Below are positions 1 to 64,000 of a stretch of 64,000 nt of DNA, one piece after another. Both the position numbers and the translations under genes were made by a program. How positions within the stretch are numbered: the first letter of the stretch is position 1; the number at the start of each line of letters is the position of its first letter. This DNA is from Bugula neritina (lineage: Eukaryota; Animalia; Bryozoa), in contig OZ037765.1 in NCBI GenBank assembly GCA_964035545.1, forward strand, positions 30,193,504 to 30,257,503. The letters are read 5' to 3'. Under the pieces are notes generated by a model that was given only the letters and a program-made list of their open reading frames with translations, had not been told where the DNA came from and ran no database searches.

Positions 1-982
1 GGTAAGAGCATTCGAAAGGAAGACTTTGAAGTTGGCGATTTATTTGAATCAGATTTTAGTCATCTTTCTTTTATATTCTGTTGCTAAATTCTCAATGTCT
101 CTTGTGTTTGTAGCATCCACTTCGGGAGTGACTGTGTCCACATTGACGGGCTTTGTCTGGGCAGGAATAGCCACTGTAGTGGTTGTTATTTTGGTGGCGG
201 TCCTGGTAGTCAGGACCAAATTGCACAATGCTGCCACATCTGACATTGAGTCATCTACTGCTCTTAGCAGCTGAGTTTTTATTCAATTTTTTCACCAGGA
301 ATAAATTGCTCAATCATATCAATTTTATATTTTATTTATATGTGTGGAGTGGGCATTGGATTTATAAACACATGATCAATAATGTATCAATATGTTTGGA
401 CACGGAAGTCCTAAACTGATAATTTGCTTTTACTCAGAGCTCTAAAACTTGTGACAAGCTATCTCTAATAGTGGTATATCACACACGAACATAGCTTTTA
501 GACTTAGTTCTTTATAGAGTGCTACAAATTTAGCACTTAATATGTATATACTTTCCATTTAATAATAAACTGTGAAAACCCAACATACTGTACATTGCTG
601 ATACTCAACATATAATAGCAAATTTCTCAGGAAATATTACAATTTTGACTTCTTAAATGTTTCACCGCAACATTGCACAGGCTATATGATACGAATTGCA
701 AATTAAAACTATTCAACTAATAACTACAAACCAAAAACTGCTAAGATGAACATGTAGCATCCACACAATTAATATTAAGCTGCAGCCACTTATTGCAAGT
801 TTAGCATATAACTAAATTCACTATACCAATTGTTTAATGTGTGAATAATGTGTATTTAAATAATTTAAAAAGTGAATGTCAGAGTATTATGATGAAAAGA
901 GAGAAAATATTTACAAATGTTACACGAATGCTTATAAAAAGAAAAAATAAGTAGAAGGAATATCCAAGAATGATCAGGTGGG

Positions 983-3900
983 TCACACCACAGTTTCCTG
1001 TTTTCTAGTAACAGTTGGTTCAATTCCTAGACATGTTTCTACATCGTTACTAGAATCTGGAAGGATAGTTTCGGAGTTGTCTGCTACAGATTCAATTGGC
1101 TGAGTCTTTTCCATCTGCGAAGCACTTTGGCTGACTGCATTTTGAATACAGCTTAGCCACTGCCTCTTGTCATGTTCATCTCTGGCGTATAAAGTGTGAG
1201 GATGGCCGTTGGCTCGCGAAAATACTCGAAAAGCGCATTTATCTGCAATAAAAAGGAAATTACATAAGACACAGCAATATGATGTATGATCAAACTTATT
1301 GGTAAATTATGATTTACACTTTACCCTAGAGAAATTATTTATTGCAAAACTAGAAATATATAAGAAAGGTGGCACAATAGAATTAACATTTTGATAACCA
1401 AAAATTGAGAAATAAAAGACATGAGTGAATAAAACCGTAACTCAAAGGGACTTACCATGAGATGTATGACGAAGAACTTTACTTTTAAAGGATCCCTTCT
1501 TGTTTTCAGTCTCCGAGAGATCAATGAGTTCCAGTTCGGAGAGAGGAATTGGGTCTTTGACTATCTGGTAACTCAGCTTATTATTCCTTGTAGCAGTTCG
1601 AGTTACAACCATAACTTTGTCAAAGAGCACGACATGCAACTTCTACAAGGATAGACGACATAATCTATAAATAAATGACACAAACTGGCGAGAATTACCA
1701 TTATTCATAATGAAAATACTCGATTTCATAACATGGATTTCAAGGGTTTGGTTTTCAAGAGGAGATAGGAATTCTCAGTTTTTATTCCTCGAGAGGCTGA
1801 TGTTCTCGTCACAGTAATGACGATCGAACTTTCAAAACATAATTTGGAAATACAAGAGAATCATGGGGTGATCGTATCCACTCAGTTGTCACATGATTCA
1901 ATGTAATGCTCTTGAAGCGTGACATTCCTCCTCACCGGCAAGGAATTATAAATTCCGTTTATTTGAATTAATGTTCCGCGTTAAGTTAAAATAATAGAGC
2001 TGACGTCATTAATTGGAAATAATTTTATTTCAATTATCCCAATGTGTTACAGTAAGCCAAGCATGGTATAGACTGAATAATCCCATCTCCCCTTTCCAGT
2101 ATTACACTAACAGCTACACAACCCCCTTCTTTAAACTAGTACTACAAACACATCAACTTTAAACAGCTGTTTGAAAGTTGTTTTATATAAACTATTATAA
2201 TAATACAGTGCTCCCTCCATATCTCACTCAGCTACGGTCATGACATACCAAAATACCAGATTTAACTCCTGGCTCTATTAAATTCGGCCATTTTGTCTCT
2301 ATACACACATACATAAGCCACAAAACGGGGGAGGGGGGGGGGTACAAGTGACTTATGGAATTTCATGAGAAATAGAACTGTGAACTATGGAGGAAGCACT
2401 GTATACAAATATAACGCAGTAAGCCAGTTTTATTTAATATCACCAACATTAGAGTTCTGTGGCATCACTCTATTCTACAAAACATTTCAATGCGGCGGCA
2501 GCAGCCAGCAGCATACTTACAGTTCCCCGGTCGTTCTTGAGTTGGCCGGAGCAGAGGACGGATTTAGACTGTTCGATGTGTAGTGACTTCTGAGTGTCAT
2601 AGAGATACTGCAAGCTCTGGATGGTGTATTTGCAAACTGATTCACCCATTCTCACATCAACATCCTTGATTACTGCTTCCACTCTTTCGATCTGCAATTT
2701 CATAATTCTGTTAGAACAACAAAACATGAAAATTTACTGTTTTTCACGTATGCAAACACAATTCGTATTTATAGCAGCAGGCAACAAAAACACATTATTT
2801 TATAGCAAACATAACAATTTGATATATTTAGAAAGAAAAAATGTAGTCTTGTCACATTTGACAGAAGAGAATAATATTTGGTAACATTTGATTGATCAGA
2901 CAACCCAGGAGTGGGTGTTATTGCAGTGACAGGTTAGGTATTGCAACTGCATTGCAACAGCAAACAAAGCACCGGCAAACAGGCAAACAATGTGGAATAA
3001 GGATAATTCAATTGTTTTATTTACTTACTAATTCGGTGATGGCTTCTTTATCAGGGTGATTATCTTCTGTCTAAAAATAGCAACAGTTCAAAGTAAAGAC
3101 AAGAAGGCAGCTCAAAGGTCACAAGCTAATGTTGCAATAAATTGTCCAGTTACCATAGAAACAAACATTTGTAAACGTGAATGTGCATAACATAAGGATT
3201 CACCGACTTTCTTTCAAAGTTATCTGCTGAACTTTTTTTTGAAAAATCTAAATCCAGTGCTAAAATCCTTACAAATCACTTAAAAATCAGACCGTAAACC
3301 TAATAGAAACTTACGTATTTGTGAATTTGTTTCAATAATATTGGATACTTTACTAAGCGACTTCTGGGAAGATCTAAAATGAAACACAATAACGATAATT
3401 AGGACCCCTATCAACATACACCAGTCGGCTATTCCATTGATAAAGCATATCATTTATTAATCATGATTCAACAGTCCATCTGTACAAATGACTTGCCATT
3501 ATCTTTCAGAAATCATTCAAAGTCTACACTTTGTATTATTCAGCTCTAAAGATTCCTGTTATTACTATTCTGAATGAACTATTGACTAGATACCTAAGAA
3601 ATTCCACAGATCCAGTTTCCTGCTGAAAGGCGACTCTAAACATCTGGTGAGAAAGTCATCAACTTTCTTATCTGTTTTCTTTGTGTCCAGCAAACCCTTA
3701 GCAAACACTTGATTGGCGCAGTATGTCTCGTAATGGCGTAGGTTAGGCACCTGCAGTCAAATACAACACATGCCAATCAACTAGACACGATGCTGCCAAC
3801 CAGGCACCGCTGCCGCTATTATCAGTCAACTTAAAGCAAAAACAAGCCTTTCGCATAAACAGACAAAAAGTTTAAACAGAAAAAATCCCTCCATTAAGAG

Positions 3901-6900
3901 CAGGTTGTGTGTGATTTGGCATGGGTAATGCAAAGCAGTTTTTTGTGCAAAAAGGTTGTTTTGTGTTTTCATAAAACATACAAGATTACAGTGAGTACAG
4001 TCTCACAATAGCAACAACAATGGGCTATTATTATACCAGAGAGAGAGACCATTACTACAATACACAATGTAATTAGGCTGCTTCACCTCCAACAACTGGT
4101 GTGAATGTGAATGAGACAGTTGTGGAGAATGGACCTAACAAATGCGCTACACTCTATTACAGGAAATTAGCAAACAAATAATTCATTCAGTGCACCACTC
4201 GCCCCAAACAGACAGACTGATTGTACTACAGCGTGCAGGTGTGTGCAGGTGTACTTACCCACTTGGAAAGAGTTTCACCTATACCGTCTATTGTACCATC
4301 GGCTTTCCTCAACGCCTTTAAATTGCTCAGCAAATCTACAAGGAGCAAAGCACGCGTAGTAAACAATGTGGGAGTCAACACATCACAGCGTGAAATGCAC
4401 TCACTTCAACTTATCCCAGCTAGTCATAACCTGGAGCAGGTTGTATATAAATTACCTGAGAAGTTGTAAAAACACAACAACTTATAAATAAAATCCTCAT
4501 TCACTCTGCACTGGAAGCACCTAACGCCTTCTCTAAACACCTTTTTGTTATTTTTATTGAACACAACTTATTTATAGGTGAGAGGGTCAGCCTTATTATT
4601 TTTGTTGATACAAATCAAACATAGTGGGGGGGGCATAAACCCCCCTACCTGACATGAGGTTATAAATCTCTGCTAGAGTTCAATTCTGTGTCAAGCCTAT
4701 GGGGAAGTGAAAAACAGAGCGAATATGGGGAGCAGATGGTGGCCTTACATGACTTGTATCATATGACCCAAGGCTAGATAACACCGAGTGAGATCAGCTT
4801 TCACAATATTTATCTTATGAGTCAAACGCAGGATAAGAATAATCCAAGGGATGACACAATCATTACACGCACAGATTTGAATAGATAGCAATGTGTAATA
4901 AGAGCTCATGGTATTTACACAAGCCTTCGAGTACACACAGAGTGTGAATTAGCCATTCTCTGCATTCTTACCTTCGTGAAATGGCACCAGCCTCTCCACA
5001 ATCCCGAATATACTATCTAACTCTTTCTCGGTCATAAGTTTCAGCTTCTTCATGGGGTAGTAGTAATGCTAATAAAAAAACAACAAACCCGTATTATAGA
5101 GTGCAGCAACTTCATTAATAAATAAACTCGTAGTCTCACTCCGCTGTAATTGCCAACAGACCATTCAATTATCAAATAAATGGGGCCAGCAATCCAGTTT
5201 TATGGCCCAGCAATTGCCAAGTTATATAAAATGCTCATTAGAGAGCCCTAATGAGCGTAGAATATAGATTAGATTGGAGAGCAAGTAAGAGGGCTGCCAA
5301 GTACCTTGTGCACTGATCTCAGATCTTCTATCAGGTCCACCTCCCCCTGCACCAGCTCGTGTATAGCCTGTAACAAGAGGATAACAAGGATATAGCCACA
5401 GATTGTGGTGAGAGCTGCAGTACCCAGTAGTAGATGAAAGTGTAGCAGACCACCACTAGGGCCTAGTACAGTGGAGACTGGCACCAGACTATAGGTCTTG
5501 TCTTTGATGACATGCACCCAATAGCAGCTAATATAATAGTATTATAGTAGATCTACATAATGGCTAGACACTGGAACCTATCACACTAGCAATAATTGGC
5601 ATTGATGTGGTCCTACTAAGCCATAGTATTTCCAGCACCATTTAATCATAATGACTGCAGATCTGTTAGGAAATACAACTCTATAATGCTGTGGTTAAAT
5701 ATTAAAAAGTGTAATTAGTATCTTGAAAAGTGTCCATATTAAGGACTGATTATATCTTTAAATAGCAATAACCATGTGCTTGGAGAAATACTTTCACATA
5801 CTTTACTCTGCAGTTTAGGGAAAGTCTACATACCTCTTGGCGTTTGATCTCGTTGGAACTGAAGGACAGAGCGGCCTGGTCTACCGTATCAGACCACAGT
5901 TTACTGGTCCTACGGTCTATGCTGGCTGGTTTTGGTTTCTTATAAGGAGTTATCTGTCTCTGTGGAGTGTGACCTCCGGCTGCTGGAGTGCTCGGAGCTT
6001 TGAAACTGAACGTTCTCTGTAAATGAAACAAGCTACAAGTGACTGAACTATAAATATACTACAAGACATGTTACTTTAAGAAATGTACAAACCTTAAGCG
6101 ACTTTCTGTTGCCTACACAAAGCTTGCAATTAGTTTTGCCAGATCTGTTCTTTAAGACAGAGAGTCTTGCCATACTAAGGCTGCTGATCACGCAAAGGTT
6201 TAATGAACAAATGGTGTGCTGATATAACGCTACCTCCACAGTAGTTGCAGTCACATGGTAGTTGTGATAATATAGAAACATGAAATATATTCCGAGATAA
6301 AACAACTTTTACAAAAAATTTACTGTTTATTTTGGCTGGTCACAGCCACCTCAAGTGTAGCCTTTATAAAAAAGCTAGCAGGGTGGCAGTTGCTATGAAA
6401 ACAAACCTAATTACCATTTTCCTAAAGCCTGTTGGCTGAGCAAAAACTGCATAAAATTAAAGTAGCACCTTTTTGTCAGATATTGTAAAGAGGATGTTGA
6501 CTTAATTAACTGCAGGATTTATAATCGTGCAGCCACCACCTCCAACAAAATTATAAAATAAGCTGTTTGTTTTTACAGCAAGTGACAGCCTAGCTATTAG
6601 CATATCAATAGCAGTGAAAAATAGAAGAAAGCAAATACAAAGATTAATTCTGACTTTTGCCCATCAGCTATCCCAGCTAAGCAATAGTAATTACCTTCTA
6701 GCCCTTGGGATGTGTTACAAGTACACAGACCAAATGCAACCACCAAGAATACACACAAAGAAATGACCTGGGCAAATGCTCACTAGCAACCAGTGTGTAC
6801 AAACAGTACCTTTGTAGTGGCTGGGGAGAGCATGTTGACAAAGGAGGACATTTTTGCCATGCTCCTTCGTTTAGACTTCTTTTCTGAAGGTAACTCGTGC

Positions 6901-9900
6901 TGGGAGTGAGGGGCAATATTCAGGCTGTGAACACTCATGTTATCCTCATCCACATCCTTTCTTTTCCTCTTTCTCTGCAAGGAAAATAATTTTATTAGTA
7001 TAATTCATTTCTACTAAGCCTTGTTTCACCATCAAGACATTCCAGCTAAAATTAGAGGTAGAGGCAGTAATGGAGAGAAGCCTGTGTGCCAGATCAAAAA
7101 TACAGCAAAAGAAGTTATGTCCTCCAACTAAAACTCACTAAGAAAATGAAAGATCTTAGGCTATTGAAATTTCCCTGTTACTGCACCCAATTGATTACAA
7201 ATAAATATACTCCTTTGTGTGATGAATGTTGTGTGAAGCTGAAAGGAAAGCTGGTATGTTTCTTCAACATTATGCCAAGCAAAAACTTTGACATTGCTAG
7301 GCTGAATGCAATGCCAACCTTGATTGTGGCCAGAGCTTTTTTTGCAAGAAATCACTAAGCAGTGACTTACCACAGGCATGTGTACAGTAGATCTTGCTCT
7401 CATAAACCTTACGAATGCTGACATGGTGGAAGCTAACAGTTATTGCATTAAATGCTGACAATAAATTATTAAGCATAACTAACTGTTACCCAAGCTACTC
7501 TGGCTATACTGGTAGCCAGTATTGTGTGTGTGTGAGTTTTATACTTGTGTTCTAGACTGACTGTCAGCTAGGAAATTACCAATTATAAATAGAAAGTTTA
7601 AAAACTTTTATGACTCCAAACCGAAATCTGGAAAACTTCCAAAAGTGTGACCATTACAATGACAATGGCCCCATAACGACCATCAAAACTAGACAAAAAG
7701 TTTTAATTCAACTACACACAAGATGCTGGACCTTGTTTACATAGCAATGGATAAAGTAGGATCTTTGAAAAACCCAAAAATTAAGCTCACGCAATAAAGT
7801 CAACCCATCCAGGAAACATCCTGTGACAAAAGGAACTATATCATTGGGAATTTTTTATTCTAACCTAATTGTAACAGCTGATGAGAATACACGAGATCAG
7901 GCGACATTTCAACTGGCCACCGTGGTGAGTTCCAAAGTAAATATGCTGTACAGGAAGTGCAAATTAAATGTCTATCAATTAACGGATTTAGCCTACGTAC
8001 AGTAGATAAGAAAGTTATAGTCTGCCCCATTCCAATATCAACAACTTGAAAAAATAACAGATGTACAATCTTTTCTGAAAACACGACACCCAGGGCAGCA
8101 AACTTTCAGAGAAATATTACATTTACTCCTTACCAAAGCTGCTAGAGCCAACATATGAATATCATGTTCATCCATTTCTTCCTCTTCTACTCTGTCTACC
8201 AGGTGCAACGATTGAACTATAGATTCGAAAATATCTAAATCAGTACCAGCTAAACTCTCCATAGTGCTTTTCCTCCCAAGTTTCATTGTCAATATATTAA
8301 TATACTGTTTCCTCTTGTTTATGCTAAAGCTGACTGGCTGAGCCAGAGTGCTACGTCGAAATGACTAGCCGACCTCAACCGTTGCTCATTTGTGTAGCAA
8401 ACAACTGTTGTATTGGCTATACGAGGAATTAATTAATGCTTGATTGGCCACAGATATTCGCAGTGGTGGTTTGAAAAGACTAGCCGTACTGCGCCATAGA
8501 TTATAGCACTGAATGAATGATATTCAAGGATCTCAGCGTGTCATTCGCCACACTTATTGCGTTAGATAGACCAAGTTCCACTGATGGCCTTCAACTAGGG
8601 AGCCACACCAACCCTGCCTTTTATTGTAATAGAAACTTGCAGCTGATCGCATTTTGCTTTGTTATGCAGAAAACTAGAAGCTAATCTTACCAAAAACATC
8701 TTCTGTTTACTTCTTTTCAGTAAAACAGCAAAAATGTGTCAAAATAAATTTGTTTACAGAAAACTGGCCCCAAAGCAGGAATATTTCAAATACCCTTCGT
8801 TAAACAAAAACTCAAACACGTTAAACATGCAGGCTGTTTTGAAGTATCTAAATTTAGATCACTTTCCAATTTGCGGCTGTTGCTCTTTACAGCTATAGCC
8901 TAGTCTAGGCTGCCCTGTAACCGAATTGTTTAACTTTATAATAAGAACTATAGGCAGCTGTGGAGAGAGCCTCTGCACAGGCAGCAATGGCTGTCATTAA
9001 GGTGACATATGCTTGGCATAGCTCCCTATTTTAAAGTAATATCATCTCAAATTTCTAAAAACTAGATAAGTCTAGTTTCTAAATTATTTGCAGGTCTTAA
9101 CATATTGCCTATATTAAAATTCAAACAACCTTTGACAATGAATTTTCTTTACAATAAATGTTAAATACATTGAACTGTGAAAATAAGTTTGCACACTTGA
9201 ACTAGTTTATGGTTTCGAAGACAGCTGAACTTTTAATCTCACTGGCGGCTAGTTCAAAAAGGCCTTGGACTGATATAAGGATAAAATGGACTTGGAAGGT
9301 GCTAGCTATTATAGCAGTGGTAGTCAAATAAAAGTTCCAAATGACTTTAACCCATCAATGGCATATTTTGGGTTGCAGTTCTTAGTTTTAAAAAGAGTGA
9401 CACATTTACTAACAGTAAATTAAAATATTTATGTCTATGTGAAGAAATAGTAAATATTAAAAACCGATTATTTCTTAGACTACCAGTATAATATAATTTG
9501 TTAATCTTTATTGAATAACAAATTATAGCAAATAAAAATCAACAGCTGATAGTTCAATTATATCGATTATAATTGTGCTGACAAGCATATCATCCTATCT
9601 TTAGCATATCACAATTTGTTCGAATACCACCAAGGTGCATGCATATGCAAGGTCTTACCTCGCCCACGCAAATAGGGGGTACTTAATGTGCCATAAAGTA
9701 TTTGAAATGAGATTATAGGAATGAGTTGACAGCTAAAGCATTTCTGCCAATCACAAGGGTTGGTGCTGACGTTCACATGATTTGTACACATGGCAAATAT
9801 CTCTTCCAGTATCAGCACTGAGTTAGTGTCCCAGCTCTGCCCCATTCTTCCAACCCCCAAGGCCTCTGTAATCTTCAAAGGTGGCTTGATTTTTACCCCT

Positions 9901-12900
9901 GTAACTTTGTATTTTTCAGTTACTAAGCTAGATACAGCAGGATGCGATAGCTCATAAATCAGTGCTCTGTTGCATACTCCGATGTGGGAGATATGATTAT
10001 TTATGTCTACCGCATAGATATTATTTGCTGTTCAGAAATACAACAATTAATTATTTTGTTGAAGTTTCTATGTCGTCCTTGTTGGGAGACGAGACGGCAT
10101 AGAATATTCATACTTGAAAGTGGCTTAACATATTTGCCACTCATACACACCTGATGGCTGGTAAATCCAGAAAGTAAAATGGAGAAGTAGCCAATTAATT
10201 ATCCCCATTTACAGAATGATGGACTACATTGTAAACATGGCCTATTGAGTAGCTATTATGACTTCCATTTAAATAGAGAGCAAATTTTCAATTATGAATG
10301 TAATTATTCTAAAAGATATTGAAGGAAGCAAAGAGAGAGGCTAAGAATTGGAGATTGATTAGTGGAAGCAGGTTGAACTAGTTCTCCAAGTTAGTTACTG
10401 ATTGGCACAGTAACACACATGAATATACAGCATACTCAGAAAATGCTAAAGGGTATATAACTAATTCAGAATAATCTGCTGAAAAACTATCTGTCGCAAA
10501 GCGTGTTGAACTGTTTCACAGTGTACGCTGGTCACGTCAGCGATTTAACAAAAATTTCCTTGAAGTATGACATTTCCTAACCTGTGTCATGGATCAGCAT
10601 ATTACATTACGTTATTAAGCTGAGTCACAAAACAAGCACTTGCAATAGCCCAATGACAAGAGTGTGAGTATTATAATAGCGGCACATGCCAGCAGGTGCC
10701 CTGCTTCAGGCACATGTGTACTGACCACTTTATGTATCATCACTGTATGTTACAACACCAGATAAAAAGGGTTTGAACTGTACAATATAGATTACAGAGC
10801 AATTTTAATGGCATAAAAAGTGAGCATGTTTAACATGAGGTCAGCACACAGCATTTTAATTTCATGTTTAATAAATTGGCAAAAAGTAACTACTCAAACG
10901 TTTCTAGTGACATCACCACTTAAAAACTAGAGTATGTCTAATATAGGGGCAAGTCACACTAGCTATTGATCCTCGACTATTCAAAAGGACTACAACTAAA
11001 CAGCCAGATAACCTTGTTTTTGCCCCTTGAGCTGCCACAAAATAAAGTGATGTGACAAAATGTCATTCAAGTGTCACACTATGAGACAAGAATACCCCTT
11101 TTAATAGAAATACCTTCCAGCTTGATTTCTGAACATAATGAGTAGACCATACGCTGCATGTCATTGCTGCCCTAAGGGACCACAAGGCAGCAATGGAAAG
11201 TAACAGACAGAGTGAACTGTATCACAGAAAGTAGTAACTCACAGGTCTAAGAGTGGACGTCAGCACATTCATGTCGAAGCTGGTGGTTGAAGTTATCCTC
11301 CTCAGTAGCCTGGATGTTGACCGTTTCAACTTAGGTGTAGGGGGTGCAACACTATAGTAAAATATATACACGCATATAATACAAAGTTGTTTTTATTAGG
11401 CATACTAAACCATGCTTGAGAGTTTGAAAGCAGAACTAACGATTTGAAGAGGAAGATTGTAAGCCTTCCACAGCTATTATGTACAAGTTTTATCTATTAA
11501 TAGTTCTATCAAATGTCTAGCACTGTATTCTTAGATTTAATGAACATACACTGTTTTACAGTGTATTATAGTTAGGAAAAGAAGGAGTAATAACACATAC
11601 CTATAGCTATAGCACATGCTATTCTAACTCCTTGTTCATGCTACAACTTGCAAATAGAGAACATCGCGGGACAACACTCACTTTTAGCTGTAGTGTGAAA
11701 GGGGCAATCATGTCCCAAGTTACTTGATTGCATGGTAGGTAGGTTTAGTGAATAAGGGGGTCACAGTTACAACAGTCATTAGTTGGTAACTATCAACAGT
11801 TAGCCCTACCCAGTAAGACTGCTAGGACACGTATATTATAACTAGCCTTCTAAGGCTTTCTATTTGACAATTTTATCTCTTCCAGATGCACCTACTTGGA
11901 TCTGTTGTATTAAACACTTCCCTGTGTGTCTAAAACTTGCTTATTTCGAGTAAAATTAAACCCCTGTTAGTCACTAGTTTACGTTTTTTGGTAACAAATA
12001 ATATTATCATACAAGGAAAAGTTGGCTTAACTTTAGCGGTTACACTAGTCATACCCAAAATAAAAGTAGATGTAAACCTAAACATACAGGTGGATTCTTC
12101 ATAAGACATAATAATATAACAATTTCCAGCCCCACAAATCCAAACAGCCTCAGATTATGTAAAACTCAAACATTAGATTAAAAGCATAGGCATTTTTTAA
12201 ATGCTGGGTTAACATGGAGGTTGATTACCAAGTGATAGCTATAGAATGTTTTCATGTCTTGAGGCTAGAAAAGTTAGTAAATGGGGAAATCAGACATGAA
12301 ATTTGCTGGAAATAAGTTTATTTTGTTATAAATAACAGCTACAACCACATAGATAATGGGATTTACAATGTGCTGAGTTAACTTCATAACTAGTTTGTAA
12401 CAGGATATAGTAGTAACATTTTGCTCATTCTCTTCTAGGATGAAATTTTCAATTATGTGGAAATCAGCTATGAAGGGAAACTATAATTTTACTACCAAAT
12501 TATTGCGGTACATAAATAATTAGTGCTGTTTTTCAGAACAAACATCAGGCACTACTTTATCATTCTGTAACTGTGTCATAGGTCAAAACAGCTATAGGTT
12601 TTGAGCCCAAAATACTATTTAATAGCCTGAGTAACATCACTTAGACTGAAATTTGAAGCCCACACGCCTACACCCTGGCTTAACATGAGTTATCACTGAT
12701 GTATACCCACTGCTGTATACCCACTGTTGTATACCCACTGTTGTATATACACACAGGTATGCTATTGTTTGACTCACAGCTATCATATAACTAAAATGCA
12801 TACCAATAGCCGCAGGTGAAACTGGTTGACTGGTGATAGACTTTAATATGAACAGGTAGTAATAAAACTATGATAAGCATCATCTTACTACGGATGAAAT

Positions 12901-13423
12901 CATAAAACACGCTCACTAAAGACTGCAATTCAGACAACCTTTGCCGTGAATATAATAATAGCCTCTAATAAAATGTGTCGTAAACTGATTGAAAATTTCA
13001 AGAATGCGATAACCTAAGCAATTATTTATAAGATTAATTTCACTAAGAAAACTGGGAGATAAGTCCATGTTCAAATTTAGAATTGTCTCCCCACATTACT
13101 CATATTTTATGCACCGGTAGTGACAAATGACTCATCATGACTCACTGGTTGATTTCTCAGAGTGTTTTACCTGGGCTCTTATTACCTACCAGTTCCTTGT
13201 ACTCTACCAGCAGATGAGTGTGTGCATTGCATAACAGCTGTTGACAAAAATATTTCAACAGGTACACGATGAGCACACAGCCAAGATATAACTACATGGT
13301 CAACAACAGTTACTTACACCATCTCTTTACTTACCAGATGTTAGCAGCAAGCTCACTATCACCAACTTCAGTGGCCACATGTTTGACTACACCAACATCT
13401 GGTGAATTCTCCTTTTCAGTCAT
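983..13423 (-). CDS. NET1: NET1/ARHGEF3-family Rho guanine nucleotide exchange factor (DH-PH), ~552 aa longest isoform
   Basis: Phase-consistent GT-AG exons: 13335-13423, 11243-11351, 6810-6974, 5834-6016, 5305-5367, 4972-5068, 4259-4335, 3594-3750, 3315-3373, 3029-3070, 2521-2691, 1456-1642, 983-1242. Translation has NET1/ARHGEF3 hallmarks: EIKRQEAIHEL..GEVDLIEDL, YCANQVFAKGLLD, FLTRCLESPFSRKLDLWNFLDLPRSRLVKYPILLK, PH domain LKNDRGTKLHVVLFD...HTLYARDEHDKRQWLSCI. The two 5'-most exons are less certain than the core. Probably co-orthologous to both NET1 and ARHGEF3. Confidence 0.92.
2206..2401. mobile_element. Tc1/mariner (pogo/Tigger-like) MITE, 196 bp, in a RhoGEF intron
   Basis: TIRs CAGTGCTCCCTCCATATCTCAC and GTGAACTATGGAGGAAGCACTG (3 mismatches in 22), flanked by TA on both sides (2204-2205, 2402-2403). 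Confidence 0.8.
7371..7424 (-). CDS. Candidate alternative first coding exon of the RhoGEF (MSAFVRFMRARSTVHMPV)
   Basis: CCACCATG start context, 18 codons, GTAAGT donor in phase 0, compatible with the phase-0 acceptor at 6974. Confidence 0.55.
8134..8286 (-). CDS. Candidate alternative first coding exon of the RhoGEF (MKLGRKSTMESLAG...HMLALAAL)
   Basis: ATG-initiated 51-codon open frame with an acidic patch (VEEEEMDEHD), ending at a GTAAGG donor in phase 0, compatible with the acceptor at 6974. Confidence 0.5.
12701..12747. repeat. Short 14-bp tandem repeat (GTATACCCACTGYT) x~3
   Basis: Read directly from the sequence. Confidence 0.8.
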
Positions 13424-14989
13424 GTCACCTCCACATATACAGCTCTATAGCACCAAAAACATATACTATAGCAAAAGATGAAATTTACTAACCACTATAT
13501 TGATTTACTTCTAACACAATCATATTTAATTCATATTTGAGATAAGAATTGTCTCTATTTTAAGGAACATTACTCTATTAAGACATGTAATAAACTAAGC
13601 CCTTTGAAGCCCGTGACCATTAAAAATTCAGTATAATTCTGTAGAGGTAGTGGAATACATATAAATACATATTGAACTAACATATATATAAGATGATTGT
13701 ACACGTGAGCTCAAAAAGCCAATACAAATTAAAATCTTTAGTCTTAAAATAATACTAATATGAACTTTTTGAATATTAGATTATGTTGACATATTATTGC
13801 GTATTTGTATAGCAGTTGTATAGTGTAGACAACTCCAAAAGTTATGCTTGCATATAATGTTGTAGATGAATACAGACAAATAAAATTATTCTAAATTAGC
13901 TTATTTTATTGTAAACCTTGCCCTTTTAGAACCATGATAATTATCTCAGTAACTAAACTATTGCATTGAAAAACTACACCACACTTGAACTTCAAGTATA
14001 CCTCTCTATATTTTGACATTGTTATTTTATCCCATTGTTGTTTGAAGTGTGTATTTTATAATTATGTGCAGTAGATGTGTGTAACAAGTATAAACTATAG
14101 ATTTTTTACACAATATTGGTGAAATCTTACAAACTCTTTATATAAAGTGAATTGAGTGCTAAACTGTTTTTAATTTTATAAAACACATGTTAATAAAAAA
14201 TTGCATGTTTTTAACCTCACCTATGTTTTAAGATTGTTTTGAAAATTTGTTATAAATATACATAGGAGGAAAAATTTGCATTGACCACATTCAAATTGTG
14301 TATTCAGTACAAACACATCACTGCCACATGAGTAATTATGATTGCACTGTTTGAAACCCTGTTTTCCATACTCTATAATTTTCAGAGGCACAAAGCTTAC
14401 AAAAGTTTTAAACAGCCCATCAATTGATCAAACCTGAAGGCATAAGATACTAAACACATCCATTGGTCCAAAATGCAAGTACAGCAGTGGTGGTAAAATT
14501 GCTATTATTTAAAAACTGTCTGTAAACTGTGAAATAATGTAAAATTAATATTATCATTATATTAATACTAATAGCAATAGCAAAACTAAAATTTGATAGT
14601 AGAACTCTATTTAATAGACATTCGCATAGTGATAATGATAGTCACGCCAAAACCATAACAATAATCATAATGACAGCATTCACATTTAAGCTATACTTAT
14701 ACTTAGTCTTATAGTTTATTACTATTAGCTATAATTACTCTTAGAGCAACGCTAAATCTAAATTACTAAAAGTAATTAACTTTCACTTTAAGTTAATAAT
14801 AATTCATTAACTGTAAAACTAAAATAAAAATTGAATCAGAATGTACACAGAAAGTGCAATCTTTACAGTTGTCGTTGAGTAGGTAAAACTTAAACTGAAA
14901 GTAAATGCAATAATTATATTTATAAGTAAAAGTATAACGAAAATTATTTTATCTATTTAGAAAATTTAAGTTTGTTACACTCACAGTTA

Positions 14990-15234
14990 GTGTTACTATT
15001 AGTATTACTAATACTTGCACTTCAAGTTGTAGTAGTACTAGTACTAGTCACTTAGAGTTAGTGTAGTAGTACTAGTAGTTGAGTAGTACTAGTACTACTA
15101 CTAGTTAAGTAGTAGTACTACCACTATAACTATTACTATTATTAGTATTAGTAGTACTAGTGGGGTAGTACTACTGTCTATGTCTACTACTAGTACTAAT
15201 AGTAGTACTAGTACTATTAGTACTACCAGTACTG

Positions 15235-15273
<39 letters not shown>

Positions 15274-15280
15274 CTAGTTT
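14990..15280. repeat. Low-complexity (AGT/ACT)n tract rich in AGTACT and ACTAGT palindromes
   Basis: Degenerate trinucleotide repeat with a pure (AGT)n run at ~15237-15272; source of the spurious poly-Leu ORF. Confidence 0.9.
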
Positions 15281-15484
15281 AACTGTCATATTCAAGTTCA
15301 AGTTGTACTTGCAGTTGTTACGATAACGAACTGATAATATAGCAAATAATAATTACTAATGACCATTGCATTTTGTTAGCGATACTAATAGTAATAGTGC
15401 AACAACAACTCTTGGTAAACTGATTTTTATAATCATGATCATAATTATTGGTATTACAATAATAATTTTTTACTTCTAACTTTA

Positions 15485-15880
15485 AATTTTGCGCCGGATA
15501 CACAAATTTTTTGACGGGGCCTGCGCCAATAAGCTCTATTGCGAGTTCAGGTGTCATAGCGCTTAAGTTACAGGTGCAGGTAAATTTATTTTCTGTTAAT
15601 ACCCTCTCATATTTAATTAGGTAAGAATAAGGTTTTGTTCTATTGTATGCACAAATGTGGTGCAATATCTACCTAAACATATTACATTACATTATGATTA
15701 TTCATTTTGTGAACAATTAGAATAACTATAAGTATAAGAATTTTAGCAAATCATTTATTAGGCGAGTAGACGTTCACGTTGTACTCCTACTAGTAGATGG
15801 TTCGGGTGATGTTTTACTTTTTGAGCAGCAGGCAAAGAAGCTATTGCAATATAGTTTGCAATGGCGGCTTCTTAACACTA
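15485..15880. promoter_or_regulatory. Putative promoter region between the divergent RhoGEF and LRRC47 genes
   Basis: Locally CpG-richer patches inside very AT-rich DNA; GCCAAT at ~15525; plus-strand donor-like CAG|GTAAAT at ~15579 that could end a non-coding LRRC47 exon; YY1-like AATGGCGGC at ~15860. Confidence 0.35.
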
Positions 15881-15899
15881 ACAGTAACAGTTATTGTTA

Positions 15900-16290
15900 A
15901 CTAACCGCAATACTGTCACTAGGCCTAACAGTAATACTAATAGTAATACTGTATTAGTTATACTTTTATTCATATTCATAAATTGTAGTATTAGTAAAAC
16001 TAATTGGAAATAATGTTAGACCTAATAATGCTAATAGTAATAGTAATACTTATACTAGTACTAATACTAATAGTAATACTAATACTAATAGTATTAGTAC
16101 TAGTATTAGTAATACTAATACTAATACTAATACTAATAGCAATACACTTACAGTGTTACTAATACTAACAGTAATAGTGCTACTAATAGTAATCTTATTA
16201 TTATTACTATATTAATATTAGTATTATACTTATAGTTTTGATTATAATAGTAATAATAATAATAATCATAATAAGTTATAATGGTAATAA
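15900..16290. repeat. Low-complexity (TAATAC/TAATAG/TAA)n tract
   Basis: Degenerate hexa- and trinucleotide repeat, read directly. Confidence 0.85.
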
Positions 16291-16633
16291 TAAAATATTT
16301 GCATAGTTTTTTGATTGATTTTTATTATCTTTAAGAGTTCCTAGGAAGATATTTTTATTTTCATTTTATTAATCACAGTGAGTGTTGTACTTTTAATTTT
16401 GTAATTTTAATAAATAATATTCATATTGAACATTTCCTTTGCTTTTAGTTTATAAATTCTTGCATATTGATAATGCTAATAGTAATATTTTCCGTTATAT
16501 TTTCATTTCATTCCTTAATTACGCAACAAAAATATGTTTATGCTTCATACAGACTTCTGTGTTGTAATTTGTATATTACTATATACATCACAAGTTTTAT
16601 ATATTCTAGAATTCTAGAAAATTCAAATACATA

Positions 16634-19911
<3,278 letters not shown>

Positions 19912-21526
19912 GCAATGCTGGTTGCTCAGCAATACCACATGTTATGGGATGTTTATTGTGACTTAGATTCACTAAGTTATTACATTCTCTACATTGAAGT
20001 AATTCAATATCATGATTAGATATTTTATGTGTAGTATCTATTCGTAAGGCTGAAACCTTGTAGAACTTTTAAATAGTTTAATATTGTTGTAAGCTTAGGT
20101 TCTCACATGTTGGTAGAAGCAGCTGAAGTGTTCACTTTCCCCTGAGTCACTTCCAGTCTGTAAAACACGAGATTCTGTGTACCAGTCATTTAAATATTAG
20201 GCATGCTTTTCTGTGCCGATGGAAGTTCAAGAAATTGAAAGTATTATTTGTTTCATCATTTTGCGTAAAGTTATCGTTGAAAGATATAGCTTGAAATTCT
20301 ATTTGTTAAATGTGTTGTATTGAAATCAAAATTGATTATGCTTTCATTGATGTATACTTTTATGTTAAAACTTTGGTCGAAACTGATTTTTTCGAAACGT
20401 GACTGTGGTTTGTGGCAATACCTTTGTAGGCATACTCGAAAATATTATATGATATAGCGCATTAGCCTTGAATAAGGTTTGAGTGTTCACTAATCCAACA
20501 TTGTCCACAATATTCAACCTCATACTTGTCATAGTAAAACTTTTATGAATATTGTTGTACCTGAAAATTTTGAAGTAAAATATTTTGTCTCAATCTTGTT
20601 AAAAATTTTCATTTGATCTGTATTGCAAATGTTCTCTAAATACACCTAATATTGTGAGCCAGTATGATAAATAGACAGTTTTGCAACTACATCTAGATTC
20701 TAACATGATCTTATTTCAAGTAATGCACTGCTACTTGTGTTTAATACTGCATTTGTTTCTTCTTGCTCTTGAACTGTGATAGGAGGGCTAGCAAAGGGTG
20801 TGGTTTGTAGATGAGTTCAAATAAGATAGCTATTAACTATTAGGTAATAATATTTTTTGTCAATGTTTTTGCAAATTTAGCCCACAATTTCATCCAAGCC
20901 TAGCTGCATTACAAAATGAATTATGAAATTTATTACTGTTAAGAAGTTAAACTCATTCATTAGTGATTATAATATGTTTATTAATGTCAATAAGAAAATC
21001 TGTGTTGTAAATTGTTATCAAACATAATGAAACCTCGGTATAGTATTTCTTACATAACTTTTCAACCCAACAGAAGTGTAGAATGTTGAAGTTATTTTAT
21101 TGATTCGCTGCATCACATCTACAATACTGATGAATCTCAATAAGTGTCTTACCAACAACCTATACATTTAGCACCAACTCTTGTAATCTTAGAAAAATAA
21201 TTAATGAAAAGGCTAGTCTAAAAATATAGTTTAAATAAAAATGCATGAAATAAAAGTCTTCCAAATTATATGTAAATAGTGAATGCGATTTTTGAAAAAA
21301 TTTAGCTTGGCGATTGTATAAAACTAACAAAAAGCAGACTTAAAAGATATCAAAACAAATTATTATGCATTTCGACCAATAAATACACTAAATTTGTGTT
21401 CAGTATATACAACAAGTAGTAGGAAAAATTCAAAATGTAGCTTAGATAATAGTAATAATGGCTATCAATACATTACAAATAGATAATAAACAAAGATAGT
21501 AATTAGCATGATGTCCAACTAATCGA

Positions 21527-23722
21527 TTACAATGCAGGTGATGCTTCCAATTTCCCATTTTCTTCAGGTTTTGATTCCTCTGCTGCATTAGCTTTTTCTT
21601 TCAATTTTTCTAGTTCCTTGTACTTCTTCATACCAGATGCTGGTATAGCCGCAGCACAGAGCAGGCATGTCACAGCTACAGTCCCCAGGGTCATCCACAG
21701 GTATCTGAAAAGCAGGCACATTTCTCTACAACGCTTACTATAAATATCATGTGAAATATTCTTCTGTTGCACACACACACTTCTGTCAACAAGAAAAAAT
21801 CACTGTCTCAATTATGTGTGTCAATTTATGTGATTATTTTTTAACAACCAAGTTTTCACAGGAACTTTTGAGAGAGACCGTATCATAACTTTCATTCGAG
21901 AAGATTAATTTTGTTCAATAGAGTGTAGAGTGCAAATTTACAGTCTAAAATAATCGAAACAGCATTGCTAATTCTAACTTCATGCTACTGGTTCAATATG
22001 ACTTAGTGAACTCTGTTGTACATTTTCAAGTCATACAAATTAGAATATTTAGTTCGATTGTTACCAGCCCAGTCTCAAGTGAACCGCACTGAAGAATGTA
22101 TCAGCCTTTAAAAAGATAGCTGCATGCAGTATTTTAGAAACCCAACTACTCCACCTCCATCCCGAATACTAGAAAACACTTACTTAGTCTTATATTCAGT
22201 GTTGACGTATTCCATGCAATAACCCCGATCCTTAGCTTCTGGAAACTCCCATATATTGCAGGTAGAATCGATGATCGTCCCGTAAAGTATAGGCGCTGGT
22301 ATCCAAGCTAGTAGGCTAGCTAGACTAGACTGAATTCCTAGAGCAAAACTTTTGTCATCCTCACCTACTGACCTAAACATACAACACCCGAGTCTACAGC
22401 ACATTTGACATTCTCATAAAAAGTAGGAGTCATAAAGGCTATAGTTTTGTGCATATCTCGTTGCAGTTCCACCCGACAGCATTTACTGGCTACTAAAATT
22501 ATCAGTTGTATGTACTACAACTGAAAATACATCCGCATAATGCACTAAAGATACAAGAGTTGCTTTCCCTTTTCTCTTCGGCTGAAGTGAAAGTCTATGT
22601 ACCTACACCCATATTAGCAAGTACTTGTTAGCAAAAATTAAAAGATGTTTAATCATGTTATTTAATATGTTATTAGAAATGCTACTTTATACTTCAAGAG
22701 TTGTCTGAAACAACATTAAAACCATATTATCGTATTACAGTATTAAACAGTATTACAGTATTACCTCATAATAATGTTGATGCCGACACTAACACAGGAT
22801 CCTAAGCTAGCCATAGATAAGATAGCGAAAACCATGTAGATGTATGGTGCATTACAAGTTTCAGGTTGGCAAATACCATCCACCATTGTTATGTTCTGTC
22901 CACACAAACACCCCGTGTAATGCTAAAATATAATAAGCTGCTGGTAGAGAAAGCTTGTTAAATGTATAGTATTTATTTGAAATGCCATACAGAGAACCTG
23001 TTTAATGTACATCTTATGTGACTCAAGAAGTGAAAACTCAGTTTATAGAATATGTTAGTAGCATGCATAAGATACTAGTTGTATTTTCCAAAGAACCTAA
23101 AATTTTTAATTCTGAAATAAATTTTCTTCAATTCCGTTGCAGATGAGAAATTTACAGTGAACAATTTACACAGGATATTATAATGAGTTGTTTGAAGATG
23201 GATGCAAAAACACTATTTTTCTGTGAGTTTTTGGTTCTAGCAAAGAAATTAAAAAAAAAGATTTTGCACGAATAACCAATTGCATGTTGGCCATACACTT
23301 TAATGTCATGATTTGAAACCCAGGTTTTTTGTGCATATAAGTGACAAATCAGGACTGGATCAATTTTGACACAATCAAAGTTGAGTTGATGCAAACTTAA
23401 CCAAGGACAAGTCAAGGTCAAGACTGCTACTTACAATTCTATCATCAATAGTGGTGTACCCATCACAGCCAACTATGCAGGGGGATTTGTAAGTTTGGCC
23501 ATCATAACACAGTGGTACGTACATATCTGCATCGCACTTGCATGGATCTATACAGCTTCTGAAATATTACAATTTCATACGAGGCATTTGTTCAATTTAT
23601 AACACATTTGTCTATATACAGGCATGTTCACATTCAGGTAAATAAATAATGGTAGCAACAATAATTATATATAATAATATAATATATTCTATATATACAT
23701 TATATATAAAATTGTATATATA

Positions 23723-23794
<72 letters not shown>

Positions 23795-26700
23795 GTGCTG
23801 ATGAGGGGACAAATCCCGAAACAGCTGCTGTCTACATATTGAGATACATATACATGTATAAATTAAACACACTTACGAAGTATTTGCAGGGGAGAGTTGT
23901 GATGAAAACTGTTCACAAGTGAGAAAATGGGTTGGTATTAAGAAAATAGCTCCCAGTCCAGTAGCAACAGTAAGAAATATTACATTCTTTTGAAGACTCA
24001 ATTTGTACTTTGAAGTCAGAAAACCTCCAACAAATACAGCAACAGCGCCAAACAGAGGTGGAAGTGCTCCTAAACCATGTAATAAGGCAACAACACTTGA
24101 ATTATAACAAATTAGGTTAAGAAAATGAATTTATTTCGTATTGGAATAGTTTAGGTAAAGCTCAAATGAATAGACTGAAGTTTTAAAGGCCAATTAATTA
24201 ATTTGTTATAGTTATGGTGCTGTGAGCTCCCTCAAATAGAGCCATGACAACTTTCAGCAAGTGTCTCAGGCTAAAATTGATTTCTGGCTTTCAAAACTGG
24301 GCACGGCAATCCACACCCCAAACCAAAAGATATAAATATTGTATCAGAAATAAATTAATGCCAAAACTAACAGAGTTACTATCGAATATACCAGATAACA
24401 GGTTGCAACTACTGTAGCACAGGTATACTTTGTAAATATACTGCTGGGGTACTTCAACATGGCAATATATTAAAGAGAGATTGCACGCAGCTATACGTAA
24501 TATATGTTCAACATATATACCTCCATAAATACTAGCATCTGAAGCACTAAAATTAAACACAGTTTCAAAGTATTTGGGGAGAAATCCAGTCCACCCTGAA
24601 GTGTAGTAACCAGCTGTGCAGTTGGCAAGCATAACCAGTAAGTATAGTGGGTTTGTGAACAGTCTACCCAGAGATTTGAACAGTCCTACAAAAAACCAAC
24701 CAGCAGATATAACTATATAAGTAAAGATCCGCCAACAGACTATAAGTAATAGTGACAGCACTTAATAATGCCACTAAATCTATAAATCTGTACTCTGTAC
24801 ATATTTTTATTTTTCAACTGTTTAAATATAACTGCATCAACTTACATGTAGTATCTACTGTAAAATGATCAGTAACAGTCAAGTGTTAGATGTTGGTTTA
24901 CTAAACTAGTAAAATTTGTTGTTAAAACATTTTACTACTAAAAGCTTTTTTAGAGAATGATAGGACGAATTCATCGGGTAAAATTTTCGCCTTTAGTTCA
25001 CTCCATTTACTTACAAGTGCACTTACATGTATGTAGTGATATAGCTTTCTAAATAACGTTTCAGTATAACTTGAATTTAAACCCACCTGACGCTTTATAA
25101 CAACAGTCAATTAAATTCCTACACTACTACAGTTGCACACCAATAAAAGTCCATATAATATATGTAATAGTCTATATAGTGACAGGATATAAAATCCCCA
25201 ACCTGTTATGTTACGGGCTGCAGGTATTGCTACTTCAGTTTCTTCTACAAGTTTGTCAGCTTTTTCAGATGTTGAATTACAATTATCTTCCAGTTTTATA
25301 TCTTCTTTTGCTAAAATTGTTTCACTCAAACTAAGATTATTGTCTTCTATAGCTAGTATATTATAGCACCTTGTTATAATTATGTTTTATGTATTATGTT
25401 TTATTGTATGAACTACGTTTTATAGATTACCAGTATTGAGTCTAGGAGTTTTAGGAAGCTTCTTCGGGTACATGCAGAGTAGGAACACAAATGTTATTAG
25501 AAAGCCAGCGAATACAAAGTATCCAACCCAGTAAGCACCAATCCATTGTGAATCTGCCTCCGTCAGGTATGTTTCTGCATATAATGAAATATAATTAAGA
25601 GTAGTGCTTCCACTACCATTAAGTAGTGCAAACATTCAACATTATCTGAAGCCTTAATAGAAATCTCAATAAAAGCAGAGAAAACTTGGGCAAAATTATT
25701 ATGATTTTACTGAAGCACTACTATTTTGACTAATCCAGCCAAGTGCTATATATTTGCTGTAACTATACAGCTTATCAAAGGGCTCTTTGGCTTATACCAT
25801 ACTAAGTGACTGTGAATGAGTCATAACATAATGCTATTAATAGACTCAGTGTCCCAATATTATATTCTCTTCGACTAGCAAAAGTAGTTACTGAAGGTAA
25901 TAATTTAGTCAAGTTAGCACTGTTTTTGCTAATTTACAGCATGTTTTCCCATAAGATTCTCAACATATTAAATTCTTAGATGGTAGATAAAACCAACCAC
26001 CCAGCGTAACGTAGAGTTTGAGGAATGCCGCACCAGCTCCAAACCCCACAATTGGTCCGACGGTGTAACACGCCATGACAATAGCTACAAGCATACATTC
26101 ATATAAATTACTATAGTATTACCTGCGTTAGTATGGAAAGTAATTGATATAAATATACACAATATACATGCATGATTTTCACTAGAGTGCTTTAACTATC
26201 ATTTCTAACTCTAAAGGTAAAACTTTTTTCTAGAAAAGTAAGAGATACTCTGATTGAAGATTGAAATGTTGTCAACTTACACACATACTTGGCCGTATCG
26301 TGTACATCTTCCACGTTATTATCAATATAAACCAGACTGAGGCAGTAAAATGGCGCATATCCGAGTCCCATTATAAATCCACCAATGCAATACAAGATTG
26401 TGGCAGGAATGTTTTGGGCCTGTTCTTTATTTGCCACTAAAAATATAGTAAAAATGTTATAAATTGATAATCATTCAATTCAATGGAGACACTGAAAATA
26501 CATTATCATGTAGTTGCATTACACTGGGTGCATCATGTTTCAATATAGTAATAAAAATGCACCATTCCAAACAAACTGTCAAAGTGGAAATATTAAAGCA
26601 TCATATGAAGTATCTTAGGTATTTATCATCAAAGCCATTTTCAAGTGCAGATAAACTACAAAGCTTATTGTTTCCCACTGTTACTATATAATTTATATAT

Positions 26701-29700
26701 CATATATAAAAGTGTACAACTCAGGGAGCAGCTGTGGTACAGTGGTTAGAGTGCTGGCCTAGTAAACACAAGGTCAGCGGTTCGAGTCCACACACCAGCA
26801 GTGATGTTAGAAAGAGCATTTAGTCATAGTTGCTTCAGTGCCAAATTAGGATAAGTCCTTAGCCTGCTTTAAAAAACCCCTACCACCTAGGGTTCTCACA
26901 GGGATGGTGACTAGAAACTCAAGCAAGTTTTCATATGAAATCATCCAACTTTCTTACCAGTAGTGTTGTTGGTAAGCACAGTGGTGGTGGTAGCAATCAT
27001 CTGAGATGAAGTCTGACACAGAGACCTGCAAATTTTAATATAAAAAAAGTTTTTATCACAGATACACCCTCTTGTGTAAATATTTATGGTGAATCGTTTT
27101 CAAGTAGACACAAGGTTTTATCAGTCCAAAACAATCAGTTGTGTTACATAAATTCAAAGAGTTTGGAATGATAGATAACGTTGCAATTCCATTATAGTCA
27201 ATTAACAATTATTGTTTAGAAGAGTTCTGTAGAAAAACACTTCTAAAGTTGGAGAGTTGAATTGAATAAAAACTATAGTCATCATGATATATAACTCACA
27301 AATAAGAGTAAATACATGCTTATAGGTTATAATAAATCAGCTACAGATACACACTACTTACTATGTATACTGTAACATGGGCTGCTGCAGATATGCATTA
27401 AACTCACTGTAGAATATTATGTTTGCTGCAGATAAGCCTTACTCACTTTAAAACATAATACTTGCTGCAGATATGCATTGCTGTAGAATATAATACTTGC
27501 TGCAGATATGCACTACTCACTGTGTTATGTGATCTGCAGCAGATATATCTTCATCTATACCTTTAAGCTTGTCCTTATAATCAATGAAGAAGTGAGGCAG
27601 TCCATGAAGTATACAGCCCGCAACAAACAGCAGGAGACCAGAGGCTAACACCTGAGTGAGCAGATTAGTACACAAGTACTGGCATTTTCATTGATAACAA
27701 TTTGACATTGAAAGACCTAGCTCTCTTTTTTCAATTCTTATCGCTCAAAGTGCCTTATCTTGTTCACACTAAGAAAGCATGATTTTTTATCCTAAACATT
27801 AAATTGAACTTTTGCTAACACTTAAAATGTGAGGTAGATGTAGCCTTAGAGTAAGTTTTTTCAAGTAGTGGATATTTCCATGAATTGCCTAACATTAAAA
27901 CTAAACTTTTCTTTAAATATAATTATCATGTGAGTTATTAGAAAACTAAAATTGTCTAAAAATTAATATGTTCAATTGCAGTTTCATTTTCCACAGCCTA
28001 TTTTATCTTCAAAATTTTTATTATCCTATGCTTTGTTTGACTTCAGCCTGAAACTAGTTTACTAAACTGTGATACGATTAGTTTATGAAAAATGAAACGT
28101 ATCTCAAGTGGCACTCTACAATATTTTTAAAAAGATAAATATATGATATCTAGACAATTAAATTGTAGAACTATGAATAAAAACATAGATATATGAGGTA
28201 GATTTAGCAGCTATGATACATGAAAATAAATTAAAAAGCTGCAATAGAGAGATCCCCTGTAGCAAAATGCCGTGTGTTAAATTTAATTTCCTAATAGATT
28301 TTCCATCAAGCTAAGCTTATACTTATATTCAACATGCAAAAGTAATGCAACTCGAAAACTGTGAAATGGCCCGGTTTCCATTGAATTTAATGCATGATGC
28401 AGCTTTGTCCATTTTAAATTATTTTACCAAAATTTGCAGAAACAAAGCAGTATAAGTGTTATATCTTACTCATTATACGATATAGCATTGGAAATGGTAA
28501 AATACTACTTTATCAATTAATGACAAAATATATCTCATTTTCCTTAAATAATAAGTAACAAAGCTTTCCTGCTCTTGTTATATAGGAGTGATATTAAACG
28601 ATGTTGAACATAGCCAAATAAATTAATATAAATATACAACATATCCAGACAATATCATATTAAAACTATCGACAAGAAAAGGTCCAACTCAAAGGTTCAA
28701 ACTTACTCTGGGTATGTGTTTAGAGGTGAGAAAATATGAAGAGAATACATTGGAGAGAATGCTGCCGACTTCAAACATAGCATACCAAACACCAATATCC
28801 TGAGAGCTGAATGAGAATACAGTTTGACTCGTTGTTTGCATGGAACTCATATATGTGTAGGAACCAACGACAGCCAAAGCTATGATGCCATTGGTTATGG
28901 AGTAGCACAGCAGGTTGGCACATTTCTGGAGACAAGAGCTGTTTTTCAGTCCCCCCACACCACAACGTCTGTCCTGATCTTCATCTGCCATTCTGAGAGG
29001 TTATAAACAAAACAGAAATATAAGCACAAGCAATGTCTGTATTAAGCAACAACCAAAATGTATGAAACGAAAATTACAGCATGACATACAGTTATATATT
29101 CAGTATAGTCCTTTACTACTGGAACTGTTACTAAAACACAATAAAGTTAGTTATTTAATAATGCAGATGATAAAATGATAAAAGAATACAATGTATTAAA
29201 CAACATACACTGAAAACTACAACTTCAACTTTTGAACTAACTTGATAAATAAATTTAAATAAAATGTGTGAAATCTACAATGAAAAATGTTGATTATATT
29301 ATCAGGTTCCCAAATTCAGAGAAACTTATTCATCGTGCTTGCAATATTTTTTATAGGTCAACATTTTTTCTACAACTACATGGTGAAAAATTAAGCTTGA
29401 TTGAAACACATTTTATAGCCACATAGAAATTGAGCACACACTTAAAAATTAGACATACATTTTAACTTTTAAAAATTATTTTTACACTAGAGACAAACTC
29501 ATTAATATTTATTCAAAAGACACATAAGACACAAACCATTAACTAAATTAAAGATGAAATTCTTCTCCAAAAAGTTCAAAAAATGTGGCATTATTGAACA
29601 ATTTTATAACATATGTAGTTGTTTTTATAATATATCATCACAACCGAAATGCTTAATTCAATTTCAAAATCAATTGGACATTTTGACATACAATGTTCTC

Positions 29701-30714
29701 CATGTGAATAGAGACACCTTGTTGTTTTATAAACGTGAATTGCTTTGAATGAATCAACATTAATGTGATTTAATTTTTAAAAAATTATTTAAAATCTTCA
29801 CTTGTTGATTTTTTGCAGAAAAGAAGTTGATCTTTGATCATCAAAAACAGATAATGTTTTACTCATAGCTAAGCTTTGATTGAATTACACAAACTAGAAC
29901 CTGTCTCTGTAAAAAATCTTAGAAAAAAGTATGCATTGTTAATACTATTATTACTACAGAGATAGCTTTTTCAAAAGTCATCTTGTCACAAAGACTGACT
30001 GTGGTTGAAAGAATGATGACGTGTAAGATTCTACTTCCACTGACTGAACACATCCAAATTTTACAGCTAAACCACTTTTCTGGTATAAAAATTGTCACTC
30101 AGGTATTTTAAATCATTGAATAGTAAAAATAAATGGCTGACCAAGTTGTTTTAAATTGGAAAAAAATGAAGTAGCATCAACTGGAAGAAATTGGAAATTT
30201 AAATCAAGCAGATATTCGTTTTCATACTGATAATGACGGTAATACTTACTTATACTCATTCATAGTCATATTTAATACTTATAGTTATACTGTATTGAGA
30301 GTAAGTACTGAGTTACAGTTACTATTAGTATTAATCTTCATAAATCCAAGTTCCAATCTTTAATTTTAAGCATAATGATAATAGACTTAATTATGGCATG
30401 CAATTTGCAAAATAGCTACTTATATTGAGCTTAGCTTATAACAAAATCCTTCACTGATATTGAAAGTGAAAGTCAAAGTTATTCAGCTACCTAAAATTAG
30501 ACATCTGCTTTTTTTCAGCAGCCACCTTTTCCAAAGAACAGCCATTATGATTTATTACAGATGAAGCTGAAGTGTGATGAAAAGTATCTGAAATAGTCAG
30601 ATTTGTGTCATATTCGTCATTGACCGAAGTATCTGAGTAGTTTTGAAAAAGTTTTACTCTGTCGCCAGAATCTTGAGATCTATATTCGGCCATATTTTTT
30701 CCGGTTTTTTCCAT
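21527..30714 (-). CDS. OATP/SLCO-family organic anion transporting polypeptide, ~747 aa, 14 exons
   Basis: Exons 30491-30714, 28707-28992, 27521-27651, 26958-27025, 26281-26436, 26001-26084, 25431-25574, 25203-25346, 24521-24685, 23877-24069, 23435-23558, 22765-22922, 22184-22372, 21527-21704. OATP signature DSQWIGAYWVGY, GLPHFF, YIDNNV, FLPKYFE, Kazal-like CKCDADMYVPLCYDGQTYKSPCIVGC, and DKSFALGIQ...WIPAPILYGTIIDSTCNIW. Subfamily not assignable by eye. Confidence 0.93.
23726..23792. repeat. (TA)n microsatellite
   Basis: Roughly 33 uninterrupted TA units in an SLCO intron. Confidence 0.98.
26724..26920 (+). mobile_element. tRNA-derived SINE (head resembles tRNA-Thr AGT) in an SLCO intron
   Basis: A-box TGGTACAGTGG and B-box GGTTCGAGTCC at tRNA spacing, CT-AGT-AA loop but unpaired anticodon and acceptor stems, followed by a non-tRNA body. 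3' boundary approximate. Confidence 0.7.
27345..27550. repeat. ~40-45-bp degenerate tandem repeat (core GCTGCAGATA) overlapping an SLCO exon end and donor
   Basis: Four to five copies; the most upstream copy (minus-strand sense) lies within exon 27521-27651. Confidence 0.8.
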
Positions 30715-30775
30715 AACAACGCTTTAAAATGGATTCCCGGAGATACAAACGTCTAATTGGTTGCCTGGTTCTACA

Positions 30776-30850
30776 CACGTGCAACATGCTTGACCCAGCG
30801 TGACCCGCTCCTCTACCCATATTTAACCTTTAACCCTTTAAATTGAGTCA
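30776..30850. promoter_or_regulatory. Putative SLCO proximal regulatory cluster: E-box, DR4 nuclear-receptor element, AP-1
   Basis: CACGTG 30776-30781; TGACCC-agcg-TGACCC 30791-30806; TGAGTCA 30844-30850; all 60-140 bp upstream of the predicted ATG. Motif matches only. Confidence 0.35.
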
Positions 30851-33800
30851 TCGACAGTCTACAGTATAGAGATTTCATGAGTTCTACGAATTAACCCCAG
30901 AGAGCTGACCTAATTTGCTTATTAAATTTAAAAATGGAAATTTCAACTATTTGAGATGACTTTCAGGTTTAGCTCAGTACAGATAATAAACTCCTATACA
31001 TTTACTGCCATTAGTATGGGGGAGGGCGTTGATGGTGAGCAAATTATCTTGTTTTTCGGTGTAGATAATTAAGGGCAGGCTCAGGTTATCAAAAGATTAA
31101 TACTTGGACTCTATGGAAATAACACACATGATATATTATATTGTAGGCTATATATGATAAATTAACCTGTAAAAGCATAATTCAAGATTGAAAAAAAAAT
31201 CAGTAGTATTTTCTGCTAATTGAGTACTTTTAATAAAGGAAAGCTAAAAATTTAATTAATAGTTTCAGTGATGTATTAGTACTTCTTACAGACAACTTTA
31301 TCTATCAACTTAGCAACTCGATCATAAATGTGTCAATGTATGTGCAGTGTATGCAAATAGCATACACTGCTTCTGATTATAGCAAGGGGTGAGAGGGATA
31401 AGTAACATGGATCTGCCAAAAATACATATTCTTTCCTAAACTCTATACCATAATGAATTGATTGCATCAGAATTAAGTGCTAAATATTTTTACACATAAC
31501 TTAATGCCTATTGTAAAACGAGATCCGAGCAGGTATTAAAGTAGCATTTCAATGCGTCAAATTCTACAGATTACTTTTACTATATGCAAAGAATAATATA
31601 TCAAATTTTAAAATTATAAATAAATAGCATTGTTTAAATATCTGAAGCTTTCAGTCTTTGGATTTTAAATTTCACGATGTTTTAGGTTTTAAAAAAGGTA
31701 CAATTCATAAAATAAAGTGGTGTTGAGCCTTATCTGAAAAATTAGACATTTATTGCCTTCAAAATCTAAAATGTTAAAACTAGTTTTAAATGAGACAACT
31801 TTTAGATTTAAAGCAAGTTTTAGCATCTGGGAGATGTGTCACTAAATTGAATTTAGCAAATTAGATGTAACAACAGATATGTCTAATTTAGTTACAGAAT
31901 TTGAGAGTTCTAAATTTGCTTTTCTTCCATTCCTGCGCATAACAGGGTAGAGTCCACAAGTGAATACTCCAAAGTCTGACCAGTTTTCAGTCTATATGTA
32001 TTCACAGATACTGGATAGACTACTATAAGAGTAGATGGTAAAATATTGAGAATCCCAAGGAGTTTCTACATGGAAGCCTTGACAACTAGCAAGCTCAGGA
32101 TAGCTGCACTAGCTACTGGGTGTTTATCAGCAGATTTTGGAGTAGTAGGTGCAGTAGTAGAGAAATTGACAAAAGCCAGATGAGAAATGTAGCAAAAGAG
32201 TCTTAGGCTGCATGTGTTCTTTTACGTTTTCAACTCAACTCCAAAGCAACATTTATAGTTAAGAAAATTAGTAAACCTATAAACATTCTTCTGCACCTAA
32301 ATATGTGAGTTTGGAGTAAGTATAGAATAATGTGGCGCCTCAATCAATAAGTACATATATATTACCAAACAGTAGATTATATTATAGAAAAGCTTACAGA
32401 TCAACGTAATACACTGTACCTGCTGGTACTTTAGGTGTTGTATAGGTAACGATAACCTATAATGTAACTAATAAGTATGTAATAAAGACTTTACATGTAC
32501 TGTACCTGCTGTGTAGTTGTGCAGGCAACTAAAAGGATAATGAAGTTAACAGGTATGAAGCAATAACTTTATAGAGACTAACAAGCTCAGCTACTCAAGT
32601 TTTATCTCTTCATCCTTATAGATATCACTTCATGTTATAAAATATTTTGTCCCAAATTTTGATGCACGAAAATGTCAACACTGGTGATAATACTGGTAGG
32701 TAAAAAACCCAACAAACATTACGTTGCTTCATTTGCCCTTTGCACTGTTACTTACAATTACTAGGATTGCTGTGAATTTGTTATCTTTAGGCTATATTTA
32801 TCATGTGACTATGCTATATAGTAATAACCTAATGATTTGGAAATAAACTTGGAAAACATTTGAAAAATAGTCATAAGCGTAGAGCTAACTTGGCAGGCAA
32901 CTGTAGTATCTGATTAATATAGAAAAGATTGTGTTTTCATGAAAAACATTAACAAAATGATTCAATCATATAATATGCAGTGTAAACTTGCACAGTGAAA
33001 TTATTATGGCAACAGATAAAGCCATTGAAATGCTTGCAAAGCCTGTAAAAAGAAGCTCAACTAAAACATTCACAGAAATTATTAGAGGTTACCAGAGACC
33101 GCATTAATTAGAACATTTTTTGCATCTATTTAGCATTTTATCAAGAGCTGTAAAAGATATTTTATTTCACTTGAGTTATTATTGAACTAGTAAGCTGTAT
33201 GGTTGCAGCAGGATGAGTGTTTGAATTTACGGTGAAAAACATTGTAATTTGTTCTGTTATATATTATATAACAAAGTTGGTACTTCTCTATTAGGCATAG
33301 GTGGCATTGCTTAGATGTTGTTTCTCATTACTTTTCCAGGAGAATGGATTTTATATTCAATGTTTGGAAACAGTTGCATCGAAGGAAACCACAGCCATAA
33401 GTTAATGCAAACTGCAACCACCAATTCATCTTATACTGGCCAGGCCATCCACATAATCCCTCATTCACACTTTGCGTATCATATGCCGTAAAATATCAGC
33501 CATTAGCAACGATCTATGGAACTTTATTGGACAATTATATCCGATGAGTTAACGAAAAAGCTTTTCTGTCAAATAGAAGTCGCCGCAACATGCATTTTTT
33601 AATCAAGCGGCGCTTGCAACGCCGTACAGGAGGCTCAGACATTTGTAAAAATGGCTGATATTTGCTGTTACAGCGTACTGTAAAGTGTAAATAGGGATAT
33701 AGCTGGTTGAATGGCTGCCGATTTTTCATGATTCTTGAGATGCCATATGTGTTTGCTTAGTTTGTGGAATGTTAATATTTATGGTGCATGAAAGAACTAG

Positions 33801-33969
33801 TATAAGGTCATATAATACTATAGTAGGTTGTATATGTATATGGGGTTACATGCTGAAAACCTAGCATGTGTACTCTAAATAAGAAATCCAAACTAACCTC
33901 TGCATGTAGGCACAGCTATAATAAGCCTACATTATTTTTAATGCTTAGGCTTTATTGTATCGTATCACA

Positions 33970-34673
33970 ATCACTGGCTTTCCATGTACCGATCTCAGAT
34001 CGATCTCAGATCGATCTCAGCTAGATCAATCCATGGAAAGACGCCAAAGATCGATCTGAGAAGTAGAAAAAGACTGCGGGCGCTACAATGTTGTCTGCTA
34101 ATAAAAATGATAACTTACTGATAATTACTAAGCAAAGTATTAAATAATTATGATAGCCACCTTTTCAGATGCCAAAACTTTGATTTTCAGTACAATGATT
34201 AAAAAAACTCAATTATATGCAGTAGAAGGTAAAAAATTGGGAGAATTTGAATCGAATTTAAATGACTATTAAAACTTAGTTTCATTAGCTATTTTCTTTG
34301 TAATTTTAAGCCTAACAGTCCTGTAAGTTTATTAATAATCTGCAAGACAGCCATTAATTTTATATAAGCTGTCAAGCTAAAAAATTAAAATTAATTATTT
34401 TAAATTGGCCAAATTACCATACACTGAAAGCTTTGCTGCGTATAGTTTATAGCTGGGATTAAATTTTAGACTACGACCATCTTGTTTTCAACAGCAGTAG
34501 CTTTAATCACTCAAATAGGTGAACAAATTATACTTTTAAAGTATCCATCACTTAAAAGGAGGCAACTTCGCGAGATCGATCTGACACTCTCATGGAAAAA
34601 CGATCGATCTGAGCACATTTCTCAGATCGATCTTGCTGAGATCGATCTGATCGGTAAATGGAAAGCCCGTGAT
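33970..34673. mobile_element. Non-autonomous TIR element (MITE, ~700 bp) with subterminal AGATCGATCT palindrome arrays
   Basis: Left ATCACTGGCTTTCCATGTACCGATC matches the reverse complement of the right end, ATCACGGGCTTTCCATTTACCGATC (2 mismatches in 25). Repeated GATCGATC motifs at both ends, AT-rich non-coding core. No clear TSD. Confidence 0.8.
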
Positions 34674-35924
34674 AGTCTATTGTACTTTAATATTTGTGCT
34701 ATTTTAAGTCCTTGTATGTTACATCTTAGACATTGTGTCCTTATCAGTCACCCTGCCGCGTACCATTTGTTTTTCATGCCATGAAACAATTGTGTAGGTT
34801 AATCATTTTAAATATACATCATAATCACTGATCATGTTTGACCTAAAAGTTATAGTATCAATATTCAGCTCAATTTCTCCCTGTTTAATGGCTGCTCTTC
34901 AACAATATCATGTGTGTGTGCATATACAGCAACAAACAACATGCAGTATGTTATAAAAAATTTTCATGTGTGGGAATGTTATCTTTCTAAAGAATGTCAA
35001 TACTCTTGAAGTGGGCAATATATAGTACCCGGCTCACTTTTTGGCAGGTTTATAGTTGTGAAGTTTCTGTGAACAACTGTTGTTGTGGTCTTAGCTATGA
35101 TTAACAATGATTAATGGGAATGGTTGGGCACTGCACACCCCCCCCCAACTCTGAACTAATGATGAGTCAGTAAAATACAGTTCGTTTTTTCAAAGTTATT
35201 GGAGATGATTTATCCTTTTCTGCAAAGACCCAATGTTTCTCAGACCTTCAGCAAATATAAACCTCTTTTTCATATTAATGACGACTCCAAATTAGCTACC
35301 AGGTTCAAAGTCATCAGTTATTTAATATTATGTTTAGCATAAGTGGGATCCTGGTACCTATAGTAATAAATAATGGGTGTGTCTATTTGCTGCCAAATCG
35401 AAAGCTTTCCTAGGAATTTAATTGAGAGTAAAGCTCTTTTTAACAAGCTTTAATTTAAGCTTTTCTCACCAAAATTTGCTAGTCTGATCGATTTAATCTC
35501 ACTTAAAATCCACAATTCCTTCTCACCTATCACTACTTTGTCCTGTTATTAACTTTAAATCAATATTGCAAAGAGAACATTTAGTGTTTGACTTTTTGGT
35601 GGATTAATAGTTTGCAAGTTTACACTTACCTTGGGAAATGCTTGAAAACTAGGAAAGTGTTATATTGCTGCCCTTTTGGCTATACAGCTCAGAAGTCAAT
35701 AAAGAAACTTGAACGTGATCTTGTGTATACAGCCTGGCTAATATTTTCGGTCAAGTATAAAATACTAATGTCACAATTTTATTTACACAATTAGGCTTCA
35801 TAGAGACAGTATTTATGCTAATATGTAAACAATGCTCTCAATGCTAATACCAAAATATTCCTATTAAATACTGTTCTTGTTTCGATGACCTCGTGATAGT
35901 AGTATGCCTATTGAGCTACTTTAA

Positions 35925-35945
35925 AGTTGCGTTTATACCTTCACG
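35925..35945 (+). mobile_element. Solo TIR remnant of the same MITE family as 51727-52192
   Basis: TAA|AGTTGCGTTTATACCTTCACG matches the reverse complement of the right end of the 51727-52192 element at 20 of 21 positions. Confidence 0.65.
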
Positions 35946-36501
35946 TGTGGTAGAGGAGCTGCTAATTGGTATAACATGTGCAGGGTTAACAGTGGACACG
36001 TGGTGTCAGAACACGATGTAGGGATACATCATGTGCCATGCATATTGACTGCATACACTAGCTCCAGTCATCACACTCGGGCACTTGACTCGTGAGGGAA
36101 ATCACATGCATACTGCCTCAGGTGCCATCTTTATCATATGGTCACCTTTGGTCACCTTTCACCGCTGTGGTCCTTCGCGGGTGGCGGGCCATCTTTTATC
36201 ATAATATTATGTCTATTTCTATTTGTTTATCTTTTACTGATATTCATTTATGAGACTTGATATTGATTGCTTGTGGCAAGTTGTATTATAAACAAATATT
36301 GTCTGGTTAAAAGTAAAAAAATAATAAATTAGAAAAAGTTATAGTAAATCACCTGTATGAGCCATAAGTATTTTACTAGTGGACATGAGGTTTAAGGAGA
36401 TAACTCCTTGTCACGCCTTCACTAATAAAGACCAAATTTTACCATAAATGCCAATGTTAATATAGTTTTTGTATTTGAAAATATGATTCAGGTATGTGAT
36501 G

Positions 36502-39500
36502 TTAGCCTGCAGACTCTAGATCTTTTGTCTTGGCAAGAAGACGATCGTATTTTACTTTGAGTACAACTATAATAGCAACAAGTATTACGAGTATAACTGT
36601 AGCCACACTGCCCACCATAAGTCCCACTGTAAGTGCTTCGCTCTTTTCACCTGCAGAAAAACAAAGTAAGAACATCTTCAAAATGCTTTACAATAATTAT
36701 CGTAGTTAAAAAATCCATGTTTAGTTGCACAGACATTAGAGGTTAGAGAAACAGCCTACACACAATACATATAACTGCCAATTAACTAAAATATTTTGAA
36801 AAATCACAGAATTAACCACTAGATTTTAACAGACAAATGAAAGATCTCGTACCTGTAGCACTAATAGGACTAATAACTCCAGATTTTGCTAATCCTGAGG
36901 TTCTAGGTAAACACATGAAGAAGCCAGGCATGTTGATGCAGTGATACGTGTTTTTGTCACACAAAGTTTCTAAGAACTTTGTGTTGTTACACTCGTTAAT
37001 ATCTAAACAGTCGTAGCCATTGCTACTCAACTCCCAGACGTCATCAGTATAACCCTGAGTTTGCCCAGTACCGTCAGCTTTGAAACAAGAGCATTGGAAT
37101 CCACTGAGAGTATCGGTACAGACATGAGCACAGCCGCCATTGTTGGTTAAACACTCATTCTTAGGACCACAATCAGTGTTATTCATTGTGATGGCTTCTC
37201 CACTTGTCAGGTGACAGGAACAGACGTACATATAGTCACTAGTCCATTCACATCTGCTTCCTATACAAACAGAATATAGCATGACATTTCTTACATAAAA
37301 ATGGAAATGGTTTGGCCCACATGAAGGAAGACAATTCCATTCTTCAAGTTAAATAATGTTCCAAGTTCATATTTTCCCTGGTGTTCTTCTGTTGACTAAT
37401 CAATTATTCTCAGCTTTTTAAGGTATGTGAATACTAATTTAATATTTCCAAAACACAATCCGTTGAAAGATTTTTTTAACCTAGTGCTTCTCCAAAACTT
37501 AACAGAAAAGCTTATATTGCATAATTCACATAGTTATAATATTACTATGTGGTCAATTGGCATATTTTACTTGAATAAACTTATATGTGATGGCTTAAAA
37601 CTTTTTGGAAAATAATTATTATCCATACCTTTATTGGTACAACTAGAAATCATGGGATGCGAAGATCTGGTCATTTCTTTATGAGTTGGGCATGAGCAGT
37701 AGTATCCACCAACTGTGTTCACACACTGGTCACTGCACTCGTGATTACTGCCTCGGCATTCATCGATATCAGCACAGCTCTTCCCATCATCCTTCAGCGC
37801 ATATCCTGGTCTGCAGAGGCAGATGTGACCACCGAGTCGGTTGTCACACAGATGCTCACATCCACCATTGTTAACCATACACTCATCTACATCCTCACAC
37901 GTCGTGCCATTAAATGGTGTAGCGTCACCATTTACTTTGCAGTAACACAGAGTTCCGTAGTAGAAGTAAGAATCGCAGTACAAAGTTCCAACTACAAGAG
38001 ATGTGTGCAATCGTGTTACTTAACATAAAACAATATAATATATGATGCTTTTACAACATGAGACATAATTTCTTAGAATCATAGTTTTGAGTGGTTAATG
38101 CTTGCTTCTGAAATAACTTAAAATTAGTTACATGAAAACCAACTTAGAAATTGTGTAGTGTTAGCTTACACAAGCAACATGGTTTAATGCAGCCTGTTGG
38201 TTATTAAAAAAAATAGTTGATACATTTAATAGGCAGTTTTTGCTACTAACATTAGATTAATTACAAATAAATTTTTAGAGACTAGTATAAGGTAGTAAAC
38301 TGCATTTACATATTATTTTGAGAGAAATTTTATCCACCAAGATAATATTTCATTACTGTCATATTATCTATTGTTAGATTAGGTTTTGAATCAAATGGTT
38401 TTACAATTTAAGCTTGAAAAAATCAGCTTTATAAACTAATTTATCGGTAGAAAATTTGTTCCACAGCATTGATTTGCTGAAATTGAGACTTTGTTTAAAG
38501 AACTGTGTTTTGCTGAAACCCATTTGAAAGGCGGCTGGAAAAAATTATTTGGCAAAGTCTTTATTCAACATACCATCACAATTAGTTGGAGATGGTGGTC
38601 TCAGTTTATATCCTTTCCTACAGGCACAATAGTAGCCTCCTAGAGTGTTGATGCAGACATCTGAACATCCGCCATTGTCAGTTAGACACTCATTTACATT
38701 GACTGCAAACTTTCCATCTTTTCCATCATCACCTGCATCTCCTTTCAATCCAGTATCTCCTTTTATGCCAACATCTCCACGTACACCTTTAGGACCGCTG
38801 TCTCCAACAGCTCCTTTGGCCCCAACATCGCCAATTGCACCTTTTTGTCCCAAATCTCCTTTTTGGCCCTGGCTTCCTTGTATGCCTTTGGCACCAACAG
38901 CACCTTCAGTGCCATTAAGACCTGGTGCCCCAGGAAGTCCTTTAACACCTGGAGAACCAACTAAGCCTTTAGCTCCAACTGCCCCCACTTCTCCTTTAGC
39001 TCCTGGAGATCCAACAGGTCCAATGCTACCAGCGTCTCCCTTAACTCCTGGGACGCCTCTTTCACCTGTTGCTCCAGTTGCACCTGCTTCCGCAGCTTCA
39101 CCATTCAGGCCTGGAAGTCCCTGATCTCCTTGAACGCCTTTAGTACCAGGTTCACCTTTAGCACCCACTATTCCTTGTTCACCAGGTAGACCATCTAGTC
39201 CAGGCTGCCCGGGTACACCAGGTGCACCTTTGACTCCAGGAGAACCTTGAGCACCTTTTGATCCGGTTAAGCCATCTATGCCTGGGATTCCAGGAAAACC
39301 TGGCAGTCCTTTACTACCTGCAACTCCTTTTGCACCAGTTGCACCAGTAGAGCCAATACCATCTCCACCAAATTCAAAACCAGCTGGTTCACCTTTTTGG
39401 CCAACTAGTCCTCTTTCTCCAGTTGCTCCCAGACCGCCAGGCAAGCCAGGCTGCCCAACATCTCCTTTTATTCCTTTAACACCAGGTGCACCCGGAGCAC

Positions 39501-42500
39501 CAATAGGGCCATCAAATCCTATTTCACCCTGAAGCCCAGATTCTCCAGGAGCACCAATTGCACCAGGAGCACCTGGCACACCTTGGTTTCCTTTAGGGCC
39601 AGTAGCACCCGGGCCACCAAATCCTCCACTTCCGGGCTCTCCCCTCTCTCCTTTCTCTCCAGGAGCACCAGGTAATCCTAAAATTAATATATTCAAAAAT
39701 TTGCAATTATAATGTGGATTTAATTTGACAGCAAAACATCACAATTTTATTTTCTAAATTAAAAACGTGTGTATTATATAGTGAAATATAATTAACAAAT
39801 TTGTAATTCCTAAAAATATTATGTAGCCATTTGAATGCTTGTTATTTTTATATAACCACTTATACGCTTACCTTGCTGGCCAGTACTACCAGTTTTACCA
39901 GGTGCACCACGTTCACCATCTTCGCCATTAAAACCAGGGAGTCCAATATCACCCTTGCTACCAGGAAATCCTCTCAGACCTGACACACCAGTGGCACCAA
40001 TAGACCCAGGACCGCCATCCCCTGGCAATCCTCTTAAGCCTCTTGGACCTGGCTCTCCTTTTGTCCCAGAGTTACCTGGTCTACCATTTCTTCCTTGAGG
40101 ACCAGTTGCACCAGGTACTCCAGGGGCACCAGGTAGGCCATTTGTACCCTGAACTCCTGATTCACCTTTGCGCCCTCGAAAGCCTCTTAATCCTGGTGAA
40201 CCAGTTGCACCTCTAACCCCAGTTGCACCTGTTCCCCCACCGGCTACCCCAGGGGCACCAGGCTCTCCTTTAAATCCAGGAAAACCACGGAGTCCATCAA
40301 ACCCAGGAAGTCCTGGTTCTCCTGCTTCTCCTTTAATACCCGGCAGCCCTGGTAAACCAATTGGTCCAGGAGCACCCTCTCGGCCTTCCCCTCTTTCTCC
40401 TTTATCACCTTTCAAACCATTTCGGCCAGTTGCACCAGTAGCACCCAATACTCCCTCAGAATATTTACCAGGCTCTCCTTTCAAACCAGGCCTTCCTGGA
40501 AACCCAGGCCGTCCAGTACGTCCAGATGCACCTGTTGCACCAGTTGCACCAGTTACACCATCAAAACTGTCGCCAGGTGCACCTGGGAATCCTTGCAAGC
40601 CAGTTGCTCCTATTAGACCTCTAGGACCAGTAGCACCAGTTGCTCCTATTTCACCATCACCACCATCACCAGGTTCTCCTTTTAATCCTGGAAACCCTCG
40701 TTCACCAGGTAGTCCAGGCAGCCCATTAGCCCCAGGAACTCCAGTAGCTCCAGTAGAGCCATCGAATCCAAATGCTCCAGAGTCACCTTTGAACCCACGC
40801 AAACCTGGTTGCCCAGGATTCCCTCTCAAACCAGGAATTCCTGGCTCGCCCTGCTTGCCAGGCAAGCCAGGCTCACCAGGAGCTCCATCTTTTCCTCGTT
40901 CTGTACCAGGTTCACCTTTCAATCCAATTAGCCCAGTAGCACCTGTGCTACCAAATTGTCCTGGCTGTCCAGGTTTTCCTGTGCTGCCAGTTGCTCCAAC
41001 TTCTCCATCAAGCCCAGGAAGACCGTCATCTCCTTTAATGCCTGGTAAGCCTCTCAAACCGATAGCTCCAGTTGCACCAATTTGACCAGGCTCTCCACTA
41101 AAACCTCGCTTTCCTTCTTTTCCAGTTGCTCCATCATCTCCTGGCCTACCAGGAAAGCCTTGAAATCCTGCATCGCCTTTTTCTCCGGGTAACCCAGGCT
41201 GACCATCAGATCCTGGTGTCCCTTGTAGCCCAGTAGCACCAGTGGCTCCATCATCACCCCAAACACCGCTTTCTCCTTTTTGCCCTTTGGAGCCAGTAGC
41301 ACCTGTTGCACCATCTTCTGCAACCCCAGTTGCTCCAACTTTTCCTGTTGCACCAACTCTTCCAGGAATGCCTGGAAAACCAATTTCACCCTTTTGACCA
41401 CGCAAACCGGGCAATCCTCTATACCCATCTCTACCTGCTCGTCCATCTCTCCCAGGTGCACCAACTGCTCCAGCAAAACCTTGAATTCCTCTTTCTCCTT
41501 TTTGGCCTACCCTACCTCTGGCACCTGGATACCCTTGACGACCAGGTTGACCAGGCTGACCAGTGGCACCAATTGTACCAGTACTTCCTCTTTGACCATC
41601 AATACCTGGTTGACCATAAGCACCCCGTTGACCAGGGCGACCAGGAAGACCATCAAATCCAGGACGTCCAACAGGACCTGTTGCACCTGGCTGACCAGGC
41701 TGTCCAGGTGCCCCAGTTATGCCTCTACTACCTGGAACGCCGTCTTGTCCAGGGGTTCCCTGCTCACCCTTAGATCCCCTCTGACCAGAAAGTCCAGGCT
41801 GCCCACGAACTCCAGGCCTGCCATTCTGGCCTGGTCTACCATCTCGGCCCGGATAGCCTTGTCTTCCTGTACTACCTCTGTCACCTGGTAAACCCCTTGA
41901 GCCAGGCCTACCATCACTGCCAGGCAAGCCATCCAAACCTCTATTACCAGAGATACCTCTATCACCTTGTCGACCAGGCTGTCCAGGTTGACCGGCTGCA
42001 CCTTTTAATCCAGGAGCACCAGTTGCACCTCTACTTCCATCTAAACCATCTTCTCCTTGTTGTCCTGGCTGACCATCTCTACCTGGTCTACCATCCGTTC
42101 CAGGAAAACCATCTCTACCTGGTGATCCTCTTTGCCCAGGTGAGCCCCTTTGACCAGTTCTTCCAGGTTGACCATCACGACCAGGTTCACCACGCTGACC
42201 TGGAGATCCAGGTTGACCACGCTGACCCGGTGAGCCTCGTTCTCCTTGTCTGCCAGGATAACCGTCTCTCCCATCATTTCCTTTTGTACCTTGTTGGCCT
42301 GGCTGTCCATCTCTTCCAGTTTCTCCTCTTCTTCCTGGTGAGCCTGGAGAGCCTCGCTGTCCAGCTTTCCCATCAAAGCCTAAAATATTCCACCAAAAAT
42401 TATGATTGTAATCAATTTATATATTATATAGTATGTATATGATGAAATAAAAAATTATTCTTCTAATTTTTGCTTGTGTAGACCATTCTATTGAGTTTAA

Positions 42501-45500
42501 TGTAAGCAATTCAAAGAAATCATTTGTCTAAAAGCCTACATCAATATGACAGCTACATGTATTACCACAAAGTTTATTAAAAAGCGTTATTTGTTGTTAG
42601 ATTCATTTACCAGATAATATGTAGGCATAACTAGGTGCAGTTTCTTCAGCACTTATTCATAAATGAGCAAAAGACTATTGAATGTCTAAAAAAAATATTT
42701 TTTTTAAAAAACGGTTTAGGATCCTACCATCAAGACCAGGCAACCCTGGAATTCCTTTTTGTCCAGGAGCACCATCTTGTCCATTGAGTCCATCTTTACC
42801 AGATGTCCCTTTTTCACCAGGTAAGCCACGTTGACCAGGAGAACCAGGTTGACCACGAATACCAGGAGAGCCATCTCTACCTCGTTCACCTGGTCTTCCA
42901 TCTCTGCCATCTTTACCTGGTAGTCCATCAGAACCAGGAAATCCTCTAGATCCATCTCTACCTGGCGAGCCAGAACTTCCTTTATTTCCTTGGGTACCAG
43001 GTCTGCCATCATTGCCATCTCTACCCGGTGCACCGATATTGCCTTTACTGCCATCTCTACCAGGAGCTCCGGGCAATCCTCTTGAACCAGGAAAGCCATC
43101 AAAACCATCACGGCCATCTGTTCCATCACGGCCATCTCTTCCTTTTAGACCAGGTACTCCAGCCTCTCCTTTTTGTCCTGCAGCACCATCTCTACCATCA
43201 CTTCCTCTTTCTCCAGGTTGTCCAGGTAAGCCACGTTCACCTGGTCTTCCATCTAAACCAGGTCTACCAGGGTCCCCAGAAGCTCCAGGAAATCCTCGTT
43301 CTCCTACTCTTCCTGGTGACCCATCTCTGCCAGGATTACCATCTCGCCCAGGATAACCATTTGAACCTTTTTGTCCATTTTGTCCATCTTGACCTTTTTG
43401 TCCAATTTCTCCTCGTTGACCAGGTAAACCTGGTAATCCCCTTTCTCCAGGATTACCATCACGACCACGTTCACCTGGTTGTCCAGCTTCTCCTTCTACA
43501 CCAGGCAAACCAGGAGCTCCTCGAATGCCTGGCTGACCTGAAGGTCCAGGTTGACCTGTTTCTCCTTTCCTTCCAGGTAATCCATCTTTTCCAGACAAAC
43601 CTGGTTGCCCAGGACTGCCCCTATTACCAGGGTTACCATCTCTACCCCTTTGACCAGGTTGTCCATCATTTCCAGGTATACCAGATGGGCCAGGTTCACC
43701 AACACTGCCATCAAACCCATCCCTACCATCATTTCCTGGAAAACCCTGATCTCCTTTTTGTCCAGACTGACCTTCAGCACCTTTATTACCTGGCAATCCA
43801 GGTTTGCCATCTATTCCATCTAAACCTGGATAACCATCTCTTCCTTGTTCACCATCATTTCCCCGTTCACCCTTTTCTCCTGGTAAACCATCATTACCAT
43901 CTTTTCCATCAAACCCATCTTTGCCATCTCTACCACTCTGTCCATCTCTACCATTTTGTCCAGGAGTCCCACGTTGGCCGGGCTCTCCTCTTCTACCAGG
44001 TTCACCATCCTGGCCATCTTGTCCTCTACTACCAGGTAGTCCGGGTTGTCCTCTGATACCTTGCTCACCAGGTAAACCTGGCTGTCCATCAAGTCCTGGT
44101 ACCCCACGATCTCCTTTGTTGCCGGATGCTCCTTTCAAACCATCTTTGCCAGAAAATCCATCTTGACCATCACGTCCTGGTTGCCCAGGTCTTCCATCAA
44201 AACCCTTTCGCCCATCTATACCATCTCTTCCAGGCTGACCTGGTTGACCATCACGACCACTCCTGCCATCTTTACCTGGTGAGCCTTTAGCGCCAGGTTG
44301 CCCATCTCGACCTGCTTCACCTTTGTCTCCTTTGTCACCAGGTAAGCCTGGAATACCATCAGCCCCATCATTTCCTCGATCTCCACGAGCACCTACAAAG
44401 AATAACTTTGGATAATCTTTGGATGAAAATTATTAAATTATCTTAACAAAAAATTTATCTTCGGTTTTCAAAAATAAATTTAAGAATTGAAGATAGCATA
44501 ACATCTAAAATTTTTAACGCTATTAGTAACTAGAAGCTTGATATTTTGCAAATCTCAAATATAATGTTATATGAATTATAAAAATAACTTTTGCATTTTA
44601 CAAACCTAAACTGATTAAAAAAAGTATAATTTATACTATCATAATGTATTCATAATTTATAAACTGTTATAGTCAGCACACTTTTAATTACTTTAGCTAT
44701 GACATTTAGTAATACACCTCAAGCTTTTTAATATATTAAAAAGTACTAAGTATCAGAAGGTTCTGAATATTTAGCTTATAATTTATTGTGGCGTAGAAAG
44801 CTAAAATTTAAGGTTTAGTTACCATAAATTCCTACCTGGTGTGCCATCTCGGCCTGGTTCTCCATCTTTTCCAGCTTTCCCATCAAATCCATCCACACCA
44901 CTTAATCCATATCTACCTGGTGCCCCTGGTTCACCACGCTCTCCCTTTGCACCATCCTGTCCATTTTGACCTGGTGCTCCAGGTTGACCATCAGCACCCC
45001 GATCTCCAGGTCTACCATCTTGTCCGTCTCTACCAGGATTACCCGGTCTACCATCTTGTCCTCTATCACCATCTCTCCCTGGATTACCATCTCGCCCTGG
45101 ATTTCCGGCATTTCCTTTTTCACCTGGTTGACCGAGTTGTCCTGGACTTCCTCTTTCACCAGGTCTCCCAGGATATCCATCTCTACCGTTGGAACCCTTT
45201 GCACCTATGGGTATTTCACAATAGTAATAATTCTAACAGAAACTCTAATAATGATACAAATAAGGTATACATTTCCTAATTAAAAGTTATTTATAAAATA
45301 TATTTTATGTAAAACACAAACTTTCTTGCAGCTGGTTTTTGCAACTAGTAAAAGCTAGTAGTTAGACAGGAATTTGTAGTGTTGAGTCTACCCAGTGGTC
45401 CTTGTGGTGTAACGGTTAGAGCAACTGCTTGCAAATCAGAAGTTTCAGGTTTGAATCCCAGTGGGAGCAAAATTATTTGATAGAATTAATGACAAAATCG

Positions 45501-48500
45501 AATATAATCTTATATAATATGGTCTCACAGCCTGTACTGTTTTAAGTGAATTTCATTAGGAATATCAATAGATCAGTTAACAAGTGTTTAGCTACAGATT
45601 AGTATGCCTTACCTGGTGTGCCATCTCGGCCTGGTTCTCCATCTTTTCCAGCTTTACCATCAAATCCATCCACACCACTCAATCCATATCTACCTGGTGC
45701 GCCTGGTTCACCGCGTTCTCCCTTTGCACCATCACTGCCATCTAAACCTGGCACTCCAGGTTGACCATCAGCACCTCGATCTCCAGGTCTTCCATCTTGT
45801 CCATCTCTACCAGGATTACCCGGTCTACCATCTTGTCCTCTGTCACCATCTCTTCCTGGATTGCCATCTCTTCCCGAAGCTCCCTTTGTACCTGCTTCAC
45901 CTTTTTCTCCTCTTGCACCTGGTTGCCCATTGCTTCCTCTTGTACCAGGAGAGCCATCTCTTCCACGGTAACCATCTCTACCTGGAAGACCAGGTGTGCC
46001 TTTCTCCCCTGGCTCACCCTGTTCTCCCGGCAGACCTGGTAGGCCATTTATACCGTCTTTGCCTTTACTGCCAGGTTGTCCTGGTTGTCCAGGTCGTCCG
46101 ACACTTCCATCTTGACCTTGAACACCACGCTGTCCATCATTGCCATTTCTTCCAGGCAAACCTGGAGCTCCTTTCTCTCCGGGAGCACCTCTTTCACCTT
46201 AAAGTTAAATGTGCACATGTCAATAATCAGTTTTGAAGTCAATAGCTGTTGCTTATAGTATATAGTAGGAATTCTCAGTTGAAAATGCATAATGTATTGA
46301 CATACAAAAGTTGCTATTTAGCAATTGATATTAGATTATAAGTGGATCATAAGTTTTAGGAATAGTGTTGATTTGTACAAAGCAATATAATTACTTTGAC
46401 TGCAATGATTAAGAGATTATCAAACAAAATATTTGACTTATTTTATAATAAAAGCATGCAAACTTCTGTTTAATAATATGATTCATCTCAAAAATTCAAG
46501 CTTTCAATGCCTATTTCATGTTGGCCATGTGTTAAACATAAATCAGCATGAAATAGTTTTCATTTCAACAATATTATTTTTTGTATTACATTTATTACAT
46601 ATATAACATTATATTCATTACATATATATTATGTTCATTATATTATGTATATATTATATGTAGCATTATGTTATACATTAACTTATATAATAATACATTG
46701 CAGTACATTATGTTCTACTATATTGCAGAATAAACTAAGAAAAATATTAGGTCACCTGGTCTGCCATCTGCTCCATCACGACCACGAGTACCAGGTTCTC
46801 CATCTTTTCCAGCTTTCCCATCAAATCCATCCACACCACTCAATCCATATCTACCAGGTGCGCCTGGCTCACCACGCTCTCCCTTTGCACCATCCTGTCC
46901 ATCTTGACCTGGCGCTCCAGGTTGACCATCAGCACCTCGATCTCCAGGTCTTCCATCTTGTCCGTCTCTACCAGGATTACCCGGTGCACCATCTTGTCCT
47001 CTATCACCATCTCTTCCAGGATTACCGTCTCTTCCTGTAGCTCCAACATCTCCTTTTTCACCTGGTTGTCCTGGTTGTCCAAGTTCACCCCTTTCACCTG
47101 GTCTACCTGGTGAGCCCTTCATTCCTGGATACCCATCTTGACCATCTCGGCCTGGGTTACCAGGTCTACCTTGTAATCCATCATTGCCAGTTTGTCCATC
47201 AGAACCATTTTCTCCTGGTAAGCCATCTTGACCAGGCTCTCCCTGTGCACCCTTGCTACCTGACTGCCCTACAAATTATTATTAAGATTAAACATGATCA
47301 CACATTTTCTCAATCTTTAAACATTGCCTAATATAGCTTAATGGTTTAGTTTGGATTACATAAACACAAACACGAACACAACGTACATATCTAGTTTTCA
47401 TGATACTTAATGAACTGTTACAAGGCAGATATACATATATAAGGCTTTTACAAACCTTTGGCACCAGGTTGTCCATCTTTTCCAGCTGCGCCAGGAATAC
47501 CTGGTTGACCAATGCTTCCTTTATCTCCATCCCTGCCATCTACTCCATGTCGCCCTCTTTCACCTGGCCTACCATCAGTGCCACGCTCTCCTTTGACACC
47601 TGGTAATCCTGGTTCTCCAGGATACCCCACTGTGCCTTGTGCACCAGGTATTCCATCTTTTCCAGGTGTACCTTGATTACCTTTAGCTCCTGGTGCGCCA
47701 TCATTACCATCTCTGCCTGGGTTACCTTGCTGGCCTTTCTCACCTGGGCGTCCAGGACTCCCAGGGAGTCCTTGGTCACCACGCTCTCCAACTTTTCCAT
47801 CAAAACCAGGTGGCCCTGTTAAACCAGGGAACCCATCTTTTCCAGGCTGTCCATCTTTTCCATCTTGTCCATCCAATCCATCTTGTCCATTTCTTCCATC
47901 TCTACCTGGTGCCCCTGGTTCACCGCGCTCTCCTTTAGCACCATCCTGTCCATTTTGACCTCGAGCTCCAGGTTGACCATCGACACCCCGATCTCCAGGT
48001 CTTCCATCTTGTCCATCCCTACCAGGATTACCCGGTCTACCATCTTGTCCTCTATCACCATCTCTTCCAGGATTACCATTTCGACCAGAAGTACCAATAG
48101 CTCCTTTTTCGCCAGGTTGTCCTGATTCACCAGGCAGTCCTCTTTCTCCAGGAATACCAGGCAAACCTTCTTGACCATTTTCTCCATCCTGCCCATCTCT
48201 TCCAGGAGAACCTTGCTCTCCTTTCGTTCCTGGCTGTCCTACTGAACCTGGAATTCCATCTTGTCCTGGACTCCCATCATGTCCTCTGATGCCAGGTTGG
48301 CCAGGCCTACCAGGAGAGCCATCAGTTCCTTTTGTCCCTGGGGCACCTTGTTGTCCAGGTTCTCCTCTTTCTCCTCTGCTTCCAGCTCTACCTGGTTGAC
48401 CATCTTTACCATCAAAACCTCGAGGGCCAGCTTGCCCAGGATAACCTTTTTCGCCTGGTTTGCCATCTTGGCCTGGCAAGCCCGGTTCTCCAGGTAATCC

Positions 48501-51500
48501 GTCTTGCCCATCGTAGCCATCTTTACCTGAAATACCAGCTTCGCCTGGCTGTCCAGGTTCTCCACGAAGTCCAGGAGAGCCCATTGTACCTGGGCTACCG
48601 CGATTACCATCTCTACCCGGAATTCCATCAGTTCCTCTATCACCTTTACTTCCTTTGTCACCATTCTCACCTTTTCTGCCATCATCCCCTGGTAATCCAT
48701 CTCGCCCATCTTGTCCATCATATCCATCTTGACCATCACGACCAGGTGCTCCAGGTCTTCCTAAATTTCCCTGTCTCCCTGGCTCTCCGTTTTTGCCATC
48801 GACTCCATCTCGACCCGGGAGTCCATTAGCCCCTTTTTCTCCTTTTGTTCCCACTCTACCTGGTTGCCCAGCCTCTCCAGGAGTTCCTGCTTCTCCAGGT
48901 TGCCCACGGGCACCAGGATTTCCATCTTCGCCATCCAATCCTCTATATCCTGGTATACCATCTGCACCTCTGTCTCCTGGACGTCCGGGTATACCTGGAA
49001 CACCCGGAGCTCCACCATCGCCCTTTTCTCCTTTTACTCCATCTTGGCCAGCTCGCCCATTAAAGCCATCAACTCCATCTAATCCAGGTCTTCCAAAGGA
49101 ACCAGGGCTTCTTTGATCTCCTTTTTGTCCATCTTTACCTGGTAACCCTGGTGAGCCCCTTTCTCCTGGTTGACCATCTCGACCTTGTTCACCCGGTCTG
49201 CCATCATACCCCGGTCTTCCAGGCTGACCTGGTTGACCTCTATTGCCATCTCTGCCAGGATTACCATCCTGACCCCTTTGGCCAGGTTGACCAGGAGTGC
49301 CACGATCTCCTCGTCTGCCTGGTGATCCAGCTCTACCTGGTTGTCCATCTCTACCATCGTATCCATCTCTCCCAGGATTTCCTGAGCTCCCATCTCTTCC
49401 CGGTGAGCCTCGATTTCCAGGTGTTCCTGGTGACCCCCTTTCTCCAGGTCTGCCATCTGAACCATCTTTACCATCATATCCATTGACTCCTGGAGCCCCT
49501 TGCTCTCCTGGCCTTCCCGCGTCTCCTTTAGAACCTGTAAGAATATACAAGTATAAAGTAAGTTAACAAAGTTAAGACGAATATTGATATAAAGTAAGTA
49601 CAGTTTAATTTACATGTAAAGTAATTTTAATGTCAAAAGATTATTATGCAGCATGATATCATCTTAACAAACCTTTCCCTCCAGCTTGTCCTGAAAGCCC
49701 ATCGGATCCTGGCGGTCCTTGAGAGCCAGGCAATCCCGACTCCCCAGGTTGCCCTTCTTGTCCCATAGCTCCCTTTTCTCCAGCATCTCCTTTGGCACCC
49801 TTTGCACCTCCATCACCTTTTTGACCAGGAAGTCCTGGTTGACCAGCTTGACCAGGAGTTCCAGGTGATCCTGTTGGACCCGTAGCCCCAATGTTATGAG
49901 CTGTAAATCAAAAAAGTTACAAGACATGTTGTACAAAAAAACTGGCAAATCCTGTGGGTTTTGGTTCAAGGTCAAATTATCAATAGATATGCACTTGTAC
50001 AACAATAATTTTTAACAATTTAAAAAGTAGAAAAAATAAAAAGGAGTTGCCTTCTCAAACTTGAACACCTAGCATAGACAACATCAGTTCTATTACTCAT
50101 GCCCTAAACACATTAGATTTTAATCCACAATTTTTCCAAGAAAATATTTTTTCGGTGCCTGCATTTTGCACTGTCCAACTGTTCAAGAAAAATTTGCCAA
50201 CATTGCAATAATTATTGGGTTGATTTGTGGTTACAACATTAATGTTTTGCTTTTTACTTTCCACTTTTCAATTTCCACTTTTTACAGTCAAAACCATATT
50301 CTAAAATCTAGTTCAAAGAAACAGTTGGAAATTAGTATGATGACATTCTTACAATAGTCACAGGCATAGCCATAGTAGCACATCAGCTGATTATCTTCTT
50401 CACCCGTCTTCTCATTGATGATAACTAGAAATGAAAAAGATGACAGTGTATTCATAAATCTTAGGCTAAAGAATAAATTTAGACCGAATACAAATCCGAA
50501 CTCTCATACATGCAAATTGACTGCTCGAGATTCTGTAAGATATGTTAGGGATTTTATGCTTACCTCAATTATACAACAATATATGCCTATAGTTATATAT
50601 ACTGGCAAATACAAATTACTGTCATTGATATGCTTCACTTATTTTTGTATATCAAGATTTAGTGGGTTAATCAAGTACAGGCTAAATAAAATGAATGTAG
50701 CACAGCTATTTGGACATAGATATTTTGGAGTTGTCCACTTTTGTGATAAAAGCATGTAGAAATTTTAGATGAGTTTGTATTATATTTGTAGATGGTGATT
50801 TTACTAACCTGGGTCTATGACAGCTCCTATTGAGTAAAGTACCCTCTCACCATCCCTGCCCCTGGCAACTCTCTGCTCCCCAACCACTGGGCGAGCATTT
50901 CCTAACACAGGAATTATCTTCTCTTTAGACGTATCATAAGATATATCAGATGTAAATGGTATGACAGGTCCCGAAGTGCTAAACCCCAAGTAATAAGAAT
51001 CTCTGATATTTGGTCTATCCAGAACTGGTACCTAAAGTAAGTCATTTTAAAAAGTTAATAATATATTTGTTACTGGAGCTCTAAAATGTGTAGTTTTCTT
51101 TCTTATTTAAAAACTAAAAAAATCTAAGCTATCTAAAGCTTTTCACCACTATAGCTTTACTAGAATAAATATGTTATAAAAGCTAATTGATATTATACAG
51201 GATATAGTAGTATAGGCTACTTCAGATCTGACTGTAAGTAGGGAGCACAACTCTTAAGAACTACAAAGGAACAGTTTTATTCTGATGGCTAAAGATGATG
51301 GGAGATTTATGTTAATTAATTTTTTTGCAGTTTATTTGTTGAATAATGCAAAAGACTAGTTGATGTAATATTATAAGCACACAGCCCAGACAGTGAAGTC
51401 AACAACAACTTAAACCTACCACAGTTGTACAAATTCAACACATGCTTTTCAAATATTCAATCAACCACATATATTGCCATTTGGTTTATAATGCAAATGT

Positions 51501-54500
51501 CAGCTTTTGTAAAATGCAAATACACTTAAACTATCAAAACATACTTTACATAAATTTATTAGCTTGCATACATTTGAGGTTTTCTGGAAAAAAATCGTCA
51601 AAACATCTAGAATTAGAAAGTCATTATGCATATTTTATCCAACTACTAACAACATAAATATGAACAGACAAATAGTTTTCATAATGTATATACAACATGA
51701 TATACTACAAATATACTAAAGTCTCAAGTTGCGTTTATACCTCTACTGGAAAAATTTCCGAGTTTCAGTTAGTATCACTCGTCTGGGTACCCCTAGTCAA
51801 ACTTAAAATTGTCAAAATCATATTGATACGGAAGCACACTTTCTAAAAATGAAATCTGACTCGCCTAATCGCTATATTTGATGCCCTTTGTAAACGTCGT
51901 GAATTAGTGAAGTTGACAGCATAAAAGCGATAACTGAGAAGGCGTAGGAAAACATATAAGTACGTCATCTAATCGCCAAAGTCATAACTAAATAACGATG
52001 TTTACAAGGAGTTATTACCTACCCTTTGGAGTATAAATCTGAAATCGGCCGATTAGTTATCACAGTACAAAAATTTCTACGAATGGCTTTTACAATGCAA
52101 TGCAATGCAATGCAATGCAATGCAATTCCGAGAAATTTCAACCCGGCCAAATTGAATTTCTGACCGAAAATCGTGAAGGTATAAAGGCAACTTAAACCCA
52201 CCAATAAGTCATAATTTTTGTAATGGCTACATGTTCCACAAAGTGGTGTGCTAATTAATTATGTGTGAAGCTTGAATACGAAAATTATTTATAAATTTTT
52301 AGTATAGCAAATACAGATGCAGGTGGTGACAACATTTAGTAATAAAATTAATACCTTCCACCGCATTGCTTTGATCTTTGCAATGCCAAAATCTGGTACA
52401 TTCTGTGCCTGACTTGACTGGGTTGTAGTCTAAATTCTTTTACAGAGTTCAGTATATTATTTATGACTTTATTTTTATGCTTTTTGGTAGCTTAAAAGCT
52501 TTCAACAAGTTGATATATACCCACTAATATTATACTGTGCAATAGCTGTGCTTTTTCCCTTTTGGTTAAATCTTTTTATAGGTTTCTATAGGATATTACA
52601 TAACTTTCCAGTTGAAAGAAATCAAAGGTTAGATGAGAACTGGTAATAAGTTTATATGGGATAAAGTAGGCTGACTAATGTCACTCGTTGTCTGGAATTT
52701 AATTTGGAAATCTCATTTGCCAACTGCGGCAACATAACGCTTTGTCTGCGAGATAAAAAAGCTCATGCTATTGGTTATAAATCAGTTGAGAGCAGTGAAT
52801 AGGTCTGAGATGTATCAGGATATAACTGAATGCTAACATAAAAATTATTTAGTAAAACTAGAAATTTTTACAAGGTATATGTATTTTTAAATTTCAACAA
52901 AATACTGAAATAAAAAACAGTAAATTGCCTTCTCCGTAAAGCTGGGGCTTTTCTACCAATTAGATAATCATTAAATTTTATAAAAAAATTCATTAGGTTA
53001 TAAAATACGATTGAGTTACACAATTTTTTGGCTGTTTTCTAGTCTGAAAATTTGCATTTTATTACTCTGCGAGTTAATCAAATGTGCCTTCAACATCAAA
53101 TGTGCTTAGTCACCATTAAACGGTTTACTAACAGCTAGCCATTTGTTCATTTCTATGAGCATGACTAACGTCCATTACCAACATCAAAAGCAAATAAATT
53201 ATTTTATCTAAATCGATGTTCTCTTTTGCGTGGGGGTCGCATAGTGACAAACTGCTTATGTAATTTCTTGCCAGCCAGTAGCTATGAGGCAGCTGTGGTT
53301 ACAGAGCTTGTTGCGTGGCATTAAGCCAGGTGACTTTTAGAGATTAAAGATAAGACAGATTTAGCTTGTTGATTCAGCTTTGTAGACTATGGGGTACACT
53401 TGGCAGCCCCCATTAATAACTGTGTGCACAGGTACACCAACTACTGCGTTTGTAATTTTGAATGTTGGGTACTATTTAGGTGGAGCAATGGAGATATTTC
53501 AATAGCCTCCGTGTTATTAATTATATTTTGCTGCATTTTGCACTCGAAATGCAGGCTTTTCTTATTTCCCATTACTGTGTGGGAGATCATGCAAAATCCA
53601 ACCATTCTATATACAAATAATATGTATAATATAAATATTTTTCAAATTATTTTCTCGGACATGCTAACAAGTTCACATTACATATAATATTATAATGCAC
53701 TTAGTCAGTTTGAATATAGCTCCAATACAGAAATCTTGCTAATTTCTGGTACAGAGTATAAACTATAAATTGTTGCGATTATATGATCAAGTGAGAATAA
53801 GGATATGAATGTGGCCAGGCAACAGGCATTTCTATCATTAAGGATATTGCTAAAAAGACTAGATTTTTGTAATTTCCTTTTCTATATACTCGTTGGTTAG
53901 TTTTACTATCATTTATTGCTACTACACAATAAGCTCTCCGTAAATGCAGCAAAGTGGAAAACATAATGAGAAACCAGGATTAAATGCATTTTTATTGAAA
54001 TTGAAGATTATGTAAAGAGCTAGTTAATCCGTCGCACTAGAATATAAGCTTTAGCTGGTGTTATTCTTTCAGCTTAACAGGGTGGAACCATTACAGATGG
54101 CAATTACTAAAGATTTAGGTCTGCGAAGTACAGATTGTCAAGTGTTACCCAGATAGCGAGAGACTAAAGGTTGTCTTATAATCTATATACCTATGAGTGA
54201 AAATAGTTGATTAGAGTACAAGTTATGGAAAATCCACTGTCTACCGATTGAAACTACAGCCTTGTGTAGTTAAATATCGTCATAATCTGATGATTTGAAT
54301 TGGAAGTTGCTGATTAGTTTTGTATTTCCTCACATTTCTTACATTTTCCTTATCTGTACAGTATCTGCTGTTACGTAATAGTATACATTATTATAGTTAT
54401 TCTAATTGTTTTAATGAGACTGACGCTTTATGCATAAGTGAACACCAAGTATGTAACAATTACTGTTAGCAGAACAAACACTGCATAAAATTCTAAGATG

Positions 54501-57500
54501 TAGTAATGAGACCTAACATTTAACAGCGTATTGTAAGTGCCAACCCCACTCCTAGCAACCCAAAATCTCTTAAAGCATACAATTGTATTCACCAATTTAG
54601 CAACTATCCTCCAAGATATTTGCAAGCCTCATTGCAAGTTGTAACTATATATGTATGCAGTAAAGTAAAGTAAAATCTCCTTGCTATCAGTTTCCATGGC
54701 GATGAACAATTACAATCTAATTTTATACAGATGTAATATGATAATATTGTTGAAACTCTGCCAAAGTTGAAATCTGGACAGATTATAATTATCTACTCTT
54801 ACAGGAATGAGGTCAGCAACAAAAGTATACCAGACCGGACAAATCTAAAGCTCCCTAATCTGCTATACAACTCTATTGTTTGAAAAAGAACAATCCATAA
54901 CCCAGAGAGCTTCTATAGAAACCTTGGAATGCACTCAACTATTCCGAGGTTAACCTTGACCAACATTTATTTTTTATGGAAAATTTTTCGTCATCTCATT
55001 TTGAGGCGTAGGCACTTTGTCAATCGTACCGAACATTTTTAAAGCAATTTGATAAAGTGAACGAATGATACATGTATATATGTAATAGTATTTACATAAT
55101 TTCACCAACATTAATTAATAGAGAAGTTGAATCCCTTCATAGAGAGGACAACTCTAAAACTTACTGTGTAGACACCAGACTGTGATCCCGTGGTGTGCTC
55201 TAATTCGTACTTCAGTACAATAGAGCTGTTGAGTAGCTGATTTGTTGAACCTTTAAAGTCCTGATATCGTAACTCCCACAGCTGAAAGTTAATAGTCTGA
55301 GGTCTGTTTACCCCGTAGGGATTGTCAATATAATATTGAAAGGCATGCAGGACCCCAGGACGCAGACGTATGCCCAGGTCTATGTATGACCTAGCTCTGT
55401 CTTTTGTCACTGTAGACTGTGATCTTACTGTTATGTTGTGACCAGCAAACAACGTCCCTATCGGCACTTCCCATTTCAAATCTGCAAAATAGGGTAAGAA
55501 ACATTGTAATGCATGTATACCAACTCTTTTACTTTTTAATAAACAGGATTAATAGCTGAGGTGATGTTCATGGTAAGTTATTAAATTCCTGAATTATAGT
55601 AATAAATTAATTAAGGTCTTTATTCTATACCTACAGTGGCAAATATGAATAATGTAACCGTAGTATCTAATAGCAGCTAGCCATTTTCAATCAATAAGAA
55701 CTAAATCAAAGGAAAGAAGTAAAATATTACACACATGCCTACAGTTTCTGATAACATATAAACAAAACTGTCATCTGTCAACATGTTTCAGTGCACAGCA
55801 TAAAAATACAGTAAAGAGAGATTCATTATTATTAGTTAGAGAAACTGACAAGTCAAATTACACCAGGTCTCAGTGGTATATACATAGTAAGCCTACAAGA
55901 TAACATTTTAAAACCACACACTAGTATAATACAAACATTATATGTGACCTTAATGCATTAGCTACGCTTCAGATATCCCTAATTAAATATCCATGCAACA
56001 GTAACTTAGGAAATAATCTATAATAATAATGATGAGCAGAATTATACTCAAAAATTAACTTTATCTTTTGATTCAAACCAATCCATGCTTTACCAGTTCT
56101 CACAGATCTAACAAAATAATTAATTCACATCTAATAGAGATTTGGCTACTTTCAGCTCTCACGTTTCAAACCGGCATTGAAGTACAATGTAATGTTTGAG
56201 AAATCTGGTTAAAATATTAAAAGTAGGCTCACTGTATTTTTATCATTTGAAATTTAAATAAACCACAACTGTTCTTTTTTACAAGCTGTGTTTACCCTTG
56301 ACTAAGTTCTGGTAAAGAAGATTAAGTAATCTATAGGAAAGAGTACATTGGTACCAATGCTGCCTCGTATATGTCAAAAAACTTTCGAAGAAAATATTAA
56401 TATAGGCCTACTATAATGAACACTTAGCTTCATCTAAAAGCTATTAAGCTGTAGACTTTTGCTAAATAATCTAGTTACTAGCCATGATGGTCTTTAAATG
56501 TCCCTTCTGGTGTTCTCTTATATATATAGCACATAATCTTTAATGCATGAACAAGATTGTTAATACTAACCACTTCTCAACTCAACTCTAATTCTACCAT
56601 CACAAAAAGTAAAAAAATTTCACAAAGCAAAATAAAATGTTGTGTCTCTCACTTTTCATTTAAAATCTGGTTATTTCAATATGCTGTATTTCTTGTGAGA
56701 AATAAAAGCGAATAGACATTTAGTGGTAGTTCCCATATAAAAGGTTGCTTTCTAATTATTAGGAAAAAAGTGAGCACCTATGATGAAACAACCCAGTCAA
56801 GTTTGCATTTAGGCACATAGAAAAGTGAAAAAGGAAGCAGAGTTGATGCTATCTGCGAAAGAAATTCAAAGGTAAGCTTAAGAACTGGTAATTTGCATCT
56901 GTAGATGCCGTCATAGATGTTGAGAAATAAAATTCATATCATCATAACAACTACTATTGTGCTCGTGGCAATTGTAATGCAATTTATAAAAAATAAAGTG
57001 ATATATTATGACTTCCAACAATCTAAGCACTTCCACATTATAAAAATAGTCAAACTACAAGGAAAAAGTTTGATAAAGGAATTTTAAACAAAAATGTAAT
57101 TTAAATGACTCATTAAAAAGATAAGAATATTGTAATGTATGTAAATTGGTTTTTTTCTTAACTTTAAATTATTCTCTTTAATTGTTTAATTGAAATAGTT
57201 GACAAAGTGTTAATTGCAGTTTCTATGACCAAAATAAAATAAAAGCAGCTGTAACATCTGGTAGTTTTTTAAATCCAGCGAAACGTACCAATTAGTGCCA
57301 ACATTTAGTAACTCAGGTGTAAACCTGGTCACAATTTTGGAAGCTGATGTGTAGACTGTGATTTATGAAGACAGGTAGGCTTGTGGCCAGTGAGCCGATA
57401 AATATTATTCAACTAATTTCAAAAGAAATATAACAAATATGATCAACTTTTCCTATTTTCCCTGGGAGCTAATATTTTCATAAGAGATAAGCCTATAGTA

Positions 57501-59341
57501 TTATACGTAAAAATGAGAGAGTTATGATGGACAACTGGTTTAGCTAAAGAATTATTGAGATTAACAGGCTGTTCAGAACTTCACTTTTATTAAACCTTCT
57601 CATCAGGTTGTTTGTTTGTTATATTCTTTTTTAAAAAGGGCAAGGCGGTATATAGATATAGTGAACTTAGAACACAGCAGAAGCAAAAGCAGAGCTTGAA
57701 AAATAGTGGAACAAGTTTTAAAAAGCTTGAAATCTGAAAAATTAGCCTATCTTATAACGGTCATATCTATTCCTTCAGAAGTTAGCAGTTTAATTATTAT
57801 GATCATACAGGTTATTTAGATTTTTAAGCAATGACATATGAAAACATGAAAATTGATAAACTTATAAATACATTTATAACCTCTAAGAAGGTTTAAATAA
57901 AATTTTTAATCATTTGATTTTCACTTGGTTTCTGTAGGTACTTCCTTTACCTGAAACAGCATGTCGTCTGCAGAACTTCTTGAAATTTTTACTCAAAAAG
58001 ACTTTGTAAATTTTTTACTACTTGACTAACTCACTAGTTGACTGTTGCATAGAAATGAACTTTTGCAGCTTAATTAAAGAACCTTCTAAGCTTACTGGCA
58101 AGTAAGGGAAAGACAAGACAACTCTAAAACTTATGTCCAACTGCATTTAGAGCTTCTACATCTCTTGCTTACATGAATAATAACTTTCAGCAATAAATAT
58201 AAGAGAAACCTGCTATAAAGTCACCCTAGACTTGGTTTCAGACGTCACTAAACATTTACAGAGGATTATATGGTGGATCCTCATCTAGGAAACTTACAAC
58301 ATTTACCTCAAGAGTGCAAGCACTGACACTAAGTAGTCTACTTACATCATCACAACGGTCAATCTGCTTACATATAAACACAAATATTGCTATATGGTCA
58401 AAAGAAAACATTTGAAGCTCTGGCTAAGCACATTTCTGTTAACTTTCAATAGATGGCAACTTCACTTTAAGCAAATTGATTACAAAATTGGAGTCATTAT
58501 ATTATTTAAAAAGAAACCTTTACACTTTTGTGGGCTAACTTTTTAAATTCCATTACAGTCAATTTACTTTGCAGTTATATTTGATGCATGTAGCTGCATA
58601 AATCTTTCATCGGTTTCTACTTGGTGTAGTTGCAGTACTGACTTAGTATAGATATATCTATGCCCTATGGTGACACATCAAACATATAACAGGCATATTG
58701 AAGCATTGCTCATATTGTCACTAAGTTTTATGGTTTTTGATTTTGACATTTATAATTAATTTCTGCCAAAATTAGACAGCTCTACTAAACAGCTTTCTAA
58801 AAAATTGGCAAAAAGTGTTATAAACGAAATAATAATTTAATCTACTAAAAAAAGCATTTTATATCTGACAGCATACATGCATAGGATTTAACATGCGTCA
58901 TCAATATATTATGCAAAACATTCTGCTTCGTCACGATAGTCACAGGCAGCATTTCTATGAGGTAATTTAGCAAGTTTTGTAGTGATGGGCTGTTGGGAGA
59001 TCCTACCAAACAAAGCACCTGCTCCCTCTGGTGATGTCACGCAGGGCATTAGTTCAAATTTCCATTTAAAAAACTTATAAGTCAATGTGGTCAAAATGTT
59101 TTGAGACGATTTCATATTTAGTTAAATATGAAAACTTTACCACCCGGGATCCCACACATCTAGGACTGTGAACACATTTGACAGCTATCAACAAAATTTA
59201 GACTACCATCTATTGTAAAACAAAGTAATTCAAATATAAACTTAAACAAAGCAAAATTAATATAAAGTTTTACTTACCCGGTTGAATAAGTGCAAGTGAA
59301 AGTGCAAGGAGAGTATATCCACAGAGTATTCTCTGCCACAT
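36502..59341 (-). CDS. Giant type-I transmembrane collagen-like protein with cbEGF repeats, ~3,524 aa, 14 coding exons
   Basis: Exons 59278-59341 (signal peptide [21 protein letters not shown]), 55165-55481 and 50809-51031 (N-domain), 49673-49900, 47456-49534, 46756-47268, 45613-46197, 44836-45204, 42728-44392, 39872-42379, 38574-39677 (Gly-X-Y plus first EGF), 37629-37991 and 36853-37260 (EGFs, D.DEC/NEC motifs), 36502-36650 ([27 protein letters not shown], then [18 protein letters not shown]). All GT-AG, sum 10,575 nt, open throughout. The 5'-most exon link is the least certain. Confidence 0.88.
44836..48120 (-). repeat. Four near-identical ~230-290-bp coding duplicates within the collagen gene
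   Basis: Module G(R)[37 protein letters not shown]...[14 protein letters not shown] at ~44836-45125, ~45613-45880, ~46790-47060 and ~47895-48120, with high nucleotide identity by eye. Confidence 0.9.
45397..45469 (+). pseudogene. tRNA-like pseudogene or SINE head (Cys GCA-like) in a collagen intron
   Basis: GTGGTGTAACGG A-box, GGTTTGAATCCC degenerate B-box, CTG-c-TTGCAAA-t-CAG anticodon arm; acceptor and T stems imperfect. Confidence 0.55.
51727..52192. mobile_element. PIF/Harbinger-like MITE, 466 bp, containing a (TGCAA)n microsatellite
   Basis: TIRs AGTTGCGTTTATACCT and AGGTATAAAGGCAACT (1 mismatch), flanked by TCA and TAA (TNA/TAA-type 3-bp target). (CAATG)n run at ~52093-52125. Confidence 0.78.
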
Positions 59342-62300
59342 GATGCTCTCTGTAGTTCTGTACTCCAGAACTGCCACCAGTTCCACCACGAGCCTATCAC
59401 CAACACACTAATGAGTATTCCACTCCTGACTCCTCTAGCATAGCAACCAGCCAAACCCATCCATCATTGAATCTCTGCCGTTACCTGTATAAACAGTATA
59501 GCTGGAGGTGGCCATACACCATCCAGCCAATCACCATCCTCATATATCACCAGCAAGCACATGTCAGTTGAATTCAAACTTCTACCTGATGCCAACTGCC
59601 AAAATTTATGATTTTATAATAAATGAAAAGTGAATAACATTAAGTCAGACATGGCAGGTTGAGGCAGATCTTGCATGTTAAAGGGCCAAATTTTATAACA
59701 GCTGAATTCAATGACAAAGTATGCCTGGCCAACTAGACACTTTACATATTGATGTACTTTAAATTCAAAATGATGTGGTCTAGGACATGAAAAACTTGAT
59801 TTTCCATGGCAATGCAGTGATAAAAAGGCAATTGTGTGAACCATCTTACCTGTAGAGCAAAACTTAGCGACTGGAGATAAATTAGAGAAAACTATAAGTA
59901 AGAACTACACCATCTTGCCTAGTTTAATGTCAAAAAACTAGCTTTCTGCAAATATTTTGTTTAATTGTTTAATAAATACTTTACTGAATGCATATAGCTG
60001 CTGCTTTAATGTTATAAATAGCCAATGAAGTAATTTGCAATCTGAAAAGTAGATTTCAATGTTAACAGCTCTTTTTTTGCTGGGCACTTTACAATCTATG
60101 TAGCATATAAAATGCAACTTAATTGTGATAGGTTAGGTGTTGTTGAAAAGTGCTTTTTAGATCCAGCATCTTCAATTCAAGAGTAATTCTTAATAGCTGA
60201 TGGATGAACTGTCAATCTGGTTCAGATGAATCATATCAATAAATTAGTATTTCTTCGGCAACAAGTGTGTAATAATTAAATTCTGATTTATAAGAGCACT
60301 TTTGTGTCAATATGAAAGCAAGTCTAAAGCCATTTAACTTGACAAAAACAGGCAAAAAGTGTTTTGTTTTTAGACAGAAAAAACCTTCAATAACTTGACA
60401 TTTTTTGCTAAACCATATGATTTTTTCAAACAACCAATAAACTAATAGATTGAGAATTAGAAGTATGCAGTGCAAAGAACACACATTAACCTAATCAGGA
60501 TCACACAGAAAAAGTATTACAAGTATATAAATATTAAATGTTCTGTGAAATTTTTGAGATGTTCAAACATTATGAACAAAGCAGTAATCGCAACAATAAA
60601 CTGCTGGTGTTATCTTCCCTTACTATGAAGGTTTCTTATTGACTTCAGGTATGCTTGTTAGCTTACTCATTTAGATTTTAATCAATTTGAACAACATTTT
60701 GGTTAAAGTAGTTATCGCAACTAGCAACTCAAATTAAACCACCAAAATAGTCAAGGGTTTGTGCGAAAAGGCAGATGCTATTTAAGGCTATTGGAATGTT
60801 TTCGTGAAAAACAAGATAGCTGAAACTGGTATCACAAAATCAATATTACTTTCGAACTACAGAGTTTTCAACACAGATGCTTTTGAAAATTTGTGTATTT
60901 AGTAAGGCTCAAGAAAGGTTCTGCACGTCTCTTGAATTACATTTACCAAGAATTTTGTAGAGAAGTTTCCTGTTTTTCTGCATAATATGTAGCTCTGGCT
61001 CAGCCAATCAGAGAACACCAATTTTAATAAAATATCTAATTGCTTAATCTTATTTGTTTAACACATCACTAGATTTCACAAAATGTCCCAATGTGAACAG
61101 GCCTTCAGAAAATAAGTTGTTCCACATCAAAATGTTAGCCTAAGTTTCAGTATTTACCTTTTAGTGCATAAATTATATGTCTCAGAGTAATAAAATATCT
61201 AATGATTATTATTTAGGGGCTCTAAATTTGCACAAAATATAACCTGAAAGGTAAAGAGGTAATTTACCTCCATAAATAACTTTCGAGGACTGATTTATTT
61301 ATAAGTTGACTGACTAACAGTGATTAGAGATGATTGAAAGGTGTTGGCAGACTGCAGAAGTGCTGGGCTCTCAGTTGGTACTGCATAGTTCTGAGTCTCC
61401 AGTTAATGAAAGATGATTTGTTGGTTTGGCTAATCCAGCAGTTGATACGTTGTGTCATTAAAAGATGATAATTCAAGTATTAAGCAAAACTGTTCTAAGA
61501 TGTGGTTGGTGAGAACAGTAAACTCTTAGTTCAATCATATTGGATTATCTGCAGCTTATAAGCTAATCTACCAAAAAGGTATTTTTATACGTTTCTATGT
61601 GTATTGTTTTGTAGCCGTTGGTGTCATTTTACACTCAGTAGAACAGCGCAACTATACTCTGCGATTTGGAGAAAAACTTCAATTGATCTGGATAAACTTT
61701 AACTCCCAGTAGCCATAAAGGTTAATGTTAAATTATGTTTTGTTATGCAACATTCAGCTACAGCATATGTGATGATGCAACTATACAAACCCGAATGCAA
61801 TGAGTTATTAGGAATTGTGAGCTCGTGAAGCTTATTCCAATATCCCTACTCTCATTATTAGCTAATTTCTTCATTCTTGAAAGTAAATTCGTTTCACTTT
61901 ACAGAAATGTGTTTGAACAGATTGCAGCTACCAACAACTTGTAGTAAATCCACTGAGAAGTCTCAGTATAAACAATATACCCTTAACTATCAATCTAAGT
62001 TAATGTGCTGTTCACAAAGAAAAGCTTACATGATTCCAACAAGCAATAAATGTTTAATAGTGTAAGAAAAGGCTAAACCTGTTTCGCATTGCTATTGAAC
62101 TTCATCAGCAACATAAATAAAAATAAACAGAAGGTAGAGCAAATGTAAATCAAGATGTTGCCAAGGAGACAAAACAATACCTGTCATCAAAATATGCCGA
62201 AAAAAGATATTGCATAATTGATAGTTGCACAGCACCTCCACTTATTTTGTTGTTAGAACATCAATGGAATGAATAAGGGAATAAAAAGCCACAGATAATA

Positions 62301-64000
62301 TACGTATATTTCATACGTTGCTTTTAAATAATCAAACATAAAATACAGAGGGAAAATACAAAAATAACCATATGCAGTCTAGGCTGTGTTTTAGTATTGC
62401 ATTAAAAATATCAATTTTTAATAAAATTTAAAAAGATCTGGAAGTTTCTATTGCTGCCTCATGGAGGAATTACATCACACTGCTGTCCTAAAGTGGCTTG
62501 TTTAATGAGCAGAGCTTCTCTTTCTTGTCTTGGCAGACTGTTCTTGTAATATAGGTTGTGACCTGGTGTGAAATATTACATAACACTGTTGTGAAGGATG
62601 ACATATGCTGCTAGCTTATGTACACATGTGTTGCAACAATGAAAGTATATTTGAAATAAAAAGTGTGCACAATATAAATTACTACAAATAAGTAATATAC
62701 ATGTAAGCATTTATTATATACAAGTAATAAAATTATATATCTAAGCGTTAATACCCACAACTAAAAGACGTGCAATGCTAACATCAATTTCTTACAGACA
62801 GGACAGTAGTTGTTGATTACGAAGAGATTTGCAGTCGTTGCATGAGCCATAAAAGGCCTTTAGGCTAAATAATTTGTATAGAGTATTGGAGGCAGAATAA
62901 GATTCATATAAAGCACTTGGCACACGTGTCAAACATCAAACAACATCTTTTGCCGATTTGTCTCACTCTGTCTTGGTACTCGGGCTAAAAGTTGCATAAA
63001 TTAAATTGCAAACTAATAACAAAGTACAACGACATTTTAAAATATTCAGGTATAAGGGAGTGGCTAAAAACAAAAATAAACTATTTGCATATTGTCACAC
63101 ACTAGCATAATGCTAAAATTAGAAATTTAGTAATAATTTACAAATAAATCGACTGGTCACTTCATACAACATATCAAATGTGAAAAACTCTCTTACTGCA
63201 TGCAAATAAAGGAATAGCACTCTTATAAAATTGATTTCATTTTGACAACTGCTCGAGACACAATTTGTTCAAGTAAACAGGCCTGATAAGTACTCCATAA
63301 ATCACAAGAGAGATGGTATCAATAATAATCAAAGTAGATGATGCATGTCATATGAAACAAAGAGTAATAACATAAGTACAGTATACCCTGTAGAATAACC
63401 CACACTATACATTAAGTTAGTCTAGATGAGTTAGAAACATTTTTGCCTTTTTGAAGACAAAGAATTCATGTTTTACATTATAAAGCATTAAATTGTATTT
63501 CAAAAGTTATTAAAGACTGAAATGTTAAACCATAAGTAAGTACTTAGGTACTAATAATTTAGAATTAACTCAACATAACATTTAGGTAATATCAACAGAT
63601 ATCTTTGAACCTGTATACATTTAGTAATTACATAACTATCATCTCAGTTTTACTGAAGTATAACTAACTAAACCCCAATCTTAGATCATCTCAACTGAAT
63701 ACTTTTTTGAAACTATTCTACTTTTTTGGAATTGTCATTTGGCATGAATATTAAAGTTTTAAAAATATAGTTGAGACTGAAGTAAAGAGGTTAATACTGC
63801 CTAAAAGATACAATTGATTACTACTTATATTCTATATTGTCTTTAATATGTGTCAGCAGCAGGTATAAGATTATGGTAAACATAATAATTTTCAGATAAT
63901 AGATATTGGGACTGCATTATAGTTTTTATAACTGCTATAGCAAACTGTTATAATTAATGGTCTCTTTTGCTCCTAGGAGTTGTGCACACTGTGAACTACA

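What the first reader, a model, noticed from the sequence alone, without database searches (positions are those of the whole stretch)
36502..59341. Giant type-I membrane-anchored collagen: signal peptide, novel N-domain, ~2,970-aa triple helix, cbEGFs, C-terminal TM
Seen: a single open spliced frame of ~3,524 aa with N-terminal signal peptide, ~990 Gly-X-Y triplets, EGF cluster, ~25-residue hydrophobic helix followed by basic residues, and an 18-aa tail. There is no COLFI, type IV NC1 or C1q trimerisation domain. Established: fibrillar helices are ~1,014 aa, and the characterised transmembrane collagens (XIII, XVII, XXIII, XXV) are type II with an N-terminal TM. Inference: this is an inverted-topology surface collagen projecting a rod of about 0.85 micrometre (at ~0.29 nm per residue), tipped by a globular head. 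It could be a cell-to-cuticle/matrix tether or the membrane-bound precursor of a giant shed cuticle-type collagen, recalling the micrometre-long annelid cuticle collagens. I recognise no named collagen class with this architecture.
Basis: partly seen in the sequence, partly recalled or inferred. Interest (0 to 1): 0.9.

Follow-up and report, generated by a model that had tools for sequence, protein, structure and literature searches.

The report
Giant membrane-anchored bryozoan EGF-collagen gene
The moss animal Bugula neritina has a real, transcribed gene for a collagen chain about three times as long as tendon collagen; it starts with a signal peptide and an unknown head domain and ends in EGF modules and a membrane anchor, a layout I found described for no collagen.

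Summary
On the minus strand, 59341 to 36502, 14 exons with canonical GT..AG introns and consistent phases give a 10,575-nt reading frame of 3,524 aa.

- **Layout:** signal-peptide exon, a two-exon cysteine-free N-domain of about 180 aa with no Pfam or PDB match, a 2,969-aa collagen span with 978 Gly-X-Y triplets, and about five EGF-type modules. The first EGF lies in the same exon as the end of the helix. A 25-residue transmembrane helix and an 18-aa basic tail follow.
- **Transcript evidence:** RNA-derived contigs from four studies show the four 3' introns (C7/C8, C8/EGF, EGF/EGF, EGF/TM) spliced exactly as predicted.
- **Weak point:** the 5' joins rest on splice logic and on three paralogues with the same exon plan. 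No RNA evidence covers them.
- **Organism:** the genome is Bugula neritina (chromosome lengths match tzBugNeri2.1).
- **Family:** exactly three genes. One is a convergent neighbour 36 kb away whose five central collagen exons have identical lengths. The other, on chromosome 2, is threonine-rich. This scan had already noted both on other DNA.
- **Closest published class:** the Lingula "EGF collagens", which are much shorter and have no membrane anchor reported.

Function is inferred only: a type I surface collagen, or the membrane-bound precursor of a giant matrix or cuticle collagen.

The parts
59278..59341 (-). Exon 1: start codon and a 21-aa signal peptide (n-region MWQR, hydrophobic core, S-L-A / Q-P-G cleavage-type end), ending in phase 1 before GTAAGT
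   Evidence: Both paralogues have an equivalent short signal-peptide exon with a phase-1 donor (GTAAGT or GTGAGT). No RNA evidence for the join.
55165..55481 (-). Exon 2: first part of the N-domain (105 full codons), cysteine-free, with two conserved N-glycosylation sequons (N-I-T and N-x-S/T)
   Evidence: No Pfam hit. About 13 real exon-level homologues among 1.8 billion representatives. AlphaFold of this exon alone gave pLDDT 63, all beta.
50809..51031 (-). Exon 3: second part of the N-domain (74 codons), ending in the conserved E-R-V-x-Y-S-x-G-A-V-x-D-P motif four residues before the first Gly-X-Y
   Evidence: Conserved in both paralogues at 53% and 39% identity. No Pfam hit.
49673..49900 (-). 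Collagen exon C1 (24 triplets)
47456..49534 (-). Collagen exon C2 (2,079 nt, 230 triplets, one 3-residue break)
   Evidence: Same length as exon C2 of the neighbouring paralogue.
46756..47268 (-). Collagen exon C3 (513 nt, 57 triplets)
45613..46197 (-). Collagen exon C4 (585 nt, 65 triplets)
44836..45204 (-). Collagen exon C5 (369 nt, 41 triplets)
42728..44392 (-). Collagen exon C6 (1,665 nt, 185 triplets)
   Evidence: RNA contigs that cover C7 run on about 1.5 kb further 5' (records 3, 7 and 16).
39872..42379 (-). Collagen exon C7 (2,508 nt, 274 triplets, eight breaks of 1-2 residues)
   Evidence: Fully covered by RNA contigs with no insertions or deletions.
38574..39677 (-). Exon C8: the last 102 triplets of the helix and the first calcium-binding EGF in one uninterrupted exon
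   Evidence: Intron 39678-39871 is spliced out in RNA contigs of 4 runs.
37629..37991 (-). Exon G2: a 4-Cys aromatic-rich module (G-T-L-Y-C...Y-Y-G-T-L-C-Y-C) plus two cbEGFs
   Evidence: Pfam FXa_inhibition 63.7 bits and EGF_CA 54 bits. Joints 37991/38574 and 37259/37628. The module occurs in only three genes of the genome.
36853..37260 (-). Exon G3: a second 4-Cys module, one EGF, one truncated cbEGF and the start of the stalk
   Evidence: Pfam hits fall below cut-off. Spliced in RNA.
36502..36650 (-). Last coding exon: stalk, 25-residue transmembrane helix, 18-aa K/R-rich tail, stop TAA at 36504-36502
   Evidence: Joint 36648/36851 in 4 runs. One 1,254-nt RNA contig spans TM-G3-G2-C8 (record 1). 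The two listed differences in this exon are synonymous.
36450..36501 (-). Start of the 3' UTR, collinear with the genome in RNA contigs that run on past 36450
   Evidence: records 1, 10, 15

Best explanation
**Shown.** This is one transcribed 14-exon gene on Bugula neritina chromosome 1. It encodes a 3,524-aa chain: signal peptide, an unknown glycosylatable beta-rich head of about 180 aa, a 2,969-aa collagen domain and about five EGF-type modules. The first EGF is fused to the helix end within one exon. A short stalk, one transmembrane helix and an 18-aa basic tail follow.

**Inferred.**
- The chain inserts as a type I membrane protein, with the N-terminus outside.
- Three chains held in the same membrane register through the disulphide-rich EGF cluster next to the membrane. 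Anchor plus EGF cluster would then replace the missing C-propeptide or NC1 domain.
- The helix zips from the membrane outwards. It is stabilised by hydroxylation of the prolines that fill a third of the Y positions.
- The product would be a rod of about 0.85 micrometre carrying a trimeric head at its far end.
- It either stays on the cell as a surface collagen or is cut in the stalk and laid down in an extracellular matrix or cuticle layer.
- The convergent neighbour gene, whose central helix exons have exactly the same lengths, may supply a partner chain.
For: - **Gene model:** canonical sites, consistent phases, no stops, 3,524 aa.
- **Collagen-EGF link:** the helix end and the first EGF share one exon.
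- **RNA:** contigs from four studies show the C7/C8, C8/G2, G2/G3 and G3/TM introns removed. Contigs chain TM-EGF-EGF-C8 and EGF-C8-C7-upstream.
- **Selection:** 29 of 38 listed coding differences are synonymous, and none hits a Gly or a Cys.
- **Helix composition:** 978 triplets, Pro at 321/978 Y positions and 17/978 X positions.
- **Topology:** K/R residues follow the TM, and an acidic stalk precedes it.
- **Secreted head:** two conserved N-glycosylation sequons in the N-domain.
- **No known trimerisation domain:** no COLFI, C4 or C1q hit.
- **Paralogues:** two more genes share the same plan, including short phase-1 signal-peptide exons and conserved E2 and E3.
- **Length constraint:** exons C2-C6 are 2,079, 513, 585, 369 and 1,665 nt in this gene and in the neighbour, at only 25-57% non-Gly identity. 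G-A-T-G-A-T-G motifs sit at matching helix positions within 2 residues.
Against: - No RNA evidence covers the E1-E2, E2-E3 and E3-C1 joins. Reads were laid on the 3' end, and a junction search in metagenome contigs gave only chance hits.
- Topology, trimerisation, folding direction, shedding and location are all inferred. No predictor was run on the joined protein, and there are no protein data.
- This gene has eight short helix breaks in C7 where the neighbour has none. That does not fit a simple in-register heterotrimer.
- The N-domain abuts the helix directly, so it could equally be the nucleation site.
- Contigs cannot exclude a minor secreted isoform without the TM exon.
Confidence: 0.65

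Rival explanations
1. Same gene, but the membrane-bound form is only a short-lived precursor. The ectodomain is cut in the juxtamembrane stalk, and the micrometre-long rods are built into a cuticle-type or other fibrous matrix. This would parallel annelid giant cuticle collagens, which have a very long helix and a terminal globule, and nematode cuticle collagens, which are released from a membrane anchor.
For: - The helix length and terminal head recall annelid cuticle collagens as summarised in PMC11766948.
- The chromosome-2 paralogue is Gly-X-Thr rich, the hallmark reported for Riftia cuticle collagen (PMC11766948).
- The cytoplasmic tails of the three paralogues are short and not conserved, as expected for a mere anchor.
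- There is a cysteine-free stalk of about 25 residues before the TM.
Against: - No furin-type or other recognisable cleavage motif lies in the stalk.
- The one R-x-x-R in the N-domain is not conserved in the paralogues.
- No protein or localisation data exist, and no annelid gene sequence was available for comparison.
Confidence: 0.3
2. The 5' part is mis-joined. The signal-peptide exon at 59341, or the N-domain exons, belong to another transcript, and the collagen gene has a different or missing N-terminus.
For: - No RNA evidence was obtained for these three joins.
- The introns here are long (3.8 and 4.1 kb), against about 0.7 kb in the neighbouring paralogue.
Against: - Phases fit exactly (1, 0, 1) with strong donor and acceptor sites.
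- E2 starts in phase 1 at the same residue in all homologues, so it needs a short upstream exon.
- E2 and E3 are followed by collagen exons in all three paralogues, each with its own short phase-1 signal-peptide exon.
- No other ORF or Pfam domain lies between 50,000 and 64,000.
Confidence: 0.07
3. It is a collagen-stalked surface receptor of the scavenger-receptor or collectin kind, with the unknown N-domain as ligand-binding head, rather than a structural collagen.
For: - The lollipop layout of head plus collagen stalk plus membrane anchor.
- A Y-D-R-L (YxxPhi-type) motif in the tail.
- A head domain conserved across paralogues and species.
Against: - A 2,969-aa stalk is an order of magnitude longer than in any receptor of that kind (my knowledge).
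- The tail motif is absent from both paralogues.
- Exact conservation of exon lengths points to a length or assembly constraint typical of structural collagens.
Confidence: 0.1

Closest known systems
Lingula anatina shell-matrix 'EGF collagens' (Luo et al. 2015, PMC4595640)
   Same: Lophophorate animal. Signal peptide plus collagen triple-helix repeats plus EGF/EGF_CA/FXa_inhibition modules instead of a COLFI domain. Tandemly duplicated genes.
   Different: The Lingula proteins are 774-1,548 aa and alanine-rich. No transmembrane segment or N-domain of this kind is reported. Sequence homology to the Bugula genes could not be tested here.
Type II transmembrane collagens (MACITs XIII/XXIII/XXV, collagen XVII; PMC4678570)
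   Same: Collagens that are integral membrane proteins with a large collagenous ectodomain. They can be shed.
   Different: Those have an N-terminal cytosolic domain and a signal-anchor (type II), with short interrupted helices and no EGF. Here there is a cleavable-type signal peptide, and the TM is at the C-terminus.
Annelid giant cuticle collagens (Gaill et al. 1995 and Mann et al. 1996, as summarised in PMC11766948)
   Same: A very long triple helix with a globular end domain. Threonine-rich Y positions in Riftia resemble the chromosome-2 paralogue.
   Different: They are known as proteins 1.5-2.5 micrometres long (my recollection of the primary papers).
Fibrillar collagens (types I-III, V, XI)
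   Same: A long, largely uninterrupted Gly-X-Y helix with Pro (Hyp) in Y.
   Different: There is no COLFI C-propeptide and no TSPN or VWC N-propeptide. The helix is 2.9 times longer. Introns split the Gly codon (phase 1), and Pro is nearly absent from X.
CCBE1 and streptococcal Scl1/Scl2 (analogues recalled from my own knowledge)
   Same: CCBE1 combines cbEGF and collagen repeats. Scl proteins have the same order: signal peptide, globular head, collagen rod, C-terminal cell anchor.
   Different: CCBE1 is secreted, has its EGFs N-terminal and only short collagen repeats. Scl proteins are bacterial, wall-anchored through LPXTG, with helices under 100 nm. Neither is a relative.

Membership tests
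Collagen superfamily (Pfam PF01391) | Long uninterrupted runs of Gly-X-Y | tested here: met
   978 triplets over 2,969 aa. PF01391 E=2.4e-47 on exon C8 alone.
Fibrillar collagens | C-terminal COLFI propeptide | tested here: not met
   No COLFI hit in any non-collagen exon at E<=1. The reading frame ends at the TM exon, and the RNA runs on into the 3' UTR.
Fibrillar collagens | Major helix of about 1,014 residues | tested here: not met
   2,969 residues.
Type IV / type VIII-X / C1q-type collagens | C4 (NC1) or C1q trimerisation domain | tested here: not met
   No PF01413 or PF00386 hit.
Type II transmembrane collagens (MACIT, XVII) | N-terminal cytosolic domain and signal-anchor TM, with the collagen C-terminal to it | tested here: not met
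   The N-terminus is a 21-aa signal-peptide exon. The only other long hydrophobic segment is 18 aa from the C-terminus.
Lingula-type EGF collagens | Signal peptide plus collagen repeats plus EGF-type domains, no COLFI | tested here: met
   compared with PMC4595640. This is met at the level of domain content only.
Lingula-type EGF collagens | Sequence homology (common origin) with the Lingula genes | not tested
   The protein searches available were limited by length and returned no Lingula protein. The N-domain found no annotated protein of any phylum.
Annelid cuticle collagens | Micrometre-long helix with a terminal globule, located in the cuticle | not testable with these tools
   The length and head fit the sequence. 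Location and protein data are lacking.
Calcium-binding EGF modules | Six-Cys EGF with a D/N-x-D/N-E/Q-C calcium-binding start | tested here: met
   EGF_CA and FXa_inhibition score above cut-off in C8 and G2. The motifs N-V-N-E-C, D-V-D-E-C and D-I-D-E-C were read.
Type I membrane protein | Cleavable signal peptide, single C-terminal TM, positive-inside tail | tested here: inconclusive
   All the sequence features are present. No predictor was run on the joined protein, and there is no experiment.

The most novel reading that the evidence does not exclude
The three Bugula genes are the first gene-level view of giant cuticle-type collagens of spiralian animals. They would be made as type I membrane-anchored chains in which the membrane anchor plus a disulphide-rich EGF cluster replaces the C-propeptide as the chain-registration device. 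The convergent gene pair on chromosome 1, with central helix exons of identical length, would supply the two chain types of one 0.85-micrometre heterotrimer that is then shed into the matrix.
Probability: 0.2. Interest if true: 0.8.

Novelty: new variant of a known kind. Interest (0 to 1): 0.65.

Why it matters
- **Topology:** every membrane collagen characterised so far is a type II protein. Long collagens are thought to need a dedicated trimerisation domain (COLFI, NC1, C1q or a coiled coil).
- **Chain registration:** a 2,969-residue helix that ends in EGF modules and a C-terminal anchor would show a different way to select and register chains.
- **Folding problem:** how is a triple helix three times the usual length folded without errors?
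- **Cuticle collagens:** these are candidate genes for the micrometre-long collagens known biochemically from worm cuticles.
- **Length conservation:** exon lengths are conserved exactly between two paralogues that differ at most non-glycine positions, which gives a testable handle on length control.
- **Unknown head:** the head domain appears restricted to this lineage, so its fold and partner remain to be found.

Tried and rejected
- **C2 region search:** a homologue search with the start of exon C2, meant to catch spliced 5' fragments, returned only compositional collagen XXI-type hits.
- **E2 frame search:** the open frame around E2 found only one genomic allele (P0001).
- **Collagen/EGF junction search:** returned phage and bacterial collagen-like proteins, checked.
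- **E1/E2 junction 20-mer in metagenome contigs:** nine hits. The eight I read have unrelated flanks, so they are chance. The ninth is a contig labelled human gut metagenome, which I left unread.
- **N-domain fold:** AlphaFold of exon 2 alone gave pLDDT 63. There was no Foldseek PDB match, only TM-scores at or below 0.51 in the ESM Atlas, nothing by language-model features and no PDB sequence match.
- **Spurious hits:** two long hits in the representative search (P0005, P0010) are tandem-repeat junk.
- **Literature:** no described type I membrane collagen turned up.
- **L005:** this Logan contig is an 88%-identical genomic copy that stops short of exon 1.
- **Left out as instructed:** There is therefore no SignalP or TMHMM-type run on the whole chain, no fold of the complete N-domain (E2+E3) and no full-length homologue search.
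Full report
**Where we are.** The window is G000:C1:30193504-30257503 of a 216,009,554-base genome in 321 sequences, with C1 at 35,640,107 bases and C2 at 33,575,671. These figures match the published Bugula neritina assembly tzBugNeri2.1: 216.00 Mb, 320 scaffolds plus the mitochondrion, chromosome 1 at 35.64 Mb and chromosome 2 at 33.58 Mb (PMC11480708). The organism is therefore the bryozoan Bugula neritina. This is an inference from matching sizes. It fits the "symbiont metagenome" and biofilm RNA runs that hold the sequence.

**The observation.**
- Six-frame reading of the minus strand shows eight long open stretches with Gly at every third residue between 49907 and 38548. Cys-rich and hydrophobic open stretches lie downstream.
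- Reading the nucleotides at every boundary gives 14 exons. All have AG acceptors and GT donors.
- Every collagen exon begins and ends in phase 1, inside a Gly codon.
- The phases of the 5' exons fit. E1 ends in phase 1. E2 starts in phase 1 and ends in phase 0. E3 starts in phase 0 and ends in phase 1. C1 starts in phase 1.
- The exons sum to 10,575 nt, or 3,524 codons plus the stop, with no internal stop.
- The collagen span is 2,969 aa with 978 triplets. At 0.286 nm per residue that is about 0.85 micrometre.
- From the single 3-residue break in C2 to the first break in C7 there are about 1,950 residues without any interruption. Twelve of the 13 breaks lie in the C-terminal third.
- Pro occupies 321/978 Y positions but only 17/978 X positions. 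Asp occupies 192 Y positions.

**The ends of the protein.**
- Exon 1 encodes M-W-Q-R followed by a hydrophobic core and a small-residue end, then G|GTAAGT.
- The last exon encodes an acidic stalk, 25 hydrophobic residues, then K-V-K-Y-D-R... and the stop at 36504-36502. Together these are the sequence features of a type I membrane protein.
- Between helix and anchor lie one cbEGF in the same exon as the helix end, then two exons. Each of these starts with an unusual 4-Cys, aromatic-rich module followed by EGF or cbEGF modules.
- Pfam EGF_CA, FXa_inhibition and cEGF score above cut-off in C8 and G2 and below cut-off in G3.
- No COLFI, C4 or C1q domain is found.

**Transcript evidence.**
- Many RNA-type runs of "organism A" and of a symbiont metagenome hold part of the 3' stretch.
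- I laid the contigs of four runs from four studies on 36450-42449. They show exactly four intron joints, at 39676/39871, 37991/38574, 37259/37628 and 36648/36851. All are CT..AC on the plus strand, which is GT..AG for this gene. Within the stated cut ambiguity they are my predicted boundaries.
- One 1,254-nt contig spans TM-G3-G2 and 100 nt of C8.
- A 5,344-nt contig starts with 29 nt joined across the G2/C8 joint and runs through C8 and C7 into upstream sequence. The TM and EGF exons are therefore part of the collagen transcript.
- No insertions or deletions relative to the window were reported, so the short helix breaks in C7 are real.
- The contigs differ from the window at about 4% of bases, and the same differences occur in all four studies.
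- Of the 40 differences listed, 2 lie in the UTR, 29 are synonymous and 9 are not. None changes a Gly or a Cys. That is purifying selection in my frame, TM exon included.

**The 5' end is the weak point.**
- Reads were laid on the 3' end.
- Searches for spliced protein fragments found none. A junction 20-mer gave only chance hits in metagenome contigs.
- Support therefore comes from splice logic and comparison. E2 begins at the same residue (x-W-E/T-I/V-P) in all homologous exons, and in phase 1, so it needs a short upstream exon.
- E3 is conserved in both paralogues up to the motif just before the helix.
- Both paralogues have their own 16-21-aa signal-peptide exon with a phase-1 donor, GTAAGT in the neighbour and GTGAGT in the chromosome-2 gene.
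- Nothing else codes between 50,000 and 64,000.

**The family.**
- In the whole genome the N-domain exons E2 and E3 occur three times. So does the first part of G2, which carries the G-T-L-Y-C...Y-Y-G-T-L-C-Y-C module.
- The second copy lies 36 kb away on the plus strand, convergent with this gene and ending at about window position 274.
- The third copy is on chromosome 2. Its helix is longer and Gly-X-Thr rich.
- All three copies have the same order of parts.
- Between this gene and its neighbour, exons C2-C6 have identical lengths (2,079, 513, 585, 369 and 1,665 nt), although only 25-57% of non-Gly residues are identical.
- In the C-terminal quarter, G-A-T-G-A-T-G motifs fall at the same cumulative helix positions within 2 residues: 2275/2275, 2354/2356, 2392/2392, 2424/2425 and 2459/2461.
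- This is a strong length or register constraint. It is compatible with co-assembly of the two chains, but this gene has eight short breaks in C7 where the neighbour has none. I leave heterotrimer formation as a hypothesis.
- A small tree of the E2 exons places unnamed exon-level homologues from other samples with each paralogue, so the duplication predates those species.

**The N-domain.**
- It has no Pfam match and no PDB sequence match.
- It found about 13 real hits, all exon-sized open frames from unannotated contigs, among 1.84 billion representatives. No annotated protein of any phylum was hit.
- It is cysteine-free and carries two conserved N-glycosylation sequons, which fits an extracellular domain.
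- Exon 2 alone folds as beta strands with low confidence and matches no known fold.

**Comparison with what is known.**
- Membrane collagens described so far are type II (PMC4678570).
- Collagens with EGF domains instead of COLFI were described as a new group in the brachiopod Lingula (PMC4595640). Those listed are 774-1,548 aa with a signal peptide, and no membrane anchor is mentioned.
- Annelid cuticle collagens share the very long helix and globular end, and in Riftia the threonine-rich Y positions (PMC11766948). I could not compare sequences.
- My literature searches found no described type I membrane collagen.
- This scan had already noted the two paralogues on other DNA (s1-487143, s1-472082) and another pair of membrane-tethered giant collagens (s1-456733). 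I treated these as leads. My own reproduce the shared architecture.

**Mechanism.**
- Shown: the gene structure, its transcription and 3' splicing, the domain content and the selection acting on it.
- Inferred: type I insertion; trimer registration by the anchor plus EGF cluster in place of a C-propeptide; folding from the membrane outwards; a 0.85-micrometre rod with a distal head.
- Also inferred: it is either a stable surface collagen or a shed precursor of a matrix or cuticle collagen.
- The non-conserved short tails and the extreme, length-conserved helix argue for a structural role and against a signalling receptor.

I did not build or search the joined spliced protein. I did not read the one metagenome hit labelled as human gut.

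Noticed in passing
G000:C1:30179302-30193778 (plus strand; L006 + L008; ends near window position 274): A convergent paralogue 36 kb away with the same exon plan. Collagen exons C2-C6 have exactly the same lengths as here, at only 25-57% non-Gly identity. Its C7 exon has no helix breaks, while this gene has eight.
   Followed up: partly
G000:C2:~13477700-13498100 (L007, L009, L010): A third family member with the same N-domain, EGF modules and C-terminal TM. Its helix is longer (about 4,000 aa by summed open frames), proline-poor, and dominated by G-N-T, G-A-T and G-S-T triplets.
   Followed up: partly
window 39872-41300 and 38574-39677 (C-terminal third of the helix): The G-A/S-T-G-A/S-T-G motif recurs, at spacings of 15-90 residues in this gene and about every 36 residues in the neighbour, where it follows K-G-E-S-G. 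Most of the short helix breaks of this gene lie one or two triplets upstream of such a motif.
   Followed up: partly
window 46756-46900, 45613-45760, 44836-44980 (3' ends of C3, C4, C5): The three exons end in nearly the same 30-35-residue sequence (…[16 protein letters not shown]…), and C7 begins with a related F-D-G-K-A-G. This looks like an old internal exon duplication.
   Followed up: no
window 36450-42449 versus the RNA contigs; L005 versus window 54660-58914: RNA contigs from four separate studies share the same differences from the reference (about 4%). A Logan genomic contig is only 88% identical across intron and E2. This suggests a divergent haplotype or a cryptic sibling lineage of B. 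neritina.
   Followed up: no
window 16634-17401 (+) and 24291-24761 (-): A 255-aa open frame made of leucine-rich repeats (LRR_8, E=5.5e-19) and an exon of an OATP-family organic anion transporter (PF03137, E=1.1e-11) lie between the two collagen genes.
   Followed up: no
P0005, P0010: Two long hits to the N-domain exon are translated tandem repeats from metagenome contigs, with odd Pfam scores and zero matched stretches. They are false positives of the representative search.
   Followed up: yes
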